DNA from: Candidatus Omnitrophota bacterium
GTDB lineage: Bacteria; Omnitrophota; Gorgyraeia; Zapsychrales; Zapsychraceae
Reading direction: 5' to 3'
DNA length: 64,000 nucleotides
NCBI GenBank assembly: GCA_029261055.1
Contig: JAJDCA010000071.1
Span: 89,778 to 153,777, forward strand
Shown: positions 1 through 64,000 of the stretch, one piece after another
How the letters are laid out: the number at the start of each line of letters is the position of its first letter
How positions within the stretch are numbered: the stretch's first letter is position 1
Made by a program: the position numbers and the translations under genes
The notes under the pieces: generated by a model
Told to the model about the DNA's origin: nothing
Databases searched by the model: none
The model's input: the letters and a program-made list of their open reading frames with translations, nothing else

Positions 1-1
1 A

Positions 2-1663
2 AAAATTAAAGCAGATGCAGAAAAATATTTAGGTGAGACCGTGGATGAAGCGGTTATTACCGTTCCAGCTTATTTTAATGATAGCCAACGTCAAGCTACC
101 AAAGATGCCGGGGAAATTGCCGGATTAAAGGTTTTGCGAATCATCAATGAACCGACCGCAGCTTGTTTGGCCTATGGTTTAGATAAAGCCGGTAAAGAAC
201 AGCAAATTATGGTTTTTGATTTTGGGGGTGGAACGCTGGATGTTACGATTTTAGAAATGGGTTGGGATGAAGAGCATAAAGCTGCCACATTTGAAGTATT
301 ATCTACGAACGGGGATAATCATCTCGGTGGGACCGATATGGATAATATTCTTATAGAATATATTACAGAAGAATTTAAGAAAGAATCTGGTGTCGATCTT
401 AAAAATGATAAAATGGCTTTTCAGCGTTTACGTGAAGCAGCTGAAAAAGCTAAGGTAGAGCTTTCCAGTACTATTTCTACAGATATTAACCTTCCTTTTA
501 TTACAGCCGATTCTTCTGGACCAAAACATTTGAACTTGACGGTTGAACGAGCTAAATTGGAAAGTTTAGTGGCAGATGTTGTTGAAAAATGTAAAGGGCC
601 TATTATTCAGTCTCTTAAAGATGCTAAGTCTAAATTAGGGGAAGATGTTGCTATTGCCAAGGTTATCCTTGTCGGTGGTCCTACACGGATGCCCATTGTA
701 CAAGATTTTGTCGAAAAAGAAGTCGGTCAAAAAATTGAACGTGGTATTGATCCAATGGAATGTGTAGCCTTAGGCGCTGCTATTCAATCAGGAATTATCA
801 AAGGAGACGCCAAAGAAGTTCTTCTTTTGGATGTTACGCCATTAACGCTTGGAATCGAAACAATGGGTGGGGTATGTACAAAACTTATTGAACGTAATAC
901 GACCATTCCAGCCAAGAAGAGTCAAATCTTTTCTACGGCTGAAAATAATCAATCTGCCGTGACTATTCGCGTGCTTCAAGGTGAACGTCAAATGGCTAAT
1001 GATAATACGGAATTAGGGCGTTTTGATTTAGTAGGAATTCCACCAGCCTCAAGAGGCGTGCCTCAGATTGAGGTGACATTTGATATCGACACAGATGGTA
1101 TTGTGCATGTTTCGGCGAAAGATAAGGGAACAGGTAAAGAGCAGTCTATTCGTATCACAGCACCAACTAAGCTTTCAGATGAAGATATTGATAAAATGGT
1201 AAAGGAAGCTGAAAAATATGCTGAAGAAGATAAAAAGAAGAAGGAAGAAGTAGAAACTATCAATCAAGCTAATGCTTTATTTTATTCCACAGAAAAAGCT
1301 GTGAAGGATTATGGGGATAAAGTTTCGGCAGATGAAAAAGCAGCCATTGAAAAAGAGCTTAAAAATCTTCAGGAATCTATCAAAGCCAAAGATCTAGAAA
1401 AGATTAAACAGAATATGGAGTCTTTGGAAAAAGTAGGGCATAAATTAGCCGAAGAGGTTTATAAAGCCTCTGCATCTCAGCAAGCCGCTGGTCAAGGCCC
1501 TGAAGGCGCTACAGCCGGTGCAGGTGCAGGAGCTGATGCAGGAGCCCAGCAGGCCAATGCTGGATCAGCTGATCAAAGTCAGTCTTCGCAAAAAGGGGCG
1601 GCTGATAAAAATGAAGATGTCATAGATGCCGACTTTAAAGCGGAAGATGATACTAAAAAATGA
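2..1663 (+). CDS. dnaK: Molecular chaperone DnaK (Hsp70), 5'-truncated by window start
   Basis: Translation from position 2 reads [27 protein letters not shown]..., continuing into the listed ORF. Hsp70 substrate-binding and lid regions are present, with an acidic/GA-rich C-terminus. The stop overlaps the dnaJ start (ATGA). Confidence 0.97.
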
Positions 1664-2805
1664 AAAAAGACTATTATGAAATTTTAGGTGTTCAGAAGGA
1701 TGTTGAGGTTCCAAAAATTAAAAAAGCCTACCGGTCTATGGCTTTGAAGTATCATCCAGACCGTGTTCCGGAGCATGAAAAGAAAGAGGCGGAAGCCAAA
1801 TTCAAAGAAATATCTGAGGCTTACGGTGTTTTATCTGACCCTAAAAAGAAATCCCTCTACGATCAGTATGGGCATGCCGGGATAGATCAAAATTATACTT
1901 CGGATGACATTTTCCGTGGGGCTGATTTTAGTAGCATATTCGGTGAGTCAAATATGGGGGATGTATTTAGTCAATTTTTTGGAGATTCCGGTTTTGATAT
2001 TTTTGGTGGTGGCGGCGGGGGGCAGTCAAGACGAGCTCAACGCGGTCGCGATATTCAATATGAAGTGGATATCACCATTGAAGAAGCTTATTCAGGCGTA
2101 AAGAAAAATATTAAAATTCCTCGTAATGAGCATTGTTCACATTGTGAGGGAAAAGGTGCCAAGCCAGGAAGCAAATTAAAAAAATGCGGTACATGTAATG
2201 GCTTGGGGCGTGTGACCGTAGCCAGTGGTTTTTTTCGTATGCAGCAAACGTGTTCCGATTGTGGAGGTGCAGGACAAATTATTACAGAATATTGTCCGAA
2301 ATGTAATGGTAAAGGTGTAAACCGTGTAACACGAAGTATTGAGGTGAATATACCGGCTGGTGTAGACAATAGTTCACGCCTGCGTGTACAAAATGAAGGG
2401 GAAGTCGGAAGCGCTGGACCTGGAGATTTGTATTTATATATTCATGTCTTGCCTCACGAAATTTTTCAGCGGGAAGGAAATGATCTTTACCTTCAGTTTC
2501 CTTTGAGTTTTGTCATTGCTGCTTTGGGCGGTGAAGTTTCTGTTCCTACGCTTAATGGTAATGTTTCAATGAAAGTCCCTCCAGCAACCCAAAGTGGAAA
2601 AATGTTTCGTCTTCGTGGTAAAGGCATGCCTGATTTACGTGGAGCCGGACAGGGTGATTTGTATGTAAGGGTGATGTTGAATGTTCCGAAGAAATTAACG
2701 CAGGAACAAAGAGACCTTTTGGAGGAGTATGCTAAAATCAGTGGCGAAAAAGTCCAGCCAAAGGGAAAAACATTTAAAGAAAAAATTAAAAAGGTATTTC
2801 AGTAA
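1660..2805 (+). CDS. dnaJ: Co-chaperone DnaJ
   Basis: J domain with HPD motif (YHPDR), a G/F-rich linker, four CxxCxGxG zinc-finger repeats and a C-terminal domain. Canonical dnaK-dnaJ operon order. Confidence 0.95.
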
Positions 2806-2853
2806 GGAACTCGTACAAATTATTTATACGCAGTCTCTAAGGGGTGATAAACA

Positions 2854-3102
2854 ATGCCAACGTATCAATACGAATGTTCTGCCTGTGGTCATGAGTTTGA
2901 AGCTCTTCAATCGATGCTGGACGAAAAATTAAAAACGTGTCCGGAATGTAAAAAAGATAATCTTCACCGATTAATCGGCGGAGGAAGTGGGATTATTTTT
3001 AAAGGATCGGGTTTTTATGAAACCGATTATAAGAAAAAAACACCCACAGATAAGGCCCCAGAAAGTTGTGGAGAAAAGTCAGCTTCTTGTAAGAGTTCTT
3101 AA
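2854..3102 (+). CDS. FmdB-family zinc-ribbon putative regulatory protein
   Basis: N-terminus MPTYQYECSACGHEFE...CPECK with two CxxC pairs, typical of the FmdB family of small zinc-ribbon proteins. Confidence 0.65.
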   Translation: MPTYQYECSACGHEFEALQSMLDEKLKTCPECKKDNLHRLIGGGSGIIFKGSGFYETDYKKKTPTDKAPESCGEKSASCKSS

Positions 3103-3119
3103 TAGAGGAAATAGGTAAT

Positions 3120-3488
3120 TTGAGTTTTTTTAAATTCTGGTTTCCAGTTATTCTATATTCTGCTATTATTTTTTACGTATCTTCTCTTCAAAGAGTGGAA
3201 ACACCATTGAGTGGTATCCATTTTGATAAGATTTTACATGTTTTTGAATATGCGCCTTTTGGTTTTTTGCTTACCAGAGCATTATTTAAAACAAACAGAA
3301 CATTAACTGGAAAAAGTCTTTTTGGGTTTGTTGTTCTAGGTGCATTTTTGTATGGATTGAGTGATGAGTATCACCAGTCTTTTGTAGTAGGGCGAAGTGC
3401 AACAATCATTGATAGTTTTGCCGACACCATAGGGGGTGCGGTGGGAAGTTTAATATACTTAGGAGTTGTAAAAAAATCTTTAGTTTAG
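3120..3488 (+). CDS. VanZ-like family membrane protein
   Basis: TTG start. Three to four predicted TM helices and the VanZ-like motif DEYHQSFVVGRSATIIDSFADTIGG. Confidence 0.55.
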   Translation: MSFFKFWFPVILYSAIIFYVSSLQRVETPLSGIHFDKILHVFEYAPFGFLLTRALFKTNRTLTGKSLFGFVVLGAFLYGLSDEYHQSFVVGRSATIIDSFADTIGGAVGSLIYLGVVKKSLV

Positions 3489-3498
3489 AAAGTTAAAT

Positions 3499-4764
3499 AT
3501 GTCAAAATTAAAACCATTTAAAGCAGTCTATTACAATACGGAAAAAATTAATGATATGGCTAAGGTGGTATGTCCTCCTTATGACGTTATATCAGAAGAA
3601 GAGCAAGCGGATTTGGAAAATTTAAGTCCAAATAATTTTATTCATATCCTCTTGGGGAAAGATAAACCCAAAGACGATAAGGAAAATAATAAATATACGC
3701 GCTCTAAAAAAACTTATGAAGATTGGCTGAAAAAAGAAATCCTGCTTCAGGATGAAAAACCGGGTGTATATTTTTATAAACAAGAATATAAAATACAAGG
3801 GCAAAAACATAGCCGTTTAGGTTTTATTTCTCTTATGGAATTGCAGGATGAGGAGGATTCTCGTGTGATTCCTCATGAAAATACACACGCTCATGCTGTG
3901 GAAGATCGGTTGAATTTATGGAGGTCTTTAAATTCAAATTTGAGTTGTATTTTTGTCTGTTTTTCGGATCAACAAAGGAAAGTAGAAAAGATTTTTACAA
4001 AACATGTGGTGATGAGTCAACCTATGATTGATGTTGAAGATAATGATAAGGTTAAACACCGGGTGTGGCGGCTTAATGATCCAGTATTAATTGAGGAAAT
4101 CAACGGCTCTTTATCGAATCAACATCTGTTTATTGCGGATGGCCATCATCGTTATAAAGTGGCCATGGAATATCGCCGATCCCGATTAGGACGAAAAACG
4201 AATAGCAATGGAACAGAAGATTTCAATTATGTTATGACATATTTTACAAATATTGATTCGAGAGATTTGCAGATTTTTCCAATGCATAGAATTATTAAAA
4301 ATTTGCCGCAAGACCTAGATTTTCTTGAAGATTTTTTTCGAATCGATAGAGTTAAGAGTAAAGATGAACTTTTGATTTATCTTGCCCGTGCAGGGCGTAA
4401 TGAACATGCTTTTGGCCTTTATACAAAAGAAGGTGTAAAACTTTTGAGGTTGAAAAATAAGCTCCTTATTGAAGAACATATTAAAGAGGGTTCTAAAGAA
4501 TATAAAAGTTTGGATGCCTCTATTTTAAAATACTTAGTGTTGGATAGGGTAGGTATAAAATCAGATGATATTGTTTACACTAAAGACCTTAGTGAAGCTA
4601 TTGATAAAGTTGATAATGATGAAGCTGATGCCAGCTTTATTATGAATCCCGTTAAAATTCCTCAATTGAAAGCTATAGCTCTCAACGGTGAGAAAATGCC
4701 TCCCAAGACAACGTATTTCTATCCAAAGGTATTATCCGGTTTGACTGTTTATAAAATGGATTAA
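3499..4764 (+). CDS. DUF1015-family protein
   Basis: N-terminal pattern (F-KA-YYN ... VVCPPYDVIS) and ~420-aa length match the DUF1015 family. Function unknown. Confidence 0.55.
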   Translation: MSKLKPFKAVYYNTEKINDMAKVVCPPYDVISEEEQADLENLSPNNFIHILLGKDKPKDDKENNKYTRSKKTYEDWLKKEILLQDEKPGVYFYKQEYKIQGQKHSRLGFISLMELQDEEDSRVIPHENTHAHAVEDRLNLWRSLNSNLSCIFVCFSDQQRKVEKIFTKHVVMSQPMIDVEDNDKVKHRVWRLNDPVLIEEINGSLSNQHLFIADGHHRYKVAMEYRRSRLGRKTNSNGTEDFNYVMTYFTNIDSRDLQIFPMHRIIKNLPQDLDFLEDFFRIDRVKSKDELLIYLARAGRNEHAFGLYTKEGVKLLRLKNKLLIEEHIKEGSKEYKSLDASILKYLVLDRVGIKSDDIVYTKDLSEAIDKVDNDEADASFIMNPVKIPQLKAIALNGEKMPPKTTYFYPKVLSGLTVYKMD

Positions 4765-4772
4765 GGTAAGTT

Positions 4773-5633
4773 ATGCCTCTGTTTGGTCGAAAACGAAATA
4801 ATCTTATCAATGTCAAAAAGAAAGAAATTCCGGCGGGATTGTGGTCGAAATGTCCTGACTGCGGAGCTCCAACCTATCGAAAAGAATTAGAAAATAACCT
4901 CAATGTTTGTCCTAAATGTGGGTATCACTTTTTCTTAACAGCTCAGCAGAGGGTCGATCTTCTCATCACAAAAGGGACTTTTCAAGAAATGGATACGAAT
5001 ATGTTTTCGACAGATCCGCTTAAATTTCGAGGTCCAAAGACATATCAAGAAAAATTAAAGGGCGACCAAAAAAGGACAGGGATACGGTGCGCCGTTGTAA
5101 CAGGCACGGGCGAAATTCATGGAAAAAAGATAGGGATTGCCGTAACCGATTCAAGGTTTATTATGGGGTCGATGGGTTCTGTGGTTGGGGAGAAGATAAC
5201 AAGGGTTATTGAATTTGCAACAGAACATAAGCTTCCTATGATTATTGTTTCCGGTTCCGGGGGTGGTGCCAGAATGTATGAAGGCGCTATTTCTTTAATG
5301 CAGATGGCCAAGACGTGTGCTGCGCTTTCTCGACATAATAATGCAGGGTTGTTGCATATATCCATTTTGACTAATCCTACTATGGCTGGGATTATGGCTT
5401 CTTTTGCAGGAATTGGTGATATTATTATGGCTGAACCAAAGGCTCTTATTGGATTTACCGGGCCGAGAGTTATTGAACAAACGATCCGGCAAAAACTTCC
5501 AGAAGGGTTTCAGAAATCTGAATTTCTTTTGGCACATGGATTAATTGATATGATTGTTGAACGAAAAGATATGGCGGATAGGTTAAGTAATATTATTAAT
5601 TATTCTTCTAAGTTAGAAAATAAGAAGGAATAA
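4773..5633 (+). CDS. accD: Acetyl-CoA carboxylase carboxyltransferase beta subunit
   Basis: N-terminal zinc ribbon CPDCG...CPKCG, followed by the carboxyltransferase domain (GGARMYEG, GFTGPRVIEQT). Confidence 0.9.
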   Translation: MPLFGRKRNNLINVKKKEIPAGLWSKCPDCGAPTYRKELENNLNVCPKCGYHFFLTAQQRVDLLITKGTFQEMDTNMFSTDPLKFRGPKTYQEKLKGDQKRTGIRCAVVTGTGEIHGKKIGIAVTDSRFIMGSMGSVVGEKITRVIEFATEHKLPMIIVSGSGGGARMYEGAISLMQMAKTCAALSRHNNAGLLHISILTNPTMAGIMASFAGIGDIIMAEPKALIGFTGPRVIEQTIRQKLPEGFQKSEFLLAHGLIDMIVERKDMADRLSNIINYSSKLENKKE

Positions 5634-5725
5634 TTTTCATTGCATTTTAAAAGCTTTATAGATAGAATACGCACTTAAATTTATTTCTAAGTAAATAATT
5701 TACCAAACGTAGCGAGGCTCATTAA

Positions 5726-6829
5726 ATGGCTCAAATTCAAATACAAAATCTTTCAAAAGTTTATAAAGGCGGCGTTAAAGCTGTTGATAATGTTAATGTA
5801 GAAGTCAAAGATAAAGAATTTATGGTTCTTGTTGGGCCTTCCGGTTGTGGAAAATCAACCACATTGCGGATGGTCGCTGGTCTGGAAGATATCAGTGAAG
5901 GTAAGATTATGATCAACGATCGTCTGGTTAATGATGTTCCAGCCAAAGATCGTGATATCGCTATGGTCTTTCAGAATTATGCCTTGTATCCGCATATGAC
6001 GGTTTTTGAAAATATGGCGTTTGGCCTTAAGTTAAAAAAATATCCTAAGCAGGAAATTGAGCGTCGTGTTCATGAAGCCACAGAAATTTTAGGGATTAAT
6101 CGTTTAATAGGCAGACGTCCTCGACAACTTTCTGGTGGTGAGCGACAAAGGGTGGCTTTGGGGCGTGCGATTGTTCGCAAGCCAAAAGTTTTTTTATTTG
6201 ATGAGCCTTTGAGTAATTTAGATGCCAAGATGCGTGTGCAGATGCGTACAGAAATCCATAAGTTACGGTTGCGTCTTCAAACGACATTTATTTATGTAAC
6301 ACATGATCAGACGGAAGCTTTGACTTTAGGTGATCGCGTTATGGTGATGAAAGATGGTAAAGTACAGCAGTGTGCGGATCCTATGACCATTTATGATAAA
6401 CCGGCAAATAAATTTGTCGCTGGTTTTATCGGATCTCCACCGATCAATTTGATGGAAGGTCGTATTATTAAAAAAGAACGAAAATATTATTTCGATGAAG
6501 GGAAGTTTAAAGTAAGAATCGTTGATGAGATGCGTAAAGTCGTTGCGCCTTATGCCGGTAAAGAAGTTACTTTTGGTATTCGTGCTGAAGATATTTATGA
6601 CAAATTATTTGTTTCCGAAGCATCCCCGGATAATACTATTCGTGCTGTATGTGAAGTTGTTGAGCCATTAGGGTCTGAAGTGTATCTCTATTTGAATACA
6701 GGAAAAAATTCATTTATCGCCCGTGTTGGCGCTCATAATAGGCCGGATGTTAATAGAGATATGGATCTCGTGTTCGATATGAGTAAGGTGCATTTCTTTG
6801 ATCGCGACACAGAAAAAACAATTATCTAA
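5726..6829 (+). CDS. ABC transporter ATP-binding protein, MalK/UgpC-type carbohydrate importer ATPase
   Basis: Walker A GPSGCGKST, ABC signature LSGGERQR, Walker B FLFDEPLSNLD, and a C-terminal TOBE-like regulatory domain. No cognate permease or binding-protein genes are adjacent. Confidence 0.85.
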   Translation: MAQIQIQNLSKVYKGGVKAVDNVNVEVKDKEFMVLVGPSGCGKSTTLRMVAGLEDISEGKIMINDRLVNDVPAKDRDIAMVFQNYALYPHMTVFENMAFGLKLKKYPKQEIERRVHEATEILGINRLIGRRPRQLSGGERQRVALGRAIVRKPKVFLFDEPLSNLDAKMRVQMRTEIHKLRLRLQTTFIYVTHDQTEALTLGDRVMVMKDGKVQQCADPMTIYDKPANKFVAGFIGSPPINLMEGRIIKKERKYYFDEGKFKVRIVDEMRKVVAPYAGKEVTFGIRAEDIYDKLFVSEASPDNTIRAVCEVVEPLGSEVYLYLNTGKNSFIARVGAHNRPDVNRDMDLVFDMSKVHFFDRDTEKTII

Positions 6830-8156
6830 AAAATTGTCTGAAAGTCATACTCTCGGACAACCTCTTAGTAATTCAACTTGCCGAAGGGGTCAACCTCCTT
6901 TTATACAGTTAACCCTCCTTTTTATTACCCTAATAGTTTTTTTTATCTACGCTACGTTTTTTAACCAGCCTTTTTTTGTTTTCATCACAATAGGTATGTT
7001 AGGATGTCTTTTTTATTTGGTGCCGTTGCGATATCACCTTGTTATGAAGGGTGCGGAAGCTCAACTTCAGGTGCAGGATTGTCACGAGAGGACAAATTTA
7101 ACGCATTCTGAGACGCATCAGGAAGGTGAAGTTATAGAGGCATTTCGAAAAAAAATTGTGAGTTATTCTAAACTTAAGGTATTAACGGAAGAGTTGAGCC
7201 TATGCCTTACTTTAGATGACACGTCTAAAACACTTTCTTCTGAGGCAAATAAACTTTTAGGTGGTCGAGAAACAACGATTATTTTGTATCTTTTTCATTC
7301 CAAAACAGGGGTGCTAGGTATTTCTTCGTCGCGTAAGGGGCAGTTACGTGTGAATATTAAATCGAAAAAAGGAGACCTCTTTGACCAATGGTTGGTTAAA
7401 AGTATGCAGCCGTTATTAGTTGAGGACACAAAAAGTGATTATCGTTTTGATATTGATAAAATTGTGACAGAAGATGCCAGGGGAATTCGATCTCTTATTA
7501 GTGCGCCGTTGATGGTGGGTAATAAAGCTTTAGGAATATTGCGCATCGACAGCCCGAAAGAAGATTATTTTACAACAGAAGATTTGCGTTTTTTAGCCAC
7601 GATAGGTGATCTCGGTGCTGTGGCTATCGAAAATGCACAGTTGTATGAGCGTGTCGAACAGTTAGCGATTAAAGATGGATTAACTCATTTGTATTTACGT
7701 CGGTATCTCATGGAGCGCATGCCAAAGGAAATGAGTCGACAGTTACGATGTAATAGTCAAATGTCTTTTTTTATGATGGATATTGATAAATTTAAACGGT
7801 ACAACGACACCTTTGGTCATATGGCAGGCGACATTGTGTTGAGAACAGTGGGTATCCTTTTGATGGATTTTTTTAAACAGCCGGGAAGTTTAGTTTGCCG
7901 TTATGGTGGAGAAGAGTTTGCTGTTATGATCCCGGATTGTCCGAAGGATAAAGCCGTTGAATTGGCAGAAAAAATACGGCAAAAGATTTCTAAACAGACT
8001 GTTTTGCTTCGACGAGAAAAAACACAGGTCACTATTTCTGTCGGGATTGCAACTTTCCCTAAAGATGCCCAGATGAAAGAAGATCTTATCCATAAAGCTG
8101 ACATGGCGCTTTATAAAGCCAAAAATGAAGGAAGAAATCGTGTGTGTGTAGCGTAA
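6798..8156 (+). CDS. Diguanylate cyclase: N-terminal TM region, GAF-like domain, GGDEF domain
   Basis: RYNDTFGHMAGD ... RYGGEEFAVMIPD (GGEEF active site) and inhibitory-site-like RxxD. Hydrophobic N-terminus. The listed start overlaps the upstream ORF by 32 nt; the true start may be downstream. Confidence 0.85.
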   Translation: MIATQKKQLSKKLSESHTLGQPLSNSTCRRGQPPFIQLTLLFITLIVFFIYATFFNQPFFVFITIGMLGCLFYLVPLRYHLVMKGAEAQLQVQDCHERTNLTHSETHQEGEVIEAFRKKIVSYSKLKVLTEELSLCLTLDDTSKTLSSEANKLLGGRETTIILYLFHSKTGVLGISSSRKGQLRVNIKSKKGDLFDQWLVKSMQPLLVEDTKSDYRFDIDKIVTEDARGIRSLISAPLMVGNKALGILRIDSPKEDYFTTEDLRFLATIGDLGAVAIENAQLYERVEQLAIKDGLTHLYLRRYLMERMPKEMSRQLRCNSQMSFFMMDIDKFKRYNDTFGHMAGDIVLRTVGILLMDFFKQPGSLVCRYGGEEFAVMIPDCPKDKAVELAEKIRQKISKQTVLLRREKTQVTISVGIATFPKDAQMKEDLIHKADMALYKAKNEGRNRVCVA

Positions 8157-8175
8157 GGGAAAGAATTTCAATGTT

Positions 8176-8278
8176 AGTCATCAGTCATCAGCTATCAGAC
8201 GTCAGTGAAAAATAAACTGCTGACGACTGCAAGCCTGACGTCTGATGGCTAAAAGTCGCCGCCGAAGGCGGTTTAACG
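8176..8278. repeat. Heptamer direct repeats plus a 16-bp inverted repeat between the two GGDEF genes
   Basis: Four tandem heptamers AGTCATC AGTCATC AGCTATC AGACGTC. Inverted repeat AGCTATCAGACGTCAG (8190-8205) / CTGACGTCTGATGGCT (8235-8250). Small hairpin CCGCCGAAGGCGG at 8256-8270. Confidence 0.6.
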
Positions 8279-8287
8279 TGTAAGAAT

Positions 8288-9304
8288 ATGACTTTTTTAT
8301 TATCATTAATCATAGTTATTTTTGTTTTTCTGGTTATTCAGTGTGCTAAAAGAATAGCAAGGCAAATAGAGTTGACTGGTCGGGAAGAAATAAAGAATGC
8401 TAAAGAAGCGCATAATCAATTAATTCGGAAAAAAGAAAGTTTAAGTAAAGAAAAGTATGCTTTGGAAGGTCAAGCTTTAGAAATTTTTACTTTATATGAA
8501 ATTACAAAAGAAATTACGAAGAGTTTAAACGAGCAAGATGCCTTTGATATTTTTAAACAAAAATTAAGCTTACATACAGTCTTTGAAGAATGTCTTTTTT
8601 TGGCCCCTTCTTCGCCTTCCATTAATGAATTAAAAAAATCAGAAGAGTATTTTATTTTTACTCTCCAGGAAAAACGGAAAAAAATTGGGTATTTGGCTAT
8701 TAAAGGGGTTCCTGAACAAGACAAAGAAAAAATAATGATTTTGGGTCATCAATTTGCTTTGGCCATTAGAAGGGTTAAGCTTTATCAAGAAATAGAGAAA
8801 GTGGCTATTACAGATAGTCTAACAGAGGTTCAGACACGTCATTATGCCTTAGTCCGTTTTACTGAAGAGATCAATCGTTCAAAAGAACGTAAAATTAAAA
8901 TGTCATTTCTTATGATTGATGCAGATTTTTTTAAGAGTATTAATGATGAATATGGGCATTTAACGGGGGATCAAGTTTTAAAAGAAATAGCCGCTATTAT
9001 TAAAGAAAATATTCGGGAGATTGATATTGCCGGCCGGTACGGTGGTGAAGAGTTTTGTGTTGTCCTTCCAGATACAGATCGTGAAGGGGCTCAGTATGCA
9101 GCTGAACGTATCCGTTCTGCCACAGAGCAAGCCTTGATTAAGGCCTACGACACACAGATTAAAACAACCGTGAGTGTCGGTATAGCCACATTTCCGGAAG
9201 ATGGAAAAAGTATGGAAGAGTTGATCGATAAGGCCGATTGGGCCCTTTATCGCGCCAAAAAACAAGGACGAAACAGGATTTGTTCATTTGGGGTGTATGA
9301 GTGA
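8288..9304 (+). CDS. Diguanylate cyclase (TM / coiled-coil / GGDEF)
   Basis: N-terminal TM helix, then NDEYGHLTGD ... RYGGEEFCVVLPD (GGEEF). A tandem paralog of the upstream gene. Confidence 0.85.
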   Translation: MTFLLSLIIVIFVFLVIQCAKRIARQIELTGREEIKNAKEAHNQLIRKKESLSKEKYALEGQALEIFTLYEITKEITKSLNEQDAFDIFKQKLSLHTVFEECLFLAPSSPSINELKKSEEYFIFTLQEKRKKIGYLAIKGVPEQDKEKIMILGHQFALAIRRVKLYQEIEKVAITDSLTEVQTRHYALVRFTEEINRSKERKIKMSFLMIDADFFKSINDEYGHLTGDQVLKEIAAIIKENIREIDIAGRYGGEEFCVVLPDTDREGAQYAAERIRSATEQALIKAYDTQIKTTVSVGIATFPEDGKSMEELIDKADWALYRAKKQGRNRICSFGVYE

Positions 9305-9306
9305 GA

Positions 9307-9335
9307 TTGACAACGCATAATGTATGGTGTATACT
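9307..9335 (+). promoter_or_regulatory. Sigma70-like promoter for the VapBC-like pair
   Basis: TTGACA, 17-nt spacer, TATACT, about 20 nt upstream of the RBS GGAGGTGA. Confidence 0.55.
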
Positions 9336-9354
9336 TTAAATGGAGGTGATAAAA

Positions 9355-9600
9355 ATGGTGAGAACACAAATATACTTAGAAGATGAACAAATATTAAAAT
9401 TAAATTTGGCATCTGAAAAGCTTAATGTGAAGAAATCAGAGTTGATTAGGTTAGCTATTGATGAATATTTCTCAAAAAAAGATAAGGACGTTAAGTGGGA
9501 AGATGACCCATTGGATAAATCTATTGGCTCGATTGAGTTAAATGTAGAAGATGCTTCAGTTAATCATGATAAGTATTTGTACGGTAATCACAATGAATAA
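9355..9600 (+). CDS. Ribbon-helix-helix (CopG/VapB-like) antitoxin
   Basis: 81-aa protein; MVRTQIYLEDEQILKL fits an RHH beta-strand/helix pattern. The strong RBS GGAGGTGA precedes the second ATG at 9355. Its stop overlaps the PIN gene start. Confidence 0.6.
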   Translation: MVRTQIYLEDEQILKLNLASEKLNVKKSELIRLAIDEYFSKKDKDVKWEDDPLDKSIGSIELNVEDASVNHDKYLYGNHNE

Positions 9601-10000
9601 AATATTTATAGATACGGGAGGATGGGTTGGTTTATTTAATAAAAGAGATAAATTCCATCAAGGTGCCAGTCAAATATATAAGAAAATTAAAGCAAATAAA
9701 TTAGAAATATATACAAGTGATTATATTATTGATGAAACAGTTACGTTAATAAAAAGCCACAGCAATTCAGATGCGGCGATAAATGCAGGTAATGCACTAA
9801 TGCGTAGCCAGCTTGTGAATATTATCAATGTAGATGCGAATATATTTAATAAAACCTGGCTAAATTTTCAGAAATATAAAGATAAAGATTATAGTTTTAC
9901 AGATGTTTCAACAATTTCCATTATGCATGAATTAAAAATAATACATTTGTTCGCCTTTGATGATAACTTGATTAATTTTGGTTTTGTAAAGTATGCATAG
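9593..10000 (+). CDS. PIN-domain toxin (VapC-like)
   Basis: MNKIFIDTGGWVGLFNKRD has the PIN D-T/S-G acidic motif. A further acidic residue lies in IDETV, and the length is ~135 aa. The start overlaps the upstream antitoxin stop. Confidence 0.7.
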   Translation: MNKIFIDTGGWVGLFNKRDKFHQGASQIYKKIKANKLEIYTSDYIIDETVTLIKSHSNSDAAINAGNALMRSQLVNIINVDANIFNKTWLNFQKYKDKDYSFTDVSTISIMHELKIIHLFAFDDNLINFGFVKYA

Positions 10001-10239
10001 AATTTAAGGAAAGATATTCGTAACAAATTTCTTCGTAATTTTTCCTCCCCTTGCGCAAAATTAAGAGAAAAATTAAATATTTTTTTTTATTTTTTTGTAA
10101 CTATATGAAATAATTATAGGTACATTTCGTTGAAAAATCATCTGCGTGGTAATTTGTCCTTTGAATATGTTATACTTTTTGTACAAGTAAGCGTAGCAAT
10201 AATCCAACCAAGAATTTGTTAATATCGGATAAACAATAG

Positions 10240-13200
10240 ATGAACATCGCTATTCAAAAACAACGTACAAATTTATTTTATCGCCTCTTGTCCGCCTTTG
10301 TGGCTATGGCATTCTTAGTCACAACCATTGTGCCGACTGGTTTTGCCCAGGGCGTTATTCCATCCAGCCCTGCAACCACCCTGAACTTACCTATTCCCGG
10401 AACTATGGTAGGCATGAGTGAAGGGTTTACACCAGCGATGGTCAAGGGGCTGACAATCCACCCTGAAAATCCACTTTTGTTTGACTTTATTGTGGGAACA
10501 GGAGATACAAACTTAGATGGGGAGGCATTAAAGGAAGAATCGCGAAAATTAATTAAATATTTCCTTGCTTCTTTAACCGTGCCGGAGCAGGAAATGTGGG
10601 TTAACCTCAGCCCCTATGAAGCCGACCGCATTATTCCGGGAGGCTTGGGAGATACGGAGATGGGTCGGGATATGTTGGCTCAGGATTACCTGCTCAAACA
10701 ACTCACATCATCGCTGATGTATCCGGAGGACGAACTTGGCGAAGCATTTTGGGAACGGGTGCATGAAAGGGCTTACGAAGAATTTGGGACGACCGATATC
10801 CCGATGAATACGTTTAACAAAATCTGGATCGTGCCGGAAAAGGCTGTTGTTTACGAACATGAAGAAGATGCCAGCGCCTATGTGGTGGAGAGTCATCTGA
10901 AAGTGATGTTAGAGGAAGATTACGAAGCGTTGAACAAAAATAAAATCAACGCTGAGTCCCGAGCGACCCTCGATAATGATTCGTTGCGAGGGATTTCCAC
11001 GGAAATCATCCGTCAAATCCTTATCCCCGAAATCGAGCGTGAAGTCAATCAAGGCAAGACATTCGCCAATCTCCGCCAAATTTTCAACTCTATGATCCTG
11101 GCCACGTGGTACAAACAGAATTTAAAGCAAAGCCTTTTAGGGCAGGTGTATGTCGATCAAAACAAGACTAAGGGGGTCGACACGCAAGACAAAGCGGTCA
11201 CACAGAAAATTTATGATCAGTATATCGAAGCCTTTCGCAAAGGTGTTTATGATTACATTCGGGAAGATTACGATCCTGCCACCCAACAGATTATCCCACG
11301 CAAATATTTCTCAGGTGGGATTAAGGCCAATTTGGCTATGCTGGTTAAGCTTCAGACCATTAAGCCCGGGAATGATGTTTCCGTAGGAAATTTAGAAAAT
11401 TTGTTTTATGGGAACGAAGATACTTACAAACTTAGAACTGAGGTAACAGATTTAGGAATGGCATCAGAACCAATGGAGGTCATTAATAAAGCGGTTAAAA
11501 AAATCTCAGAATTGACAATTGAAAGTACGAAAAAAAGTGCTGGCCGTTTTAAAAGAAAGTTTGGAAAATTTAAAAAACAGGTTGTCTTTGCGTCAATCAT
11601 GACTGTCTTGTTTTTAGGATACATTCCCCTTTCATTGTACGCAAAAACATTTACTCAAGAAGAAGTGACGTCAAAATTTGCGCAGGGCATTTTAAGTCTT
11701 TCAGATCCTAATACGCGTATTCCTCCAAGTCATTTCGGCCATCCTGGATACGAAAATTTATCTTTTCTTTATGACCAAAGTATTAATCCTATGCTTCTGA
11801 AGGTCGCTGGTGATCAAGAAGAGGCAGAATATATAATTGATTATTTTACGCAAAGATTACATATCCCTTTAAGCGAAGTGATCAAGAATGCCAATTTAGA
11901 TGGAATATATGGGATATTAAAAACTTTAGAAGGGAATAAGGGCAGGAGTGAATTTGTTGTCAGTTTAATCAATGCTGTCGACCGTACGTCAACAAAACGT
12001 CAGGGACAGGGGTTGTTGGAATATTTGACAACCCCAGGGCCTATGTCTTTTATGATTCTTTCCATGATCAACGTTAATCCGGCAAAATATTTGACGGACG
12101 CTGTAACATTAGGTGAAGTTTTATTGTCTATGCGAAGATTTGACGGAGCTGTGATAGATGGTGATCGTTGGCCGAATAGAGTTCATACAGAACCCCATAT
12201 GGATGCCTTCGCTGCGTTTCTACAATTGTATCAGCTGACCCGTCAAAAACGATGGCTAGTGGCAGCTGAGCACGCCTATCAATGGTTTGAAACGAATGTT
12301 TATCATCCAGGCAAAGGTGAAATTTACCAGGGGATATGGGAAACAGGGCCAAGTACCATTTTTGCCACGGATGCGTATTCCTGGACAATGGCGGGACCCG
12401 CCGGAGATAGAATGTTTCTTGGAGATTTAGAAATATTTACAAATACAATGCTCACGAAAAGCCTTACACAGGTGACTTTAGAACTTCCCGATGGACAAAC
12501 AAAAACAATAATACTCGTTGATTTTACAGACCCGGGAAACGTGCACATGAAGATTACGGACCCTGATGCGCCTCAAGGTATGGTCGAGCGCGGAGGTTTT
12601 CATCCGATGGGCTCCATGGAATGGACCGGCGGGGTGATTCTGGCCTTACAAAAGAATGCCGTCCGGTTTTGGAATTCTGGCAAAGCGCATCATCAAGAAA
12701 CAGCCCAATTTTATAAAGGCTTGGCCGAACTTCTTATCAAAGAGTCCCTTCAGGGATTTTATGAGTTGGAAGGATTAGAAGGTTTGCTAACCTTTTATGC
12801 GACGGGACAGGGTGTGCCTGTAGGTCATGGCTGGGACACTCCTTTTTATAATGTTAATGGTAAATCCGGTCAAACTATCCGAGGAGGGAGCCCTGTTGGG
12901 GGTTGGCCGATATTACCTATGAACGGAGTGAATCCTTTCATTTTTAATGACAATTACAAAAAAGATTACGATAAGATTTCCATGAATACAGAGGCAAAGC
13001 AAAAGGCCCAAAAATATGTAAATAAAATAGTGGCGAATCGTTTTTTTCGAGAGAGTGTTCCCACAGAGACCCCGGAAGCAGCGACTCAAATTGTGGAACC
13101 GGGAAATTTTAATCTTCAAATGTGGGGGGCATTTAATAGAGGAGATTATCGAGAGGCCATTCGTTGGGCGGAAAAAGTGGTGGGTGATCCTGAATGGGTT

Positions 13201-16200
13201 CGTTTGGCGCAAAGGGATCAAAAACACAAAGCACAGAATATTGGAGGACTTGTGCGTTATAGATGGGGGGTATCACCAAGCCTAGTTCCCCAAGCAGAAT
13301 CCGCTATTTGGCGGTATCCACTCTTAAACGAGATGGGGGCGGCGATGTGGGGTCTGGCCGCTTCGCATTATGAATTAGGGAATACAAAAGAAGTTAAGAA
13401 ATGGATGCGCCGTATTATTGAGGAAATTCCATATCATCAGATTTACGCCCCCAGTGGCCCTGGGTATTGGAACGCCCTGATTTCCTGGCAATATAATCCG
13501 GGAGGACATCATCGAGATAGGAAGATGGGTGTTATTTATAAACAGGTTTTAAGCGAGATGGGCCTACGTTCTGCAGCCCCCAAAGAAGTTTCGGTTCGGG
13601 GAAAGGCATTTACTTCATCATCGAAAGATACGCAAAGGGAATCAGGTATTGAAGAAAGAGTTACGCCGCCTCATCCAAAGCTTTCTTCAGATGGATCTAA
13701 AATAGATCGAGAAATTATTTCTTATCTCCAACAGCTCACGATTGCTGATCCTCATGCAGCTAAAAATAGCCGTTCATTTAAAAGAATTGAAAATATGGGA
13801 GAGGAGGCCGTTCCTTCATTGATCAGGATTGTCCAAAAGCATGAAGTCGAAGGTGACCCGCTTAAATGGGCAGCATATCTATTGGGCGTTATTGGTGATG
13901 AAAAGGTTAGGCCGGTTATTGAAAGCATTATTAATGATTCTTCTTATCCTTGGTATGTCCACACAGAAGCAAGAAATGGGCTTAATATTTTGAAACAAAA
14001 ATATCAAGGTCAAAAGGGAGGAGACCTTGATTCTGTTGAGCCCGGAGTTGATCAAAAGGTTGTTTCTTATCTTGAACAACTGACAATTCCCGATCCTAAC
14101 GCGGCTAAGTATAGTCAGCCATTTCGGGCCATTGTAAATATGGGAGAAAAGGCTGTTCCTACGTTGATCAGGGTTGTCCAAAATCGTGAAATTGTAGGTG
14201 ACCCGCTTAAGTGGGCGGCATATTTGTTGGGGGTTATAGGAGATGAAGAAGTTGAGCCAGTTCTTCAGAGGGTTATTAATGATTCTTCTTATCCTTGGTA
14301 TGTCCAAACAGAAGCAAAGAATGGATTACGGGTATTAAACCGCAGGCTTGATAATTCCATGATGGGTATGTCCCTTCGACAGAAACTAACTTTTGTCATT
14401 GCATGGTTTCTGGTTCTATTCTCTCCGGATAATGTATCGTCTTCAAATTTGTTTGAGTCTTTACACGCAAAGAGAGCTAAGGATATTCGTGAAGAATTTC
14501 CTTACACAAAAAAGGAGTTTGAGGCAATTGTGCAGGAGGTGATGAAAGCTATTGAGAGAAAATATGTTACAGGCGCAGGGAGTAATGTAGGCATATCGAG
14601 AGTTGAAGAGAAAAGAGGGGACTTTAAATCATGGGTCATCAAACAAATTCTTTTGGTATCGGAAGGGGAAGGTGGAAAGGGGGTGGATGGAGAAAAAGAG
14701 AGTGAATCGGAAGGATATAAATCTATGTCCGATAAAGTAGAACGTATTCGTACACTGATTAAAGATGGAGAATATCAAGATGTGATTAATATTTTTGATA
14801 ATCGCTCCTCGTCCCGGTATTCTAAAAAAGGTGATGATCCTAGTATTGATGAATTATTAGAATTTGCTCCGGATCTTGTTTTAGAGTTACTGAGAAATTA
14901 TTTTGATCAAACCGTCGAATTAATTTTACGTAAAGCAGATCATGGGAATGCGATAAGTGAATTTATTAGTAGTCTGATAGAAAAGCCTGAAGGAATTCCT
15001 TTTGCCATAGATATTATACAATATCTTAAGAACAAATTTAAATTGCTGAAGAAGGTAAATGGAAGTTATCCTGTACCCGATAAGGAACCAGTTATAGTTA
15101 TGCAGAAAGGTGAGCAATTATATTCTGAGACGATTCAAAATATATTGAAGAATTTATTTTATAAAAGTAAAATAATGGGAAGTTTACAGGGAGCAAGCCA
15201 GGAATTTTATAATGCCTTGGGCAAGGAATTTGGAACAGATTGGGTGTCTTTGTGGGAGGCAAAGGTTTTGCAACCTCAGTTGAACCGTGACATTGAACAA
15301 ATGAAATTAGCGATTGCAGATACCAATTCGCAAATCTCAACTAAATTATCAACGATCGCGAAAGAATTGATTGTAGTTCCAACGGAGGTTGGGAGTAAGT
15401 TTGATAATCGGAAAGAGATGCTGGATAAGAATTTGGGAGAAATAAAACAAAATTTAAATTCTTTAAGTACGGCCTTACGCAATCAGAGCGATAAAATATT
15501 CGAAGTAACTGAGTTGAATAAGTTTGCTAACCGTGCTGATTTGCTTATTCCGTGGTTGCATGCTTATAGAGTTAATTATTATTTAAGTGGACCTATTTTT
15601 TTGGACACTTATATGAGTAATTTTTCGGAAATACGCGGGAAATTCATGCACAGGGCTTTTGAATTGAGAGAATTTGCAAGGCAAAGAGGCATTCTTGCAG
15701 ATATCGCATCATATTATATTTTTATAGAAAAGGAGATTTCTGAGTTAATAGAATTATCAAGGGATGGGAAAGATTTTGATAAAAATTCCATAACACACAG
15801 TGAGTTCTTGAAAAAAATCGGTTTAGCATATTATGAGTTTTGGGAAATAAAGGGGGAGAATAATTATTTAGGTCTTGCCGAGGATTATAAAAATCAGTTT
15901 TATGATAGGCTAGAAGAAGAAACAGGAAAGCATTATGAGAGGTTGGATGTGATTGAATTTTATGCATCTTTACAAGAAGGTTCAGATGAGCTGGGAATCC
16001 TGGCAGGGAGATTGAAAGATGATCGTGTGCAAAGTATTAAAAAAGTTTTTACTTCGGGACTTCCTCCTGTTTTTGCTGCATCGCTTGAGATCGTTAGTTA
16101 TGACCCAGAGAAAACATTGAAAGAAATAAAAGCTATTGCTGAAAAAATATTAAAAAATTACGCAATGGTGAGTAAGAAAAGTATTAAAAATTATTTGGAA

Positions 16201-16905
16201 ACAGAGGGATATGATAATCTTTTAATGTGGTTAAGGAATATCAAGAATGATAGACAACGCCCAAGGTTTATTCATGGTAGCAATACGAAAAATGTAACAA
16301 AATTATTAGAATGGTATTTTGCGCGTGAAGAATGGGAGCTCAGTAAAGAACATAAAGATGGAAACAAGGAAAAGATTTTTGAGAAGTATAAAGATATCAT
16401 TAATGATTTGGATCCTTTTAGTAAGCTGAGAATGGAGATAGTTGGGGTGTTAAAGAAAATGGGGATTAATGATTCTAATTTTATGGAACATAGAGAGTAT
16501 ATATTAGAAGTGGCGAAATCTATTCATGATGCGAGAAATGCATCGCAAGATACTGATGAGGCCATGATGGTCAATAAAGAAAATTTTGGCGGTATCAACC
16601 TTGACCCTGCCATGTTGGACTTACAAATTAAACGCGATGGCAAGGGGGTGCCGTTGCCGGTGGGGGATCAGGATTTTTCCATGATGCACATTCAAGGATT
16701 TTTGCCGATTATTATTAATGTGACGCCAGTTTCGCTGCCGGCCCTGCTTGGCTTTGTGGATACTTTACCTGGCGAACAGACGGGTTTGCCTGTGGCGAGC
16801 TCTGGTGGATTAGTGGGTGATGTTAGCTTGTGGCTTGAGGATTGGAATAGGTTCTTGCTGCGGCAGGATGACGACATTTCTGTATTAAGCCTTCGATATG
16901 GTTAA
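10240..16905 (+). CDS. Giant multidomain protein (2221 aa) of unknown function
   Basis: Uninterrupted 6.6-kb ORF. Predicted signal peptide or anchor (LLSAFVAMAFLVTTIVPTGFAQG), a TM helix near aa 445-465, two ~115-aa tandem HEAT-like repeats, and a long K/E-rich C-terminal half. The N-terminal ~320 aa and C-terminal ~100 aa are paralogous to ORF 24209-27634. Confidence 0.9.
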   Translation: MNIAIQKQRTNLFYRLLSAFVAMAFLVTTIVPTGFAQGVIPSSPATTLNLPIPGTMVGMSEGFTPAMVKGLTIHPENPLLFDFIVGTGDTNLDGEALKEESRKLIKYFLASLTVPEQEMWVNLSPYEADRIIPGGLGDTEMGRDMLAQDYLLKQLTSSLMYPEDELGEAFWERVHERAYEEFGTTDIPMNTFNKIWIVPEKAVVYEHEEDASAYVVESHLKVMLEEDYEALNKNKINAESRATLDNDSLRGISTEIIRQILIPEIEREVNQGKTFANLRQIFNSMILATWYKQNLKQSLLGQVYVDQNKTKGVDTQDKAVTQKIYDQYIEAFRKGVYDYIREDYDPATQQIIPRKYFSGGIKANLAMLVKLQTIKPGNDVSVGNLENLFYGNEDTYKLRTEVTDLGMASEPMEVINKAVKKISELTIESTKKSAGRFKRKFGKFKKQVVFASIMTVLFLGYIPLSLYAKTFTQEEVTSKFAQGILSLSDPNTRIPPSHFGHPGYENLSFLYDQSINPMLLKVAGDQEEAEYIIDYFTQRLHIPLSEVIKNANLDGIYGILKTLEGNKGRSEFVVSLINAVDRTSTKRQGQGLLEYLTTPGPMSFMILSMINVNPAKYLTDAVTLGEVLLSMRRFDGAVIDGDRWPNRVHTEPHMDAFAAFLQLYQLTRQKRWLVAAEHAYQWFETNVYHPGKGEIYQGIWETGPSTIFATDAYSWTMAGPAGDRMFLGDLEIFTNTMLTKSLTQVTLELPDGQTKTIILVDFTDPGNVHMKITDPDAPQGMVERGGFHPMGSMEWTGGVILALQKNAVRFWNSGKAHHQETAQFYKGLAELLIKESLQGFYELEGLEGLLTFYATGQGVPVGHGWDTPFYNVNGKSGQTIRGGSPVGGWPILPMNGVNPFIFNDNYKKDYDKISMNTEAKQKAQKYVNKIVANRFFRESVPTETPEAATQIVEPGNFNLQMWGAFNRGDYREAIRWAEKVVGDPEWVRLAQRDQKHKAQNIGGLVRYRWGVSPSLVPQAESAIWRYPLLNEMGAAMWGLAASHYELGNTKEVKKWMRRIIEEIPYHQIYAPSGPGYWNALISWQYNPGGHHRDRKMGVIYKQVLSEMGLRSAAPKEVSVRGKAFTSSSKDTQRESGIEERVTPPHPKLSSDGSKIDREIISYLQQLTIADPHAAKNSRSFKRIENMGEEAVPSLIRIVQKHEVEGDPLKWAAYLLGVIGDEKVRPVIESIINDSSYPWYVHTEARNGLNILKQKYQGQKGGDLDSVEPGVDQKVVSYLEQLTIPDPNAAKYSQPFRAIVNMGEKAVPTLIRVVQNREIVGDPLKWAAYLLGVIGDEEVEPVLQRVINDSSYPWYVQTEAKNGLRVLNRRLDNSMMGMSLRQKLTFVIAWFLVLFSPDNVSSSNLFESLHAKRAKDIREEFPYTKKEFEAIVQEVMKAIERKYVTGAGSNVGISRVEEKRGDFKSWVIKQILLVSEGEGGKGVDGEKESESEGYKSMSDKVERIRTLIKDGEYQDVINIFDNRSSSRYSKKGDDPSIDELLEFAPDLVLELLRNYFDQTVELILRKADHGNAISEFISSLIEKPEGIPFAIDIIQYLKNKFKLLKKVNGSYPVPDKEPVIVMQKGEQLYSETIQNILKNLFYKSKIMGSLQGASQEFYNALGKEFGTDWVSLWEAKVLQPQLNRDIEQMKLAIADTNSQISTKLSTIAKELIVVPTEVGSKFDNRKEMLDKNLGEIKQNLNSLSTALRNQSDKIFEVTELNKFANRADLLIPWLHAYRVNYYLSGPIFLDTYMSNFSEIRGKFMHRAFELREFARQRGILADIASYYIFIEKEISELIELSRDGKDFDKNSITHSEFLKKIGLAYYEFWEIKGENNYLGLAEDYKNQFYDRLEEETGKHYERLDVIEFYASLQEGSDELGILAGRLKDDRVQSIKKVFTSGLPPVFAASLEIVSYDPEKTLKEIKAIAEKILKNYAMVSKKSIKNYLETEGYDNLLMWLRNIKNDRQRPRFIHGSNTKNVTKLLEWYFAREEWELSKEHKDGNKEKIFEKYKDIINDLDPFSKLRMEIVGVLKKMGINDSNFMEHREYILEVAKSIHDARNASQDTDEAMMVNKENFGGINLDPAMLDLQIKRDGKGVPLPVGDQDFSMMHIQGFLPIIINVTPVSLPALLGFVDTLPGEQTGLPVASSGGLVGDVSLWLEDWNRFLLRQDDDISVLSLRYG
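13720..14345 (+). repeat. 345-bp (115-aa) tandem repeat inside the giant ORF encoding HEAT-like units
   Basis: SYLQQLTIADPHAAKNSRSFKRIENMGEEAVPSLIRIVQ...GDPLKWAAYLLGVIGDEKV...SSYPWYVHTEARNGL is repeated as SYLEQLTIPDPNAAKYSQPFRAIVNMGEKAVPTLIRVVQ...WYVQTEAKNGL. The second copy is partial. Confidence 0.85.
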
Positions 16906-17062
16906 TAAAAGTCGCGTAAGCGTATATCATTGAGCCTGTTCCAAGCGTTGATGTTTTACAGACAATATTTCTATTTTATTTTTTACAAATTTTTTTTCAC
17001 GTTGGCAAAAATAACGGCAGAATAGGTCCCGCCGCATTAAATCATTTTTTACGTTAATATAT

Positions 17063-17092
17063 CTTGAACCTTAAGGTTTTTAAGGTACAATA
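17063..17092 (+). promoter_or_regulatory. Sigma70-like promoter upstream of the ROK kinase gene
   Basis: TTGAAC, 16-17-nt spacer, TACAAT; ends about 10 nt before the ATG region. Confidence 0.4.
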
Positions 17093-17098
17093 TCAGTT

Positions 17099-18025
17099 AT
17101 GAAAAAATATACTTTAGGTATTGATGTGGGGGGGACTAATATCAAGCTGGGATTGGTTAGTTCTGTTGGAAAGGTTGTTTCCAGAACTTGTTTAGATACA
17201 AGCAGTTTTAAGTCTAATAAGAATAAATTTATCCAGGGGATTGCTTTAGCTGCAGATGAATTAATGGAAGAAACCAAAATAAATCGGAAGGATATTTTGG
17301 GAGTGGGGGTTGGATTGCCAGGGCTTGTTGATCCAGTTAAAGGTGTGGTTAATTTTTTACCGAATATTTCAGGTTGGAAGAATATTCCATTCAAGAAACT
17401 TCTCCAAGATGAGCTCAAAATTCCTACCGTTATTGATAATGACGTTAACCTTGTTACTTTAGGCGAATGGCAATTCGGCGCCGGAAAAGGGTACAAAAAT
17501 TTTGTCTGTATAACATTAGGTACAGGAGTAGGAAGTGGTTTGGTATTAAATAATGATTTATACCGAGGAGAAGGAAACGTGGCTGGCGAATTAGGGCATA
17601 TACCCATTAATGAAAAAGGGCCTAAGTGTTCATGCGGAGGATGGGGTTGTTTTGAAAGTTATGTGGGTAATCAATATCTTATAGAAAAGGGATCAAAGAT
17701 ATTCAAAAATAAAAACATACAGTTGGAAGATGTTTTTAATTTGGCGAATCATGACAATGTGCGGGCTGTTCAATTTTGGGATGAAGTGGCTACGCATACA
17801 GGCAATGTTTTGGTTGGCATTATAAATTTGCTAAATCCAAGGTTGATTATCATTGGAGGCGGTGTTTCCAATAGTTATAAATATTTGGGTGCTACGATTA
17901 ATAAAATTGTCAAACAACGTGCTATGAAAATTCCAGCTTCTATGGTCAAAATTGTTAAGGCTAAATTAGGTGATGATGCCGGTCTTATTGGGGCTCATGT
18001 CTTGGTTAAGGAACGTAGTCGTTGA
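17099..18025 (+). CDS. ROK-family sugar kinase (glucokinase-like)
   Basis: N-terminal LGIDVGGTNIKLGLV ATPase motif and the ROK zinc motif CSCGGWGCFE. Confidence 0.85.
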   Translation: MKKYTLGIDVGGTNIKLGLVSSVGKVVSRTCLDTSSFKSNKNKFIQGIALAADELMEETKINRKDILGVGVGLPGLVDPVKGVVNFLPNISGWKNIPFKKLLQDELKIPTVIDNDVNLVTLGEWQFGAGKGYKNFVCITLGTGVGSGLVLNNDLYRGEGNVAGELGHIPINEKGPKCSCGGWGCFESYVGNQYLIEKGSKIFKNKNIQLEDVFNLANHDNVRAVQFWDEVATHTGNVLVGIINLLNPRLIIIGGGVSNSYKYLGATINKIVKQRAMKIPASMVKIVKAKLGDDAGLIGAHVLVKERSR

Positions 18026-20160
18026 ATATTAAATTTTCCCATAAAATATTAATTCTTAGTATTTTTTTAATGTCTTTTACTCTTCTTTGGCCTTTAACGA
18101 TTAAGGCTGAAGAGGAGCAAGGGCCAAAGACTTCGGTTGAACTTAACGGAGATGTCATTGAATATTCCGTTGAGGGCAATAAGATGATAGCCTCAGGAAA
18201 TGTGATTATTGTCCATAAAGGGACAACACTTACGTGCGATAAAGTGGAGTTCTTTCAAGATTCTCAAATGGCTAATGCTTTCGGGAATGTCCGTTTAAAG
18301 ACAGCGACAGGTGAAATAAGCGGAGACCAGTTAAGTTATAATTTTGGGTCGATGACAGGGGATTTTTCCGGCGCAAGGATTGTGGCCAAGCCTTATTATG
18401 GTGAAGGAAAAACAGTTTCCAAAGTTGACGAAAATAAGCTTGCGATAGATGTCAGTTCCGTGACAACCTGTGATTTAGATAAGCCGCATTATAAATTAGC
18501 CTCAAAGAAAATGGATGTTTACCCGGGGGATAAGATGGTTGCCCGGAATGTACGTTTACTCATCGGAAAAATCCCTTTTTTGTATCTCCCTCGTTTTACA
18601 CATAGCTTAAAGAAGAAAAAGCCTATTTTTCTTTTTACACCGGGGCATGATAAAGAATGGGGAAATTTCCTTCTTACGGCCTGGAATCATCAATTCAATG
18701 AATATATCGATTTAACCCTTCATTTAGATTATCGAACACAATTAGACCTGGCGTCAGGGTTTGATGTGGCGTATAAAACACCTAAAAACGGTAGCGGAAT
18801 TTTGCGCACCTATTACACTAACGAACGACGGCTTCAAAATAAAGATAACCTCATTGGAGAGCGCACAGCGCCTACCAAGGAGCGGGAACGATTTAAAATT
18901 GAATGGCGGCATAAGTGGAATATTGATAAAAAAACCAGCGCCATTATGCAGTATTATAAGTTGAGTGATAGTGAGTTTTTGAGAGATTTCTTTGAACGAG
19001 AAAATGAGGAGGATGTTTCCCCCAACACTTTTTTTCTATTAACACGCGCATTACCCAAAGCCACGTTAAGTTTTCGTACGGACGTACGTGTCAATCGGTT
19101 TGAATCGGCTGTAGAACGTTTGCCAGAGGTTCGTTTTGATTTAGCTAATCAACAATTGTGGAATACGGGGTTGTATCTTAAGAATACAACAACGTATTCG
19201 AATTTAACGAAAAAGACACCATCGCCGAGTGAAATTAGACAAAACACAATGCGTTTGCATATTAATAGTGAACTATCTTATCCCAAAAAAGTTGGGATTA
19301 TCGAATTTAAGCCTTTTGTCGGAGGCAGTCACACCTATTACAGTAAAACCAAGGAAATAGATAAGTATGATTCTATCCGGGGGGCATTTAGGACAGGAGC
19401 TAGTTTAAGTACAAAGTTTTTTAGAGTGTTTGATGTCAAATCAAATGTGTGGGGCTTGGATATTGATCGTTTAAGGCATATTATTACGCCAAGCATTGAT
19501 TATGGTTTTTCGGCTGACCCAACGATTCCAAATTCCGTTTTAGATTCTTTTGACAGTATTGATTCGATAACTAAAAGTCACAAAATTATATTTTCTTTGG
19601 AAAATAAATTGCAGACAAAGAGAAATGATAAAAGTGTGGATCTTTTACGGGCAATCATTAGTACACCCTTTAATTTAAAAGAAGATGCTGCTAAGGGTGG
19701 TTTTGGCGCTATTAGTACAGATATTGATTTTCGTCCCACCGAGTGGTTAACCTTGTATTTTGATTCAAGTTATGATACAAAGGCTGATCATTTAAGCACG
19801 GCTAATTTTGATTTGTACATCAATGGGGGGGAGAAATGGTCATGGCAGTTAGGAAAGCGATATAATCGGGATGCAGACGATCAAGTTACTTCTTTAGTGA
19901 AGTACAAATTAAATCAGAAATGGGCGTTGAGTATGTATGACCGTTTTGACATTGATGTTGCGACCCTCAAAGAGCAGGAATACATTATTACGCGTGATTT
20001 GCATGCTTGGGAGATGGATATAAGTTTTAATCAAACGCGAGGGCGAGGCAATGAGCTTTTATTGGTATTTAGGCTTAAGGCGTTTCCAGATATAGGTTTT
20101 GATGTAGGGTCAAGTTTTAATAAGCGAAAAGCAGGATCACAAAGTGTGATTGGAAAATAA
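18022..20160 (+). CDS. lptD: LPS-assembly outer membrane protein LptD (OstA family)
   Basis: Signal peptide, an OstA/LptA-like N-terminal beta-jellyroll (GNVIIVHKGTTLTCDKVEF...ANAFGNVRL) and a ~550-aa C-terminal beta-barrel region rich in alternating aromatic residues. TTG start overlaps the ROK gene stop. Confidence 0.75.
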   Translation: MNIKFSHKILILSIFLMSFTLLWPLTIKAEEEQGPKTSVELNGDVIEYSVEGNKMIASGNVIIVHKGTTLTCDKVEFFQDSQMANAFGNVRLKTATGEISGDQLSYNFGSMTGDFSGARIVAKPYYGEGKTVSKVDENKLAIDVSSVTTCDLDKPHYKLASKKMDVYPGDKMVARNVRLLIGKIPFLYLPRFTHSLKKKKPIFLFTPGHDKEWGNFLLTAWNHQFNEYIDLTLHLDYRTQLDLASGFDVAYKTPKNGSGILRTYYTNERRLQNKDNLIGERTAPTKERERFKIEWRHKWNIDKKTSAIMQYYKLSDSEFLRDFFERENEEDVSPNTFFLLTRALPKATLSFRTDVRVNRFESAVERLPEVRFDLANQQLWNTGLYLKNTTTYSNLTKKTPSPSEIRQNTMRLHINSELSYPKKVGIIEFKPFVGGSHTYYSKTKEIDKYDSIRGAFRTGASLSTKFFRVFDVKSNVWGLDIDRLRHIITPSIDYGFSADPTIPNSVLDSFDSIDSITKSHKIIFSLENKLQTKRNDKSVDLLRAIISTPFNLKEDAAKGGFGAISTDIDFRPTEWLTLYFDSSYDTKADHLSTANFDLYINGGEKWSWQLGKRYNRDADDQVTSLVKYKLNQKWALSMYDRFDIDVATLKEQEYIITRDLHAWEMDISFNQTRGRGNELLLVFRLKAFPDIGFDVGSSFNKRKAGSQSVIGK

Positions 20161-20181
20161 GAGAGAAAGGATTATTCTAAA

Positions 20182-21492
20182 ATGAACATAGCTATAGTAG
20201 GTTCTGGATATGTAGGGCTAGTCACAGGAGTATGTTTGGCCCATATCGGACATAAAGTTGTTTGTGTTGATGTTGACCGTGAGAAAATAAGAAAACTTCG
20301 TTTAGGTAAGGTTCCTATTTATGAGCCGGGGCTGGAAGAATTATTAAAAAAATATTTAAAAAATAAAAAACTTTCTTTTACTTGGGCGATAAAAGAGGCG
20401 GCTAAGAAATCTGATGCAATTTTTATTGCCGTTGGTACACCTTCGAAAAAGAATGGCGATGCCGATTTAACTTATGTTGAAAATGTTGCGCGGGAAATTG
20501 CTTTGAGTATGGATTCGTATAAACTTATTATTGAAAAATCAACGGTGCCGGCAGAAACAGGTAAGCGTATCGCGCGAACTATCCGGATGAATTTACCCAA
20601 GAATAAAAAATCTATTCCGGATTTTGATGTGGCTTCTAACCCTGAATTTTTACGAGAGGGCTCGGCGATTAAAGATTTTATGAACCCGGACAGAGTGGTT
20701 ATTGGGGTGGAATCTAAAAAAGCTGAACGGATTTTGCGGGAAATTTATAAACCGTTAAAACCACATATGGTTGTTACTAACATTAATTCTGCTGAGTTGA
20801 TTAAACATGCCTCAAATTCTTTTCTGGCAACGAAAATATCTTTTATCAATGCAATTGCGCAAATTTGTGATCATCTCGGAGCTGATGTTCTTAAAGTCGC
20901 TGAAGGAATGGGCTTTGATAAGCGAATTGGTCGGAGTTTTTTAGACGCGGGGATTGGTTACGGAGGCAGCTGTTTCCCGAAAGACGTTGACGCCTTTGTT
21001 CGTTTGAGTGAAAAAAGTGGCTACAATTTTAAACTTTTAAATGAAGTCAGGAGCGTGAACGAAGAACAGAAGGCATTTTTTGTTAGACTTATCGAGGATA
21101 AATTGTGGATCGTAAAAAATAAAGTGATTGGCGTATTAGGTTTGGCGTTTAAACCAAATACGGATGATATGCGTAATGCCCCATCTTTAGATATTATTAA
21201 AATGTTACAGCATGAAGGCGCTAAAATTAAAGCCTATGATCCTGTATCGATGGAAAATGCAAAGAAAATGATGAAGAAAATAACATACAGTAAGGATCCT
21301 TATGCCTTGGCAAAGGGATGTGATTGTTTGTTGCTCTTGACGGAGTGGGATGAATTTAAGCATTTGGATTTTAAAAAACTTGGAAAAGTGATGAGCCAGC
21401 CTATTTTGTTTGATGGGCGTAATATGTATCGTAAACAGGATTTTGAGAAATTAGGTTTTGAATATTATGGAATTGGCAGGGGAATGGTTTAG
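20182..21492 (+). CDS. ugd: UDP-glucose 6-dehydrogenase
   Basis: N-terminal Rossmann motif IVGSGYVGLVTG, the catalytic Cys region GGSCFPKD, and a C-terminal UDP-binding domain. Confidence 0.85.
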   Translation: MNIAIVGSGYVGLVTGVCLAHIGHKVVCVDVDREKIRKLRLGKVPIYEPGLEELLKKYLKNKKLSFTWAIKEAAKKSDAIFIAVGTPSKKNGDADLTYVENVAREIALSMDSYKLIIEKSTVPAETGKRIARTIRMNLPKNKKSIPDFDVASNPEFLREGSAIKDFMNPDRVVIGVESKKAERILREIYKPLKPHMVVTNINSAELIKHASNSFLATKISFINAIAQICDHLGADVLKVAEGMGFDKRIGRSFLDAGIGYGGSCFPKDVDAFVRLSEKSGYNFKLLNEVRSVNEEQKAFFVRLIEDKLWIVKNKVIGVLGLAFKPNTDDMRNAPSLDIIKMLQHEGAKIKAYDPVSMENAKKMMKKITYSKDPYALAKGCDCLLLLTEWDEFKHLDFKKLGKVMSQPILFDGRNMYRKQDFEKLGFEYYGIGRGMV

Positions 21493-21509
21493 GAGTATCA
21501 AAAAATATA

Positions 21510-21607
21510 AAAGAGGTAAGAAGTAAGAAATAAAGAGGCAGAGAAGCAAAAAATAAAAATTTTTTAGTTTTTTCTCTGCAACTTACTTCTTGCATCTTTA
21601 CCTCTTA
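21510..21607. repeat. Long imperfect inverted repeat (~35-bp arms) between ugd and the next dehydrogenase gene
   Basis: 5' arm AAGAGGTAAGAAGTAAG...GGCAGAGAAG is complementary to CTTCTCTGCAACTTACTTCTTGCATCTTTACCTCTT, with an A/T-rich loop AAAAAATAAAAATTTTTT. No T-tract follows the 3' arm. Confidence 0.55.
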
Positions 21608-21642
21608 GTTCGTTAAAGATTATTAAAAACAAGGAGCAGTCA

Positions 21643-22935
21643 GTGTCTCAAAAACTTAAACAGAAAATCGTAACAAAAAAAGCTAAAATTGCCGTTATCG
21701 GCTTGGGATATGTGGGGCTTCCTTTGGCTGTAAATTTTGCCAAGGCTGGGTTTAAGGTATTTGGTTTAGATAAAGATCAAGACCGTGTTGATCAAATTAA
21801 TGCGAAGAAAAGTTATATTCTCGATATATCTTCACGTGAGTTAGCCAATGTTGTGAATAAGGGGTTCTTTTCTGCGTTGACAGAGTTTGAGATCCTTAAA
21901 GATATGGATGCCATTCTTATTTGTGTACCCACACCGCTTAAGCGTAAATACACACCGGATATTACCTATATCGTTAGTGCCGTCAGGACGATTAGAAAGT
22001 ACATGAAAAAAGATACGTTGATTATCTTGGAAAGTACGACTTATCCAGGGACAACCGAGGAGTTGATTAAGCCTGAGTTGGAAAAGGGGGGTATGAAGGC
22101 GGGTAAAGATTTCTTTCTTTCTTTTTCACCTGAACGTATTGATCCCGGTAATAAAAAATATGATGTTACCCGCATACCTAAAGTGGTAGGTGGTTTTTCT
22201 GAGAAAAGCGGCGAATTAACCAAGGTTCTTTATGAAAAAATTATTAATCAAGTGCATTTGGTGAGTTCCGCCAAAGCCGCCGAAATGACCAAGCTTTTGG
22301 AAAATACGTTCCGCATTATCAACATTGGATGGGTGAATGAGGTAGCGATGATGTGCCACAAAATGGGTATTAATGTCCGTGAAGTTATTGAAGCCGCTAA
22401 AACGAAGCCGTTTGGTTATATGCCGTTTTATCCGGGACTTGGTGTTGGTGGGCATTGTATTCCGGATGATCCTTTGTATCTTTATTGGAAGGCCAAGCAT
22501 GAGGGATTCAGTTCTAAGTTTATTAAGTTGTCGGCAGATATTAATTCGCATATGCCGCAATATGCTTTAGATCATCTTCAGAAGGTTTTAAAGGGGTCGT
22601 TTAAGCGTAAGAAGTTGCTTATTGTTGGTGTGACTTATAAAAAAGATGTCAAGGATTTACGAAAATCACCTCCTTTAAAATTGATTGAGCTTTTGAAAAA
22701 TCAAGGATGTCAGGTGGATTATTATGATCCGATTATTCCCTTTTTGAATATCGGCAAGGTTCATCAAGATTCGATTGAGTTTAACAAGAAAAATCTGTCT
22801 TCTTATGATTGTGCTATTATTGCCGCAGATCACACAGACGTCGATTACACTGCACTTTTAAAACACTCCAAGCGTGTTTATGATGTTCTTGATGTGTATG
22901 CAGGAAATAAAAATAAAAAGATTATTAAGTTTTAA
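21643..22935 (+). CDS. UDP-N-acetyl-D-hexosamine dehydrogenase (WbpA/WecC/TviB family)
   Basis: GTG start with an AAGGAG RBS. Rossmann motif IAVIGLGYVGLPLA, catalytic Cys region GGHCIPDD, and a C-terminal UDP-binding domain. Confidence 0.8.
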   Translation: MSQKLKQKIVTKKAKIAVIGLGYVGLPLAVNFAKAGFKVFGLDKDQDRVDQINAKKSYILDISSRELANVVNKGFFSALTEFEILKDMDAILICVPTPLKRKYTPDITYIVSAVRTIRKYMKKDTLIILESTTYPGTTEELIKPELEKGGMKAGKDFFLSFSPERIDPGNKKYDVTRIPKVVGGFSEKSGELTKVLYEKIINQVHLVSSAKAAEMTKLLENTFRIINIGWVNEVAMMCHKMGINVREVIEAAKTKPFGYMPFYPGLGVGGHCIPDDPLYLYWKAKHEGFSSKFIKLSADINSHMPQYALDHLQKVLKGSFKRKKLLIVGVTYKKDVKDLRKSPPLKLIELLKNQGCQVDYYDPIIPFLNIGKVHQDSIEFNKKNLSSYDCAIIAADHTDVDYTALLKHSKRVYDVLDVYAGNKNKKIIKF

Positions 22936-22954
22936 TTCTAGGGAAGGGTAAGAA

Positions 22955-23902
22955 ATGGCTAAGCGAAAAAAAATAGTGGTGATTACGGGCGGGGCAGGAT
23001 TTTTAGGAAGTCATCTTTGCGATCGGTTTATTGGTGATGGGTTAAAGGTTTTTTGTGTGGATAATTTGATCACCGGAAGCATGAAAAATATCAAGCATTT
23101 AAAAAATGATAAGAATTTTGAATTTATTAAACATAATATTTCGCAAGAATTGTTTATTAAGGGGCCTATAGATTATGTGATGCATTTTGCCTCACCTGCC
23201 AGTCCGGTAGATTATTTAAAGCATCCAATCCCGACATTAAAGGTGGGTTCTTTAGGGAGTCACAATATGTTAGGGTTAGCCAAGTTGAAAAAGGCGCGAT
23301 ATTTGGTGGCGTCGACTTCGGAAGTTTACGGTGACCCTGAAGTTCATCCGCAAAAAGAAACTTATTGGGGAAACGTGAACCCGGTGGGGCCCCGCGGAGT
23401 TTATGACGAAGCAAAACGTTTTGCTGAAGCGATTACAATGGCGTACCGGACGTATCATAAAGTGGACACAAAGATTTTACGCATTTTTAATACCTACGGT
23501 CCGCGTATGCGGATTAATGATGGCCGTGTGGTGCCAAATTTTATTTATCAAGCTATGCACAATAAGTCTCTCACCATTTATGGTACAGGCAAACAAACGC
23601 GTTCTTTCTGTTATTATTCAGATTTAGTTGAAGGCATTGTGCGTTTGTTGCATTCTAATATTTCGGGTCCGGTTAATATCGGCAACCCGGATGAATTTAC
23701 CATTATGCAATTTGCTAAAATGGTCATCAAAATGTCAGATACCAAGAGCAAAATTATCTACAAATCTCTCCCCGTAGACGACCCAAAGCAGCGCAAGCCA
23801 GATATTACGCTAGCCAAAAAACACCTTAAATGGACCCCAAAAGTCAAGTTGGAACAAGGTCTTCGTGATACCATCGACTGGTTTGAAGAAAATATTTCTT
23901 AG
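22955..23902 (+). CDS. UDP-glucuronate decarboxylase (UDP-xylose synthase-like SDR)
   Basis: [14 protein letters not shown]-binding motif, a YDEAKR catalytic motif, and overall UXS/ArnA-C-like layout. Located downstream of ugd. Confidence 0.75.
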
Positions 23903-24208
23903 GATTTTGTTTTAAATCATCCTTTGTGGGAAAATTAAGAAATTACTTTTAGAAAAAGTTGTAACTTGTTGCTATATAACGAATTAAATTTCTGCTGTGC
24001 TCTTGCCGATTGCAAAGAATATGTTATCCTTCCTGTATAAACGTTAAGAAACCGTTTTTATCATTTAAATCCACCAATATTCGCCTGTTTTTCAGCAAGT
24101 GATCCAGCCACGGATTGGTACTTCAACAACATTAAAACTGTAGATTGTAATTTTATTGGCTCAGTACAAGTTACTCATAAATTACACATCTCAAATGGGA
24201 GTATCGCT

Positions 24209-27200
24209 ATGTTTTTTTTAGAAAATAACCGCAAAAATGGTTTGTATCGTGTATTTTCAGTATTTTTAGTATTTGCATTCATATTTACCAGTATTATTCC
24301 TCCTAGTTATGGGCAAAATGCTCCACAAACTATATTAAATTTACCTATTCCAGGGGCATTTGTGTCATCTACCGATGTATTTTATCCGGCGATGGTTAAA
24401 GGTATAACCCTCCACCCTGAAAATCCGTTGCGGTTTGATTTTGTGGTGGATACTGGTGCAACTGGCATGAAACGAGCGGATGTATTAAACGCAGAAATTA
24501 CCAAGCTAGTGAAATATTTTTTGGCTTCGTTGACAGTTCCCGAGAAAGAAATGTGGGTCAACTTGAGTCCCGATGAGCCGGACCGAATTATTGCCGAAGG
24601 GCTTGGTAGAACGGATATGGGGCGGGATATGTTGGGGCAGGATTATATGCTCAAGCAGCTTACCGCAAGTTTGATGCATCCGGAAGAAGATTTAGGTCAA
24701 GAGTTTTGGAATCGTGTTTACGCCCGTGCGCAAGCCGAATACGGAACGACCGATATTCCGATGGATACCTTTCACAAAGTCTGGATTGTACCCGAGAAGG
24801 CCGTCGTGTACGAGCATGAAGAGACGGCCACGACGTATGTGTTAGAGAGTAGGTTGAAGGTTATGTTGGAGGAAGATTATCTCGCCGCGTCCAATAACGT
24901 AGGGGCGAATCCACGTATTCGCCCAAATCAAGGGCGAAAACAGGGTTTCGCCCCTACGACATCCATCATCCGTGAAATCCTCATCCCCGAAATCCAACGC
25001 GAAGTCAACGAAGGATCAACTTTCGCCAATCTCCGCCAGATCTACCATTCAATGATCCTCGCCGCGTGGTACAAACGAAGCCTGAAACAGTCTCTGCTTG
25101 GCCAAGTCTACGTCGACCAAAACAAAACCAAAGGCATCACCACCGAAGACGAACACGTTACGCAAAAAATTTACGATCAATATATTGAATCCTTCAAAAA
25201 AGGCGTTTACGACTACATCAAAGAAGATTACGACCCAACGACAAATCAAATCATCCCCCGCAAATACTTCTCCGGTGGGTTTGCCGCGGATTTCTCGATA
25301 TTGCGCGCATTAAAATCATCAATTACCAGGATAGCCCCCACTCAAATATTTTCAGACGAAGACAACGCCATCCTAAGCGCCCAATTCGATTTAGCAAGTT
25401 TGGGAAAAAAGACTGATCTATCCTTTTTGGACTCAGCCATGAAGACGGAGCGAGAAGCGTTGAAGAAAGCTCTACGGAAAAAAGTTGTGCAGAATTTTAA
25501 AGGGTTACAGGGTAAAGGTCATATTAATATTTTGTGGGTCGAAGATGACGAAGAATTGACTGATGCATATAAAAAAGAGCTAGAAAATGATAAATATAAA
25601 ATAGAGTGGATTAAAAGTGGAGAAGACGCTTGGCAATATGTCCGGAATAATTATGCAGAAATTGACCTTATTATTACGGATTTAGACTTAGATGGAGAAA
25701 TGTCAGGATCAGATTTAATTGATGAGTTAAACAATGAAAAAAATAACGAAGTGTCTATCATTCCTATCCTTATACTAACAGCAGGGCAAGCTGTAGGGGC
25801 CTTAAGGGGGCCTTTAAAAAGAGCTACGAATAATTTTATCGAAATTTTTCGAAAGGTTGGAAGAATTAGCGAATATATAGCAAAAGTCAAAAATTTCATC
25901 GAAAATCCTCCGGATGATTTGTCGATGATGGTTAGGGGGGGTAATAAGGGGGGTGGAATAGATTTTTTTAAGGTGAGCGGAGAGGTAAGAAAAAAAATAT
26001 ATCAATTAAAAAATCAATATGCGGATACGACGGATTATACGATTACACAAGGCACTTTTGGGTATTCAAGAAAAGAGAATAGTAATAAAAGTTTTGTGGC
26101 GATTACCCCTGATGATTCAGGAAATAGTTTGATTTATGTTCAGCAGGAAAGAGGGAGGAAAGTTTTTGTGTTTCAGGGGCGTGTGCCTAGTGAGTCTGGT
26201 CTTTCAGCGTGGGAACCTGAAGGAAGGCAGATACAAAGCGTGAAAGAGGTGGAGATTGCCTTAGAGGATTTTATTCGAGGACGAAAATCTAAATTAGCAG
26301 AGGAAAAACTTAAGACGGAGGCGCGTGAAAAAGAATTGGATGCTCTTGCGAGAGAAGAACGTATACAAGACAAGCAAGACAATCCTCTTGCTTCGGTTGC
26401 AGAGATTTTTACAGAAATGAATCCCACAAAAAAAGAACATAAATATACCGTTATAACGGTAAAAGGAGAAGTTTCTTATGAAGGATTTGTGTATGAAAAA
26501 AAACCTTATCCAGGCGCCGATGAGATGTATTACGGCTTAGTTGCCTACCAGTATTACGATGAGATTTATATCAAGAAGGGATATATTAAAAAAAGATTTT
26601 TTAATGAATTGGGTCCTGAAGCAGATCCTTATTATTCACTTTTTCCGCATGAAAATTTGACGGAAAAAGTATATTGGGCTCTTGATAATATAGATCAACA
26701 AAAGGTTCAGGGCATCATTAAAGAATTTATTGAAGAGCAAGATGTTCTACGTAATCAGCCTGAAAAGGAAATAGAGTTTGTGAAAATTCAGCCTTCAAAT
26801 GAAAAGAGGGAAAAAAAGGTTCGAAATGTTAAAGGTGATGTTCCGAAGAAAAAGATTGTGAATATGAATAAAATTAAAAAGGATCTCGAGGCAGGCCGTA
26901 TCGCAGAGGTATTACAAGATTTTAAGGAGGATGAGTTTTACGCTATAAAAGGTTTTTTTATAGACGAAAAAGACCGAGACGAAAATGCTTCTTCTGTCGG
27001 TAATTCTATTGGTTGGCTATTTGTTTATTTTCTGGAATACCTTCGCAATGAATATGCCGGTTTTGAGTATCCAAAGTATATAAAAATAGGATACAACCTA
27101 AATAAAGTAAGTGGTGATGATGAAAGTAGCTTTATGAGTGAGTTTTATGAGGGGGTTGAAGAGTACTTAGAAAAATATAAGGCTCCTTTACAAAAATCTA

Positions 27201-27634
27201 ATTTTTTAGATAAAAATCCTTTAGGAGATAGGAAAAAGTATGCTCTTGCAGATAATCATCCATATATAAATATTAGAAAGTATTTTCAATTTGTAGACGA
27301 GGCAATGTTAAATATAGACGATAAGAAAAGCCTTGGCGGGATTAACTTGGACGCGGCGATGTTGGATTTGCAGGTGAGACGTGATGGTAACGGAGTGCCG
27401 TTGCCGTTTTCATTGCAGCCGGCGGATTTGGGGATGCGGGTTCAGGGGTTTTATCCGATTCTCAACAGTGTGACGCCAGTCACTTTGCTGCAGCTTGGAT
27501 TGAATAGTCCAGTTGGTGCGCCTCCACCGGAAGATGCTTCCTCTGCGAAAGATGCGTCTACCTTTCTGGATTTAAGCTATTCCTTCACCACCAAAACCCG
27601 CGATCCGTGGGATAGGGTTATATTTTATGTATAA
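24209..27634 (+). CDS. Giant-protein paralog (1141 aa) with an embedded CheY-like receiver domain
   Basis: Signal peptide or anchor, then a ~320-aa module about 65-70% identical to the N-terminus of ORF 10240-16905. A receiver-like segment (ILWVEDDEELTD...LIITDLDLDGEMSG...IPILILTA) spans about 25525-25870. A coiled-coil K/E-rich region follows, then a C-terminal module shared with the first giant ORF (GGINLDAAMLDLQVRRDGNGVPLP...). Confidence 0.9.
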   Translation: MFFLENNRKNGLYRVFSVFLVFAFIFTSIIPPSYGQNAPQTILNLPIPGAFVSSTDVFYPAMVKGITLHPENPLRFDFVVDTGATGMKRADVLNAEITKLVKYFLASLTVPEKEMWVNLSPDEPDRIIAEGLGRTDMGRDMLGQDYMLKQLTASLMHPEEDLGQEFWNRVYARAQAEYGTTDIPMDTFHKVWIVPEKAVVYEHEETATTYVLESRLKVMLEEDYLAASNNVGANPRIRPNQGRKQGFAPTTSIIREILIPEIQREVNEGSTFANLRQIYHSMILAAWYKRSLKQSLLGQVYVDQNKTKGITTEDEHVTQKIYDQYIESFKKGVYDYIKEDYDPTTNQIIPRKYFSGGFAADFSILRALKSSITRIAPTQIFSDEDNAILSAQFDLASLGKKTDLSFLDSAMKTEREALKKALRKKVVQNFKGLQGKGHINILWVEDDEELTDAYKKELENDKYKIEWIKSGEDAWQYVRNNYAEIDLIITDLDLDGEMSGSDLIDELNNEKNNEVSIIPILILTAGQAVGALRGPLKRATNNFIEIFRKVGRISEYIAKVKNFIENPPDDLSMMVRGGNKGGGIDFFKVSGEVRKKIYQLKNQYADTTDYTITQGTFGYSRKENSNKSFVAITPDDSGNSLIYVQQERGRKVFVFQGRVPSESGLSAWEPEGRQIQSVKEVEIALEDFIRGRKSKLAEEKLKTEAREKELDALAREERIQDKQDNPLASVAEIFTEMNPTKKEHKYTVITVKGEVSYEGFVYEKKPYPGADEMYYGLVAYQYYDEIYIKKGYIKKRFFNELGPEADPYYSLFPHENLTEKVYWALDNIDQQKVQGIIKEFIEEQDVLRNQPEKEIEFVKIQPSNEKREKKVRNVKGDVPKKKIVNMNKIKKDLEAGRIAEVLQDFKEDEFYAIKGFFIDEKDRDENASSVGNSIGWLFVYFLEYLRNEYAGFEYPKYIKIGYNLNKVSGDDESSFMSEFYEGVEEYLEKYKAPLQKSNFLDKNPLGDRKKYALADNHPYINIRKYFQFVDEAMLNIDDKKSLGGINLDAAMLDLQVRRDGNGVPLPFSLQPADLGMRVQGFYPILNSVTPVTLLQLGLNSPVGAPPPEDASSAKDASTFLDLSYSFTTKTRDPWDRVIFYV

Positions 27635-27655
27635 ATAATGCTCATATTCGTACAC

Positions 27656-27684
27656 ATTGACAGTGTGTATTTTGTGATGTATTA
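27656..27684 (+). promoter_or_regulatory. Sigma70-like promoter for the MazEF-like pair
   Basis: TTGACA, 17-nt spacer, TATTAT, upstream of the RBS AGGAGGTGG. Confidence 0.5.
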
Positions 27685-27706
27685 TTGAAGTAGGAGGTGG
27701 GAAGAT

Positions 27707-27934
27707 ATGGTTCGATTAAATATTACTATGCCGGAAGATTTGGATCAGCGGTTAAGGAGGGTCAAAAATAAGAGTCGTTTTATTGCCTTAGCCGTGAGGG
27801 AGAAGTTTCAAAAAGAAGAAAAAGCAAAGTTGCAGGCTTTGATGATTGAAGGGTATAAAGCGATGGCAGCAGAAGATCAGGACATTAATCAAGAATGGGA
27901 AGAAACAATGCTGGAAGATGGGTTGGATTTATGA
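27707..27934 (+). CDS. RHH/MazE-like antitoxin
   Basis: 75-aa protein with a strong RBS. MVRLNITMPEDLDQRLRRV fits the ribbon-helix-helix pattern. Its stop overlaps the downstream toxin start (ATGA). Confidence 0.55.
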   Translation: MVRLNITMPEDLDQRLRRVKNKSRFIALAVREKFQKEEKAKLQALMIEGYKAMAAEDQDINQEWEETMLEDGLDL

Positions 27935-28278
27935 AAGTTCCCTCCCGTGGTGAAATTTGGTTGGTTAATTTTAATCCAACAATTGGGGCGGAAATAAAGA
28001 AAACACGCCCGGCTGTTATTGCCTCTAATGATTTGAATAATCAGTACGCGCAGACAGTGACCGTTTTACCTATTACAGATAAAGGAAAAAAAGTTTATCC
28101 TTTTGAAGTCTCTTTATCCTCTCAGACAAAAGGTCTTGTTAAAGATTCCAAAATTAAATGCCAACAAATCCGAACGATCGATAAGAGACGATTAGTCAAA
28201 TTTATCGGCGTTGTAAATGAAAAAAGTTTGCAGGATATAGATAAGGCCTTGAGTATTCATTTGGGAATGTTGCGTTAA
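27931..28278 (+). CDS. MazF/PemK-family endoribonuclease toxin
   Basis: RGEIWLVNFNPTIGAEIKKTRPAVIAS...TVLPITDK matches the MazF/PemK fold signature. The start at 27931 overlaps the antitoxin stop. Confidence 0.75.
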   Translation: MKVPSRGEIWLVNFNPTIGAEIKKTRPAVIASNDLNNQYAQTVTVLPITDKGKKVYPFEVSLSSQTKGLVKDSKIKCQQIRTIDKRRLVKFIGVVNEKSLQDIDKALSIHLGMLR

Positions 28279-28397
28279 TAGGTTAAGAAATACGCTTGAC
28301 AATTCACACCGGACGATATATTTTATACCTTCCTTTCAGGCGGTAAATTAAAAAAACCAATCAATTAGGAATTACGCAATAATTAATTTTTACGTAA

Positions 28398-29444
<1,047 letters not shown>

Positions 29445-29466
29445 AATTGTAGGGTGTTGATAAAAA

Positions 29467-29496
29467 GGGCAGCTCTTTAAAGAGCTGTCCTTTTTT
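29467..29496 (+). terminator. Rho-independent terminator after gap
   Basis: GGGCAGCTCTTT / AAAGAGCTGTCC hairpin (~11 bp, one G-U pair) followed by TTTTTT. Confidence 0.8.
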
Positions 29497-29512
29497 ATTA
29501 GGAATAATAAAA

Positions 29513-30013
29513 GTGAAAATATATTGGATAGCCGTATTATTTCTTTTTATCTTTATTGCCTGTGGGAGGAGTGAAGGGATGTCTTGGAAATCTGTTGAGA
29601 TAATTATAGAACAAGATTTTCCAGATACATCTTCTGTGAGTACGGCGCAATTAAGCCATATGCTCGACAATCAAGAACCTGTGGTGGTGATTGATGTTCG
29701 CGCTGGCGAAGAGTATCACGTGAGTCACATTCTAGGTGCTGAGCATATTGAATCCGCTCAGGAGGTTGAGAAATTAGTGGTGGGTAAAAATACAAAGATT
29801 GTTTTTTACTGTTCAGTTGGTTATCGTTCGGCGAAAATTACATCTGAATTGAGAAAACAAGGTTTTACCAATGCCTTCAATCTCACCGGTGGTATTTTCG
29901 AGTGGGCCAATCGTGGTTTGGATGTGTATCAGAATGGCGAAAAAGTTGATACGGTGCACCCTTTTAATAAGCATTGGGGTATGCTATTGAATAAAAAATA
30001 TTGGTCTAGGTAA
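29513..30013 (+). CDS. Rhodanese-domain sulfurtransferase-like secreted/lipoprotein
   Basis: GTG start. Signal peptide with a lipobox-like FIACG. Single rhodanese domain with an active-site cysteine loop CSVGYRS. Confidence 0.75.
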   Translation: MKIYWIAVLFLFIFIACGRSEGMSWKSVEIIIEQDFPDTSSVSTAQLSHMLDNQEPVVVIDVRAGEEYHVSHILGAEHIESAQEVEKLVVGKNTKIVFYCSVGYRSAKITSELRKQGFTNAFNLTGGIFEWANRGLDVYQNGEKVDTVHPFNKHWGMLLNKKYWSR

Positions 30014-30030
30014 GAGTGTTCATTTTATTA

Positions 30031-30129
30031 CCAATTGCGAGCGCGCGCTCGTAATTTGATTTTCTCCAATCCCAATCCCGAACACGTGTTCGGAATTCAT
30101 ATGTCAGAGATTGCGAACGCAAGTTCCGA
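30031..30129. repeat. Cluster of perfect palindromes in the convergent intergenic region
   Basis: CGAGCGCGCGCTCG (30038-30051); CCGAACACGTGTTCGG (30078-30093, extended imperfectly to 24 bp); GAATTC, CATATG and TTGCGAACGCAA within a CGGAA...TTCCG outer inverted repeat (30091-30129). Confidence 0.7.
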
Positions 30130-30134
30130 AGTTT

Positions 30135-31325
30135 TCACTGTTTCTTATTAAGAATCATCACCAGCACATCTGGTCGGGATACAATAAGGGTGTTGGGGCA
30201 GGTGTTTTGGACGAGGGTTTTTAGTTCAGGGTCTTCGGTCACGAATACAGCCCAGGTATCTTGAGAGTGAGCCATCGCAGCGGGCACCATCGGGACGTCA
30301 GATTTGGTGTCGCCGCAAATCAAATTTGGGCCTTGGGCCAATTGAAGATGTAAGTCTTTATTAAGAAAATCCACAGCATCGCCTTTGTCAAAATCTTTCA
30401 ACTCGCCGGATTCATCCGCATTTTCGATCGTTAAAATAACTTCAATATCCTTACCGGTATCTTCAATACGGAAATATTTCTTTTGAGGATCAATTTTTTG
30501 AACAATGTTCGTAATAAGGTTAAGAAAGTCTTCAGACTCTTGGGCAGGAATGGTTTTAGAAATATCCTGGCGCGCAATCGTAGTTTGGCCAAATTTAAAT
30601 TGCAGGCCGGAGCCGATTAAGGTGAACATTTCATATTCCGGCTGCTTAACTAAATCGGTCAGTTGTTGATTAAAAATATCCAGTTTGCTTTGTTTGTCCG
30701 GTTCAACCGGGAATTGGTGTCGCTGGCCTTGTTTATCAAAATACTCGCGGCCTTTGGATCCGGCATAAATAAAAATATTGTCTGGTGAAACGCTGATATC
30801 GACCAGTCCGATATTATCCAGTGGGGCAGAAGTCAATATCACGGCATTGTTTACTTTTTGCGCAAAGCGTGTGAGGAATACGGCATTATAAATAGATTGA
30901 ATGGAAGAAGCATAACGACCGCAATAATTATTAACAGTACCGTCACGGTCGGTAATGAAATTTCTAAAAGAGATATCTTTTAGTCTTTCTAACCCTGCAT
31001 TAACTTCAGCAGAAAAGTCTGGATGAAGACTTTCAAGGTAAGCATAAAATTCTTCGGGTGAATGTGTGAGAAAAAAAATATCTTTTTCCAGTTCATTCAT
31101 TTCATAGCTCAGGTCTAAAGCGATTGTTTTATCTTCGGTGAGTTCGAGGTGATATTGATTATCGCGGGTATTAATATTTTTGAGGGCTGTTAATGCTTTT
31201 TCAAGAGGTTGGATATCCTCAGGGGCGATATGTTCCTTATTAAAGTGCATGTTAGTGAGCTGCTGTCGATCATTTCTTGACTGGCGCATTAGTGTGTAAA
31301 ATTCAGCAAGTGTTTGGATTTTCAT
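30135..31325 (-). CDS. HAD-superfamily hydrolase (IIB/trehalose-phosphatase-like) with an N-terminal extension
   Basis: Motif I ITDRDGTVNNY (DxDGT), a late GDTKSDVPM (GDxxxD) motif IV, and a ~130-aa N-terminal region of unknown function. Confidence 0.5.
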   Translation of the reverse strand: MKIQTLAEFYTLMRQSRNDRQQLTNMHFNKEHIAPEDIQPLEKALTALKNINTRDNQYHLELTEDKTIALDLSYEMNELEKDIFFLTHSPEEFYAYLESLHPDFSAEVNAGLERLKDISFRNFITDRDGTVNNYCGRYASSIQSIYNAVFLTRFAQKVNNAVILTSAPLDNIGLVDISVSPDNIFIYAGSKGREYFDKQGQRHQFPVEPDKQSKLDIFNQQLTDLVKQPEYEMFTLIGSGLQFKFGQTTIARQDISKTIPAQESEDFLNLITNIVQKIDPQKKYFRIEDTGKDIEVILTIENADESGELKDFDKGDAVDFLNKDLHLQLAQGPNLICGDTKSDVPMVPAAMAHSQDTWAVFVTEDPELKTLVQNTCPNTLIVSRPDVLVMILNKKQ

Positions 31326-31449
31326 TATAAAATAGTATATATGATTTGCAGGCGTAAATAAAGCCTGCGGTGTATTATTTTTTTAGAGTTGTAATTCATT
31401 TATTTTCAGGTAGTTACAAGCTTGCCGTTCGCTTGCAAATATGTTAACC

Positions 31450-31780
31450 TTTAAGTAAGCCGATAAAGGTAAACCTGGGGAAACCCGGGGGCCCCGTGTA
31501 CCGCGTTGGACGCATGACCTAGAATCTTTCGGGGTTTTAGGCTGCATCACGAAGGGTACGGGCAACCAGAATCCTGAGAGATTTTGGCCCCAAAGTACCA
31601 CGTAGGGCATGGGCGCGAGTCTAATAGGGCTCGTTGACAAAACCACAGACCTAAAATGTCTAAGACCGGGAAGGCCCGAAGGAATGGGCACTAACAGATC
31701 AGAATGGGTTGAGGGGCAAAATGGTGGCTGGGTTGCCGAAGAGCGGTGGGGAGACATCCCATCTTTATCGGCTTTTTTTC
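31450..31780 (+). ncRNA. Candidate ~330-nt GC-rich structured RNA of unknown class
   Basis: Local GC about 55% against about 38% in flanks. Only proline-rich low-complexity ORFs on both strands. A 10-bp closing helix GCCGATAAAG (31459-31468) / CTTTATCGGC (31763-31772) is followed by TTTTTTT. Many internal G-C-rich complementary segments. Strand assignment is tentative; the U-tract favours +. Confidence 0.5.
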
Positions 31781-31852
31781 CTTTAATTTTGTGAACTTAT
31801 CTTGTATAGTACCAACTTCCCAAATAATAAACACGTTTAAAAATCGATAATT

Positions 31853-32881
31853 ATGAGTTTTTCTTATATTCAAAAAATACCTACAGTCGCCGAACTTATC
31901 GAAGAAATTCCGATGAGTGAGGATCTTAAGAAAGTTAAACAAGAACACGATAAAGCTATTCAGGATATTATCAGTGGGCGAAGCGATAGATTTTTAATTA
32001 TTGTCGGTCCTTGTTCTGCTGATAATGAGGATGCGGTGTGTGAGTATGTGGCCCGATTAGCCAAACTTCAGGATAAGGTCAAAGAGCGTTTGGTGCTTGT
32101 GCCACGCGTTTATACCAATAAACCCCGCACAACAGGAGAAGGCTACAAAGGAATGGCACATCAGCCTGACCCCAACGAAGATCCCAACATTGTGGAAGGT
32201 TTAAAGGCCATTCGAAACATGCATGTCCGTATTTTAAAAGATTCGGGCTTGTCTGCGGCGGATGAAATGCTTTATCCCGGCAATTATCCTTTGCTGGCCG
32301 ATGTATTAAGTTATGTCGCTGTTGGGGCGCGTTCTGTTGAAAATCAGCAGCATCGTTTGACCGTCAGTGGTCTTGATGTACCTGTGGGCTTAAAGAATCC
32401 TACGAGTGGTGATTTGACTGTTTTATTAAATTCTCTTCAAGCGGCCCTGGTCCCGCATGTATTTATCTACAACGGCTGGGAAGTTAAGACATCGGGAAAT
32501 CCATTGGCCCATTTGATTTTACGCGGCGCCACTGATCATTTTGGAAAAAATATTCCTAATTATCATTATGAAGATTTGATGCAGCTTTTAGATATGTCCG
32601 CCAAACGAAATTTTGTGGAGCCAGCCATTGTGGTTGATGTAAATCATGCCAATTCTAATAAGACATTCAGCGAGCAGCCCCGGATTGCTTTGGAAGTGAT
32701 GCAGAGTCGACAAAAATCTGATCGATTGAGAAAAAGTGTGCGTGGCCTTATGATCGAAAGTTATTTAGTAGAAGGCGCTCAAAAAGTCGGTGGAACAATA
32801 TGTGGCCAGTCCATCACCGATGGTTGTTTGGGCTGGGAAGACTCCGAAAAATTACTCCTCGAATTAGCGGATCAAGCCTAA
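31853..32881 (+). CDS. aroG: 3-deoxy-7-phosphoheptulonate (DAHP) synthase, class I
   Basis: IVGPCSADNED, RVYTNKPRTTGEGYKG, and an overall AroF/G/H-like alignment. Confidence 0.9.
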   Translation: MSFSYIQKIPTVAELIEEIPMSEDLKKVKQEHDKAIQDIISGRSDRFLIIVGPCSADNEDAVCEYVARLAKLQDKVKERLVLVPRVYTNKPRTTGEGYKGMAHQPDPNEDPNIVEGLKAIRNMHVRILKDSGLSAADEMLYPGNYPLLADVLSYVAVGARSVENQQHRLTVSGLDVPVGLKNPTSGDLTVLLNSLQAALVPHVFIYNGWEVKTSGNPLAHLILRGATDHFGKNIPNYHYEDLMQLLDMSAKRNFVEPAIVVDVNHANSNKTFSEQPRIALEVMQSRQKSDRLRKSVRGLMIESYLVEGAQKVGGTICGQSITDGCLGWEDSEKLLLELADQA

Positions 32882-32897
32882 TCGTCAATTCACAAAA

Positions 32898-33203
32898 ATG
32901 TCCTTCGATGAACAACGATATCAATCCTTACAAGAGAAGAAATTAAGAGAGTGGGAAGCCTTGTGCGGACGCTGCGGAGCCTGCTGCGGTAGTGTTGAAG
33001 GCGATCCTTGCGAACATCTTATTGCCTTAGGGCAAGGCCAGTATGCCTGTGCCATTTATAAAAATCGCTTCGGCCTGCACAAAACCCTGAGCGGAAAACT
33101 TTTCAACTGTGTCCCCATCCGCAACATCCTTTTCAAATCCTGGCCCGGCGACGACTGCTGCGGGTATAAACAGCCTTCTAGTTATACTAAATCCATTAAA
33201 TAA
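32898..33203 (+). CDS. YkgJ/UPF0153-like cysteine-cluster protein
   Basis: CGRCGACCGS plus additional Cys (CEH...C..C), the pattern of the CxxCxxCC putative Fe-S/Zn-binding family. Confidence 0.45.
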   Translation: MSFDEQRYQSLQEKKLREWEALCGRCGACCGSVEGDPCEHLIALGQGQYACAIYKNRFGLHKTLSGKLFNCVPIRNILFKSWPGDDCCGYKQPSSYTKSIK

Positions 33204-33601
33204 TTTCCTAGAATTAATTCAACTTTTCTCGAATGCTTCTACAAGAATAGTTGAATTAAATTAGAGGAGTTATTTAATGGAATTAGTATTAGTAGAAATT
33301 TCTTCGATAGTGCGAAAGAATTTGTTGCGGTATTTATCGACAAGGCTCACATCATCAATAGGCTGTAATCCACCTTCGATAAAAATATTTTTAGTATGAA
33401 GTATACCCGATGGATATAGTTGATGCCAAAATTTTTTAGTCGTGCATTGGTTTGCGGCTGGAAGTTGTGGTATGTTATACTTTGTAATGTATATAGGGGG
33501 AATAAGAAGTAGAGGTGTAGAGAGGTAAGATAAAAGAAAGTATGTTTTTTCTTTATTTTTTGCTTCTTATTCCTTTGCTTCTCTTAAAAAAGGGGGTTGA
33601 T

Positions 33602-34156
33602 ATGATCGTTGTTTGGGTAATTTTAGGAGTGATCCTTTTGACAGCTTTTTGGGGGATTGGGATTTATAATGGTTTGGTGCAGTTGAGGGAGAATGTTAAG
33701 AATGGGTGGTCGCAGATCGATGTGCAGTTAAAGCGGCGGCATGATTTGATTCCGAATTTGGTGGAGACTGCCAAAGGGTATATGAAACATGAAAATAGTA
33801 CTCTGGAAGGCGTGATTAAGGCCCGGCAGCAGGCAGTGGATGCTAGTGGGTTTAAGGATAAACAAGAGGCAGAGAATTTTTTGTCCGGTACGTTACGGAG
33901 TTTATTTGCCGTTACAGAGAATTATCCGGATCTTAAAGCTGACCGGCAGATGATGCAAGTGCACGAAGAACTAACCAGCACGGAAAATAAGATTACGTTT
34001 GCCCGGCAGTATTATAATGATGAAGTCAATCGGTTGAATACTGCGGTTCAATCTTTTCCGGATAATGTGATTGCCGGTAACTTTAACTTTAAAAAGGAAG
34101 AGTTTTTTGAAATAGAAGATCCAGCTGAAAAATCTGTTCCTAAGGTTAAATTTTAG
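33602..34156 (+). CDS. LemA-family membrane protein
   Basis: Strong RBS AAGGGGGTTGATATG. N-terminal TM helix, then the LemA signature (GWSQIDVQLKRRHDLIPNLVETAKGY ... YPDLKA). Confidence 0.8.
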   Translation: MIVVWVILGVILLTAFWGIGIYNGLVQLRENVKNGWSQIDVQLKRRHDLIPNLVETAKGYMKHENSTLEGVIKARQQAVDASGFKDKQEAENFLSGTLRSLFAVTENYPDLKADRQMMQVHEELTSTENKITFARQYYNDEVNRLNTAVQSFPDNVIAGNFNFKKEEFFEIEDPAEKSVPKVKF

Positions 34157-34164
34157 GCCGTCTT

Positions 34165-35868
34165 ATGGCTTATTCATTCACGCAAATAGAAAAAGACAAA
34201 ACTAGAACGATCGGTTTTGTCTTTTCTTTTTTGGTGGGATTTTATTTCCTGTCTATTTTATTTATTGTTCTTTTAGTCAGCAATTTTGTCCAATTTCAGG
34301 TAGCCGCAAACAGTCATTCTTCGTCTTTTCATTTCATATTTTTAGATTTTGCCAAGACCGGTATGGTTTTTGGTGCAGCCTTGATCATCGGATTTTGTCA
34401 CTGGCAATATACGACAACGACATTAATTTCTAAAATTATTAAAGTGCTGCAAGCTGAGCCTTTGGATCCAAAGGATACTTATCACCAAGTGTTTCAGAAT
34501 ATTATTGAGGAAGTGTCTGTGGCTACAGGCGGACAAAAAATGCAGGGAGTTGTGCTTCCCACGATGGCAATGAATGCCTTTGCGATCGCAGATTTTAAAG
34601 GGCAGGCGATTATCGGAGTTACCGAAGGTATGCTGGCAAGGTTATCACGGGCACAGTTAGAAGCTGTTGTCGGACATGAGGCAGCGCATATTGTCTCCGG
34701 AGATAGTTTGATTACGAGTGTCACTACGTCCTTGTTTGAAATGTACAGTGGTATGTTAGAAGGTATTGCACACGTATTGAAAAGCACGACGCAAGCCTCT
34801 TCGCGGGGACGTGGACGCGGCAGTGGCGGTATTTTAGTATTGCTCGTTTTGATTTATTGTTTGTTGTCGATCACAAAATTGATGAGTCAGCTTTTGCGCA
34901 TGTTTCTTTCTAGAGAAAAACATTATCGTGCTGACGCGGTCGCAGTGCGTCTAACGCGCGATCCTTTAAGCCTGGCCGAAGCCTTGTATGCGATAGTGCA
35001 TCATTGGCGAGGTGCCGGTCTTCCTGCCGAGGAATTAGAAGCGATTTTTATTGTGAATCCTGCATTTCTTGATAGAGATGAAAAGACTGGTTTATTAGCA
35101 GATTTATTTTCCACACACCCTCCGTTACAACGCCGGTTACAGATTTTATTAAATATGGCGCATAGCGATATTCAGATCGTTGTGAATAAAGTCAAAAATA
35201 TGAAACAGAAGCCGAGGGTAGCTGTACCCGAGGCTAAAGTAAATTCTACACAATGGATGGTGAATAAAGAAGGACAGTGGCAAGGCCCGTTTGATATTGT
35301 TCAGATGATGTCTTTTGGCTGGGTTCAGCCGGAGACGTGGATACAGCGTGTTGGCGGCGGTGAAGCGAGTGTCCAAATGGCATATCAAGATAAAGATGTC
35401 GGTGTTCAGATTGCAAAAGGAAAAGTTGACGGAGGGGGAGTAGGAAGAGATCAATGTCCTAAATGTCGTACGACACTAAATACGGTGATCTACGAAGGTT
35501 TAGAAATTCAAAAATGTCATTGTTGCCAAGGCGTGCTTCTTTATGAAAAAGATGTGCAGAAAATTATCGTGCGGCAAGAAGTTGGATTTTCGCCAAGGAT
35601 CGTCAAAATAGCGGAAGGTGTGAAAAAAGAAAGTAACATGATTAGAAAAGGAGCGGCGCGAGGTCAACCCCGAATGGATGCAAAGAGTTTATATGATTGC
35701 CCAGAATGCACTGACTTTAAACGAAAAATGCTGAGGGTATTTTATAGTGACCTTTATCGTATTGAAATTGATAAATGTCTCTATTGTAAACGCATGTGGT
35801 TTGATAAAGATGAATTAGAAATTCTTCAATGCCTTATTGAAGATAAGGTTAATCAGCAGAGAAAATAA
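34165..35868 (+). CDS. M48-family zinc metalloprotease with C-terminal GYF-like (DUF4339) and two zinc-ribbon domains
   Basis: Multiple TM helices. HEAAH zinc motif (VGHEAAHIVSGD). A WMVNKEGQWQGPFDIVQM GYF-like segment. CPKCRT...CHCC and CPECTD...CLYCKRMWFD ribbons. Classic LemA-M48 neighbourhood. Confidence 0.75.
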   Translation: MAYSFTQIEKDKTRTIGFVFSFLVGFYFLSILFIVLLVSNFVQFQVAANSHSSSFHFIFLDFAKTGMVFGAALIIGFCHWQYTTTTLISKIIKVLQAEPLDPKDTYHQVFQNIIEEVSVATGGQKMQGVVLPTMAMNAFAIADFKGQAIIGVTEGMLARLSRAQLEAVVGHEAAHIVSGDSLITSVTTSLFEMYSGMLEGIAHVLKSTTQASSRGRGRGSGGILVLLVLIYCLLSITKLMSQLLRMFLSREKHYRADAVAVRLTRDPLSLAEALYAIVHHWRGAGLPAEELEAIFIVNPAFLDRDEKTGLLADLFSTHPPLQRRLQILLNMAHSDIQIVVNKVKNMKQKPRVAVPEAKVNSTQWMVNKEGQWQGPFDIVQMMSFGWVQPETWIQRVGGGEASVQMAYQDKDVGVQIAKGKVDGGGVGRDQCPKCRTTLNTVIYEGLEIQKCHCCQGVLLYEKDVQKIIVRQEVGFSPRIVKIAEGVKKESNMIRKGAARGQPRMDAKSLYDCPECTDFKRKMLRVFYSDLYRIEIDKCLYCKRMWFDKDELEILQCLIEDKVNQQRK

Positions 35869-35904
35869 TGGCGTATTCATGGTTATCTTATTTTTTGAAT
35901 CGCC

Positions 35905-35934
35905 AAGTTTGACGAGTTTACAATCGTCAAACTT
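35905..35934. repeat. 11-bp perfect inverted repeat AAGTTTGACGA / TCGTCAAACTT
   Basis: Arms separated by 8 nt. A third partial copy, CTTGACGA, follows immediately. Lies 37 nt after the M48 peptidase stop, with no T-tract. Confidence 0.6.
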
Positions 35935-36218
35935 GACGATTATTCATAAATATATTAAATATAAATGGTTATGTTAAATATTTATAGCTTGAGGTTTAGG
36001 TTATATTTTTTACCGCATAGGAAATTATAAAATTTTCTATCGGTAGCAAGAATGTGACTTAGGGTATCTCCGTAGGCGATTTTCTTGAATAAAAGACGAG
36101 AATATACACCTCAAAGAAATGACCAGATAATGGATTTTTTTGATTTGGATAGCGCTTTACTTTTGGTTTTGCTATAATCTTAGAAATTTAATTTATAAAT
36201 AATAAACGGATAGTATGA

Positions 36219-37358
36219 ATGAGGGTAACAATACAACCTAAAATGTTACGCTGGGCTGTTGAACGTTCTGGCAAAACAAGTGAAAATATTTCAAAAAAAT
36301 TCCCAAAGTACGATTTTTGGTGCCGTGGTGAAGTAAATCCAACGTTTAAACAATTAGAGAATTTTGCTAAAAGTACTTATACTTCAATAGGCTTCTTTTT
36401 TCTTCAGAATCCACCTGTTGAAAATGTTCCTATACCTGATTTTCGCACCGTTGGTAATAATTCCATTGGTCAACCAAGTCCAGATTTGCTTGATACTATT
36501 TACATGTGTCAACAACGACAAGAGTGGTACCGAAATTATCTACGTTCAATTGGGGGGCAGGTTTGTCTTTTTGTTGGCTCTGCTAAGAAAACAAATAAAG
36601 TCAAAAAGATTGCTGCTGACATAAGGGATGCACTTGGATTTAATATCGAAGAACGTCGACAAATGAAAACATGGACTGATGCCTTACGAGGTTTTATCGA
36701 ACAAGCGGATAATCTTGGTATTTTAGTAATGGTTAACGGTGTGGTTGGTAATAACAATACACGTAAGCTTGACCCACAAGAATTTCGAGGTTTTGCTTTA
36801 GCTGACCATATGGCACCGCTTGTTTTTATTAATGGCGCTGATACTAAAGCTGCTCAAATGTTTACACTTGCTCATGAATTAGCACATATTTGGCTTGGGC
36901 AATCTGGAGTTTCTGATGCTCAGGCTGTGCAAATACCAGAAAACAGCATTGAACAATGGTGTAATCTTGTGGCCGCTGAATTGTTGGTGCCGCTTGATAT
37001 GGTAAAGAAGGAATATCAAAAAAATAATCTGTTAAAGGATGAGTCTAGCCGTCTTGCTCGATATTTTAAAGTTAGCACCTTAGTTGTTCTTCGTCGGATT
37101 TATGATTCCGGTGGACTCACAAAAGATCAATTTTGGCAGGCTTATCATGAAGAAATAGAGAGGTTGACAACTCTTAAATCTGGAACTGGTGGAAACTTTT
37201 ATTTGACACAAGCCGCTCGTGTCAGTAAACGTTTTGCGCGTGCTCTTGTTGTTAGCACGCTTGAAGGGCAAACTTTGCATCGTGATGCTTTTCGTATGCT
37301 TGGATTTTCAAAACTTGAAACTTTTAAAGACCTTGGACGAAGTTTGGGGGTTAATTGA
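36219..37358 (+). CDS. HTH (XRE-like) / ImmA-IrrE family zinc metallopeptidase fusion (COG2856-like)
   Basis: An N-terminal HTH-like region (MLRWAVERSGKTSENISKK), then a HEXXH motif LAHELAHIWLGQSG, typical of the ImmA/IrrE peptidase domain. Confidence 0.7.
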   Translation: MRVTIQPKMLRWAVERSGKTSENISKKFPKYDFWCRGEVNPTFKQLENFAKSTYTSIGFFFLQNPPVENVPIPDFRTVGNNSIGQPSPDLLDTIYMCQQRQEWYRNYLRSIGGQVCLFVGSAKKTNKVKKIAADIRDALGFNIEERRQMKTWTDALRGFIEQADNLGILVMVNGVVGNNNTRKLDPQEFRGFALADHMAPLVFINGADTKAAQMFTLAHELAHIWLGQSGVSDAQAVQIPENSIEQWCNLVAAELLVPLDMVKKEYQKNNLLKDESSRLARYFKVSTLVVLRRIYDSGGLTKDQFWQAYHEEIERLTTLKSGTGGNFYLTQAARVSKRFARALVVSTLEGQTLHRDAFRMLGFSKLETFKDLGRSLGVN

Positions 37359-37861
37359 TGGTATATTTGCTTGATGCTAATGTTTTTATACAGGCAAAAA
37401 ATCTCCATTATGGACTTGATTTTTGTCCAGCATTTTGGGAGTGGTTGATACAGAGAAATCAAGAAAAGAAAATATTCAGCATTGAGAAAGTCGGAGATGA
37501 GATTGATGCTGGAGGGGATGAGCTTTCTGACTGGGCTATCAAGCGTGGGCCAGGTTTTTTTCTTTATCCAGATGAAAGGATTCTTTCCGTGCTTGGGCAG
37601 GTTAGTGCTTGGGTTACAAATCAAAACTATGAACCTGCTGCTATCAATACATTTCTTCAAAATGCAGATTATTATATTGTGGCCCACGCTCTTGCGCATG
37701 GATATGCGGTTGTAACTCATGAGGTTGCTGCTGCCAGCACAAAAATAATAAAAATTCCAAATGCCTGTATTGGTCTTGGGGTTAAATGTATGACACCGTT
37801 TGAAATGCTGCGTCATGAAAAAGCACGTTTTGTGTTAGCAGGGCGTTTGCATAGTCGATAA
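37358..37861 (+). CDS. DUF4411-family (PIN-like) protein
   Basis: MVYLLDANVFIQAKNLHYGLDFCPAFWEWL matches the DUF4411 N-terminal signature. Translationally coupled (ATGATGG) to the upstream ImmA/IrrE gene. Confidence 0.55.
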   Translation: MVYLLDANVFIQAKNLHYGLDFCPAFWEWLIQRNQEKKIFSIEKVGDEIDAGGDELSDWAIKRGPGFFLYPDERILSVLGQVSAWVTNQNYEPAAINTFLQNADYYIVAHALAHGYAVVTHEVAAASTKIIKIPNACIGLGVKCMTPFEMLRHEKARFVLAGRLHSR

Positions 37862-37884
37862 TAAATATATTACAATATTCCACT

Positions 37885-38184
37885 ATGAGTGAAAAATTTA
37901 TTCGGGTTTATAAAAAATATGATGTGAGCAAGATTAAGCCGCATTTGATGATTTATGGGGATTTATCGGCTAGTTGTGCCAATTGCAATCATATGGGGGT
38001 TAAGCTTGAGAATGTGCATTGTCCGGAGTGCAATACAGAGTTTAAGTATATTTCTTTCCGTAATATTCGAGTCCACATGCCAAAATTACAAAAACTCATC
38101 GAACAGCGTCCTGTGGCCATCGTTGATTATGATGACTATCAGAAAAATGTCGGCGCTTCCAAAGCAGAGGATTTCTTTAAATGA
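37885..38184 (+). CDS. Small zinc-ribbon protein, hypothetical
   Basis: CANCNH...CPECN, four Cys in a ribbon arrangement. Overlaps the downstream start. No family recognised. Confidence 0.3.
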   Translation: MSEKFIRVYKKYDVSKIKPHLMIYGDLSASCANCNHMGVKLENVHCPECNTEFKYISFRNIRVHMPKLQKLIEQRPVAIVDYDDYQKNVGASKAEDFFK

Positions 38185-39323
38185 TTGATAAAAAACGTTT
38201 GATCACTTTAACTCAAAAAGTGATTGGGATTAATTCTGAAAACCCGCCGGGCAATGAATTAGCTTTGGCCAAATTTATTGAGCGCGATATGAAGGCGCTT
38301 GGCCTTGAGGTGAAGACGTATACGTATGCGAAAAATCGTCCGAATATTGTAGCCACGCTTAGAGGGACTCTTTCAAGGCGAGAGGCGGCCAAACAAGCCA
38401 TTCTTATTACGCCGCATTTTGATACTGTCCCTATCGGACAAGGATGGAAATATGATCCGCTTGGCGGTGAAGTCGTCAACGGCAAGCTGTACGGTCGTGG
38501 TGCTACAGATGATAAGGGGAACTTGGCGAGTTGTATGGAAGTGATGCGGAGTTTGGTTGAGGATAAGGTTCAGTTAAAAAAAGATGTGGTGATGGCAGCG
38601 ACCGTGGATGAAGAGACGGGAAGCCACGAGGGTATTATCCCTTTATTGGATAAAAAGGTGTTGAAGCCAGGGTTTGCCTTGGTGATGGATTCAACGGAAT
38701 TTGACGCGGTGACGGCCCAAAAAGGATTGATTCACGGGCGTATTCAAATTTTTGGTAAGAAGGCGCACGGTGCGTACAATTGGCGTGGTGTGAGTGCGAT
38801 TGAACTTGCCGCCAAGGTGATTACAAAACTTAAGCAGATAAAGTTCCCCCACAAAAAACACAGTTTATTGCACGGGCCGACGATGAATATCGGCGTCATT
38901 CAGGGGGGCGATAAGGTGAATATGGTGTGCGACCTTTGTGAGTTTGCCTTTGATATGCGCTTTATGCCGGGAATGAATTCAGCCAGTGTTTTAAAGAAGA
39001 TGAAAGAGGTTATAAAAAGTGTGACGCCAAAATTTAAGTTAGAACTCGATGATGTACAATTGCCTTATGAAATCAATCGGGATGATTCACGCGTTAAATT
39101 GTATTTAGAAATTGCACGTCAAATGGGAAATCAGGCGGTTGTCAAAGGGAGTGAAGGCGCGACCGTGATTACTTTATTTAAGAAACATAAAATTCCGGCC
39201 TTTGCCACAGGATTTGGGGCACACGGCACAGCGCACACGAATGATGAATATATTTTCGTCAAATCTCTTTATCGGGGAACACAAGTATTGGAAGAGTTTA
39301 TTAAACAATACGATCTTTTATGA
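38181..39323 (+). CDS. M20-family metallopeptidase (ArgE/DapE-like deacylase)
   Basis: ITPHFDTVP metal-ligand His/Asp, GRGATDDKG, and a dimerisation domain; about 380 aa. Confidence 0.8.
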   Translation: MIDKKRLITLTQKVIGINSENPPGNELALAKFIERDMKALGLEVKTYTYAKNRPNIVATLRGTLSRREAAKQAILITPHFDTVPIGQGWKYDPLGGEVVNGKLYGRGATDDKGNLASCMEVMRSLVEDKVQLKKDVVMAATVDEETGSHEGIIPLLDKKVLKPGFALVMDSTEFDAVTAQKGLIHGRIQIFGKKAHGAYNWRGVSAIELAAKVITKLKQIKFPHKKHSLLHGPTMNIGVIQGGDKVNMVCDLCEFAFDMRFMPGMNSASVLKKMKEVIKSVTPKFKLELDDVQLPYEINRDDSRVKLYLEIARQMGNQAVVKGSEGATVITLFKKHKIPAFATGFGAHGTAHTNDEYIFVKSLYRGTQVLEEFIKQYDLL

Positions 39324-40015
39324 AACGATTAATTTTACTATTTTTTATGTTATGTATTGGAGGACATTGTTTTGCTCAGGATGTTTTTTCTGATGGGGAG
39401 GCGATCAAATATGATATTAAAAAATTTGGCCTTACGGTAGGCCAGGCTGAATTAGTGTTTGGCGGCGCTACGCAGATTAATAATCGGGATGCTTTGCTGG
39501 TTACATTTAGAGCGAAGGGGCCTAAATTTTTTGATGAAGAAAAAATTTATTTGGATCCTGAGACATTTTACCCTATGATGGTTGTTCGTGATTTGGATAT
39601 TTTTGGAAAAAAAGAAAAAATTGTAGAAGAATATGCGGCGGACAAGAGTTTGGTCAAAATTACTAAGACCGTTGGCAATAAAATCAGCCACGACATGATT
39701 ACCAAAAAAGGAAATCGTCTGGACAATATTTATGGTTTTATTTATCGGTATCGTAAGCACGGCCGGTTTCAAGTAGGCGATACGTTAGACCTTTCTTTGC
39801 CGACAAAGGATGTGCGTATCACATTAGCTTCCCTAAAAAAGATTAAGGTTGCGAATAAAATATTTGAAACTCATTTTATGAAAAGCACACCGAAGAAATA
39901 TAAGATATGGTTTGATAGTAGCGATAAGAAAATTCCTCTCAAAATTGATGGTGCTGTTGGGATGGCTAATGCGTCTATGGTGATGAAAGAATATTATGAA
40001 AAATATACCCGATAA
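39320..40015 (+). CDS. Secreted DUF3108-like protein
   Basis: Signal peptide [20 protein letters not shown]. Length and sequence pattern are consistent with DUF3108. Unknown function. Confidence 0.4.
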
Positions 40016-41177
40016 AACAGGACATTTTGGTGAATTCGGTGGGCGGTATGTGCCGGAGACTTTGATGTCACTTTTAGAAGACTTGGAAAAAATTTTTAAG
40101 TCTTTGAAATCCGATAAAGCCTTTCAGAAAGAGTTTAATTATTATCTCAAAGAATATGCCGGCCGGCCGACGAATCTTTATTTGGCTGAGCGTTTGAGTG
40201 CGCATTTGAAAACGTTGAAGGTCTATTTGAAACGCGAGGATCTTTTGCATACCGGTGCGCACAAGATTAATAATACTTTGGGACAAGTGCTTGTCGCTAA
40301 ACGGATGGGCAAGACGCGCATTATTGCCGAGACAGGTGCTGGTCAGCACGGGGTTGCAACTGCCACAGCGGCGGCCTTAATGGGATTGGAATGTGTCGTT
40401 TATATGGGGGCGGAAGATGTGGAACGACAGTCTTTGAATGTGTATCGTATGCGTTTATTAGGTACAGAAGTCATTCCGGTGACGAGTGGTTCACAGACTT
40501 TAAAGGATGCGATGAATGAAGCGATACGGGATTGGGTGACGAATGTTCGTAATACGTTTTATATTATCGGATCTGTAGCCGGCCCGCATCCGTATCCTGT
40601 GATGGTGCGTGAGTTTCAAGCGATGATTGGCCAAGAAGCCCGACGTCAATTTCTTGCTAAAGAGAAACATTTGCCGAATTATTTATTAGCTTGTGTTGGT
40701 GGCGGCAGCAATGCGATGGGATTATTTCATGCATTTTTTGAGGATAAAAATGTGAAGATGATTGGAGTGGAAGCCGCTGGGACAGGGTTAAATACGGAAC
40801 ATCACGCGGCACCTTTGTCGAAAGCCCCTATTGGTGTTTTGCACGGCAGTAAAAGTCGGTTAATGCAAACAAAAGATGGCCAGATACAAATTGCTCATTC
40901 TATTGCTGCTGGATTAGATTACCCCGGAGTCGGCCCAGAACATGCGTATTATCAAAAAATTGGACGTGCTGAGTATGTAGCGGTAACAGATAAAGAGGCG
41001 ATTAAAGGATTGAAATTATTGTCTGAAAAAGAAGGCATTATTCCAGCGATGGAGACTTCGCATGCGATTGCTTATTTAGAAAAATTGGCTCGCCGAGTGA
41101 AGCGCAAGAGCAGTGTGATCGTTTGTCTTTCAGGACGAGGGGATAAAGATATGGGGCAGATTAAGGATTTTATTTAA
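39996..41177 (+). CDS. trpB: Tryptophan synthase beta chain
   Basis: [15 protein letters not shown]-binding HTGAHKINN, and GGGSNA motifs. Confidence 0.95.
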
Positions 41178-41968
41178 TGAATAGAATTGATGAAAAATTT
41201 CAGGCATTAAAAACACAGAAAAAGAAAGCTTTCATTGCTTTTGTAACGGCTGGGGATCCTAATCTTAAGACAACGGAAGAACTAGTCTTAGCCTTTGAAC
41301 AGAGTGGGGTGGATATTGTTGAATTAGGGGTTCCTTTTTCTGATCCTTTGGCAGACGGTTCGACTATTCAAGCATCTTCGCAAAGAGCGTTGAAAAAAGG
41401 TGTTAATTTAGAAAAAATTTTTCATGTCGTTGGCCGTATCCGCAAGAAATCTCAAATTCCGATCGCTCTTATGACGTATTATAATCCTGTGTTTCATTAT
41501 GGAGAAACTAAATTTATTAAGGCGGCGTACGATAACGGTGTGGATGGCGTTATTGTGCCAGACTTGCCACCGGAAGAAGCGGATAGTTTGATGGCCGCTG
41601 CCCGCAAAAGAGATATTGCCACGACATTTTTTTTATCTCCGACAACGACACCTAAAAGAATGAAACACGTGATCGCCGTCACAACAGGTTTTGTGTATTA
41701 TGTTTCTTTAACTGGTGTGACAGGGGCTCGTAAGCAAGCGCCAATATCCTCAACTCAGCATATTAAATCTGTGGTGCGTGTAAGTTCAAAACCTGTATGC
41801 ATTGGATTTGGGATTTCTAATGCAGCACAAGTAAAATCTATGTCTAAAATTTCCGATGGTGTAATTGTGGGAAGTGCGATTGTTAATGAAATTTTGAAAA
41901 ATAAAGGTAATAAAAATTTAATAAAGAATGTAGCCGCATTTGTAAAAACATTATCGAAAGGTTTGTAA
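41177..41968 (+). CDS. trpA: Tryptophan synthase alpha chain
   Basis: ELGVPFSDPLADG, YYNP and GFGIS motifs. Start overlaps the trpB stop. Confidence 0.9.
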   Translation: MNRIDEKFQALKTQKKKAFIAFVTAGDPNLKTTEELVLAFEQSGVDIVELGVPFSDPLADGSTIQASSQRALKKGVNLEKIFHVVGRIRKKSQIPIALMTYYNPVFHYGETKFIKAAYDNGVDGVIVPDLPPEEADSLMAAARKRDIATTFFLSPTTTPKRMKHVIAVTTGFVYYVSLTGVTGARKQAPISSTQHIKSVVRVSSKPVCIGFGISNAAQVKSMSKISDGVIVGSAIVNEILKNKGNKNLIKNVAAFVKTLSKGL

Positions 41969-41972
41969 ATTT

Positions 41973-43241
41973 ATGTACAAAGAATCTACGCTTCCAAACG
42001 GTCTTCGGATCATTACACATGAAATTCAACAGAGAGACAGTATTTCTCTCGGTTTTTGGGTTGGCGTTGGCGGTCGTTATGAAGAAGACCGCATTAAAGG
42101 TGCTGCGCATTTTCTGGAGCATATTGTATTTAAAGGAAGTAAGAAGTATTCCTGCGAGCAGATCAAAGAGAAAATCGAAGGCGTCGGCGGGGCATTAAAT
42201 GCATTCACTTCTGAGGAACAGACGTGCTTTTACGCTAAAATTCCAGCGAAACATTTGACACAAACTTTTGATGTCTTGGCAGATATGATTTTGTATCCGA
42301 AAATTACCCCTAGTGATACAACCAAAGAAAAAACCGTGATTATAGAAGAGATCAAAATGTATCATGATCTTCCGCAGTATTATGTTTTAGAGCTGCTGGA
42401 CGAATTAATGTGGCCGGGGCATCCTTTGGGGAGAGGTTTGGCTGGGACACATCAGAGTGTAGGCAATATGACCGTAAAGGATTTAAAAAAATTTCATCGG
42501 GACAATTATGTCCCGGGTAATATTGTAGTGGCCGCCTCCGGCAGGCTCAGTCATCAAGCTGTTTTGAATTTGACCAAGAAGAAATTTAAGGGCTTTGAAG
42601 GAGATCATAGAGGTTCGTTTATTCCAGCAGAGCATTTGCAGGCAAAACCGCGCATGCGGTTCTTTAAAAAAGATATCGAACAAATGCACGTGGCCTTAGG
42701 TATGCCGGGTTTAGATGAAAAGCATAAAGATAAATATGCTTTAAGTCTTTTAACGACAATTTTAGGTGGAAATATGTCCAGTCGGCTTTTTGTGGAGGTA
42801 AGAGAGAAAAAAGGATTGGCGTATTCAATTGGCTGCAGTGCAAAATCATTGCACGATACAGGCGCTGTTTTGATTAGGGCAGGTGTTGATAATAAAAAAA
42901 TTATTCAGGCGATGCAGTTAATTCTGAAAGAGTTGGCAAAAATTAAGAAAAATGGTGTCGGTCAGAGAGAGTTTGAACGGGCCAGAGACTATCTTTTAGG
43001 TCAACTTTTGTTAGGATTGGAAGATACAATGGAGCATATGCTCTGGATCGGCGATTCACTTATTTCCCGGGATAAAGTCAAGACATTGAAGCATGTTGTG
43101 AAAGAGTTTAAGAAAATTAAAAAAGAAGATATGAAGCGTGTGGCTAAGGATATTCTGGACCCCAAGCAGTTTAATCTCGCCTTGGTAGGCCCTATCACAA
43201 ATCAGCAGGAAAAGGAGTTGCAAAGCTTATTTGACAATTAA
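41973..43241 (+). CDS. M16-family (pitrilysin-like) zinc peptidase
   Basis: Inverted zinc motif HFLEHIVFKGS (HxxEH) with a downstream E; about 420 aa. Confidence 0.8.
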   Translation: MYKESTLPNGLRIITHEIQQRDSISLGFWVGVGGRYEEDRIKGAAHFLEHIVFKGSKKYSCEQIKEKIEGVGGALNAFTSEEQTCFYAKIPAKHLTQTFDVLADMILYPKITPSDTTKEKTVIIEEIKMYHDLPQYYVLELLDELMWPGHPLGRGLAGTHQSVGNMTVKDLKKFHRDNYVPGNIVVAASGRLSHQAVLNLTKKKFKGFEGDHRGSFIPAEHLQAKPRMRFFKKDIEQMHVALGMPGLDEKHKDKYALSLLTTILGGNMSSRLFVEVREKKGLAYSIGCSAKSLHDTGAVLIRAGVDNKKIIQAMQLILKELAKIKKNGVGQREFERARDYLLGQLLLGLEDTMEHMLWIGDSLISRDKVKTLKHVVKEFKKIKKEDMKRVAKDILDPKQFNLALVGPITNQQEKELQSLFDN

Positions 43242-43303
43242 AAAAATACAAAGTACACTTTAGTAAGGGCAGTAAATGAAGCTTAACGAACCGGGGACTG
43301 TTT

Positions 43304-44938
43304 ATGAATGATAAATCAATCAAAATTGGACAAGAGTTGCTGGAGAGAAGGCTCATATCTCAAGAACAGCTACTTGAGGCGCTCAGTATTCAGAAAGAAG
43401 ATAAGAGAATGCTGGGTCAAATTTTACTTGCGCAAGGGTTTCTTTCCGATGAAGCATTAACAGAAGCTTTGGCTGATATTTATCAAATACCTTTTATCAA
43501 TTTAAACCAAGCTAAGATTGATCAATCCGTCATCGATTTAATTCCTATTGACATTTTAAGACGCCACAATGTTTTACCAGTTCGGTTAGAAAATCAAAAC
43601 CTTTTTATTGCCATCCATGATCCTCTTGACCTTTCCGCTATTCAAGAAATTCAATATATCACAGGACATCAGCCCCAGCTTTATCTTGCAACATTAAAAG
43701 ATATTTGCACGCATTTGGATAAGTTTGTCGATACTGTGCATACCCTCCACGGGAGCAGGGAGCAAGCTCACACGGACGATGATGATGTTCCGGTTATTAA
43801 TTTGGTGGATTCTATTATCAGTTCGGCGATCACAGAGCGAGCTTCCGATATTCACCTGGAACCTCAAAAGGATAATATGCGTGTCAGGTTTCGGATAGAC
43901 GGGACGCTTTATGAAAAGAATTTAGTTACAAAGACTTTACAAAGGCAAGTTATCTCGCGTCTTAAAATTATTTCAGGTATGGATGTGACGGATACCAGGC
44001 GACCTCAGGATGGGCGTTTTACACCAGAAAAATATCCTCAGTATAATTGTAGGGTGTCTACTCTTCCGGATATACTTGGTGAAAATATGGTTATTCGTCT
44101 TTTAAACCGTAATACCACGGCTTTGTCCTTTGAAGAATTAGGGATGAGCCCTGAGGAAACGCATAAGATAAAAACTTTATCTGCATCTCCTCACGGCATT
44201 ATTCTTCTCACAGGGCCAACCGGAGCCGGTAAGACCACGACACTCTATTCTATCCTTAATTTTCTTAATCAAATCGAAAAATGCATTATCACGGTTGAAG
44301 ATCCTGTCGAATACCAGTTACCCGGAATTAATCAAACAAATATTAATAATCTTGCCGGATATAGCTTTGCTTCAGCCATTAGAAATATTTTACGCCATGA
44401 TCCGGATATTATTATGATAGGTGAAATTCGTGACACAGAAACAGCTGAAATTGCGATACGCGCAGCACTGACAGGCCATCTTGTTTTGTCAACATTGCAT
44501 ACGAATTCGGCGGCTGGTGCCATTATGCGTTTGTTGGACATGAATATTGCTCCTTTTCTTTTAAGAGCCTCTTTGATCGGCGTCATTGCACAGAGGTTAG
44601 TGAGAAGGCTTTGTCCTCATTGTCATACAGAATATGAAGCGAGTGATGACATTTGCCATTCTATTGAGGGTTCAATTTCTCCTGGGGCCACGCTTGCCTC
44701 TGCAGGGCAGTGCGAAAAATGCTTTCAGACCGGATTCCACGGGCGCGTGGGGCTTTATGAAATTCTTCAGATTAATGACCCTATTCGGGAACTTATTTTG
44801 GAGTCGCCCAACAAAGAGGCCATTACAAAATTGGCTGTTTCTCAAGGAATGAAAACATTAAGGACAGCTGGATATAATAAAGCTTTAGCCAAATTGACCA
44901 CGCTGGAAGAAGTGCTGAGCATCACGGGTACAGAATAA
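43304..44938 (+). CDS. Type II secretion / type IV pilus assembly ATPase (GspE/PilB family)
   Basis: N-terminal GSPII_E_N-like domain, Walker A GPTGAGKTTT, Asp box, Walker B, His box, and the tetracysteine CPHC...C..C motif. Confidence 0.9.
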   Translation: MNDKSIKIGQELLERRLISQEQLLEALSIQKEDKRMLGQILLAQGFLSDEALTEALADIYQIPFINLNQAKIDQSVIDLIPIDILRRHNVLPVRLENQNLFIAIHDPLDLSAIQEIQYITGHQPQLYLATLKDICTHLDKFVDTVHTLHGSREQAHTDDDDVPVINLVDSIISSAITERASDIHLEPQKDNMRVRFRIDGTLYEKNLVTKTLQRQVISRLKIISGMDVTDTRRPQDGRFTPEKYPQYNCRVSTLPDILGENMVIRLLNRNTTALSFEELGMSPEETHKIKTLSASPHGIILLTGPTGAGKTTTLYSILNFLNQIEKCIITVEDPVEYQLPGINQTNINNLAGYSFASAIRNILRHDPDIIMIGEIRDTETAEIAIRAALTGHLVLSTLHTNSAAGAIMRLLDMNIAPFLLRASLIGVIAQRLVRRLCPHCHTEYEASDDICHSIEGSISPGATLASAGQCEKCFQTGFHGRVGLYEILQINDPIRELILESPNKEAITKLAVSQGMKTLRTAGYNKALAKLTTLEEVLSITGTE

Positions 44939-44957
44939 ATTATGAGGAAAGGGGCTT

Positions 44958-46157
44958 ATGATTAGTTATATTTACCAATTAAAAGACAATTTAGGGCGTA
45001 ATATATACGGCCTGACGGAAGCTAATGATAAAAAAGAAGTTAAGGTGAAGCTTCGGGAATCGGGTTTTTATTTTGTTTCCGCCAAACCTTACAATAAGAA
45101 AAAATTAGACAATATTAGATTTAAACCCAAAGAGTTAATTTTGTTTACGCAGAGGCTGTCTTCTCTAATAGCGGCCGGAATTCCTATGTTATCCGTGATG
45201 ACCATTCTTTGGCGGCAATCGGAAGATAAAAATATACAGTTAGTTATTAGTTGTATTAAAAATAAGTTAGCGGAAGGGAATAAAATATCGGACAGTATTA
45301 AGCTTTTTCCAAAGATTTTTCCACCTATTTATCATTCCCTTATTAGTGTAGGGGAGACAAGCGGGACGCTTGTGCTCGTTTTGGACAAATTGTTAAGCTA
45401 TTTGGAGTTTAAATTTAATCTTAAAACAAAGATAAAAAAAGCCACGCTTTACCCCTTGGCGGTTATTGTTTTTTCTTTTGTTGTTCTTTATGCTATGTAT
45501 GCTTATGTTGTTCCAACATTTCAAAGAGTGCTATTTAAAATGAAGGTAGAGTTACCTATGTTGACACGGATTATTTTAAAAATGTCAGAATTTGCACGTT
45601 CGCCGGTGTTCGTTTTGATTAGTTTGGTTACTCTAATAAGTATGGTTTTTATTTTTCGATATTTACGGAAAAATAAAAATACGGCATATTATCTCGATGC
45701 TTTTATTATTAAATTACCTGCTGTCGGGCCTCTTTTTATGGCCTTTTCGTTGAGTCAATTTATTCGTTCTTTAAGTATTTTGTTGGGAACTGGAGTTGGC
45801 GCCTTATTAAGTTTAGATAAGGCCAATTCAACGATTAACAATCATAAGCTTAGAAAAGAAATAGGCGCCATTAAAAAAGATGTTGAAGTAGGCGTCCCGA
45901 TGTACGAAGCCTTTAAAAAAGTGCGAGAATTTCCGGTTATGCTGGTTGAAATGATCGGTGTCGGTGAATCTTCCGGGACAATGGTGGCTCTTTTGGAAAA
46001 GACAGCGGATACCTTCGATAATGAAATAGATTATCAGCTTAACAAAATTTTGACCTTACTAGAACCTGCCCTGATCATTTTTGTAGGATTTGTGGTATTT
46101 ATTACGCTTTTGGCGATATATTTACCGATGATTTCTCTCTGGCAAAATATTAGATAA
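44958..46157 (+). CDS. Type II secretion / type IV pilus platform protein (GspF/PilC family)
   Basis: Two repeated T2SSF domains and three TM segments; about 400 aa; immediately downstream of the ATPase. Confidence 0.85.
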   Translation: MISYIYQLKDNLGRNIYGLTEANDKKEVKVKLRESGFYFVSAKPYNKKKLDNIRFKPKELILFTQRLSSLIAAGIPMLSVMTILWRQSEDKNIQLVISCIKNKLAEGNKISDSIKLFPKIFPPIYHSLISVGETSGTLVLVLDKLLSYLEFKFNLKTKIKKATLYPLAVIVFSFVVLYAMYAYVVPTFQRVLFKMKVELPMLTRIILKMSEFARSPVFVLISLVTLISMVFIFRYLRKNKNTAYYLDAFIIKLPAVGPLFMAFSLSQFIRSLSILLGTGVGALLSLDKANSTINNHKLRKEIGAIKKDVEVGVPMYEAFKKVREFPVMLVEMIGVGESSGTMVALLEKTADTFDNEIDYQLNKILTLLEPALIIFVGFVVFITLLAIYLPMISLWQNIR

Positions 46158-46324
46158 CCTCTTAGCAATACGGTAAAATTGTATAATGAAGGTCAAAAAT
46201 GGTTTTTTTAATTTTTTTTAAATTTATTTTTTTGCTTAATTATTCATAACTATTTGAAACTAATATAGTTGAAACAAATTTAAAAGTCTAAAAGAATGCG
46301 TTTTCTTGGATAGTTCTCAGGCAC

Positions 46325-46352
46325 TTGACAATGGAAACTTAAATGTTATACT
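46325..46352 (+). promoter_or_regulatory. Sigma70 promoter with extended -10 driving the riboswitch-pilin transcript
   Basis: TTGACA (46325-46330), 16-nt spacer, TG-n-TATACT (46344-46352). Confidence 0.6.
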
Positions 46353-46371
46353 TCAATCGACTGATAAAGAA

Positions 46372-46456
46372 ATTTGATAAAGGTAAACCATTTGAGAGAA
46401 TGGGACACAAAGCCAAGGACCCTGAGCGCTAGATTCAGGGCAGCCGGTTGCCAAAG
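46372..46456 (+). ncRNA. c-di-GMP-I (GEMM) riboswitch aptamer
   Basis: GGTAAACCATTTGAGAGAATGGGACACAAAGCC... aligns almost base-for-base with the Vc2 GEMM core GGCAAACCATTCGAAAGAGTGGGACGCAAAGCC. P2 hairpin CCATT-GAGA-AATGG has a GNRA loop. P3 hairpin is CCCTGA...TCAGGG. Confidence 0.75.
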
Positions 46457-46466
46457 TTTTTAAAAA

Positions 46467-46505
46467 GGCCTATTCTCAAAAATGGAGAATAGGTCTTTTT
46501 TTTGT
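46467..46505 (+). terminator. Intrinsic terminator / riboswitch expression platform
   Basis: GGCCTATTCTC / GAGAATAGGTC hairpin followed by nine T. The 5' arm can alternatively pair with aptamer segment TTGAGAGAATGG. Confidence 0.7.
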
Positions 46506-46547
46506 GGGTAAATTATTTTTAACCAACCAATAATAAGGGGAGATAAA

Positions 46548-46967
46548 ATGAACACACAACACAAAAAACGTAAATTCGTTACAAAAATGCAACAAGGGTT
46601 CAGTTTGATAGAACTTTTGGTCGTTTTGGTCATTATTGGGGCTATTTTGGCTTTAATTTTACCGAATACCTTTAGAGCTATCCGAGAAGCAAATGAAAAA
46701 ACATGTCAATCGCATCATCGTTCAGTAATATCGGCCGTAGCGTTGTGTTATTCAGATACGAGGGATTATGGAGAGTGTAGTACCGTGGCAGCTCTTTTGA
46801 CCGGAAACTATTTAGATGCTGATCCCATATGCCCGATTGTTGATAGCCAAATAACTGGTGTTAACAGTAGTGATGCAGGGATTTCACCAACTGTCTCTAC
46901 TGATCATTGGCCTAATTGGCCAGTATTAGCAAATGACGATCACATTGATGGTGGTGGCGATGAGTAA
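46548..46967 (+). CDS. Type IV pilin/pseudopilin with prepilin-type N-terminal methylation domain
   Basis: Leader ...KMQQG|FSLIELLVVLVIIGAILALI (class III signal peptide, G/F cleavage site, Glu+5). Cys-rich C-terminal domain. Confidence 0.8.
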   Translation: MNTQHKKRKFVTKMQQGFSLIELLVVLVIIGAILALILPNTFRAIREANEKTCQSHHRSVISAVALCYSDTRDYGECSTVAALLTGNYLDADPICPIVDSQITGVNSSDAGISPTVSTDHWPNWPVLANDDHIDGGGDE

Positions 46968-47073
46968 TTGATTTAATAATTTGAAGTTTGGCTGACCGTT
47001 CTTTCCTTATAGTAGATATACAACCGGAAAGAACGGTCAGAGTAAACAAATTTATATTAAGCATGTACAGCCT

Positions 47074-48600
47074 TTGGGCTGGATAAGGCAAAAGAAAATG
47101 AATAAAGGATACTTAACAATCGGATTAACATCAACCCAAATACGCTATGCTTATGTGGCAAAGGAAAAGGGAAAGCATCAGCTTCAGAAGGCAGGCAGCG
47201 TTGATTTTAAGCTGGATGTGCTGGCTGAAGGGGCTTTGAGTCAGGCTATATTAGAGGTAATCGCCAATGAAGGGATTCATCCACAGAAGCTTTTCTTTAC
47301 GATTGCGCACAAAGATACCCTAATCCGGGAGGCTATTTTACCGGAAGTCAAAAATAAGGAATTAAATGAAATTATTCCTTCAGAAATAGAAAAAAACCCT
47401 CACTTTGCCAATCAGGATTTTGAGTTCATTTTTCATAAATATAAAAGTCAGAAAGACAAACAACGTATTATTTTTGCGGCTCTTGCTGAAAGAATTTTAC
47501 AGTACCTTATAAAAGAAATTGAAAATATTAAAATAGATTGCCAGCATTTAGAAATTGCGCCTTTAAATTTAAAAGATTTGATTTCAACCAAGGATTCTGA
47601 AAATGAAACACAAATTTTGCTTGTCATTCATGATCAGGTAAGTCACGTCATCATTTTTCATCAGGAGCAGTATAGGTTATATTATCAAATGGTGACGGGC
47701 ATAAAAAATCTTTTCCCTCAAGAGAAACAAGGTTTAAATGAACAGGCTTTACTTGGGTTATCAGGGGAATTGCGCCGTGTGATTAAATCGTATCTTGCAG
47801 AATATAAGGAAGAGAGTATTTCTCGTGTTTGGCTGGTTTGGGATAATGCACAAGGCCAGGGATTGCAGCAAGGGCTTCAGGAAAAATTAGAATTAGATGT
47901 GAAAAATTTATCCGTAGATCAATTGGATGGCCAGCCCATTCAATATGACGAACAGGATTTGGAAATGGATAATTCTATTTTTACATTGCAATTAACGCCG
48001 TTAGTTTATCATCTTAAAAAACAATGCGAACAATTCTCGTTTATCCATTTCTTGTCCAAAACATTTAGCAGGAAGCATTGCAAAGAAGTGGTGGCTATGT
48101 CTGCGGTATGTTTAATTATTATATCTTCCGTTTTCATTTTATTGGGAGCCAAGTTTCATCAGGTAAAAACCCGTGTGCTTGCGCAAACGACTGAGGTTTT
48201 AAGTGAAATTCAACGTGTCGAGGGTGAGTCCCAACAATTATTTGATCAAAGGCAATCTTATGTGCGGTCACGTAACCGTTTGTTAAAACAGGCGGCTTAT
48301 GTCAAAGAAATTAATAGTGTCAGTTGGTCTGAGGTGTTGGCCGTGGTTGCCCAGGAAATTCCGGATAACCTAGCCTTAACATCATTTGACCTGAATCAGT
48401 CCGGGAGCACAAAATTTAAAGGAGAAGCCCTCGCCATAGAGTCGGTTTCGGAAATGATCCGTCAGGTCGATGATTCGGCCATACTCCATAATGGGCAATT
48501 TGATTTTCTTAGGGAAGATCAGATAAAGGGTAATAAAATATTTCAATTTGGTATTTCTGCGAACCTATCCAAGCAGGAAGGAGCAACAGATGACAAATAA
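47074..48600 (+). CDS. PilM-like actin-fold ATPase fused to a PilN-like TM/coiled-coil region
   Basis: N-terminal ~330 aa with the PilM-like pattern (IGLTSTQIRYAYV...). A TM helix VVAMSAVCLIIISSVFILLGA, then a coiled-coil periplasmic part. TTG start; an ATG alternative at 47098. Confidence 0.55.
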   Translation: MGWIRQKKMNKGYLTIGLTSTQIRYAYVAKEKGKHQLQKAGSVDFKLDVLAEGALSQAILEVIANEGIHPQKLFFTIAHKDTLIREAILPEVKNKELNEIIPSEIEKNPHFANQDFEFIFHKYKSQKDKQRIIFAALAERILQYLIKEIENIKIDCQHLEIAPLNLKDLISTKDSENETQILLVIHDQVSHVIIFHQEQYRLYYQMVTGIKNLFPQEKQGLNEQALLGLSGELRRVIKSYLAEYKEESISRVWLVWDNAQGQGLQQGLQEKLELDVKNLSVDQLDGQPIQYDEQDLEMDNSIFTLQLTPLVYHLKKQCEQFSFIHFLSKTFSRKHCKEVVAMSAVCLIIISSVFILLGAKFHQVKTRVLAQTTEVLSEIQRVEGESQQLFDQRQSYVRSRNRLLKQAAYVKEINSVSWSEVLAVVAQEIPDNLALTSFDLNQSGSTKFKGEALAIESVSEMIRQVDDSAILHNGQFDFLREDQIKGNKIFQFGISANLSKQEGATDDK

Positions 48601-49177
48601 AGGGATCAATGAAACAGCTTATATATCCTGCGGGGTCATAGTCATATTACTCATGCTGATACCTTTTGCCAATTTATATGGGTTGATGAAAGTGGAAAAG
48701 ACGTTAAAAAATGAAGAGGCGCGTCTGGAAGTGCTTCAGAAAAATGTGCGTATGTTGACCACTTCGAAAAAAAGGCTCATAAAAGAAAAAGAAGAATTTT
48801 CCGAGTTGTTGTTTCAAGACCGCGATATTCCGGATTTTCTGGATGATATTTCTCAAATGTCCCGTAATCTTAATTTGAATATTCTCGACATGAAAACAAA
48901 AGATTTTTATATCATCACGCCTGAAGAGGAAGATGATGGATCACAGAACAAAACGGAAGAGACGGTTCAAGAGGTTTTATCAGCCTTACCTATTGATATT
49001 AAGGTAACAGGACCTTTTACATCAATCGTTCAATTGTTTGATGAAATCGAAAATTATCGGCAAATAACGAATATTAAAAATATCAGGATCAGGAATATCA
49101 AGAAATATCCGACCCTGGAATGTTTTTTTACAATCGTTATTTATAGTCTAAAACAACAACAAATGGTGCAAAAATGA
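48590..49177 (+). CDS. PilO-like pilus assembly protein
   Basis: RBS GGAAGGAG. One TM helix followed by a coiled-coil and an alpha/beta region, PilO-like architecture at the expected position. Confidence 0.45.
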   Translation: MTNKGINETAYISCGVIVILLMLIPFANLYGLMKVEKTLKNEEARLEVLQKNVRMLTTSKKRLIKEKEEFSELLFQDRDIPDFLDDISQMSRNLNLNILDMKTKDFYIITPEEEDDGSQNKTEETVQEVLSALPIDIKVTGPFTSIVQLFDEIENYRQITNIKNIRIRNIKKYPTLECFFTIVIYSLKQQQMVQK

Positions 49178-49650
49178 AAAAAATTATCTTATTTTTTATA
49201 ATTTTACAGTTTGCTTTAACCGGTTGTGAATTTTTTCCAAGCAAGGACACAGATAAAAAAGTTCCTGAAAATCAAGCGTTGATTATGAGCGATGACCTGG
49301 ACATTTCACAGGAAGAAAAAGATCAATTGGTCAGTCTTTTTAAAAAGGCAAGGCCGCAACAGCGTATTATTGAAAAAGATCCTTTTAAGCCGATTATTAC
49401 AAAGCATAAATTAGAGCAAAAAGACAACGTTTTGTCAGGAGATTCCAAAAAAGACTTCCTTATAAATATCGAATATCTTGGTGTGGTTCAGATAGGCGAT
49501 AGTTATTCGGCATTGATTTTAGTAGGACAGAAAAAAGGAGTTTATAGTCTCAAAGATAAGATAAAACAATTAACCATTACGGATATTAAGAATGACCACA
49601 TCATGCTGGTTGATGGGTCGGAACAATATCAAATACAAAGGAAAAGATAA
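49174..49650 (+). CDS. PilP-like lipoprotein
   Basis: Lipobox LTGC; about 160 aa; positioned between the PilO-like and secretin genes. Confidence 0.35.
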   Translation: MKKIILFFIILQFALTGCEFFPSKDTDKKVPENQALIMSDDLDISQEEKDQLVSLFKKARPQQRIIEKDPFKPIITKHKLEQKDNVLSGDSKKDFLINIEYLGVVQIGDSYSALILVGQKKGVYSLKDKIKQLTITDIKNDHIMLVDGSEQYQIQRKR

Positions 49651-51050
49651 TGAAATTAAATATTCTAAAATTATTGTTCATTATGTTGTTTCTGTCATTG
49701 GTGTCATTTAACAATGATGTTGTTTGGGCTGAAGATGAAGACATCAGGCAGCAGAGTATGGACGGCCTGGTAGAAAAATTGGTCATTGACGATGAGTACC
49801 TTAAGGTAAAGATGCTTGAACGGGTAGAGCTTCCGGCACCTTTACCGTCGCAACCGGAGGGGCCTTCAACCGTTTTAACAGATAAAGCTATTATCCATAG
49901 TGCTCTTGGTGCGGATAATTTGGAGAAACGGATCAATCTTGACTTTGATGAAGTCACTTTAAAGGATATTTTTATGACGCTTGGAAAAGCGGCGGATATC
50001 AATGTCTTGATCGCTCCGGATTTGAGAGGGCAAATATTGGATTTGCATTTAAAGCAAGTTACGTTGATTGAAGCGTTTTTGTTGGTTTCCAATGCCTATG
50101 ATTTAGGGTTCAAACAGGTTGAAAATTCTCTATATATCGACAGCAGAGAAAAACTGCGGGATGAAAACCTGGTGTCAAAAGTAATCAAACTGCGAAATAT
50201 TAATGTCGTCGAAGCGCAATCTATGGTTGACGAAATTGTAGATAAGCTTACTATAAGTGAAGACATCAATACTATGACGGTTGTTGGTACGCCTCAGGAA
50301 ATCGTTAAGGTGGAAGATATTATTAAAAGAATTGACAAGCCTCAGCCTCAAGTAATTATTGAAGCCAAGGTGATTGAAGTCAACCGGGATGCTTTAAAAG
50401 ATCTTGGTGTTGATTGGCAAGACCAAATATCCATTGATACACAAGAAAATGGACGGAACAGTACTTTGAGCACCGATGGTTCAGGACTGGATTCGATTTT
50501 TAAATTCAACAATTTTCAGCGTCAGCCGTTTCTTTTTAACACAACGTTAAAGATGCTGGAGAACCAAAATAAGGCGAAAATTTTATCTTCTCCTAGGGTT
50601 TCGACACTCAATGACCGTGAGGCCGTTATTTTTATCGGTGACCGTATTCCTTATACGATTACATCCGTAACCGGGGGTGTTGCCACGACCGAAGTTGAGT
50701 GGGCCGAGCCCGGCATCCGATTGACGATAACGCCTTCTATTATTGAGGATGACTTTGTAGTTATGAAGGTGGAACCGGAAGTTAGTTTTATCTTTGCTTT
50801 TCGCGGGCCTAATGACGAGTTTCCTCATATTAAAACAAGAGAGGCCACCGCTTTTGTGCGGGTGAAAAATAATCAACCTTTTATCATCGGTGGATTATTG
50901 AGTCAGGAAGATAAAAATAATTTATTTAAGGTTCCGTTCCTGGGTGACGTGCCTCTTTTAGGTAACCTTTTTTCATATGAGAAGCATACGATTGTCGATA
51001 CGGAACTTATTATTACCGTTATTCCAAAAATTATCAGTAGCGATAATTAA
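49650..51050 (+). CDS. Secretin (PilQ/GspD family)
   Basis: Signal peptide, N0/N1-like domains, and the secretin C-domain with VPFLGDVPLLGNLF and VIPKII motifs. Confidence 0.85.
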   Translation: MKLNILKLLFIMLFLSLVSFNNDVVWAEDEDIRQQSMDGLVEKLVIDDEYLKVKMLERVELPAPLPSQPEGPSTVLTDKAIIHSALGADNLEKRINLDFDEVTLKDIFMTLGKAADINVLIAPDLRGQILDLHLKQVTLIEAFLLVSNAYDLGFKQVENSLYIDSREKLRDENLVSKVIKLRNINVVEAQSMVDEIVDKLTISEDINTMTVVGTPQEIVKVEDIIKRIDKPQPQVIIEAKVIEVNRDALKDLGVDWQDQISIDTQENGRNSTLSTDGSGLDSIFKFNNFQRQPFLFNTTLKMLENQNKAKILSSPRVSTLNDREAVIFIGDRIPYTITSVTGGVATTEVEWAEPGIRLTITPSIIEDDFVVMKVEPEVSFIFAFRGPNDEFPHIKTREATAFVRVKNNQPFIIGGLLSQEDKNNLFKVPFLGDVPLLGNLFSYEKHTIVDTELIITVIPKIISSDN

Positions 51051-51060
51051 GGCGGGACAG

Positions 51061-53319
51061 ATGAGACGATTAAATACACAAAAAGGTTTTTCTCTGACGG
51101 AAATGATTGTGGGGAGCATTATAGTCGCGATTGTAAGTGCGATAGGTTATTCTGCCGTCAGGGGGTTGTCACGTGCCGATGAAATCACAGAAAACAGAAT
51201 CGCGGCGGTGAATCTTCTTCAAAAAAGTCAGGAAGCAATTCGGGCCGTAGCGCAGACAAATTACGATAATTTGGGCCCCAATGGCGCTGTGTGTGACTTT
51301 ACTCCCAATGATACATGTGGTTTTGATAATGATCTTACAGCAGACTATCCGATTTTTACAAGGACATTAACCGTTCAAGATGCCACCGGAACCACAGAGC
51401 TAAAAAATGTTTTTGTGAGTGTGTCCTGGACAGAATTTAATCCCCAAACAGGAGCTGCGGTTAATAAAAGTTTGGATTCCGTAACTTACATATCCCGCCC
51501 TCCTGATCCGCTGCCCGGGAACATTGCGGGAAGGGTGCTTGGTCCCGATGGTCCTATCAGCGGTGTTACGATTACAGCCACAAGGATCAACCCTAGTACA
51601 GGTGAAAAGCTCGAAAGTGAATTGAGAACATCCGAAACCCCCGGCGTTACTTCAGGCGGGGGTAATAATAATGTCAATTATGATTTTTCTTCCCCGGAGC
51701 GTAACAGAGCAGGGTTTCGTCTTCAACCGGCCGTAAATTGGCTTGTCCAAGCTACAGATGAAAATTTTACACAAAATCCTTCTGAAGGAATAACAGCACA
51801 AGTTTCTTCAGGTGAGGAAAGACTTGTCCCCATTAATATGATTCCCAATCCGGAAAATGGCACCATCACGGTTAATATCGATAATATTGGTGTGCCAGCA
51901 ACATTTAAGGATTTTTTAAGCTCGAGTTCTGTTGCTCTGTATCAGAATGGTACTCAAATCGAGCGGCAGGGTTCAGGAGGATCTTCCTTTACATTTGAAG
52001 TTGAATTTGAGGATGAGAAAAAACGATGTTTTACGGTGGCGACTCATGATGCCTATAAATCGGGGTTGGCCGGAAGTTTTCCTAATTGTGCAGCTCAAAG
52101 TCAGACAACGAATAATCCTGACGGTTGGTCGTCCGCCGTATTCGTCAATGGTTCTGCTAATTGTGCTAATACCTGGGAGGGAAACAGTGATATTGACACT
52201 GTGTGTGTCAACCCGGGAAAAAATGAGATCGTAGGGGTTCGTCTCGTTGATGTTCCTACAGCTAAACTGGAAGGGGACTTTAAAGACAGCAAGGGGAGAG
52301 TTTTGGATTCTTCTGATTATAATTTTGCACGGGTATACATTCGGCCCTACGCATCTAAAGAGAAACTTAGATGGACAGGTTCTTCGGCATTTACTTATAA
52401 AAAAAGTGGCTATTACTACTCAAAAAAAATAAAAGGTAAAGGTGTTTATTCGATAGATATCCCGGCCAAACACAGCCTTTTCCCCCCTGACTCCAAAGAT
52501 AAGTTTTCAGCAGAGGGAATGATAAATGTGCCTCAAACAGAATGTTGTAATAAGGATGGAAGTCAACCTATTTGGACAGGGTGGAAGACTATTACGACCA
52601 GTATAAAATCGGAAGGAAAATACCAAAAAGATTTTATATTTAAAAATCTTACTGCAAAAAATATTGAGTGCGGAAACATCAAGGGGAAGGTGTACGATGG
52701 AAAGAATAAAACGCCATTGTCAAATGCTACGGTAGTGTTTCAAAAAGGCATAACATCAAAAGGAGATGGAGGGTATAAGTATCTATGCAAAGATCCAAAG
52801 CTTCTTCCGATTGAATTTAAAAAATATTCTTACACAGCGTCTAAAAAAGATAATAAGAAAAAAGATAATAAGAAAAAGGATATTTATTATCCTTTTAAAA
52901 GCGGAGGAAATAACATTTATACCGCACATAAACCAGTAAAGTTAAAAGTTGATTCAATCACAATTAAAACAGCGCCAGACATTTATCTTTGGCCGATAAA
53001 GACAGGTGAGGTAAAGGTGACGGTGAAGGATACAAATGGTAATGATTTAAGTGGAGCTAGTGTAAAGCTTACCGGACCAAAGAATACTTCCGGTTCTACA
53101 GGGAGCAATGGCATTAAAACTTTAAAAAATGTGCAAGAGTCATGGCCGGCACCGGGAGCCGTAGGTAAAAGTCAATATAACCAGAAAAAATCGAATTATA
53201 CGGTGAACGTTAGTTTAGATAATTATAAAAGTTATAAAAAGACAGGTATTGTTGTTAAGGCAGGGAATAGAACAGAGGTGGAGGCAACTTTAATATATAA
53301 TGGCAGCGGCGGTATGTAG
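51061..53319 (+). CDS. Large (~750 aa) prepilin-leader protein, putative minor pilin/tip adhesin with CarboxypepD_reg-like domains
   Basis: MRRLNTQKG|FSLTEMIVGSIIVAIV prepilin signal. Repeated GxxxGxVxxxxGxPxxGVTIT-type beta-sandwich segments. A short KKDNKKKDNKKKD repeat. Confidence 0.6.
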   Translation: MRRLNTQKGFSLTEMIVGSIIVAIVSAIGYSAVRGLSRADEITENRIAAVNLLQKSQEAIRAVAQTNYDNLGPNGAVCDFTPNDTCGFDNDLTADYPIFTRTLTVQDATGTTELKNVFVSVSWTEFNPQTGAAVNKSLDSVTYISRPPDPLPGNIAGRVLGPDGPISGVTITATRINPSTGEKLESELRTSETPGVTSGGGNNNVNYDFSSPERNRAGFRLQPAVNWLVQATDENFTQNPSEGITAQVSSGEERLVPINMIPNPENGTITVNIDNIGVPATFKDFLSSSSVALYQNGTQIERQGSGGSSFTFEVEFEDEKKRCFTVATHDAYKSGLAGSFPNCAAQSQTTNNPDGWSSAVFVNGSANCANTWEGNSDIDTVCVNPGKNEIVGVRLVDVPTAKLEGDFKDSKGRVLDSSDYNFARVYIRPYASKEKLRWTGSSAFTYKKSGYYYSKKIKGKGVYSIDIPAKHSLFPPDSKDKFSAEGMINVPQTECCNKDGSQPIWTGWKTITTSIKSEGKYQKDFIFKNLTAKNIECGNIKGKVYDGKNKTPLSNATVVFQKGITSKGDGGYKYLCKDPKLLPIEFKKYSYTASKKDNKKKDNKKKDIYYPFKSGGNNIYTAHKPVKLKVDSITIKTAPDIYLWPIKTGEVKVTVKDTNGNDLSGASVKLTGPKNTSGSTGSNGIKTLKNVQESWPAPGAVGKSQYNQKKSNYTVNVSLDNYKSYKKTGIVVKAGNRTEVEATLIYNGSGGM

Positions 53320-53329
53320 GGGGCGTAAG

Positions 53330-53824
53330 ATGGCTATACGAAAAAATAACGCTGGGTTTACTCTTATGGAAATGGTGGTGGTGTTGGCTATACTGGGGAC
53401 AGCGATAGCCTCCTTTCACGGTATTTTTATCAACAACTGGACAGCGTTGGACACTTTTTCTGTCAGGGCTAACCTCAGTCAGGAAATGGATGATATTGTG
53501 GATACCATATCCTATGATGCCCGGAATGCTCAGAGGGGCTTGATGGATATTGCCACCGATCAAAAATCCGTCGTTTTTTCAACGCCTAATCTTTCGTTAT
53601 GGACAACGGCCAGTTATACTATGGCACAGGATGGAACATTAACTATGGTGCGCAGTACGGCAGACGGTGATGTGCAAACAAGAATACTATCAAGAAATGT
53701 GGATTATGCTAATTCTACTTTTAATAATAACAGTAATTTTACCATTAACCTGGAGTTAACAAACGATGTTTTCGGTCGACCCATTACAATCGATACGTCC
53801 ACAGAAATCTTTGCGCGTAATTAA
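53330..53824 (+). CDS. Pseudopilin (GspH/PilV-like) with prepilin N-terminal domain
   Basis: MAIRKNNAG|FTLMEMVVVLAILG class III signal. Confidence 0.7.
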   Translation: MAIRKNNAGFTLMEMVVVLAILGTAIASFHGIFINNWTALDTFSVRANLSQEMDDIVDTISYDARNAQRGLMDIATDQKSVVFSTPNLSLWTTASYTMAQDGTLTMVRSTADGDVQTRILSRNVDYANSTFNNNSNFTINLELTNDVFGRPITIDTSTEIFARN

Positions 53825-55109
53825 AGATATTTTTTGTGGGCATAAAGGAAAGAAAAATAATCAAGGCGGGTTCCTTTTAGTAGGTGCTATTTTTCTTATG
53901 TTGTTTTTGGGGTTGATCATCATGTCAACCTTTATCAATTCCGATATGCAATTTGAATCGGCAAGGATGCGCATACCGGCGCAACAGGCGTTCTACATTG
54001 CTGAGGCCGGTATTGAATATTCGATCAATCAACTCCGTCAGGATATTCTTTTTAATCCAGAGGATGCTGATCGTCAACAAACTGTATTGGGTATGCAAAA
54101 TGAGGAAGATGAGGAGGAAGATCGGGAAGTAAAGGGAACGTTCACACTTACATTAACCCCGACATTGGATGATGAAGCTGAAGAGGTCATAAATGATACG
54201 GGCCTTAGAACGGTAAAGATTAGCTCTCTAGGTACAGAGGTTGAAAATAATATTCCGCGTACCGTAACCGTTATTGTTAATGTCATCGATCCAGCCCGAT
54301 TTTTTGTATCAACCCCCGGTGAATTAGGAGTTGCGAGTGGTGCCACTATCGGCAGCAGTATTTTTGGAGGAGATGTTGTATTTAATATTGACGACCCCAG
54401 CCAGAATATTATTATTGGTGGCAAAGTTCAATTTATGAACAATATTACGGCAACCTCTACAGATATTTCTACCATATCCGTCGATGATCAGGATTTTAGG
54501 CAAGATGAATGTGAAAAACCATTTGATTTAAATCAATGTATTGAAAGCCAGCATGGCGTTGAGCGACAACAAAATGTTTCTTATCCTGGACTTGACTTAC
54601 CAAGATATGAAGCCTTAGCAGCGATAGTAGGTGAATCACATAAAGGTGATCTCACAATTACTAGTTTTGATGATGACTTGGGAGGAGAGGAGGGTCTTCT
54701 TTACGTAGATGGCAATGTGACGATTAGCGGTGAGTTTGAAAACACGCTGACGATTGTGGCGACAAAGGACATTATTATTGAGGGCAATATAGGGCCTTCA
54801 GAAGATTCTTTAAAAATTGGTCTGTTTGCTTCGGGGGACGTCCGTATCCCGGCGTCTGTTTCTGATCTCAATATTAAATCCACTTTTATCTGGGCGGATG
54901 GCGGTGTTTTTAAGGCTGAGGGAGGCCAGCGTCCGGCAGATAGTAGTTTGATATTTGATGGCGTTATTGCGGTCCGGGGCCAGGAGGGGCAATCGGGCGT
55001 AGATCTCAATGTTTTTCAAAATAGAACTTATACGTATGATACAGAAATCCGCAACTCCGGTATTTTCTATAGCAATATTGTCAGTCTCTCTTCCTGGATG
55101 GAACAATAA
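53766..55109 (+). CDS. PilX-like minor pilus component (start uncertain)
   Basis: GGFLLVGAIFLMLFLGLIIM hydrophobic N-terminal segment as in PilX N-domains. The listed ATG overlaps the upstream gene by 59 nt. Confidence 0.4.
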   Translation: MFSVDPLQSIRPQKSLRVIKDIFCGHKGKKNNQGGFLLVGAIFLMLFLGLIIMSTFINSDMQFESARMRIPAQQAFYIAEAGIEYSINQLRQDILFNPEDADRQQTVLGMQNEEDEEEDREVKGTFTLTLTPTLDDEAEEVINDTGLRTVKISSLGTEVENNIPRTVTVIVNVIDPARFFVSTPGELGVASGATIGSSIFGGDVVFNIDDPSQNIIIGGKVQFMNNITATSTDISTISVDDQDFRQDECEKPFDLNQCIESQHGVERQQNVSYPGLDLPRYEALAAIVGESHKGDLTITSFDDDLGGEEGLLYVDGNVTISGEFENTLTIVATKDIIIEGNIGPSEDSLKIGLFASGDVRIPASVSDLNIKSTFIWADGGVFKAEGGQRPADSSLIFDGVIAVRGQEGQSGVDLNVFQNRTYTYDTEIRNSGIFYSNIVSLSSWMEQ

Positions 55110-55124
55110 TAGCCTAATTTTAAA

Positions 55125-55153
55125 TTGACAAGCCAGATGTTATCGGGTAGACT
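55125..55153 (+). promoter_or_regulatory. Sigma70-like promoter
   Basis: TTGACA, 17-nt spacer, TAGACT. Followed by a perfect 7-bp hairpin GGCTAAG/CTTAGCC (55171-55190) in the 5' UTR. Confidence 0.5.
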
Positions 55154-55224
55154 CTAGACAAATATTTCGGGGCTAAGGAAAATCTTAGCCATCCTATGAT
55201 CCTTTAAAAGAAAGAGGAGGCACA

Positions 55225-55398
55225 ATGGAAGAATTATCATTTTATGATGTGAAAACAAAAAAGAAATTTACCGCGACCGAATATGAAGTAAGAGAAAAAA
55301 GCGGTCGTTTTTTTGCTGTTACAAAATCTCTCGCCGGAACTCATGAGTGTTGGAGAGTTCTTGGTAAAGATCAAGCCGCAAAGCTGAAGAAATAGGAG
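55225..55398 (+). CDS. Small (57 aa) hypothetical protein
   Basis: Strong RBS AAAGAGGAGG 6 nt upstream of ATG. Sequence MEELSFYDVKTKKKFTATEYEVREKSGRFFAVTKSLAGTHECWRVLGKDQAAKLKK. Below the ORF-track length cutoff. Confidence 0.4.
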
Positions 55399-55501
55399 AG
55401 ATGTTAGCATTAGAAAAGCTTCTTTAACTTCCAAAAAACTCGCCAAAATAATTGCAGAATTCGCAGCTGATAAAAAATCAGAAGAAATTTTAGTTCTAGA
55501 T

Positions 55502-55774
55502 ATGCGCAAAGTTGCCAATTTCTGCGATTATTTTGTCGTTTGCTCTGGAAATACCGACCGGCAAGTCCGCGCAATTAGTGATCACATCGATGAAAGTCTT
55601 AAAGATCTTGGTATAAAGTTAAGCTTTAAAGAAGGTCGCCGAAAGGCTGACTGGATTGTTATGGATTGTGGGGATGTGATTACCCATATTTTTCAAAAAG
55701 ATCTTCGCAAATTTTATAACTTAGAATATCTTTGGCAAGAAGCAAAGGTTATTGATTGGGAAAATGTTAAATGA
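55502..55774 (+). CDS. rsfS: Ribosome silencing factor RsfS (Iojap family)
   Basis: DYFVVCSGNTDRQVRAI...ADWIVMDCGDVITHIF. The in-frame upstream extension (VSIRKASLTSKKLAKIIAEFAADKKSEEILVLD) also looks RsfS-like but has no ATG/GTG/TTG start. Confidence 0.85.
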   Translation: MRKVANFCDYFVVCSGNTDRQVRAISDHIDESLKDLGIKLSFKEGRRKADWIVMDCGDVITHIFQKDLRKFYNLEYLWQEAKVIDWENVK

Positions 55775-57428
55775 ACTTAGAATTCAACTGCAACATCAAC
55801 TAGCCCAGTCTCTTAAGCAGGCCTTCCCTGAGCAGTCTTTACCCTCCGTTGAAATTGAAACTCCTGCTGATAAAAAACATGGTGAATTCTCGTCGAATAT
55901 CGCTTTAAAATCCGCAAAATTATTTAAAAAGTCTCCTCTCGACATCGCCGCAGAGTTTCAAATTATATTTCAGAATGTTATTGGGCAAGCAGATCTAAAA
56001 GAAAAAATTTCTAAAATTGAGATTAAAAAACCGGGATTTATCAATTTTTACCTCACGCATCAGGCATTTTATGGTGTTTTAGAGCAGGTATTTGAGAAAA
56101 GAGATGATTATGGCCGGATTGAACTCAAGGAAAAGAAAAAGTGGCAGATTGAGTTTGTTAGCGCGAATCCTACGGGGCCTCTAAGTGTAGCCCATGCCCG
56201 CCAGGCGGCTGTAGGGGATGCTTTGGCCAATATTTTGAATTTTATCGGGTATGAGGTGCACAAAGAATATTATATTAATGACGGGGGTAATCAGATTCGG
56301 ATTTTAGGGGAGTCAATTCGATGCCGTTCTCGGCAGATTTTAGGAGAAAATGTGCCTTTCCTGGAAGATGGTTATCAAGGAGAATACATTAAAGAGATGG
56401 CTCAGGAATTTTTGAATAAAGAAAATATTCAAGAAGTCGCGCAGCTTCCTGTTGTTGAGGATTTTATGGCTTATGGACGAGATACGCTTTTAGACGTTAT
56501 TAAAAAAGAATTAGATGATTTTGGCGTGCATTTTGATTTTTGGGCGCGTGAATCACAAATCGCTACACCGGAAAAAATCGAAGAAGCCTTAAATTTTTTA
56601 AAAGATAAGGGATACATTGAGGCCAGAGATGGCGCGGTGTGGTTTTTATCAACGAAATTTGGTGACGATAAGGATCGGGTGGTTAAAAAGAGTGATGGGG
56701 CGTATACCTATTTGATGCCGGATATTGTGTATCACAAACATAAGTTGGACCGCGGTTTTGACAAGCTGATTGATATTTTAGGGCCGGATCATCATGGCTA
56801 CATTAATCGAATTACGGCGGCTGTGCAGGCTTTGGGGTGGGAGAAAGATGCCCTGGAAGTCGCTATTGTTCAGTTAGCGACGATTTATCGTAATGGGACT
56901 AAGGTATCCATGTCGACACGCGGTGGACAATACGTGACCTTGCGAGAGGTTATGGATGAGGTTGGTGTAGATGTATCACGGTTTTTCTTTTTGATGCGTC
57001 ACATGGCGGCTCATTTGGATTTTGATTTGGATTTGGCGAAAAAAGAGAGTTCAGAGAATCCTGTATATTACATTCAATATGCTCACGCGCGTGTGCACAG
57101 TATGAATACCAAAGCTCAGGAGGCGGGAATTAAGGCTAAGGAATCTAATTTTGGTGTGTTAAAAGAATCTGAAGAAATAGCTTTAATTAACAAAATAGGG
57201 GAATTTTCCAGTAGTTTAAATAAATGTCATTATGAATTAGACCCCTATTCTTTAGTGACTTATCTTCAAGAGTTAGCCGCCTGTTTTCATAAATTTTATG
57301 ATGTCTGCCGCGTTGTTGATGCCGATAAAGACTTATCCGCCGAACGCCTCGGCCTTGTCAACGCTGCTAAGGTTGTCTTAGCCAACGGCTTACGCCTTTT
57401 AGGTGTTAGTGTTCCAGAAAAAATGTAG
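55764..57428 (+). CDS. argS: Arginine--tRNA ligase
   Basis: Class I HIGH-like SANPTGPLSVAHAR, a C-terminal DALR anticodon-binding domain, and ArgRS N-terminal domain. An alternative start lies at 55752. Confidence 0.93.
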   Translation: MLNELRIQLQHQLAQSLKQAFPEQSLPSVEIETPADKKHGEFSSNIALKSAKLFKKSPLDIAAEFQIIFQNVIGQADLKEKISKIEIKKPGFINFYLTHQAFYGVLEQVFEKRDDYGRIELKEKKKWQIEFVSANPTGPLSVAHARQAAVGDALANILNFIGYEVHKEYYINDGGNQIRILGESIRCRSRQILGENVPFLEDGYQGEYIKEMAQEFLNKENIQEVAQLPVVEDFMAYGRDTLLDVIKKELDDFGVHFDFWARESQIATPEKIEEALNFLKDKGYIEARDGAVWFLSTKFGDDKDRVVKKSDGAYTYLMPDIVYHKHKLDRGFDKLIDILGPDHHGYINRITAAVQALGWEKDALEVAIVQLATIYRNGTKVSMSTRGGQYVTLREVMDEVGVDVSRFFFLMRHMAAHLDFDLDLAKKESSENPVYYIQYAHARVHSMNTKAQEAGIKAKESNFGVLKESEEIALINKIGEFSSSLNKCHYELDPYSLVTYLQELAACFHKFYDVCRVVDADKDLSAERLGLVNAAKVVLANGLRLLGVSVPEKM

Positions 57429-57490
57429 CAGAATTCCCTTGCATATATTGTTCCAAATTATAGATTTCAAAAAATTACTATATTTTCTCT

Positions 57491-57586
57491 TGACAGATTT
57501 GTGAGGTATTGTGTAGTATATTGATTTGGTGCATTCAGCATATGTATTGCTGATTATCATGATATTCAGCAATACACACAGGAAAT
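57491..57586 (+). promoter_or_regulatory. Promoter plus 10-bp inverted repeat upstream of the AAA ATPase gene
   Basis: TTGACA, 18-nt spacer, TAGTAT. Then GTATTGCTGA (57553-57562) / TCAGCAATAC (57577-57586) inverted repeat around a palindromic ATCATGAT. ATTCAGCA is also directly repeated. Confidence 0.45.
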
Positions 57587-57590
57587 TATT

Positions 57591-58751
57591 ATGAAAAAAT
57601 CAATATTTTATATTCGATTTTTAAATTTTAAACATGAAATTCGGCAAAAAAGTCTTTTTCTTTTTGGTCCGAGACAGACAGGAAAAACGTTTTTTTTAAA
57701 GAAAGCTTTTCCAGAATCACCATTTTATAACCTTTTGCTCGCAGATGTGTTTTTACGAATGAGTCAACGTCCGCAGCTTATGCGAGAAGAGCTTTTAAGC
57801 CTAGAAAAGAATTTCCCTCAGCCTATTATTATTGATGAAATTCAAAAGCTTCCTGTTTTATTGGATGAGGTTCATTATTTAATAGAAGAATATGGTTTTC
57901 ATTTTATTTTGACCGGAAGCAGTCCTCGCAAGCTAAAGCGCGGAGGTGGAAATCTGCTTGGAGGGCGGGCAAGAACTAAACAAATGTTTCCCTTAGTGAC
58001 AAAAGAAGTGCCTGGGTATGATTTTATTCGTATTTTAAATTACGGAATGATTCCTTCGATTTATACATCAGCCTCTCCTGAAGAAGATTTGGAGGCTTAT
58101 GTTGGAAATTATTTGCAGGAAGAAATACAGGCGGAAGGTCTTGTCAGAAAGGTGGGGAATTTTTCACGGTTTTTACAGACAGCTGCTCTTTACAATGCAG
58201 AATTGGTGAATTTTGCTAATATTTCCAGCGATGCCGGCGTTCCGGCAAGAACGGTGGCCGAGTATTTTCTGATATTACAGGATACCCTTATAGGGTCTCT
58301 TTTAGAACCCTTCACTAAATCAAAAAAAAGAAAGGCGATTACCACATCTAAGTTTTATTTTTTTGATGTAGGCGTCTGCAATATATTGGCGGGAAGAAAA
58401 GAAATCAAGCCCAAAACAGAACTTTTTGGAAAAGTTTTGGAACATTTTATTTTTACAGAATTAAAAGCTTATTTGTCTTATACAAAGGATGATAGAACTC
58501 TACATTTTTGGAGGTCAAAGTCCGGATATGAAGTTGATTTTCTTGTAGGGGATGAAATTGCAATTGAAGTCAAATCTTCAGAATTAGTTATTGAAAAACA
58601 TTTAACCGGCCTACGTGCTTTGTCTGAAGAAATAAATTTAAAGAAAAAAATAGTTATTTCTATGGATAAAGCCCCTCGAAAAATACAAGATATAGAAATC
58701 CTTCCCGTAAAAATTTTTCTTGAGAAGCTATGGCGTAATGAATTAGGCTAA
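57591..58751 (+). CDS. AAA-family ATPase with DUF4143 domain
   Basis: Walker A GPRQTGKT, a Walker B-like IIIDEIQ, and a C-terminal DUF4143-like region. Confidence 0.75.
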   Translation: MKKSIFYIRFLNFKHEIRQKSLFLFGPRQTGKTFFLKKAFPESPFYNLLLADVFLRMSQRPQLMREELLSLEKNFPQPIIIDEIQKLPVLLDEVHYLIEEYGFHFILTGSSPRKLKRGGGNLLGGRARTKQMFPLVTKEVPGYDFIRILNYGMIPSIYTSASPEEDLEAYVGNYLQEEIQAEGLVRKVGNFSRFLQTAALYNAELVNFANISSDAGVPARTVAEYFLILQDTLIGSLLEPFTKSKKRKAITTSKFYFFDVGVCNILAGRKEIKPKTELFGKVLEHFIFTELKAYLSYTKDDRTLHFWRSKSGYEVDFLVGDEIAIEVKSSELVIEKHLTGLRALSEEINLKKKIVISMDKAPRKIQDIEILPVKIFLEKLWRNELG

Positions 58752-58871
58752 TACGCATTTGGTTACAAATTTTTCATTGAAGGGAAAGTTTCAAGGGGAT
58801 AGCAGGGGACAGAAAAATTCATTAAAAGTGAAGTACTAATAGTCTTAAGAGATGTTATAGAGGAGATCATA

Positions 58872-60560
58872 ATGCAGAAAATTTGGAATATTCAAGAGGC
58901 GAATCCAAAGTTACAAAAAATATTAAGTGATGCTTTAGATGTTCATCCGATTGTGGCGCAGCTTTTGGTGAATCGGCGTATTCATGATGTTGAGGAGGCA
59001 CGGGCTTTTTTAGCGGCAGACCTTGGTGATTTGCATGATCCGTTTATGTTTAAGAATATGGATTTGGCTGTGTCGCGTATTAAGCAGGCGCAGGCGAATA
59101 AAGAACGTGTTTTAATTTTTGGTGATTATGATGTGGATGGGGTGACTTCGTCCGTTATTTTAAATCATGCCTTAGCAAAGATAGGGATTGAGGTTGCTCA
59201 CCGTATCCCACATCGTTTTGAGGATGGATATGGATTAACGAAAAAAAGTGTGGAAAAGATTAATCAAGAGAAGGTTGATTTAGTGATCACTATTGATTGT
59301 GGTATTTCGGCGTGTGAAGAAGTGGATATGCTGAATCAGGCTGGGGTAGATGTTATTATCATTGATCATCATATGCCTGATGAAATTATTCCAAAGGCAT
59401 TAGCCATTATTAATCCTAAGCAAAAAGATTGTGATTATCCTTTTAAACATTTGGCGTCTGTTGGATTAGCCGCTAAATTGTCACAAGCCCTTTTAGGAAA
59501 AGTTGATGAGAGTATTTTAGATTTAGTGGCCATTGGAACGATTGCGGATGTTGTTCCTTTACGTGGTGAAAATCGTTTGTTTGTTAAGTCGGGGTTACCC
59601 AGGATTAATACAACGACGAATAAAGGGTTGTTAGCCTTATTAGAAAAGACAAAAATTCGAGGGAAAAAATTTAGTCCGTATCATGTTGGTTTTGTTTTAG
59701 GTCCACGGATCAATGCAGCTGGACGGATGGATTCGGCGCATACATCGTTAGATTTATTTTTGAGTAAAGATTTGAACGCGGCATATGGCTTGGCGGATGA
59801 GTTAGAGCAATATAATGTAGATCGTCAAAAAATACAGAGGGGGATGGTTAATGAGGCGATAGAACTTGTTGAACAGGAAATGGATTTTAAGAAACATAAG
59901 GTTATTGTTTTAAGCAAGGAAGGGTGGCATAAAGGGATTTTAGGAATCGTTGCCGCACGGCTTGCGGATAAATTTTATCGACCATCGATTGTGATATCTG
60001 TCAAGGATGGGGTAGGAACAGCCTCAGCACGGTCTGTAGGAGATTTTCATCTTTATGAAGCTTTGTCCCGTTGTGCGGAACATTTAGAAAATTTTGGAGG
60101 GCATGCCGGAGCAGCTGGGTTGACCATTAAAGCAGAAAATATTGATCTTTTTCAAGATATGATTAATGATGTTGAGGGTGATATTTTAGAACCAAAGAAA
60201 TTAATCCCGGCTCTTTCGATTGATTGTGATATTCCTTTAAATAATGTGGATATGGATTTAATTGATGTTATTAATGATTTGGAACCATTTGGAGAAGGCA
60301 ATCCAACGCCTTTGTTTTGTTCGCGTAATTTGACTGTACAGGGGTATCCGAAGGTGATGGGAAAAAATACAATAAAGTTTTTAGTCAGTGATGGCGATTT
60401 TAGAATTTCTGCGGTTGGTTTTGGAATGGCTGATTACAAAGATATGATCGCTCCTGGGCGTTTGGTTGATTTGGCGTATACCGTTTCGATTGACGATTGG
60501 AATAAAGCCCCAATAGCGCAGTTGATGTTAAAAGATATTCGGGTGAGCGAAGTAAAATGA
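58872..60560 (+). CDS. recJ: Single-stranded-DNA-specific exonuclease RecJ
   Basis: DHH motifs (IFGDYDVDGVTS, IIIDHH) and a DHHA1 domain (GGHAGAAG); about 560 aa. Confidence 0.9.
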   Translation: MQKIWNIQEANPKLQKILSDALDVHPIVAQLLVNRRIHDVEEARAFLAADLGDLHDPFMFKNMDLAVSRIKQAQANKERVLIFGDYDVDGVTSSVILNHALAKIGIEVAHRIPHRFEDGYGLTKKSVEKINQEKVDLVITIDCGISACEEVDMLNQAGVDVIIIDHHMPDEIIPKALAIINPKQKDCDYPFKHLASVGLAAKLSQALLGKVDESILDLVAIGTIADVVPLRGENRLFVKSGLPRINTTTNKGLLALLEKTKIRGKKFSPYHVGFVLGPRINAAGRMDSAHTSLDLFLSKDLNAAYGLADELEQYNVDRQKIQRGMVNEAIELVEQEMDFKKHKVIVLSKEGWHKGILGIVAARLADKFYRPSIVISVKDGVGTASARSVGDFHLYEALSRCAEHLENFGGHAGAAGLTIKAENIDLFQDMINDVEGDILEPKKLIPALSIDCDIPLNNVDMDLIDVINDLEPFGEGNPTPLFCSRNLTVQGYPKVMGKNTIKFLVSDGDFRISAVGFGMADYKDMIAPGRLVDLAYTVSIDDWNKAPIAQLMLKDIRVSEVK

Positions 60561-60561
60561 A

Positions 60562-60789
60562 TTAGGCTTTAACGATTTTGCCAGCTTGGATACAGCTAGT
60601 ACAAACTTTTACGCGTTGAATAGTGCCTTTGAGGTTAATTTTGACCCGTTGAAGATTAGGAAGAAATCGGCGGAGAGTTTTTCCAACAATCTTAGATCCA
60701 GCGCCACCTTTTCGTTTGATCATGCCGCGTCTTTTATATTTAACGCCGGGTATCGCACCTTTACTACATATTTCACATATTTTTGCCAT
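60562..60789 (-). CDS. rpmB: 50S ribosomal protein L28
   Basis: MAKICEICSKG...RRFLPNLQRVKI...RVKVCTSCI matches bL28. The second Met is the likely start. Confidence 0.8.
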   Translation of the reverse strand: MAKICEICSKGAIPGVKYKRRGMIKRKGGAGSKIVGKTLRRFLPNLQRVKINLKGTIQRVKVCTSCIQAGKIVKA

Positions 60790-60912
60790 AATTTTTCTCC
60801 TAAATAGTGCCACCTGAAAAAATCTCAGATGTCACTTAAATGTTGCACCAGTATACGCAAAAGAAGGTTTTTGTCAAGAATTTTTTGAGTGAAAGAATAA
60901 AGAAAGGATAAA

Positions 60913-62625
60913 ATGGACAAATTAGTCTCTTACACAAAACGTCAGTTTTTGCCGGAAGAAGTAGCCTTTTTGGATGTGAAAAGTGTTCAAAATTTTCATA
61001 ATTTATTGATAGATAAAGAGATCCAATCGTTGGAAGAGTTGGAGCAATGGATTTTAGACAGGTCAGAATTAGAATCAGCTTTGGATCAGGCGGGATCGAT
61101 TTTGTACATTCAAATGACCTGCCAAACGGATGATGCGTCAAAATCTGAGGCTTATAAGAATTTTCTTGAAAATATTATCCCAGCGATAAAGCCATTAGAA
61201 AATCAGCTGGATAAAAAATTGTTAAAAGAGCGTGAACGTTTTTCCCTTGATGAAAAACGCTATGAAATTTATGTGCGCGCTATTCAAACAGATGTAGAGA
61301 TTTTTGAAGAAAAAAATGTTCCTCTTCAGACAAAAATAGATTTATTATCCCAAGAATATCAAACAATATGCGGTGCTATGACGGTTGAATTTGATGGGAA
61401 AGAACGCACCTTGCCAGAAATGGGGAAATTCCTGTTTGAACCAGATCGGGATTTGCGTGAGCGGGCCTGGAGGGCAACAGCACAAAGACGGCTACAGGAT
61501 AAAGATAAGTTGGATCAAATATTCGATAAGATGTTAAGGTTGCGTGATCAAATTGCTAAGAATACAAAAAGTGATAATTTTGCTATTTATAAATTTCGTT
61601 CTTTGCATCGATTTGATTACACACCGGAAGATTGTAAAAATTATCATCAAACAGTGGAACGCTTGGTTGTTCCTTTATGGGCGGAAATATTAGAAAATCG
61701 AAAAAAACAAATGCAGTTAGATAAATTGCGTCCTTGGGACACAGCCGTGGATTCTTTGGGGCGAGCGGCTTTGAAGCCATTTGAGAATGTTGAAAAACTT
61801 ATCAACGGTTGTCGAAATATTTTTCAGAAAGTTGAGCCGCAACTCGGGGATCAATTTGCTCAAATGATTGATGGGGGATTTTTAGATTTAGCCAGCCGTA
61901 AAGGCAAGGCTCCCGGAGGATATCAGTCAACATTAAATGAGGCTAGGAAGCCATTTATTTTTATGAATGCCGTTGGGGTGGACGACGACGTGTGGACACT
62001 GTTACATGAGGCTGGACATGCTTTTCATGCCTTAGCTTGTCGGCATGATTCTTTATTAGACTATCGACACGGTCCTATGGAATTTAACGAAGTAGCCTCT
62101 ATGTCCATGGAGCTTTTGGGGGGAGAGTATTTGTCGGAGTTTTATGCCAATAAGGAGGATGAACAACGTTCAAAAAAAGAACACTTCGAAGATATTATTT
62201 TTATCTTAATATGGGTAGCCGTTATTGATGCCTTTCAATTTTGGATGTATGAAAATCCGGATCATAAGCCCGAGGAGCGTAAGGAAATGTGGGGGAAAAT
62301 TTATAATCGATTTGGTGGTGATTTAATTGATTGGCAAGGGCTGGAAGAAGAACATAATTTTCTTTGGCATCGGCAGTTACATATTTTTGAAGTGCCGTTT
62401 TATTACATTGAGTATGGAATAGCCCAGTTAGGAGCTCTTCAAATTTGGTTAAATAGTCAAAAGGATTGGGAGGGTGCTATTACGCATTATCGTCAAGGAT
62501 TATCACTAGGAGGTTCGACGACATTGCCGGAATTATTCAAATCTGCAGGTATCTGTTTTGATTTTAGCGAAAAAACCATCGCCCCCGTTATGAATGCCGT
62601 TAAATCAGAGTTGAAAAAATTTTGA
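60913..62625 (+). CDS. pepF: Oligoendopeptidase F (M3 family)
   Basis: HEAGHAFH zinc motif with a downstream E; about 570 aa; M3B architecture. Confidence 0.88.
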   Translation: MDKLVSYTKRQFLPEEVAFLDVKSVQNFHNLLIDKEIQSLEELEQWILDRSELESALDQAGSILYIQMTCQTDDASKSEAYKNFLENIIPAIKPLENQLDKKLLKERERFSLDEKRYEIYVRAIQTDVEIFEEKNVPLQTKIDLLSQEYQTICGAMTVEFDGKERTLPEMGKFLFEPDRDLRERAWRATAQRRLQDKDKLDQIFDKMLRLRDQIAKNTKSDNFAIYKFRSLHRFDYTPEDCKNYHQTVERLVVPLWAEILENRKKQMQLDKLRPWDTAVDSLGRAALKPFENVEKLINGCRNIFQKVEPQLGDQFAQMIDGGFLDLASRKGKAPGGYQSTLNEARKPFIFMNAVGVDDDVWTLLHEAGHAFHALACRHDSLLDYRHGPMEFNEVASMSMELLGGEYLSEFYANKEDEQRSKKEHFEDIIFILIWVAVIDAFQFWMYENPDHKPEERKEMWGKIYNRFGGDLIDWQGLEEEHNFLWHRQLHIFEVPFYYIEYGIAQLGALQIWLNSQKDWEGAITHYRQGLSLGGSTTLPELFKSAGICFDFSEKTIAPVMNAVKSELKKF

Positions 62626-62723
62626 TTTTTTATTTAGGAAAATTAAATTCTAATGATACTATCAGATAGTGTTTAGCGTAGAGACATTTATTTTATAAAT
62701 ATTTTTTCGAAAGGTGGGTCAAG

Positions 62724-63305
62724 ATGAATATACGAAAACTAATTTTAGCTTTTTTATTTCTTACATTGAGTATTTCTTCTATTTATGCTCTGCAAGGAGA
62801 CGTAGCAACAAAAGACGATATGAGTCGGTTAAAAAGAGATCTTCGCGTAGGAGAAATTCAGGTTGGACAAACACGTCTTAAGGATATAAGAGAGAAATAT
62901 GGTGAGGCTCCAACGATAACGGCTACAGCAAGACGTTTGGTTTATAATTATGGGGATTTAAAAATCGAATTTGATAAAAAAAGATATTGGAAGGATTGGG
63001 AATATGATACTTTTAAAGATCAAGCGTATTCTGATGATATTGATGATTTACGGTATGATTTAGAAAGTGACGAAATCGTCGGTGACAATATTACATTTTC
63101 CCGAATTCGTAAAGACTACGATGAGCCTACAGAATCCATAGAGACTGATGCTGATGGAGAACTTTCGATTTATTATTACGGGGACATTAAAATGATATTT
63201 GAGAATTTTGTTGTTGTCCGAAGTTGGAAAGGGAGCAATCTAGAAGAATCTGAACCCGAAGGTGTGTTACAAAGTAAACCGAATGTTGTTGAGGACGTAA
63301 AATAG
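62724..63305 (+). CDS. Secreted hypothetical protein
   Basis: Signal peptide MNIRKLILAFLFLTLSISSIYA; an acidic, D/E-rich mature region; no family recognised. Confidence 0.4.
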   Translation: MNIRKLILAFLFLTLSISSIYALQGDVATKDDMSRLKRDLRVGEIQVGQTRLKDIREKYGEAPTITATARRLVYNYGDLKIEFDKKRYWKDWEYDTFKDQAYSDDIDDLRYDLESDEIVGDNITFSRIRKDYDEPTESIETDADGELSIYYYGDIKMIFENFVVVRSWKGSNLEESEPEGVLQSKPNVVEDVK

Positions 63306-63440
63306 GACCACGCATAGTTAGCAGGCCTTTCCGTAGGTTATCAAATAAAATCAAGTAAAACTTTTTCTTGCTTTTAAATTCATTTTTCATACAATGAATT
63401 AAATTTTTTAAACGCACTATGTAATAAGGAGAATAAACAC

Positions 63441-64000
63441 ATGAGCCATATTAGTGATTTATTAGGGGCTGACGCCAAAGATTTATTGGACCACAAATGT
63501 TTAACCATTCCCAAAGAAAATATCACCTTGCCTGGTGAAGATTATGTAGGCCGTGTATTTAGTCATTCAGATAGATCAAATACTGTATTACGTAATTTGC
63601 AATCCATGTATGATCATGGGCGATTAGGGGGCACAGGATATCTTTCTATTTTACCTGTTGATCAAGGCATTGAGCATACCGCAGGGGCATCTTTTGCTCC
63701 GAATCCGATGTATTTTGATCCGGAAAACATTGTGAAGCTTGCCATTGAAGGCGGTTGTAATGCGGTGGCTTCTACTTTAGGTGTTTTAGGGCTTGTTTCA
63801 CGTAAATATGCGCATAAAATTCCTTTTGTTGTTAAGTTTAATCATAATGAACTTATGACGTACCCGAATACGTTTGACCAAAGGCTTTTTGCAGATGTCG
63901 AGCAGGCTGCTGATATGGGCGCTGTTGGCGTTGGGGCTACGATTTATTTTGGGTCTGATGAATCCAACCGACAAATTGAAGAGGTTTCAGAAGCATTTCA
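63441..64000 (+). CDS. fbaB: Class I fructose-bisphosphate aldolase (FbaB/DhnA type), 3'-truncated by window end
   Basis: [26 protein letters not shown]...[26 protein letters not shown]...[13 protein letters not shown] is near-collinear with E. coli FbaB. RBS AAGGAG. Confidence 0.9.

Follow-up and report, generated by a model that had tools for sequence, protein, structure and literature searches.

What are two long proteins that share both of their ends and differ in everything between them, and what might the shared ends be for? The DNA studied is a stretch of 64,000 nt from Candidatus Omnitrophota bacterium GCA_029261055.1 (contig JAJDCA010000071.1, positions 89,778-153,777 of the forward strand; hereinafter, the window), which contains two such genes, ORF1 and ORF2 (Table 1). 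They had been noticed in an earlier sequence-only reading, which described them as giant secreted or membrane proteins and likened them to polymorphic or cassette-type surface systems. Both ORFs proved to be real, at the positions given there and on the + strand. Judging by their sequences, they are two old paralogues of one large, previously undescribed Omnitrophota family. The word "giant" is relative, as the shortest members of this family have about 420 aa and the longest about 5,000 aa.

The two paralogues and their surroundings

Table 1. Features of ORF1, ORF2 and their upstream regions, numbered from the first nucleotide of the window
Feature	Position	Strand	Remarks
ORF1 upstream element GAATATGTTATACTTTTTGTA	10163-10183	+	57 nt ahead of ORF1 start
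ORF1	10240-16905	+	2221 aa; signal peptide, N-module, TM, unrelated passenger, C-module, tail
ORF1 signal peptide	10240-10347	+	aa 1-36; predicted signal-peptidase I site GFA↓QG; putative cleavage
ORF1 N-module	10381-11319	+	aa 48-360, LNLPIPG to PRKYFSGG; 68% identity with ORF2 module
ORF1 internal hydrophobic segment	11578-11643	+	aa 447-468; candidate TM helix, ~87 aa past N-module; Kyte-Doolittle 2.0-2.1
ORF1 HEAT-like tandem duplication	13714-14346	+	units aa 1159-1273 and aa 1274-1369
ORF1 C-module	16588-16752	+	aa 2117-2171, GGINLD to PIIINVTPVSLPALLG; matches profile built from other members
ORF1 variable C-terminal tail	16753-16905	+	50 aa and stop codon
ORF2 upstream element GAATATGTTATCCTTCCTGTA	24017-24037	+	172 nt ahead of ORF2 start; same pattern as ORF1 element
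ORF2	24209-27634	+	1141 aa; signal peptide, N-module, receiver, unannotated centre, C-module, tail
ORF2 signal peptide	24209-24313	+	aa 1-35; predicted cleavage site SYG↓QN
ORF2 N-module	24335-25279	+	aa 43-357; homologous to ORF1 N-module
ORF2 receiver domain	25529-25795	+	aa 441-529; PF00072, E 7.8e-12, 45.8 bits (cut-off 30.2)
ORF2 C-module	27335-27499	+	aa 1043-1097, GGINLD to PILNSVTPVTLLQLG; matches profile built from other members
ORF2 variable C-terminal tail	27500-27634	+	44 aa and stop codon

BLASTP aligned the N-terminal regions of the two proteins with 236 identical residues out of 372 (63%, E 3e-150) and their C-terminal regions with 35% identity over 181 aa (E 3e-18). In the cores of the modules, identity reaches 68% over 327 aa (N-module) and 58-59% over 56-59 aa (C-module). 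No other ORF1-ORF2 segment with E < 1 was found beyond these regions, so the centres are unrelated, and the description of the pair as paralogues with conserved termini around unlike centres is upheld. The C-terminal module had been given as about 100 aa long; its conservation is evident, but the strongly conserved part comprises about 55 aa followed by a variable tail. A tblastn search of the 64 kb detected each module in ORF1 and ORF2 and nowhere else. The sequence-only reading also mentioned "long runs of identical DNA", which were not recovered: the N-module DNA is 65-69% identical, its longest identical run is 17 nt and the third codon base agrees in only 49% of the identical amino acids.

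In the ORF1 passenger, an unannotated region is accompanied by two copies of a HEAT-like unit and by a long stretch rich in K and E. The proposed tandem repeats are a clear duplication (64% identity over 103 aa, E 3e-52), but their assignment to HEAT is below threshold (HEAT_2, 23.7 bits against a Pfam cut-off of 27.7). The K/E-rich region, for which about 1000 aa had been given, is borne out less fully: aa 1421-2100 contain 10.3% K and 10.3% E. In ORF2, unannotated sequence accompanies the receiver domain, which was recognised correctly from the start; the match spans positions 1-82 of the 111 in the PF00072 profile, and NCBIfam response-regulator models match the same stretch. Inspection by eye found an acidic pocket (EDD), a candidate phospho-acceptor Asp (ITDLD) and a Thr (ILTAG), and did not identify the conserved Lys of receiver domains.

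Genes of a ROK kinase, LptD, two members of the UDP-glucose/GDP-mannose dehydrogenase family and an epimerase are located between ORF1 and ORF2. The bracketing of an LptD/UDP-sugar locus is therefore correct as regards the genes, but it looks incidental. The window also contains a T2SS/T4P-like cluster 16 kb downstream. The upstream pattern, which was derived from the ORF1 and ORF2 sites themselves, has three matches in the window with up to three mismatches, against 0.08 expected. The 8-mers TTATACTT and TATACTTT are enriched 22-24-fold upstream of 48 family genes in other genomes. From its sequence, the element reads as an extended -10 promoter (TGnTATACT), which would be its putative role.

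Size, architecture and variability of the family

The existence and size of the family are established by homology searches. An exhaustive phmmer search with the N-module yielded 8,064 cluster representatives at E ≤ 1e-3 and 6,232 at E ≤ 1e-30, and a word-indexed search yielded 1,440 homologous clusters. The distribution is also well established: nearly all N-module representatives carry the Omnitrophota label. The N-modules of ORF1 and ORF2 share 50-75% identity with thousands of homologues, in which the module always starts at about aa 33-75 of proteins of 420-4,969 aa. GTDB species genomes contain at least 580 confirmed N-module copies. The best 80 of these at least 580 loci come from records labelled Omnitrophota/Omnitrophica, "uncultured Planctomycetales" or "bacterium"; among them there are several family copies per genome, and tandem arrays of 2-4 family genes were found. 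Across the 80 loci, no conserved neighbour or dedicated partner gene was detected, and no silent or promoterless cassettes, recombinase or immunity-like genes recur nearby. Toxin or immunity signatures gave no PADLOC or Pfam match.

The members have a common layout, which can be regarded as established: a signal peptide is followed by the N-module, a disordered linker, a passenger of about 0.3-4.5 kaa, the C-module and a tail. In 62 of the 70 N-module ORFs that end within the fetched loci, the C-module is found at the extreme C-terminus, 0-91 aa from the stop codon; three ORFs are split by apparent frameshifts and five have no C-module. Both modules are present in about 93% of complete members. 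A lone C-module ORF of 79 aa (P0211) without a signal peptide also exists. A candidate TM segment at the position seen in ORF1 (about 60-90 aa past the N-module) occurs in 5 of the 62 other complete members (~8%). Most members have no second hydrophobic segment ahead of the cargo, including a fusion of GAPDH, PGK and enolase and, by hydropathy, ORF2.

A signal peptide or anchor had been suggested for both proteins, and their hydrophobic N-terminal segments agree with this. Sequence statistics on 89 gene-called homologues and both ORFs revealed an n-region with a net charge of +3, an uncharged core of about 18 aa and a neutral region after the core. Position -1 is Ala in 75 of 82 members, +1 is Gln in all 82, and -3 is A, V, S or G. 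In ORF1, the n-region is rich in K and R, the core occupies aa 16-33 and the site is A↓Q. With a positive n-region, a core and small residues at -3 and -1, the N-terminus looks like a cleavable Sec signal with a signal-peptidase I site.

The N-module, about 313 aa long, begins some four residues past the predicted cut. Its AF2 model (pLDDT 82, pTM 0.82) is confident and shows a mixed alpha/beta structure with long helices and two beta-hairpins, so that autonomous folding of the module is predicted. No structural neighbour of this model was found in the PDB. A Foldseek lead to ClyA-type alpha pore-forming toxins was discarded, as there was no significant superposition on MakA, NheA or ClyA. The C-module has the consensus GGIDxNP...GFxPVIINxTPVxNLPLLLG of about 55 aa, with a Pro-rich hydrophobic stretch of about 17 aa. 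The tails after it are short (median 27 aa), and 38 of 60 carry a net negative charge. In a full-length model, the C-module has a pLDDT of 45-57, is unstructured and is not predicted to pack on the N-module; this is how a linear signal would appear. Neither module has a match in Pfam-A or NCBIfam, even at E ≤ 1-10. The sequence-only reading could not assign the modules to a known family, and these comparisons support the view that they belong to no described one.

The variability of the centres is likewise established, and in other genomes, too, the ends are kept while the centres differ greatly. Neither of the two outcomes that the sequence-only reading had named as speaking against it, known domains at the ends or conserved centres in other genomes, came about. 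BLASTP of centres against each other (E < 1e-5) gave matches in 97 of 12,432 directed pairs; the ORF1 centre matched no other and the ORF2 centre had one weak match. Of 112 centres, 16 are matched over at least 50% of their length by another centre, in pairs that appear to be orthologues. One cargo combines two GAPDH, PGK and enolase in a single polypeptide (L062) and another combines PGK and enolase (L025), and other members carry PGM, PPDK, starch synthase, UDP-glucose pyrophosphorylase, SAM methyltransferases, PP2C, NUDIX and receiver domains. The signature motifs of the passenger enzymes are intact and the profile matches are full-length (PGK, 343-359 bits). The N-modules of paralogues of one genome are as diverged (median identity 60%) as those of different genomes (57%). 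This flat identity, together with the unrelated centres, fits selection by a common partner. The family is an old, strongly constrained multigene family and not a switching system.

Comparison with known export and surface systems

The cargo proteins of the type IX secretion system (T9SS) also combine a cleavable Sec signal with highly varied passengers, and many paralogues per genome end in the same conserved module; a gene of the T9SS machinery need not adjoin a cargo gene. The T9SS C-terminal domain (CTD) folds into a beta-sandwich of about 80-100 aa, and the cargo is not known to have a common N-terminal domain, whereas the C-module described here is about 55 aa long, is predicted to be unstructured and comes with a common N-terminal domain. 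The T9SS CTD is not known outside Bacteroidota and relatives. No match to a Por_Secre_tail or TIGR04183-type CTD was obtained with Pfam and NCBIfam at E ≤ 1, and this assignment was rejected. The GlyGly-CTERM/rhombosortase, PEP-CTERM/exosortase and LPXTG/sortase systems are similar in placing a short, conserved C-terminal signature and a hydrophobic stretch on many unrelated exported proteins of one genome, and GlyGly-CTERM proteins such as VesB are T2SS substrates. Their signals comprise a motif, a TM helix and a basic tail of a few residues. This tripartite signal is absent from the family, where the hydrophobic stretch is rich in Pro and the tails are mostly acidic, and no NCBIfam CTERM model matches.

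Type V autotransporters and inverse autotransporters share a signal peptide, a conserved terminal part, a variable passenger and large, numerous members with the family, but it lacks the 250-300-aa beta-barrel by which they are defined: the modelled N-module is alpha/beta, the C-module is about 55 aa long and there is no Pfam match. RTX/LapA-type T1SS adhesins were rejected because of the Sec-type signal and the lack of RTX/HemolysinCabind matches. Polymorphic toxins and CDI systems were not supported either, as the variable part is central, the cargo is metabolic or signalling, and no conserved neighbour, PADLOC match or identical DNA tracts were found. The layout with both ends conserved, which the sequence-only reading had not seen described, has a precedent in flagellin, where the centre is freely variable and even enzymatic. 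Flagellin differs in having no Sec signal and in termini that fold together as a coiled coil, while the N-module is modelled as folding alone; no flagellin profile matched.

Cellulosomal enzymes are alike in the signal peptide, the enzyme passenger and a C-terminal module of docking size (dockerin, ~60-70 aa), which brings many enzymes together via one interaction. In the family, however, the putative receptor (N-module) and ligand (C-module) would be on one chain, and the cargo is drawn from glycolytic, glycogen-related and signalling proteins instead of enzymes that degrade polysaccharides. The dockerin assignment was rejected: when the last 144-151 aa of the two ORFs were compared with Pfam at E ≤ 10, neither Dockerin_1 nor any other profile matched, and there was no cohesin match.

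Possible role of the modules

It is proposed, as a tentative reading to which we give slightly less than an even chance, that exported passengers have the two modules in common as signals for docking or sorting at the envelope. The Sec system would carry the protein across the cytoplasmic membrane, with the signal cut at ...A↓Q, and the two invariant modules would be "handles" that all members present to the same single-copy machinery of the envelope. In this scheme, the N-module may be a docking, anchoring or secretion-recognition domain and the unstructured C-module a C-terminal sorting or docking peptide. Diverse passengers would thus be kept on the cell envelope, or freed from it, by one route. 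A T2SS/type IV pilus-like apparatus, such as the one encoded downstream of the ORFs, is a candidate machinery, and an association of long Omnitrophota proteins with T2SS/pilus genes has been published (bioRxiv 10.1101/2023.11.21.568195; 10.64898/2026.06.07.730766). With the internal TM candidate behind its N-module, the ORF1 chain may in part lie on the cytoplasmic side again. Against the docking or sorting reading, cytoplasm-type passengers need ATP, NAD+ or a cytoplasmic kinase, which are not expected in the periplasm or the medium. The absence of a conserved partner gene at the 80 loci, the C-module ORF without a signal peptide and the absence of a sortase-type C-terminal layout also count against it.

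Other explanations were considered as well. [quoted passage not shown] The intact, full-length enzymes of ordinary cytoplasmic kind agree with such a tether or metabolon, as does the lone C-module, and the TM segment of ORF1 and ~8% of complete members would return the chain to the cytoplasm. A 2026 preprint likewise interprets many of the phylum's long proteins as anchored in the membrane, with domains in the cytoplasm (10.64898/2026.06.07.730766). Nevertheless, we consider this tether improbable: the charges on the two sides of the core predict an N-in/C-out orientation, the -3/-1 pattern with the invariant Gln at +1 is a textbook signal-peptidase I site, and most members, including ORF2 and the GAPDH-PGK-enolase fusion, have no second hydrophobic segment before the cargo. 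Delivery of the passengers by a post-Sec pilus/T2SS-like or contact-dependent route into the cytoplasm of a host or prey, as effectors or metabolic hijackers, would explain cytoplasm-type passengers behind a secretion signal. Omnitrophota have been inferred to be nanobacteria that depend on a host or live as predators, and ATP/ADP translocases were reported in some genomes of two of their classes (PMC10066038). The T2SS/T4P cluster in the window agrees with this delivery, but housekeeping enzymes of glycolysis would be odd effectors and no toxin or immunity signature was found by PADLOC or Pfam. We know of no route for Sec-exported proteins of 1-5 kaa into the cytoplasm of another prokaryote, and the delivery seems doubtful to us.

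It is also rather unlikely, in our estimate, that the proteins assemble with each other head to tail, the N-module of one member being a receptor for the C-module of another as in cohesin-dockerin pairs, and so build up a coat or lattice of many enzymes outside the cytoplasm. Most complete members do contain both a domain large enough for a receptor and a ~55-aa peptide of dockerin size, both modules are conserved over all paralogues and do not co-diverge, the family includes consecutive enzymes of a pathway, and for Velamenicoccus a "coat" outside the cell has been suggested (PMC10066038). On the other hand, Pfam reveals no dockerin or cohesin, some complete members are without the C-module, and the C-module is not ordered in the monomer model, although such a model is silent on binding in trans. 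The polymorphic or cassette-type system of the sequence-only reading, in which recombination would swap central cargo between conserved ends, is largely refuted and very improbable. Conserved ends, unrelated centres and tandem arrays recall such a system; however, no identical run exceeds 17 nt in N-module DNA of 65-69% identity, N-modules are no more alike within genomes than between them, certain centres (16/112) are kept between genomes, and promoterless cassettes, recombinase and immunity genes do not recur at the 80 loci.

In a wider interpretation, the family might be a phylum-specific Omnitrophota export or display system with a new N-terminal fold and a new C-terminal signal, which places complete cytoplasm-type modules outside the cytoplasmic membrane as an extracytoplasmic enzyme coat or for delivery into host or prey. 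We regard this interpretation as less probable than not. If true, lower glycolysis (GAPDH-GAPDH-PGK-enolase in one chain), glycogen and nucleotide-sugar enzymes and two-component receivers would stand outside the producer's cytoplasmic membrane, and the modules would exploit host or prey metabolites during an epibiotic or predatory life.

Other long proteins of the phylum provide a parallel. Two preprints (West-Roberts et al. 2023, bioRxiv 10.1101/2023.11.21.568195; a 2026 preprint on complete genomes, 10.64898/2026.06.07.730766) describe giant Omnitrophota proteins ("Archaeovorins" and dockerin-type giants) that are 10-147 kaa long, contain many TM helices and have SecA-DEAD or C39 domains, associate long proteins with T2SS/pilus genes and state that the N-terminal regions of the giants "generally lack identifiable domains". 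In their passages on the relevant terms, no description of the N- and C-modules was found. By these descriptions the present family is set apart, being 0.4-5 kaa long, mostly without internal TM and defined by its two modules. ORF1 (2,221 aa, one internal TM candidate) and ORF2 (1,141 aa, none) were not assigned to either type of giant, as they fall short of a length above 10-30 kaa, have few or no internal TM segments and are without SecA-DEAD, C39 and dockerin/TSP3 Pfam domains. The cargo of the giants, according to the same preprints, includes TIM, PGI, FBPase, PGM, aldolase, PPDK, starch synthase, receiver and ROK domains, and its predicted extracytoplasmic location puzzled those authors too. 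The similar cargo themes suggest a related phenomenon.

Shared ends and unrelated centres of ORF1 and ORF2

The window encodes two long proteins, ORF1 and ORF2, which have in common a conserved domain behind the signal peptide (the N-module, from LNLPIPG to FSGG) and a short motif near the stop codon (the C-module). Proteins of this layout are referred to below as the family, and the part between the modules as the centre or cargo. As was found by BLASTP, the N-terminal 372 residues of the two proteins are 63% identical (E 3e-150) and the C-terminal stretches 35% identical over 181 aa (E 3e-18), with no further segment better than E about 3. A tblastn search with the isolated modules found exactly two copies of each core in the window, at 68% identity over 327 aa for the N core and 58-59% over 56-59 aa for the C core. 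Therefore, the common ends and unrelated centres, first noticed in a sequence-only reading of this DNA, are real and far beyond chance.

The same reading described long runs of identical DNA and swapped central cargo, in a layout likened to cassette-type systems. However, the DNA of the two N-modules is only 65-69% identical, and third codon positions agree in only 49% of the identical residues. ORF1 and ORF2 are old paralogues, and what keeps them similar is protein-level selection instead of a recent swap of DNA. Gene conversion or cassette exchange of recent date was rejected, since no identical DNA run exceeds 17 nt and the pairwise identity of N-modules across the family is nearly the same within a genome (median 60%) as between genomes (median 57%). 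Cassette swapping is thus largely refuted and highly improbable. The narrow plateau of N-module identity argues for a strong common constraint.

As to the centres, Pfam confirmed the receiver domain reported for ORF2 (aa 441-529). The HEAT-like tandem repeats reported for ORF1 are a genuine tandem duplication, but their HEAT/TPR Pfam score is below the threshold. After the duplication comes a brief hydrophobic segment, LTFVIAWFLVLF, which may or may not span the membrane. The ORF1 segment GGIKANLAMLVKLQ prompted a comparison of the region after FSGG with the C-module; a degenerate copy was rejected, as 44 matches were obtained versus 40 in shuffled controls.

Distribution and cargo of the family

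A word-indexed search with ORF1 aa 1-375 (signal peptide plus N-module) returned 1,440 homologous clusters, and an exhaustive phmmer search of 1.84 billion representatives with the N-module (aa 40-375) returned 8,064 homologues at E<=1e-3, of which 6,232 remain at E<=1e-30. Among the best 150 of the 8,064 matches, lengths range from 420 to 4,969 aa and the match starts at about residue 33-75 throughout, earlier starts being confined to N-terminally truncated entries. At least 580 copies, several per genome, were confirmed when each GTDB species was scanned through a single genome. Together, the two modules mark thousands of proteins (no fewer than the 6,232 cluster representatives) that could not otherwise be annotated. 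The proteins closest to the N-module share 50-75% identity with it, and almost all come from MAGs labelled Candidatus Omnitrophota or Omnitrophica, so that the window very probably belongs to this phylum as well. A look-up of the exact ORF2 sequence in public assemblies gave no record. Some members lie on contigs labelled Heimdallarchaeota, Nanoarchaeota, Bathyarchaeia or "uncultured Planctomycetales" (gene-called proteins P0045, P0118 and P0139; fetched loci L001, L002 and others). Because the family is otherwise exclusive to Omnitrophota, these contigs look mis-binned or mislabelled, and the N-module could act as a taxonomic marker for such cases.

For an architecture census, all ORFs of the 80 best loci were translated and searched with profiles of both modules, which placed the N-module in 105 ORFs and the C-module in 75. 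Where an N-module ORF ended inside its locus (70 cases), the C-module was located 0-91 aa before the stop in 62, stood in an adjoining ORF after an apparent frameshift split in three and was absent from five. All ORFs with the C-module only start at a locus edge or follow a frameshift split. Family genes commonly form tandem arrays of two to four (L023, L026, L047, L073), and among the shorter gene-called homologues, some without a partial label contain the N-module only (e.g. P0064, P0056, P0104, P0119).

Conserved termini around variable centres, a pattern that the sequence-only reading proposed to look for in other genomes, were found there across the 80 loci and 112 centres. BLASTP at E<1e-5 matched only 97 of 12,432 directed pairs of centres; the 16 centres with a partner covering at least half look like orthologues. 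At this threshold the ORF1 centre matched none of the others and the ORF2 centre gave one weak match. According to a Pfam census of 38 complete members, the cargo includes metabolic enzymes (PGK, enolase, phosphoglucomutase, PPDK, starch synthase, UDP-glucose pyrophosphorylase), signalling domains (receiver domains, PP2C) and others (several methyltransferases, CofD, GT2, metallophosphatase, HEAT, mTERF). Other gene-called homologues contain NUDIX, PGI, PGK or ankyrin repeats.

In the fusions of loci L062 and L025, consecutive enzymes of lower glycolysis stand in single polypeptides behind a Sec-type signal, with signature motifs intact and profile coverage full length. In a local comparison, identity among fused PGKs is 38-43%, against 34-38% with one stand-alone Omnitrophota PGK; a homologue search with a fused PGK filled with ordinary PGKs at about 40% identity. 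Stand-alone PGK and TPI genes adjoin a family gene in locus L068, and therefore at least some genomes keep ordinary enzyme copies alongside the family. A stand-alone GAPDH gene also follows ORF2 in the window. Pathway calls for the genomes of L062 and L025 may rest on the fused copies. Profile models of both modules would improve the annotation of Omnitrophota genomes and flag PGK, enolase and GAPDH calls of "present" that rest on fused, signal-bearing copies.

Signal peptide, terminal modules and proposed role

A Sec-type pattern precedes the N-module in 82 of 89 gene-called homologues. It comprises an n-region of net charge +3, an uncharged core of about 18 residues and a Pro-rich c-region that closes with (A/V/S/G)-x-A↓Q; Ala occupies -1 in 75 of the 82 and Gln +1 in every one. 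The N-module starts about four residues past the predicted A↓Q site, and ORF1 (GFA↓QG) and ORF2 (SYG↓QN) match the pattern. Judged by sequence, the N-terminus is a canonical Sec signal, by which the proteins would be exported and then cleaved, and the charge distribution predicts an N-in/C-out topology. In most members, among them ORF2 and the GAPDH-PGK-enolase fusion, the stretch ahead of the cargo contains no second hydrophobic segment; a single TM candidate lies 60-90 aa past the N-module in ORF1 and in about 8% of members.

The AlphaFold2 model of the N-module, built on a 95-sequence alignment, is confident (pLDDT 82, pTM 0.82) and predicts two long beta-hairpins that pack against six or seven long helices. 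Foldseek found no structural neighbour at E<0.01 in PDB and BFVD, profile searches found no match in PDB sequences, and a ClyA-like pore-former was rejected with E-values and TM-scores at noise level. Conserved positions are mostly aromatic, Gly/Pro or charged, with no invariant Cys, His or Ser and so no obvious hydrolase triad. Pfam-A (2025 copy) and NCBIfam (2026) contain neither module, and no related structure has been solved for either, in agreement with the sequence-only reading, which could assign neither to a known family.

The C-module has the consensus GGIDxNPxxLxLxIxRDGxGxxLP...IxGFxPVIINxTPVxNLPxLLG. The tail after it has a median length of 27 aa, is net acidic in 38 of 60 cases and ends in Asn, commonly as ...LN, in 14 of 59 non-empty tails. 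In the full-length model of P0028 (649 aa), the N-module is confident and the C-module unstructured (pLDDT 45-57). This suggests that the C-module may be a linear signal, or a peptide folding upon binding, and not part of the N-module fold. Flagellin-like co-folding of the modules with the cargo as an insertion was rejected on this model, a weak negative given its shallow paired alignment. Among five short stand-alone C-module "proteins" inspected, four resemble the ends of family genes that are split or truncated. P0211, a 79-aa ORF without a signal peptide, is apparently genuine, recurring in the same context in a second, independent assembly.

A conserved cleavable signal, an invariant autonomous domain at the mature N-terminus and an invariant unstructured C-terminal motif, along with passengers that are unrelated, numerous paralogues in each genome and the absence of a conserved neighbour, point to two "handles" read by shared, unlinked machinery. 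When all neighbours in the 80 loci were clustered, no conserved partner gene was found beside the family genes, and dedicated adjoining machinery was rejected accordingly. Our best reading, tentative though quite possible, is that Sec would export the protein, the N-module would then serve for envelope docking, anchoring or secretion recognition, and the C-module would be a peptide for sorting or docking. One candidate route is an apparatus of T2SS/T4P-like type. The puzzle is the cargo: behind a Sec signal, with no intervening TM segment, stand enzymes dependent on ATP, NAD+, nucleotide sugars or SAM, as well as a receiver that requires a kinase. Metabolism may take place outside the cytoplasm, the proteins may be delivered to another cell or be moonlighting adhesins, or the signal may not act as its sequence says. 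The main rival, a tether on the cytoplasmic face, would explain such cargo best, but it contradicts the signal-peptide evidence and is improbable. Two variants of the export reading, a multi-enzyme coat built by N:C docking in trans and delivery into a host or prey cell, are each unlikely to a similar degree.

The T9SS CTD, sortase-type signals, autotransporters and dockerins are known cases in which a signal peptide is combined with a passenger and a conserved terminal signal, but every defining feature of these systems that was tested is lacking in the family. That the family is a categorically new export or display system is conceivable, if doubtful. Should the modules be sorting or docking signals, they would define a new protein-sorting route with its substrate list for a whole phylum; should the cargo work outside the cytoplasm, glycolytic enzymes with Sec signals would challenge the assumed location of central metabolism. 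Omnitrophota are widespread uncultured nanobacteria, possibly predators or parasites, and the domain of about 313 aa with the C-terminal motif of about 55 aa is a simple countable handle on their lifestyle and long proteins. Matching passages of two preprints on giant Omnitrophota proteins, which are much longer, contain like cargo themes and like puzzlement over a predicted extracytoplasmic position (bioRxiv 10.1101/2023.11.21.568195; 10.64898/2026.06.07.730766). The terminal modules are described neither in these passages nor in those of Seymour et al. 2023.

Genomic setting

The commonest neighbour of family genes is a receiver-EAL protein (10 of 80 loci). Together with the GGDEF genes by ORF1, it hints weakly at a connection with c-di-GMP signalling. 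Pilus or pseudopilus expression in the window may be under double c-di-GMP control. Ahead of 48 family genes in other genomes, the 8-mers TTATACTT and TATACTTT show a 22-24x enrichment; a family-specific regulatory site is less likely, as the shared motif reads as an extended -10 promoter (TGnTATACT) and is probably generic, perhaps the promoter consensus of the phylum.

Features of the window and of related loci (window positions unless a locus is named)
Feature	Location	Strand	Remark
GAF-GGDEF diguanylate cyclase	6798-8156	+	upstream of ORF1
GGDEF diguanylate cyclase	8288-9304	+	upstream of ORF1
PIN-domain gene	within 6798-10000	+	with both cyclase genes directly upstream of ORF1
Upstream element GAATATGTTATnCTTnnTGTA	10163-10183 and 24017-24037	+	precedes both family genes
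ORF1	10240-16905	+	2221 aa
HEAT-like tandem duplication	13714-14346	+	ORF1 aa 1159-1369; unit about 100-115 aa, 64% identical over 103 aa
ROK kinase, LptD, two UDP-glucose/GDP-mannose-dehydrogenase-family genes, epimerase	between ORF1 and ORF2		
ORF2	24209-27634	+	1141 aa
RHH-like antitoxin candidate	27707-27934	+	75-aa ORF directly after ORF2; ribbon-helix-helix by eye
MazF/PemK toxin gene	27895-28278	+	overlaps the RHH-like ORF; putative toxin-antitoxin pair
GAPDH	28431-29444		after the RHH-like/MazF pair
T2SS/T4P-like cluster	43304-53319		sixteen kb downstream of ORF2
ATPase with c-di-GMP-binding MshEN domain	43304-44938		in the cluster
GspF/PilC-like gene	44958-46157		in the cluster
c-di-GMP-I riboswitch	46372-46455	+	61 bits; gathering score 35
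Small pilin-like protein	46548-46967		prepilin N-methylation motif; riboswitch directly upstream
PilN-like gene	47074-48600		in the cluster
Secretin	49650-51050		in the cluster
Fusion, Ca. Zapsychrus exili (JAVCCJ010000022.1)	L062:7905-16877		2,991 aa; GAPDH, GAPDH, PGK, enolase and aldolase-II-like region between modules
Fusion	L025:4181-12637		2,819 aa; PGK and enolase between modules
PGK (398 aa) and TPI (261 aa), stand-alone	L068:3809-5788		immediately downstream of family gene L068:157-3708
P0211, stand-alone C-module ORF, Ca. Aceula meridiana (JAVCDE010000033.1)	L081:6001-6240		between era and a YjeF_N gene; context repeated at L082:1551-1790

The window has a G+C content of about 39%. 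Of the ORFs with 120 aa or more, nearly all are on the plus strand, and the cumulative GC skew rises monotonically across 1-64000, which fits a single leading-strand replichore with a very strong gene-strand bias.

Follow-up and report, generated by a model that had tools for sequence, protein, structure and literature searches.

A CheY-type receiver domain is one exchangeable cassette of a large Omnitrophota protein family with a predicted Sec leader and constant terminal modules

Receiver domains are textbook cytoplasmic switches. In Bacteroidota, the cargo proteins of the type IX secretion system (T9SS) possess a Sec leader, often with Gln at position +1 (the "Q-rule"), and a conserved C-terminal sorting domain. 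For the phylum Omnitrophota, two preprints describe giant proteins of multi-enzyme and regulatory type (West-Roberts et al., bioRxiv 10.1101/2023.11.21.568195; bioRxiv 10.64898/2026.06.07.730766). T2SS/pilus loci adjoin the genes of these giants, and CheY-like receivers are among their domains (bioRxiv 10.1101/2023.11.21.568195). Among proteins of at least 10 kAA, 105 were reported to contain PF00072, alongside starch synthase, PGM, and radical SAM domains, and a signal peptide or TM helices were reported in 94% of those proteins (bioRxiv 10.64898/2026.06.07.730766). A further modular system is the MARTX toxins of Vibrio, for which three papers describe effector domains that act in the cytoplasm of another cell, with processing sites between them (PMC5218395, PMC4453568, PMC6315884).

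Here, a 64,000-nucleotide stretch of DNA from a Candidatus Omnitrophota bacterium (contig JAJDCA010000071.1, positions 89,778 to 153,777 of the forward strand; hereafter the window) was analyzed with a focus on a receiver domain located in a 1141-aa protein. The features of this gene and of its surroundings are as follows:

24209..27634, + strand: gene of the 1141-aa protein of the family, with the same sequence as database protein P0001; solitary, with an upstream intergenic region of 306 nt
24209..24313, + strand: predicted Sec/SPase-I signal peptide, aa 1–35 (Kyte-Doolittle 2.18; family leader statistics)
24314..25333, + strand: N-module, aa 36–375, the constant N-terminal domain of the family, ending in the invariant KYFSGG
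25427..25444, + strand: junction motif 1, LDSAMK, aa 407–412, 5' of the receiver cassette
25529..25894, + strand: CheY-type receiver domain, aa 441–562 (profile matches, PDB alignments, and MAFFT alignment)
25541–25546 (E445/D446), 25679–25681 (D491), 25778–25780 (T524), and 25853–25855 (K549), + strand: key residues of the receiver
25913..25930, + strand: junction motif 2, DDLSMM, aa 569–574, followed by GGGIDFF
25931..27292, + strand: orphan middle region, aa 575–1028 (approximately 455 aa), containing a coiled-coil-like stretch
27293..27310, + strand: junction motif 3, VDEAML, aa 1029–1034, immediately 5' of the C-module
27335..27508, + strand: C-module core, aa 1043–1100, GGINLDAAMLDLQVRRDGNGVPLP...VQGFYPILNSVTPVTLLQLG, with a variable tail to 27631
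10240..16905, + strand: paralogue of 2221 aa with the same signal peptide, N-module, and C-module, whose cargo is HEAT repeats
6798–8156 and 8288–9304: GGDEF genes, approximately 15 kb upstream of the receiver gene
46372–46455: c-di-GMP-I riboswitch, approximately 19 kb downstream of the receiver gene

The protein is hence composed of a cleavable-looking Sec signal peptide, an N-module of approximately 340 aa, the receiver, the orphan region, and a proline-rich C-module of approximately 60 aa, in this order. The receiver is a single junction-delimited cassette of this modular protein. The descriptive part of our account, which comprises the receiver, the modular architecture, the family, and its constant ends with an exchangeable middle, warrants high confidence.

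A preliminary description of this DNA had assigned a receiver to the segment 25525–25870. Its location was correct, but its start lay one base out of frame (the in-frame position is 25526), so that the segment as given yields a translation full of stops. Pfam Response_reg (PF00072) matched aa 441–529 with an E-value of 7.8e-12 and 45.8 bits, for which the gathering cut-off is 30.2 bits, and this local alignment ended at position 82 of the 111-position profile. The MtrA model NF040689 was aligned with aa 441–562 and TIGR01387 with aa 441–561, both over positions 1–111, and the alignments of the PDB receivers 3t6k, 3cfy, and 3h1g likewise reached through α5; the receiver therefore extends to approximately nt 25894. 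A total of 21 PDB receivers matched the segment at E < 0.01, and the nearest solved relative by sequence was 4q7e_A. The key residues were assigned using a MAFFT alignment of 10 sequences, i.e., the segment, CheY, PhoB, Spo0F, and six receivers of the same family. In this alignment, E445/D446, D491, T524, and K549 corresponded to D12/D13, D57, T87, and K109 of CheY, of which D446, D491, and K549 were invariant in 10/10 sequences, and the E-D form of the acidic pair was also seen in PhoB. K549 lies within "EIFRKV", where Val replaces the Pro that usually follows Lys, and the aromatic switch residue is displaced to K-2, which together make a mild departure from canonical receivers. Since the pairwise phmmer alignment with 3cfy shifted the Lys column to I547, two residues earlier, K549 was assigned by means of the N-x-x-x-x-[FL]-x-K pattern seen in the family. 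The D-D-D-T-K residues by which the preliminary description proposed to check the domain were thus all kept (K549 by the multiple alignment), and because this full set lies in a real receiver, the degenerate pseudo-receiver that it weighed as the contrary outcome does not apply. The D, D, T/S, and K were kept in 7/7 family receivers aligned, although these shared only 27–33% mutual identity, as against 55–65% among their N-modules. Such retention in divergent receivers suggests that the phospho-chemistry is under selection. The segment is a genuine and complete CheY-type receiver, with an intact phospho-acceptor pocket, that is apparently phosphorylatable. No HTH or other output domain of a known family was found in the Pfam, NCBIfam, and PDB searches, in agreement with the preliminary reading. 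A search for a cognate kinase gave no histidine kinase or Hpt near the gene and no histidine kinase among the window ORFs scanned.

The N-terminus had been read as a hydrophobic secretory signal or anchor that is followed by no second TM segment. A signal-peptide-like hydrophobic stretch was indeed located at aa 12–30 with a Kyte-Doolittle value of 2.18, and the sole other stretch above 1.6 was β4 of the receiver (IIPILILTAG), which is not a TM helix. The leader is built of a basic n-region (R8, K9, and R14), a hydrophobic core, Pro-Pro, and SYG|Q, so that a Sec-type leader ending in small-x-small|Q directly precedes the N-module, and its form is like those of the LptD and secretin leaders in the same window. 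Among 82 family leaders, x-[AGS]|Q follows the hydrophobic core in 76; their net charge falls from +3.1 ahead of the core to 0.0 behind it, and their median length is 36 aa. Judged from its sequence, the leader lacks nothing that is expected of an SPase-I substrate; the protein was on this basis taken to be Sec-exported, and we consider its export moderately probable. A type IV prepilin-like leader was rejected, as the G|F...E5 pattern is missing and Gly is absent in other members, and a lipoprotein was rejected for a leader without Cys.

The N-module was shared with the paralogue (ORF 10240–16905) at 63% identity over 372 aa, as had been described, and 47 columns were invariant in 120 members. 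Its AF2 model (pLDDT 75.6, pTM 0.76) showed an α+β fold, for which no significant structural or sequence match was obtained in PDB or BFVD, nor any Pfam or NCBIfam model. When it was compared with translocon, toxin, and secretion domains, the best Foldseek matches were ClyA-type toxins and colicin Ia at E ≥ 0.1 and TM of approximately 0.1, i.e., noise. A role of the N-module as a protease that cuts the junctions was rejected, since neither a triad of His, Cys, or Ser residues nor HExxH is found among its invariant columns, and the "DTG" of the present copy is not conserved. The orphan region (aa 575–1028) gave no match in Pfam, NCBIfam, or PDB, and its sole relative was P0003 (28% over 240 aa); it is the only candidate for an output controlled by the receiver. 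The C-module follows the consensus GGIxLxPxxLDLQIKRDGxGVPLP...GFxPVIINxTP...LLG, located no more than approximately 100 aa from the C-terminus, as was found here at aa 1043–1100, and it occupied the extreme C-terminus in 113 of 121 members. The AF2 model of the C-module alone was almost devoid of secondary structure (pLDDT 63.7, pTM 0.27), which indicates that it is not predicted to be an autonomous fold. A T9SS CTD, an autotransporter barrel, and a PEP-CTERM or sortase-type signal were rejected for this module, as it has no AF2 fold, basic C-terminal tail, or terminal aromatic residue.

Between the cassettes lie short junction motifs, which are genome-specific and take the form D-x-A/S-M-φ here and SSP-φ elsewhere. 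In the present protein, the receiver and the orphan region are flanked by LDSAMK (407), DDLSMM (569), and VDEAML (1029). The pattern D.[AS]M[MLVI] occurred 156 times in the family as compared with 7.9 ± 3.1 in shuffled sequences, and SSPV, ASSP, and SSSP were enriched 43–56-fold. The motifs were located at the edges of Pfam domains. A protein seldom combined the two forms (50 versus 40 proteins with one form only, and 3 with both; Fisher p = 1.7e-10), and the choice of form was consistent across a contig. In the window, the two family proteins (3,362 aa together) contained 8 motif matches, as against 1 in the 15,950 aa of the other ORFs. An SSSP-type motif was also repeated, at intervals of approximately 300 aa, in a 4,952-aa protein encoded next to a family member. 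The Bacteroidetes O-glycosylation sequon D-[ST]-[AILVMT] was rejected as the junction motif, because most junctions do not fit it.

This architecture defines a very large family whose members came from Omnitrophota MAGs only. More than 4,265 matches were obtained, whose names were only Omnitrophica/Omnitrophota or metagenome, and clustering at 50% gave 8,008 representatives, with 6,250 at E ≤ 1e-30. For the best 150 matches listed, the N-module was nearly always located at approximately aa 35–370, mostly in a single copy, in proteins of 420–4,969 aa. The 62 loci found in GTDB genomes were all titled Omnitrophota, some being labelled "uncultured Planctomycetales", and there were several copies per genome. 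The two ends of the protein are constant (55–65% identity), and the middle is freely exchangeable and almost entirely made of normally cytoplasmic domains. Response_reg was identified in 9 of the 120 best matches; in these closest members, the receivers occupied varied positions, always between junction motifs and always before the same C-module. Other cargo included GGDEF, HTH, DnaJ (J-domain), PP2C, HEAT, UDPGP (UGPase), PGM, PGI, and PGK, as well as hexokinase, FBPase, PEPCK, starch synthase, and radical SAM with a B12-binding domain. The cargo enzymes were full length with strong scores, such as 172 + 179 bits for hexokinase and 221 bits for PGK. No conserved neighbour (protease, transporter, immunity gene, or operon partner) was detected within ±3 kb of the 62 loci. 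The PGK-fused members were not in gap-pgk operons and showed no synteny with gap, which has no bearing either way on the question of payload. The receiver is hence not peculiar to the 1141-aa protein, being one of many interchangeable cytoplasm-type cassettes, and the question accordingly moves from the target of a response regulator to the role of the carrier architecture.

With regard to the surroundings, the window contains diderm envelope genes and, at 43–55 kb, a T2SS/T4P-like cluster that includes a secretin. The two GGDEF genes and the c-di-GMP riboswitch noted earlier were both present, but the second-messenger/phosphorelay-controlled envelope function that had been drawn from them found no support, considering their distances from the receiver gene, the lack of a histidine kinase among the ORFs scanned, and the riboswitch's own target, as it directly precedes a pilin-like gene in the T2SS/T4P cluster.

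We tentatively propose, as an explanation that is plausible but short of probable, that the constant ends are a device for export, anchoring, or delivery and that the middle is its payload. The N- and C-modules would then serve for surface retention or translocation, and the genome-specific junction motifs (D-x-A/S-M-φ here) would be putative processing or hinge sites. Such a payload would depend on surroundings that resemble a cytoplasm, which a prey or host cell may provide. As the payloads require ATP, UTP, GTP, phosphodonors, DNA, or Fe-S assembly, the site of action under the carrier explanation would most likely be another cytoplasm, which may be that of a cell that serves these ultrasmall, epibiotic or predatory bacteria as prey or host; taken by itself, action in another cell seems rather unlikely to us. 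D491 may be phosphorylated by acetyl phosphate or a kinase of the target compartment, by which the adjacent orphan region would be switched on. A fuller version, which we consider less likely again, is that the family is a phylum-specific platform that delivers payloads, among them complete sugar-phosphate enzymes and phosphorylatable receivers, from the ultrasmall Omnitrophota cell into the prey or host cytoplasm, with the junctions as cleavage sites and the receiver as an "arrival sensor" switched by the phosphodonors of the target cell. Against export and delivery, a periplasm would leave cargo that depends on cofactors, for example, radical SAM/B12, without activity. Sec exports its chains unfolded, and we know of no route into another cell for the proteins of this family. 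Hexokinase was reported in only 25/176 genomes and PGI in 67/176 (bioRxiv 10.64898/2026.06.07.730766), and such a patchy spread fits accessory cargo. For an Omnitrophota predator, RNA of the predator has been reported within dead prey cells (PMC13153191).

The cytoplasmic nature of the cargo can be read in another way, in which the N-terminal segment is an uncleaved anchor, the second option of the preliminary description. It would fix the protein to the inner membrane and leave its bulk in the cytoplasm of the producing cell. The N- and C-modules would then make a sub-membrane scaffold that concentrates sugar-metabolic and signalling domains, for instance, by docking of C-module peptides onto neighbouring N-modules, and an ordinary unlinked histidine kinase would phosphorylate the receiver to regulate the orphan region or the assembly. 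All identifiable cargo types are cytoplasmic and need nucleotides, phosphodonors, DNA, or Fe-S clusters, the phospho-residues are kept in the receivers, and the C-module resembles an extended docking peptide, all of which suit such a tether. Many long Omnitrophota proteins have also been read as anchored to the inner membrane with cytoplasmic content (bioRxiv 10.64898/2026.06.07.730766). The hydrophobic core is conserved in sequence (YRxLSAFIAxxF, with F24 nearly invariant), which is unusual for a disposable signal peptide, but this conservation does not exceed that of the adjoining N-module and may reflect recent paralogy only. The charge distribution around the core predicts an N-in/C-out orientation and thus a bulk outside the cytoplasm, the core is followed by a helix-breaking Pro-Pro and the conserved small-x-small|Q site (76/82 members), and there is no second TM segment to return the chain inside. 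We therefore regard a cytoplasm-facing tether as doubtful, though well worth keeping in view.

Residence in the periplasm or on the cell surface, with a receiver that is not a phospho-switch but a module for metal/ligand binding or dimerisation, appears improbable. It agrees with the features of the signal peptide and with the diderm envelope genes and secretin of the window, and the Val for Pro after Lys, the aromatic switch residue at K-2, and the absence of a kinase nearby could be understood likewise; the enzyme-like cargo of the relatives would then represent binding modules or moonlighting surface proteins. On the other hand, the acidic pocket, Thr, and Lys persist in 7/7 family receivers at approximately 30% identity, as selection for phosphotransfer would give, and the cargo enzymes are complete and strongly scoring rather than degenerate, in a list that is not dominated by envelope-type domains. 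Because the DNA comes from a metagenome-assembled genome, we also considered that mis-assembly, a frameshift, or gene calling had joined an ordinary response regulator to a secreted protein encoded next to it; nothing specific speaks for this, and its probability is negligible. The ORF 24209–27634 (+) contains no interruption, an identical protein exists in NCBI on a 242-kb contig, and the recurrence of receivers in 9/120 closest members in the same setting of junction motifs and C-module effectively refutes such an artefact.

An apparently functional receiver behind a canonical export signal, together with the receivers placed likewise in other family members, forces one of two conclusions: either export signals in Omnitrophota differ in meaning from those elsewhere, or the cell exports phospho-signalling and enzymes that depend on nucleotides. 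The family, which amounts to at least 8,000 clusters at 50% identity with several copies per small genome and no Pfam/NCBIfam model, gives access, through compact and alignable proteins of 1–2 kAA, to the giant multi-enzyme proteins of the phylum, which are so far unexplained. Concrete features for study are the junction motifs, a putative docking of the C-module, and a leader cleavage predicted to occur before Q36. If the delivery platform is true, it would be a new principle of effector delivery, with the first receiver domains working in trans in another organism.

The design principle of conserved ends flanking interchangeable central domains is the same as that given for Vibrio MARTX toxins (PMC5218395, PMC4453568, PMC6315884). 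In contrast, the glycine-rich RTX-type repeats and the cysteine protease domain of MARTX gave no Pfam/NCBIfam match here, an N-terminal Sec leader takes the place of type I secretion, both ends are much shorter than in MARTX, and no similarity of sequence or fold is seen; the likeness is one of analogy only. With T9SS cargo, the family shares a Sec leader whose predicted cleavage site is almost always followed by Gln, and a C-terminal module that is conserved across otherwise unrelated cargo. It differs from such cargo in having an additional constant N-module, cytoplasm-type cargo, and a C-module without a match to Por_Secre_tail or TIGR04183 and without a β-sandwich in AF2. Omnitrophota are, to our knowledge, not known to have a T9SS. 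One relative, P0095, carries PF18962. As compared with CheY-like REC domains (PF00072), the (βα)5 domain can be aligned end to end, and the acidic pair, Asp, Thr, and Lys are all present, but here it stands behind a Sec-type signal peptide and a 340-aa module without a known fold, with neither a DNA-binding or enzymatic output of a known family nor an adjacent cognate kinase, and with Val replacing the Pro after Lys. The giant Omnitrophota proteins (West-Roberts et al., bioRxiv 10.1101/2023.11.21.568195; bioRxiv 10.64898/2026.06.07.730766) share with this family the phylum and a cargo repertoire of starch synthase, PGM, hexokinase, radical SAM, HEAT, GGDEF, PP2C, and CheY-like receivers. A signal peptide or TM segment is predicted for most giants and T2SS/pilus loci lie nearby, which matches the present locus, and the combination of a signal peptide or TM segment with a tiling of enzyme/regulatory Pfam domains, including PF00072, is found here as well, in a protein whose 1141 aa do not reach the length of at least 10,000 aa of the giants. 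Receivers inside giant Omnitrophota proteins were already catalogued in the preprints; for the architecture of N-module, C-module, and junction motifs, term searches of the literature, both preprints included, gave no description. The giants of both preprints are mostly unique in sequence, whereas the present protein is one of a closely delimited group of paralogues in which the N-module and C-module stay constant.

The segment 25525–25870, which the preliminary description had reported as a CheY-like receiver, lies in an ORF at 24209–27634 (+ strand) encoding 1141 amino acids, with its start coordinate one base out of frame. Residues 441–529 of this protein matched Pfam Response_reg in a profile-HMM alignment with an E value of 7.8e-12 and 45.8 bits, for which the curated cut-off is 30.2 bits. 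This alignment ends at profile position 82 of 111, before β5 and the conserved Lys. Both elements are present, because several NCBIfam response-regulator models (MtrA and TIGR01387) and the PDB receivers 3t6k, 3cfy, and 3h1g extend the match to residues 561–562, and a MAFFT alignment of the protein with CheY, PhoB, Spo0F, and six receivers of related proteins includes the Lys. Invariant in the MAFFT alignment, besides one Leu, were D446, D491, and K549, corresponding to D13, D57, and K109 of CheY; E445 corresponds to D12, where PhoB has Glu too, and T524 to T87. K549 stands in the context EIFRKV, with Val in place of the usual Pro after Lys, and one pairwise alignment sets the Lys column two residues before it; the N-x-x-x-x-[FL]-x-K(P) pattern of the relatives favors K549. 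The D-D-D-T-K set was hence recognized by alignment with CheY, PhoB, and Spo0F. Since K549 could be assigned and the domain scores above the cut-off, the segment is neither a degenerate receiver lacking its Asp or Lys nor one that fails to score. The absence of an HTH or other output domain was also borne out, as nothing after the receiver matches Pfam, NCBIfam, or PDB sequences. No second TM segment was found, again as described, since in a hydrophobicity scan only residues 12–30 and one other stretch exceeded the threshold, the latter being the β4 strand of the receiver. Considered as a domain, the receiver is unremarkable. Its setting is unusual: a carrier architecture that is specific to the phylum, very large, and unannotated.

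This architecture begins with a signal-like segment, which was confirmed at residues 12–30 (hydrophobic) with a predicted cleavage site between SYG and Q36. Family leaders follow the order of basic n-region, hydrophobic core, usually Pro-Pro, small-x-small, and a nearly invariant Gln, with a median predicted length of 36 aa. Of the members whose hydrophobic core is strict (82), 76 have the small-x-small/Gln site, and the net charge falls from +3.1 ahead of the core to 0.0 behind it. The leader is predicted by sequence rules to be a cleavable Sec signal; LptD and a secretin encoded in the window carry ordinary leaders of similar form. The claimed sharing of an N-module also held, as the first 372 residues share 63% identity with those of a 2221-aa paralogue with HEAT-repeat cargo (10240–16905, + strand). 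A C-terminal stretch, GGINLDxAMLDLQ..RDGxGVPLP, is common to the two proteins. The N-module comprises approximately 340 aa with 47 invariant columns among 120 members, and was modeled by AlphaFold2 (60-sequence alignment; pLDDT 75.6, pTM 0.76) as an α+β structure of two long β-hairpins and six long helices. This fold had no significant Foldseek match in the PDB or viral models, the family profile matched no PDB sequence, and the module is without a model in Pfam or NCBIfam. Of 121 members, 113 carry the proline-rich C-module, which comprises approximately 60 aa, no more than about 100 residues from their C-terminus; this holds for members up to approximately 5 kAA. Modeled alone (61-sequence alignment), it appeared unfolded with almost no secondary structure (pLDDT 63.7, pTM 0.27), and we read it less as a domain than as a putative extended peptide for docking or sorting.

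The region between these modules is variable, and the edges of its recognizable domains carry short junction motifs, as follows.

Junction motifs and domains in three family proteins (residue positions)
1141-aa protein: LDSAMK, 407; DDLSMM, 569; VDEAML, 1029
Related protein P0113: DAAMM, 1300; receiver, 1316–1422; DSAML, 1438; C-module, 1455
Related protein P0041, order only: DTSML, UDPGP, DAAML, PGM, DSSML

In 120 proteins, the form D-x-[AS]-M-[MLVI] was counted 156 times, versus 7.9 ± 3.1 times in shuffled sequences, and a second form, [AST]-S-S-P-[VIL], is enriched 35–56-fold; the median spacing is 242 aa. The forms are nearly exclusive (DxAM only in 50 proteins, SSP only in 40, both in 3; Fisher p = 1.7e-10) and uniform within a contig, and a third group of proteins carries looser ASSS/AASP variants. 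The two family proteins of the window hold 8 motifs in 3,362 residues, versus 1 in the 15,950 residues encoded by the remaining 45 ORFs. Such genome-specific dialects suggest a functional site co-evolving with a trans factor, for example a protease or binding partner; no conserved neighbour gene was found within ±3 kb of 62 family loci. At the locus L064 (1–5311), a 4,952-aa protein neighbouring a family member has SSSP[VLA] at intervals of approximately 300 aa and terminates without a C-module, so that the motif is not confined to the family. In the 1141-aa protein, VDEAML precedes the C-module, and the other two motifs bracket the receiver, which is therefore a discrete cassette.

Precomputed Pfam content of the 120 best matches revealed what else is carried. 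Response_reg was found in 9, together with signaling, regulatory, and scaffold cargo (GGDEF, HTH, DnaJ, PP2C, metallophosphatase, HEAT, and ankyrin), enzymes of sugar phosphates and storage (UDPGP, phosphoglucomutase, glucose-6-phosphate isomerase, phosphoglycerate kinase, eukaryote-type hexokinase, FBPase, PEPCK, starch synthase, and PfkB), and glutamate dehydrogenase, acyl-CoA dehydrogenase, and radical SAM with a B12-binding domain. The enzymes checked were complete with strong scores (hexokinase, 172 + 179 bits; PGK, 221 bits). Relatives including P0063, P0115, and P0041 carry the eukaryote-typical Hexokinase_1/2 and UDPGP (PF01704), not the bacterial glucokinase/GalU types; the window also encodes a free-standing ROK kinase and GAPDH. 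Judged by sequence content, these payloads need a cytoplasm, with its ATP, UTP, GTP, phosphodonors, DNA, or Fe-S assembly.

The family receivers stand at differing positions and are mutually only 27–33% identical, whereas the proteins bearing them agree at 55–65% in their N-modules. Each of the 7 receivers aligned nevertheless retains its Asp pocket, Thr/Ser, and Lys, as expected of a fast-diversifying payload whose phospho-chemistry would still be in use. The 455 aa that follow the receiver form an orphan region, detectably related only to a stretch of P0003, itself a receiver-bearing family protein. This region is the only candidate for a receiver-regulated output, and given the cassette design the two may be independent.

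A database search with the full 1141-aa protein gave more than 4,265 significant matches, all sharing its N-terminal third, with Candidatus Omnitrophica/Omnitrophota or metagenome as the source where named. When 1.84 billion cluster representatives were searched exhaustively by phmmer, with only the N-module as the query, 8,008 proteins were recovered, of which 6,250 reached E ≤ 1e-30. The best 150 of these are 420–4,969 aa in length; the module nearly always lies at about residues 35–370 in them and is usually present once. The 62 loci in GTDB species genomes were all from Omnitrophota MAGs; individual genomes encode several members, UBA10174 at least 7 and nzgw314 at least 5. The window's own contig carries at least 6 members. 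Many such GTDB records (L005, L009, L018–L021, and others) are titled "uncultured Planctomycetales bacterium", which is probably wrong because every other named source is Omnitrophota. Since the architecture recurs across the family, an artefact of assembly or gene calling is excluded.

Giant Omnitrophota proteins with CheY-like receivers, GGDEF, and PP2C have been reported (West-Roberts et al., bioRxiv 10.1101/2023.11.21.568195). A June 2026 preprint (bioRxiv 10.64898/2026.06.07.730766) reports PF00072 in 105 proteins of ≥10 kAA, in a group that also takes in ROK, radical SAM, PGM, and starch synthase domains, and gives 94% as the share of such proteins that have a signal peptide or TM helices. 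A receiver in an Omnitrophota protein with an export signal is hence not new in kind. Term searches, with incomplete literature coverage, found no description of a 1–5 kAA family with a constant N-module, C-module, and junction motifs.

The c-di-GMP elements that had been proposed to link the receiver to an envelope function were real, as listed here with other genes of the window.

Genomic features of the window
6798–8156: GGDEF gene, with GAF
8288–9304: GGDEF gene
9551–10000: PIN gene, just upstream of the 2221-aa paralogue
27707–27934 and 27895–28278: RHH-like/MazF toxin-antitoxin pair with its own promoter-like site
43304–44938: ATPase of a T2SS/T4P-like cluster, with an MshEN (c-di-GMP-binding) domain
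46372–46455 (+): c-di-GMP-I riboswitch, 61 bits
46548–46967: type-IV-pilin-like ORF (N_methyl motif) of the cluster
50977–53319 and 53300–53824: ORFs of the cluster with prepilin-like N-termini (GFSLTEMIVG, GFTLMEMVVV), one being 780 aa with CarboxypepD_reg, unusually large for a pseudopilin

The GGDEF genes and riboswitch are 15–19 kb from the receiver gene with no evidence of a connection, and no histidine kinase was found among the window ORFs scanned. The preliminary interpretation is accordingly supported in part: the c-di-GMP-linked envelope function is not supported, and the receiver, the signal-like leader, and the lack of an output domain and of further TM segments are. Because the riboswitch lies approximately 90 nt upstream of the pilin-like ORF and the ATPase has MshEN, one pilus/secretion machine may be under c-di-GMP control at both RNA and protein level. 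The receiver gene stands alone, with the toxin-antitoxin pair downstream. Toxin-antitoxin genes flank both family genes of the window and also occur at L064, where a MazE-like pair (9438–9976) precedes a family member.

We tentatively prefer to regard the family as exported carriers whose payload is active in the cytoplasm of prey or host. The proteins would leave through the Sec-type leader, the constant N- and C-modules would serve retention or translocation, and the payload would work inside the other cell's cytoplasm. Export itself is rather probable from the leaders; action in another cell is doubtful. Omnitrophota are largely ultrasmall epibionts with at least one predator (Seymour et al. 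2023, PMC10066038), and predator RNA has been reported within dead prey cells (PMC13153191). The T2SS/T4P-like cluster, which includes a secretin, lies 16 kb downstream of the gene, and such loci are reported to adjoin giant Omnitrophota genes (bioRxiv 10.1101/2023.11.21.568195). Hexokinase and PGI are reported in only 25 and 67 of 176 complete Omnitrophota genomes, respectively (bioRxiv 10.64898/2026.06.07.730766), a patchy spread that fits accessory rather than housekeeping roles. The design is similar to that of MARTX toxins, which are described as having conserved ends around modular effectors; none of their defining features is present, so the likeness is one of analogy only.

The cargo would be explained best by an uncleaved anchor, the option raised in the preliminary description, which would tether the protein facing the cytoplasm. 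Such a tether conflicts with the leader's charge distribution and conserved site of cleavage and with there being no second TM segment, and we consider it unlikely. An envelope-resident protein with a non-phosphorylated receiver agrees with the leader but is a misfit with the conserved phospho-residues, making this quite improbable.

Follow-up and report, generated by a model that had tools for sequence, protein, structure and literature searches.

A putative c-di-GMP-I riboswitch with a 144-nt two-hairpin insertion upstream of a DAHP synthase gene in an Omnitrophota bacterium

A structured block of ~320 nt upstream of a DAHP synthase gene is, judged by its sequence, a c-di-GMP-I riboswitch (GEMM-I, RF01051 clan), a known class represented here by a new structural variant. 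The block occupies 31457-31779 on the + strand of the window, by which we mean the whole 64,000-nt stretch of DNA analyzed. The best explanation overall, which we consider quite probable, is a long-P3 c-di-GMP-I riboswitch with its own promoter, a 144-nt insertion, and a predicted ON output. An earlier note on this DNA had suggested a riboswitch-type leader of unrecognized class. The leader holds up, with its own promoter and terminator and a position 72 nt before the DAHP synthase gene; the unrecognized class does not.

The block differs from its surroundings in composition, with 54% GC compared with 24-30% in the flanks. GC content was 52.9% over 31450-31780 and 54.2% over 31459-31781, compared with 38.9% for the whole 64-kb window, 30.1% for 31326-31458, and 23.9% for 31782-31852. 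The previously described GC jump is therefore real, with its figure of “about 55%” slightly overstated. The + strand fold had a predicted energy of -130.5 kcal/mol (z = -3.66), equaled by none of 100 shuffles, and the - strand had z = -1.59. Only the + strand thus folds better than shuffles. Two ORFs cross the block but are unlikely to be coding, because homologs differ by one-base indels. The likely regulated genes are those for DAHP synthase and a small Cys-rich protein.

31383-31757, - strand: ORF over the block, 124 aa, Pro/Ser-rich
31609-31794, + strand: ORF over the block, 61 aa
31853-32881, + strand: class I DAHP synthase (PF00793; TIGR00034 (aroFGH, 270 bits); NF009395)
32898-33203, + strand: Cys-rich protein, about 100 aa (weak YcgN-like match)

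Homologs of the Cys-rich protein lie right after the riboswitch in four loci of relatives (L002, L005, L090, and L129). A scan of the 72-nt spacer before DAHP synthase found no promoter-like site. Six further DAHP-synthase loci (L088, L089, L211-L214) contained no homolog of the element. Locus L083 has an RNase P-like RNA upstream of DAHP synthase. Three proteins considered as close relatives with 5'-extended gene calls (P0002, P0003, and P0005) turned out to be longer, unrelated enzymes of this kind, and no riboswitch precedes their genes.

At gathering thresholds, a search of the whole window with Rfam gave no match at this locus, in agreement with the earlier by-eye finding that none of the classes compared fitted. 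The classes compared by eye did not include c-di-GMP. In E-value mode on a 600-nt region, and only in that mode, cmscan returned two collinear half-matches to the c-di-GMP-I clan (CL00126) at the two ends of the block, one to P1/P2 (31459-31506, 24.5 bits, gathering score [GA] 59) and one to P3 and the 3' strand of P1 (31617-31740, 27.2 bits, GA 35). We attribute the split into sub-threshold halves to the 144-nt insertion. The cmscan comparison, which had been proposed as a check, thus went against an unrecognized class. Besides this clan, only about three chance-level Rfam matches appeared in 31300-31900 at E <= 10, and RNase P, tmRNA, SRP, 6S, T-box, cobalamin, glycine, and glmS had no match in that interval at the same threshold.

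Family membership was assigned by homology and by removing the insertion in silico, with the window sequence itself scoring below every Rfam gathering score. Fifteen insertion-less homologs pass gathering thresholds, at 65-84 bits with RF01051 (GA 35) or 60-65 bits with RF03167 (GA 59). When the 144 nt (31493-31636) are removed, the remaining 174 nt of the window RNA are 68-80% identical to these 15 homologs, and 40 of 42 consensus pairs form. Four relatives reached via their DAHP-synthase loci (L005, L002, L084, and L090) lack exactly the 144 nt. A model built from 14 insertion-less homologs (R1) gives two matches in the window, one of 89 bits (E about 1e-20) and, to the 5' part, one of 28.8 bits; the covariance model cannot bridge the 144 nt. 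The same model matches L133 end to end (110 bits).

Covariation among homologs, also proposed earlier as a check, supported a conserved structure. In an alignment of 41 sequences (A3), which was fitted to the model and so favors the modeled pairs, 95.6% of cells were paired and 28 of 42 consensus pairs had changed on both sides. None of 500 shuffles was as good, and slid controls were 27%-47% paired. MAFFT misaligns the full-length window RNA (A1), and a further alignment (A2) was made without the insert. The reading of the earlier note, a large structured RNA of a new class with no tie to known families, has in its favor the lack of an Rfam match at gathering thresholds. However, the passing homologs, the R1 match, and the identity and pairing found after insert removal refute this reading, and we leave it almost no probability. 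The family was thus reached indirectly, through sub-threshold clan matches, passing homologs, and a homolog-built model.

The subgroup to which the window RNA belongs comes mostly from uncultured bacteria, and its genome-derived members are from Omnitrophota MAGs. Its members have a ~70-nt extension of the P3 arm and begin with GCCGAUAAAGG, which is strictly conserved and complementary to the terminator 3' strand. We note that the metagenome scan required U at position 22; its counts are to be read as “at least,” and its frequencies come from a biased sample. A canonical c-di-GMP-I riboswitch was found by Rfam elsewhere in the window (46372-46455), indicating that the organism uses the c-di-GMP signal. 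The features of the RNA are as follows.

31422-31450, + strand: putative promoter, -35 TTGCCG (31422-31427), 17-nt spacer, extended -10 TGtTAACCT (31442-31450), placed by alignment
31457-31470, + strand: P0 5' strand AAGCCGAUAAAGGU, including P1 5' strand CG (31461-31462) and J1/2 AUAAAG (RF03167 positions 1-12)
31468, + strand: G20 equivalent (Rfam consensus alignment)
31469-31492, + strand: P2 hairpin, GU, AAA, CCUGGG, GAAA tetraloop, CCCGGG, GGC (cmscan alignment)
31492, + strand: C44 equivalent (Rfam consensus alignment)
31493-31613, + strand: insertion hairpin A, 121 nt, long irregular stem (20-bp helix, 7x7 internal loop, branched tip)
31615-31634, + strand: insertion hairpin B, GCGAGUCU-AAUA-GGGCUCGU, then UG at 31635-31636 (from folds)
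31639-31641, + strand: AAA between P2 and P3, invariant in alignments; A47 equivalent at 31639
31641-31734, + strand: P3 arm, basal stems AACC/GGUU, CAG/CUG, ACC/GGU (cmscan and R1 alignments)
31652-31722, + strand: P3 extension, 71 nt, with P3b (31657-31660/31715-31718), P3c (31665-31667/31707-31709), and hairpin P3d (31674-31678/31685-31689)
31735-31741, + strand: GCCGAAG, J3/1 and P1 3' strand CG (31737-31738); C92 equivalent at 31736 (cmscan alignments)
31735-31772, + strand: local intrinsic terminator hairpin (fold -18.2 to -18.8 kcal/mol)
31761-31774, + strand: P0 3' strand AUCUUUAUCGGCUU, common to P0 and the terminator stem
31773-31779, + strand: U7 tract of the terminator (sequence)

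The predicted aptamer has the architecture published for GEMM (PMC1950547), with our P2 corresponding to P1 of Weinberg 2007 and to P1b of the Vc2 papers. In the published description, the first GEMM hairpin starts with 2 bp, continues through a 3-nt internal loop (AAA/GAC) and 6 bp, and ends in a GNRA tetraloop, and the linker is “virtually always AAA” (PMC1950547). The window reads GU-AAA-CCUGGG-GAAA-CCCGGG-GGC-(insert)-AC, in which the 3' side of the loop has GGC in place of GAC and is split by the insert, so that the basal pairs of P2 are closed by A31637 and C31638 beyond it. Four of the six distal P2 pairs covary in A3. The Rfam structure line shows 31639-31640 as unpaired linker and A31641 as the opening of P3, which has bulges at A31645 and GG 31726-31727, the latter containing the G83 equivalent (31727). 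Within P3, CCUAAA (31650-31655) and AAUGG (31720-31724) show one change from the 11-nt receptor CCUAAG/UAUGG. The AAA linker is thus accompanied by a second hairpin with a tetraloop receptor, the combination expected when the P2 loop is GAAA. Four helices of the P3 arm (A3 helices 4-6 and 8) covary; RNAalifold was run on the P3 segments of 16 sequences, and P3c is invariant and therefore only predicted.

Vc2 (the Vibrio cholerae GEMM-I, RF01051; 3IRW, 3MXH) shares much of this anatomy with the window RNA. Both have a three-helix junction with an AAA linker, a P2 in which a 3-nt loop separates 2 bp from 6 bp capped by a GAAA tetraloop, a P3 with receptor-like CCUAA/AUGG and a bulged G, and a short P1 with a CG/CG core. 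The window RNA differs in its length (about 320 nt versus about 90 nt), its 144-nt two-hairpin insert after C44, its 71-nt branched P3 extension, its GGC rather than GAC loop in P2, a U-A pair in place of the C-G basal pair, and a helix of 12-14 bp that joins its very 5' end to the 3' strand of the terminator. The Vc2 positions G20, A47, C92, C44, and G83 correspond to G31468, A31639, C31736, C31492, and G31727; A47, C92, C44, and G83 are invariant in the 14-sequence alignment. We take G20 and A47 to be ligand-contacting positions of the c-di-GMP-I aptamer. Roles of C92 and of the C44-G83 pair in Vc2 have been described (PMC11705072).

The same fold might bind a different ligand, making the RNA a GEMM-I variant for another dinucleotide or an aromatic amino-acid-related metabolite, and we consider this highly improbable. 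Such a ligand would fit the associated genes, which are atypical for c-di-GMP (DAHP synthase, small Cys-rich/Zn-ribbon proteins, RsmE, and a GH1 glucosidase in relatives). It would also fit the GGC internal loop of P2 found in the window, L002, L005, L084, L090, and L112, and the best scores of several homologs against the RF03167 “GGC” variant model. However, that model includes P1 and tolerates a long P3 loop, which explains its better scores, and close relatives with GAC (L148, L117, and L193) are alike in the remaining sequence. The ligand-contacting positions also argue against a change of ligand, with G at position 20, A at position 47, and C92 present. The c-di-GMP-I-GGC variant (RF03167) is presumably marked by G at position 47, within a G20-G47-C92 triad; this variant was rejected, as the window and each of the 16 long-P3 sequences have A at that position. 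The c-GAMP riboswitch (GEMM-Ib) is defined by A at position 20 and was likewise rejected, as the window has G31468, a G shared by about 40 of the 41 sequences of A3.

The insertion that distinguishes the window RNA consists of two hairpins placed immediately 3' of the C44 equivalent of P2, and folded alone it has a predicted energy of -61.6 kcal/mol. Two-hairpin inserts occur at the identical site in L125 (36 nt), L171 (47 nt), L133 (62 nt), and L091 (80 nt). Rfam misses four out of these five insertion-bearing GEMM-I RNAs, with only L171 passing (43 bits). Hairpin A is absent from 14 aligned long-P3 homologs free of insertions and had no Rfam match at E <= 10. BLAST and nhmmer searches of the 64-kb window and about 2 Mb of fetched loci gave no second copy of the insert, and no terminal inverted repeats or target-site duplication were seen at 31493/31636. 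These results led us to reject a miniature mobile element or IS fragment, with the search for copies covering 64 kb of the host. A scan of viral contigs for the insertion-type signature gave 0 matches. Comparison of the insert with the riboswitch as a possible duplicate showed weak similarity (GAGUCUAAUAGGG and AAGCCGAUAAAGG match at 7 of 13 positions). Our literature search found no described insertions in GEMM-I, which is weak evidence given that many riboswitch papers lie outside its coverage.

Most likely, the two inserted hairpins form a peripheral domain, tolerated or stabilizing, that projects from where C44 flips out of P2. The insertion adjoins the binding core and could impair binding. 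A rival reading is a decaying riboswitch, in which a foreign or slipped 144-nt insertion would have inactivated the aptamer so that nothing is sensed any more. The insert does separate C44 from the two basal P2 pairs beside the binding pocket, is far longer than the other four, and has no sequence homolog in any search. However, decay appears very unlikely, as all conserved core positions and consensus helices are intact in the window (40/42 pairs), and promoter, terminator, and P0 are all kept. Two stable hairpins take up the whole insert. The same layout is found in inserts at this phosphodiester bond in four independent relatives, one of which (L091) precedes a prepilin-like gene. The window insert lacks the repeats, target duplication, and second copy of a mobile element. 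Beyond a tolerated peripheral domain, the two-hairpin module may be a functional accessory domain that tunes c-di-GMP affinity or kinetics or binds a second factor, gating shikimate entry together with c-di-GMP, but we regard this as quite unlikely.

Conserved sequence around the aptamer is consistent with an RNA that has its own promoter. A motif of the form cTTGaaa/cTTGcc - 17 nt - TGnTATAnT lies at a fixed position upstream of 34 homologous riboswitches. A promoter scan calls the same promoter in L005 (TTGAAA-17-TATCCT with TG) and L084 (TTGCCG-17-TATATT with TG). The -10 of the window is too weak for the scan, so its promoter was assigned by alignment, and from this we infer a transcription start at about 31456-31458.

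The perfect 10-bp “closing helix” described previously does pair, with GCCGATAAAG at 31459-31468 and CTTTATCGGC at 31763-31772, although 31772 is the end of that arm rather than its start. The perfect long-range helix is really 12 bp (31457-31468/31763-31774), or 14 bp with G-U and U-A pairs. Among dinucleotide shuffles, a perfect helix of >=12 bp arose in 1 of 300 and one of >=10 bp in 5%, so the helix alone is mildly unusual and its significance comes from conservation in homologs. The 12 P0 pairs are 94% paired across 41 sequences, and six have changed on both sides, with independent examples in L203, L122, L116, and L137. The 3' partner CUUUAUCGGY occurs in 29 of 34 distinct sequences starting GCCGAUAAAGG among the matches listed, and the rest have one-base variants. 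A plain closing stem of a novel fold was rejected because the 5' arm consists of aptamer P1 and J1/2 nucleotides; the helix is an alternative pairing of the aptamer 5' strand with the terminator 3' strand, not a simple base of the fold.

Two further observations of the earlier note, the U7 right after the helix and a possible local terminator hairpin, were confirmed, the latter folding locally at about -17 to -19 kcal/mol. The hairpin has a base of GCCGA (31735-31739) and UCGGC (31768-31772), a middle segment GAG/CUU, and a top stem, P4, of GGUGGGG-AGACA-UCCCAUC (31745-31763). Both strands of the P4 stem differ among the window, L005, and L084 (UGGGG/UCCCA, GAGGG/UCCUC, and GUGAGGA/UCCUCAC). 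GCCGAAG of the aptamer is also the 5' base of this stem, and GCCGA and UCGGC pair locally in the window and about 30 homologs. The local hairpin and a U-tract are predicted for most of 32 folded sequences, and in L005 a terminator scan also calls the equivalent hairpin. Nearly all homologs have a U-rich tract after the P0 3' strand.

From this arrangement we infer that the c-di-GMP switch most likely turns expression on. The aptamer would fold first during transcription. With c-di-GMP bound, GCCGAUAAAG on the 5' side and GCCGAAG on the 3' side would be held in P1 and the binding pocket, leaving CUUUAUCGGC without a partner. Only the small P4 hairpin would then form, 6-9 nt short of U7, and RNA polymerase would read into the DAHP synthase and Cys-rich protein genes. 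Without ligand, CUUUAUCGGC could pair with either GCCGA copy, the 5' copy giving the 12-14 bp P0 and the 3' copy the local hairpin. Each predicted stem abuts U7 and would cause termination, although P0, as a long-range helix around some 300 nt, may do so with low efficiency. Folding of the window RNA gave the corresponding states, with the last 9 nt before U7 unpaired when the aptamer strands were blocked and a stem reaching U7 when they were free. The same ON logic has been proposed for GEMM terminators (PMC1950547).

Relatives and known systems leave room for another output, which we consider unlikely. The RNA may be an OFF switch, in which P0 would antiterminate in the ligand-free state and the local hairpin would terminate when ligand is bound. 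It may instead be a stand-alone transcript, bounded by its terminator, whose stability or trans activity would respond to c-di-GMP. The predicted direction is not uniform across relatives, as an 11-bp local hairpin (CGGUGAGGGAG/CUCCUUUAUCG) in L002 and L005 can reach the adjacent U-rich tract without the help of the aptamer strands. For 25 of 34 relatives, predictions for the “ligand-bound” tail still show pairing to within 3 nt of the tract, often via weak pairs. A second strong terminator lies just downstream in L002, L005, L090, and L084. In L084, a convergent gene follows the riboswitch; DAHP synthase is there out of reach of the RNA, which may be a stand-alone transcript. Unlike the window RNA, which is predicted to be ON, Vc2 is reported as an OFF switch, and a preprint reports Vc2 controlling the stability of an upstream sRNA.

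Bc1 is a GEMM-I riboswitch of the Bacillus cereus group with a long expression platform and two terminators. As in our ON proposal, its aptamer is followed by a ligand-sensitive first terminator, T1, which is reported to unfold with c-di-GMP (PMC11218506). Its dual terminator is reported to mask the c-di-GMP response (PMC11218506); in L002, L005, L090, and L084, too, there is a second terminator, apparently unconditional, a few tens of nucleotides downstream. The window copy has a single terminator, its phylum and regulated genes differ from those of Bc1, and the abstract on Bc1 describes neither an insertion nor a helix between the 5' strand and the terminator 3' strand (PMC11218506). For the window, three observations speak against such a different output. 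No hairpin reaches U7 when the aptamer strands are blocked, so an OFF switch would have no bound-state terminator. The window has no second terminator, and on the same strand DAHP synthase begins after 72 nt. In nearly all members, P0 ends right at the U-tract. The pbuE (ydhL) adenine riboswitch is a textbook transcriptional ON switch with comparable logic, in that the P1 3' strand doubles as the 5' base of the terminator and ligand blocks the terminator. It differs in having an unrelated aptamer fold, a different ligand, and no long-range second partner such as P0.

These findings leave the general view of riboswitch function unchanged. They suggest that a branch as long as 144 nt can be accommodated by the GEMM-I core at the nucleotide forming the C44-G83 inter-helix pair, and that one GEMM-I subgroup uses a conserved, covarying helix between the 5' end of the transcript and the 3' strand of its terminator. 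Because GEMM-I RNAs with a post-C44 insert are mostly missed by the Rfam model, censuses of uncultured phyla would under-count them, and an Rfam-type model allowing an insert after C44 would recover more. DAHP synthase is the first gene of aromatic amino-acid synthesis. Our literature search found no paper naming a c-di-GMP riboswitch together with DAHP synthase. If the inserted hairpins were an accessory domain, c-di-GMP and a second input would gate the shikimate pathway via DAHP synthase in an Omnitrophota-like lineage. More generally, with a c-di-GMP riboswitch before DAHP synthase, the making of aromatic amino acids would be tied to a second messenger of lifestyle.

The GC-rich block upstream of the DAHP synthase gene, described in an earlier note as closed by a perfect 10-bp long-range helix and followed by U7, was confirmed in the sequence. 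GC content is 52.9% at 31450-31780 and 54.2% at 31459-31781, with 30.1% and 23.9% in the flanking spacers and 38.9% across the whole window. GCCGATAAAG (31459-31468) is perfectly complementary to CTTTATCGGC (31763-31772), and counting further perfect pairs brings the helix to 12 bp (31457-31468 with 31763-31774). We note that this helix taken alone is weak evidence, since dinucleotide shuffles also yield perfect helices of at least 12 bp (1 of 300) or at least 10 bp (5%). The folding energy of the block was -130.5 kcal/mol on the + strand (z = -3.66), and the - strand gave z = -1.59.

The Rfam search proposed for this block was negative at gathering thresholds, with no match over 31450-31780 in a search of the whole window, but in a permissive search of 31300-31900 the c-di-GMP-I (GEMM-I) riboswitch clan matched twice, collinearly and below threshold. 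The first (31459-31506, 24.5 bits) corresponds to helix P1, junction J1/2 and a GAAA-capped hairpin, and the second (31617-31740, 27.2 bits) to the AAA linker, receptor-bearing hairpin and 3' junction. Homologs of the element are present in Omnitrophota MAGs, at loci where a relative of the downstream DAHP synthase is encoded, and since the 5' and 3' matches of these homologs abut directly, the window has ~144 extra nt between the two. Two further homologs without the insert lie on contigs encoding the closest DAHP synthases.

A metagenome pattern scan on the conserved P2 core, a biased sample in that U was required at position 22, found at least 120 loci. Among the matches listed, at least 34 distinct sequences have the 5' end GCCGAUAAAGG in common; 3' CUUUAUCGGY followed by a U-rich tract is exact in 29 of these 34, with one-base variants in the rest. 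At least 16 sequences, including the window, share a long P3 arm. Fifteen insertion-less homologs exceed Rfam gathering scores, either for RF01051 (65-84 bits, cutoff 35) or for the c-di-GMP-I-GGC variant model RF03167 (60-65 bits, cutoff 59). Fourteen of them were used to build a covariance model, which matched the window at 31617-31774 (89 bits, E about 1e-20) and 31457-31537 (28.8 bits), and covered the metagenome locus L133 end to end (110 bits). With 31493-31636 removed in silico, the window RNA (174 nt) was 68-80% identical to insertion-less homologs and formed 40 of 42 consensus pairs. In a 41-sequence alignment, 95.6% of cells were paired and 28 of 42 pairs showed changes on both sides, while none of 500 shuffles reached these values and slid controls were 27%-47% paired; this alignment was fitted to the model and hence leans its way, although the margin over controls is large.

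We take G20 and A47 of the Vibrio cholerae riboswitch Vc2 to be ligand-site positions, with position 47 marking the 'GGC' variant and position 20 the c-GAMP type. The window has G31468 (G20) and A31639 (A47), so both alternatives were rejected. Also present are C31736 (C92), C31492 (C44), G31727 (G83), and a GAAA loop with its CCUAAA/AAUGG receptor; in Vc2 the equivalent nucleotides touch the ligand or keep the fold together (PMC11705072), and the GEMM motifs have been described (PMC1950547). Homologs, model and covariation point to a known fold rather than the unrecognised RNA class suggested earlier, and by sequence comparison the element very probably belongs to the c-di-GMP-I family. Its architecture is unusual in that two hairpins are inserted after C44, P3 is branched, and the 5' end forms a helix with the terminator.

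Features of the element
31422-31427, + strand: -35 TTGCCG, from alignment to homologs
31442-31450, + strand: extended -10 TGtTAACCT, from alignment to homologs
31493-31613, + strand: hairpin A, predicted fold of the insert
31615-31634, + strand: hairpin B, predicted fold of the insert
31735-31739, + strand: GCCGA (J3/1 and P1 3' strand), partner of UCGGC at 31768-31772 in the predicted fold
31735-31772, + strand: local hairpin topped by P4 (31745-31763), abutting U7, predicted fold
31773-31779, + strand: U7 tract, directly 3' of the long-range helix, seen in the sequence

The position of the upstream -35/extended -10 promoter is conserved across at least 34 homologs, and a promoter scan calls it in L005 and L084, two loci found via DAHP synthase relatives. 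Transcription would start at ~31457, exactly where the long-range helix begins.

The local hairpin layout is predicted in ~30 relatives, and the P4 stem shows both-side changes between lineages. The terminator's 3' strand is also perfectly complementary to the aptamer 5' strand, giving helix P0, which is 94% paired in the 41 sequences and covaries at 6 of 12 pairs (model-fitted alignment). Independent compensatory versions of P0 occur outside the GCCGAU class (among them GACCGAU/AUCGGUC, UCCGAU/AUCGGA and CGAGAAAGG/CCUUUCUCG). A different use of 5'-strand pairing is seen in the GEMM-I RNA of L097 (oriented 905-1110), where UUGUUUCCGAAAAGG, the aptamer 5' strand, can pair with the U-tract of a canonical terminator together with the GGAAACGG that comes next, just before a GGAGG.

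In fold predictions, blocking P1 and junction nucleotides left the window's CUUUAUCGGC unpaired and the last pair 9 nt short of U7; with these nucleotides free, the terminator stem reached U7. The simplest reading of this platform, toward which we lean slightly, would be a transcriptional ON switch, a logic first suggested for GEMM terminators in PMC1950547. Some relatives may behave otherwise: L002 and L005 each have an 11-bp local hairpin that can extend to the U-rich tract with no aptamer nucleotides involved, the predicted direction is ambiguous in many relatives, and several have a second terminator or convergent gene downstream. Such second terminators recall the dual terminator of Bc1 (Bacillus cereus group), as described in PMC11218506.

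The best relatives of the window's DAHP synthase are 70%-72% identical, mostly from Omnitrophota MAGs. Five lineages have this riboswitch upstream of DAHP synthase (the window, L002, L005, L084 and L090), with the two directly adjacent in the window only; the other relatives inspected lack it there. The earlier proposal of a leader riboswitch for this gene is supported. The most constant companions of the riboswitch are two small proteins of ~100 aa. One, Cys-rich (CG.CG.CCG...DPCEHL...C.IY..RFG), had no Pfam match and weak, sub-threshold YcgN-family similarity; its gene lies directly after a member of this riboswitch subgroup, or else after DAHP synthase. The other, Zn-ribbon-like (M..K.IRVY...C..C..IKL..CP.C..FKY), is encoded immediately past the long-P3 riboswitch, as the first gene there, in at least three metagenome contigs and follows DAHP synthase in L084. 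Short GCCGAU-class GEMM-I RNAs with GCCGAUAAAGG...CUUUAUCGGC ends precede GH1-type beta-glucosidase genes (~410 aa), an assignment made by Pfam for L209 and by shared N-terminal sequence for the other eight loci; several have in common a near-identical second terminator, CCCAACA...UGUUGGG-U6. L083 (~1620-1960) carries RNase P RNA hallmarks by eye (GAGGAAAGUCCGGGC ... ACAGAAA); the DAHP synthase downstream of them is longer and unrelated.

Genes associated with GEMM-I RNAs
Window 32898-33203 (+); L002 3604-3924; L090 1891-2190; L129 282-614: Cys-rich protein
L084 4129-4431; L166 77-376; L161 2096-2392; L205 3491-3790: Zn-ribbon-like protein
L209, L100, L114, L155, L158, L107, L138, L095, L189: metagenome loci with short GEMM-I before GH1
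Window 44958-48600: T2SSF/PilC-like, prepilin-like and PilN-domain genes around a second riboswitch

This second, canonical c-di-GMP-I riboswitch (46372-46455, + strand; RF01051, 61 bits) is flanked by the T2SSF/PilC-like gene and the prepilin-like gene (N_methyl motif), followed by the PilN-domain gene. As a GEMM-I of the typical pilus-associated kind, it shows c-di-GMP riboswitches to be in use in this organism. Two copies per contig also occur in L122 (217-323 and 373-524, in tandem) and L164 (25-52 and 1247-1274), which fit the tendency of GEMM-I to occur in tandem (PMC1950547).

The 144-nt insert (31493-31636) separates the C44 equivalent from the two pairs at the base of P2, and hairpins A and B are predicted to take up its full length. 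No Rfam family matched it in the permissive search of 31300-31900. At this very bond, at least four other GEMM-I RNAs are also interrupted (L133, 62 nt; L091, 80 nt; L171, 47 nt; L125, 36 nt), and each of these inserts is predicted to fold into precisely two neighbouring hairpins, whose sequence is unrelated. A sequence search of the 64-kb window and all fetched loci gave no second copy of the window's insert. A prepilin-like gene lies downstream of the insert-bearing riboswitch in L091; prepilin-type genes are classic c-di-GMP targets. In Vc2, C44 quits its helix to pair with G83 (PMC11705072), and a chain exposed there could accommodate a branch. From these results we take the insert to be a peripheral expansion that recurs in GEMM-I RNAs, rather than a mobile element or an inactivating lesion, with low confidence in any specific role. 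Of the five insert-bearing RNAs, four, the window's included, do not reach the Rfam gathering score; the fifth, L171, does so with only 43 bits.

Other insert-bearing GEMM-I RNAs under the gathering score
L091, 10622-10649 region
L125, 1625-1790
L133, 503-752

For GEMM-I RNAs in which C44 is followed by a two-hairpin insert, RF01051 has a systematic blind spot.
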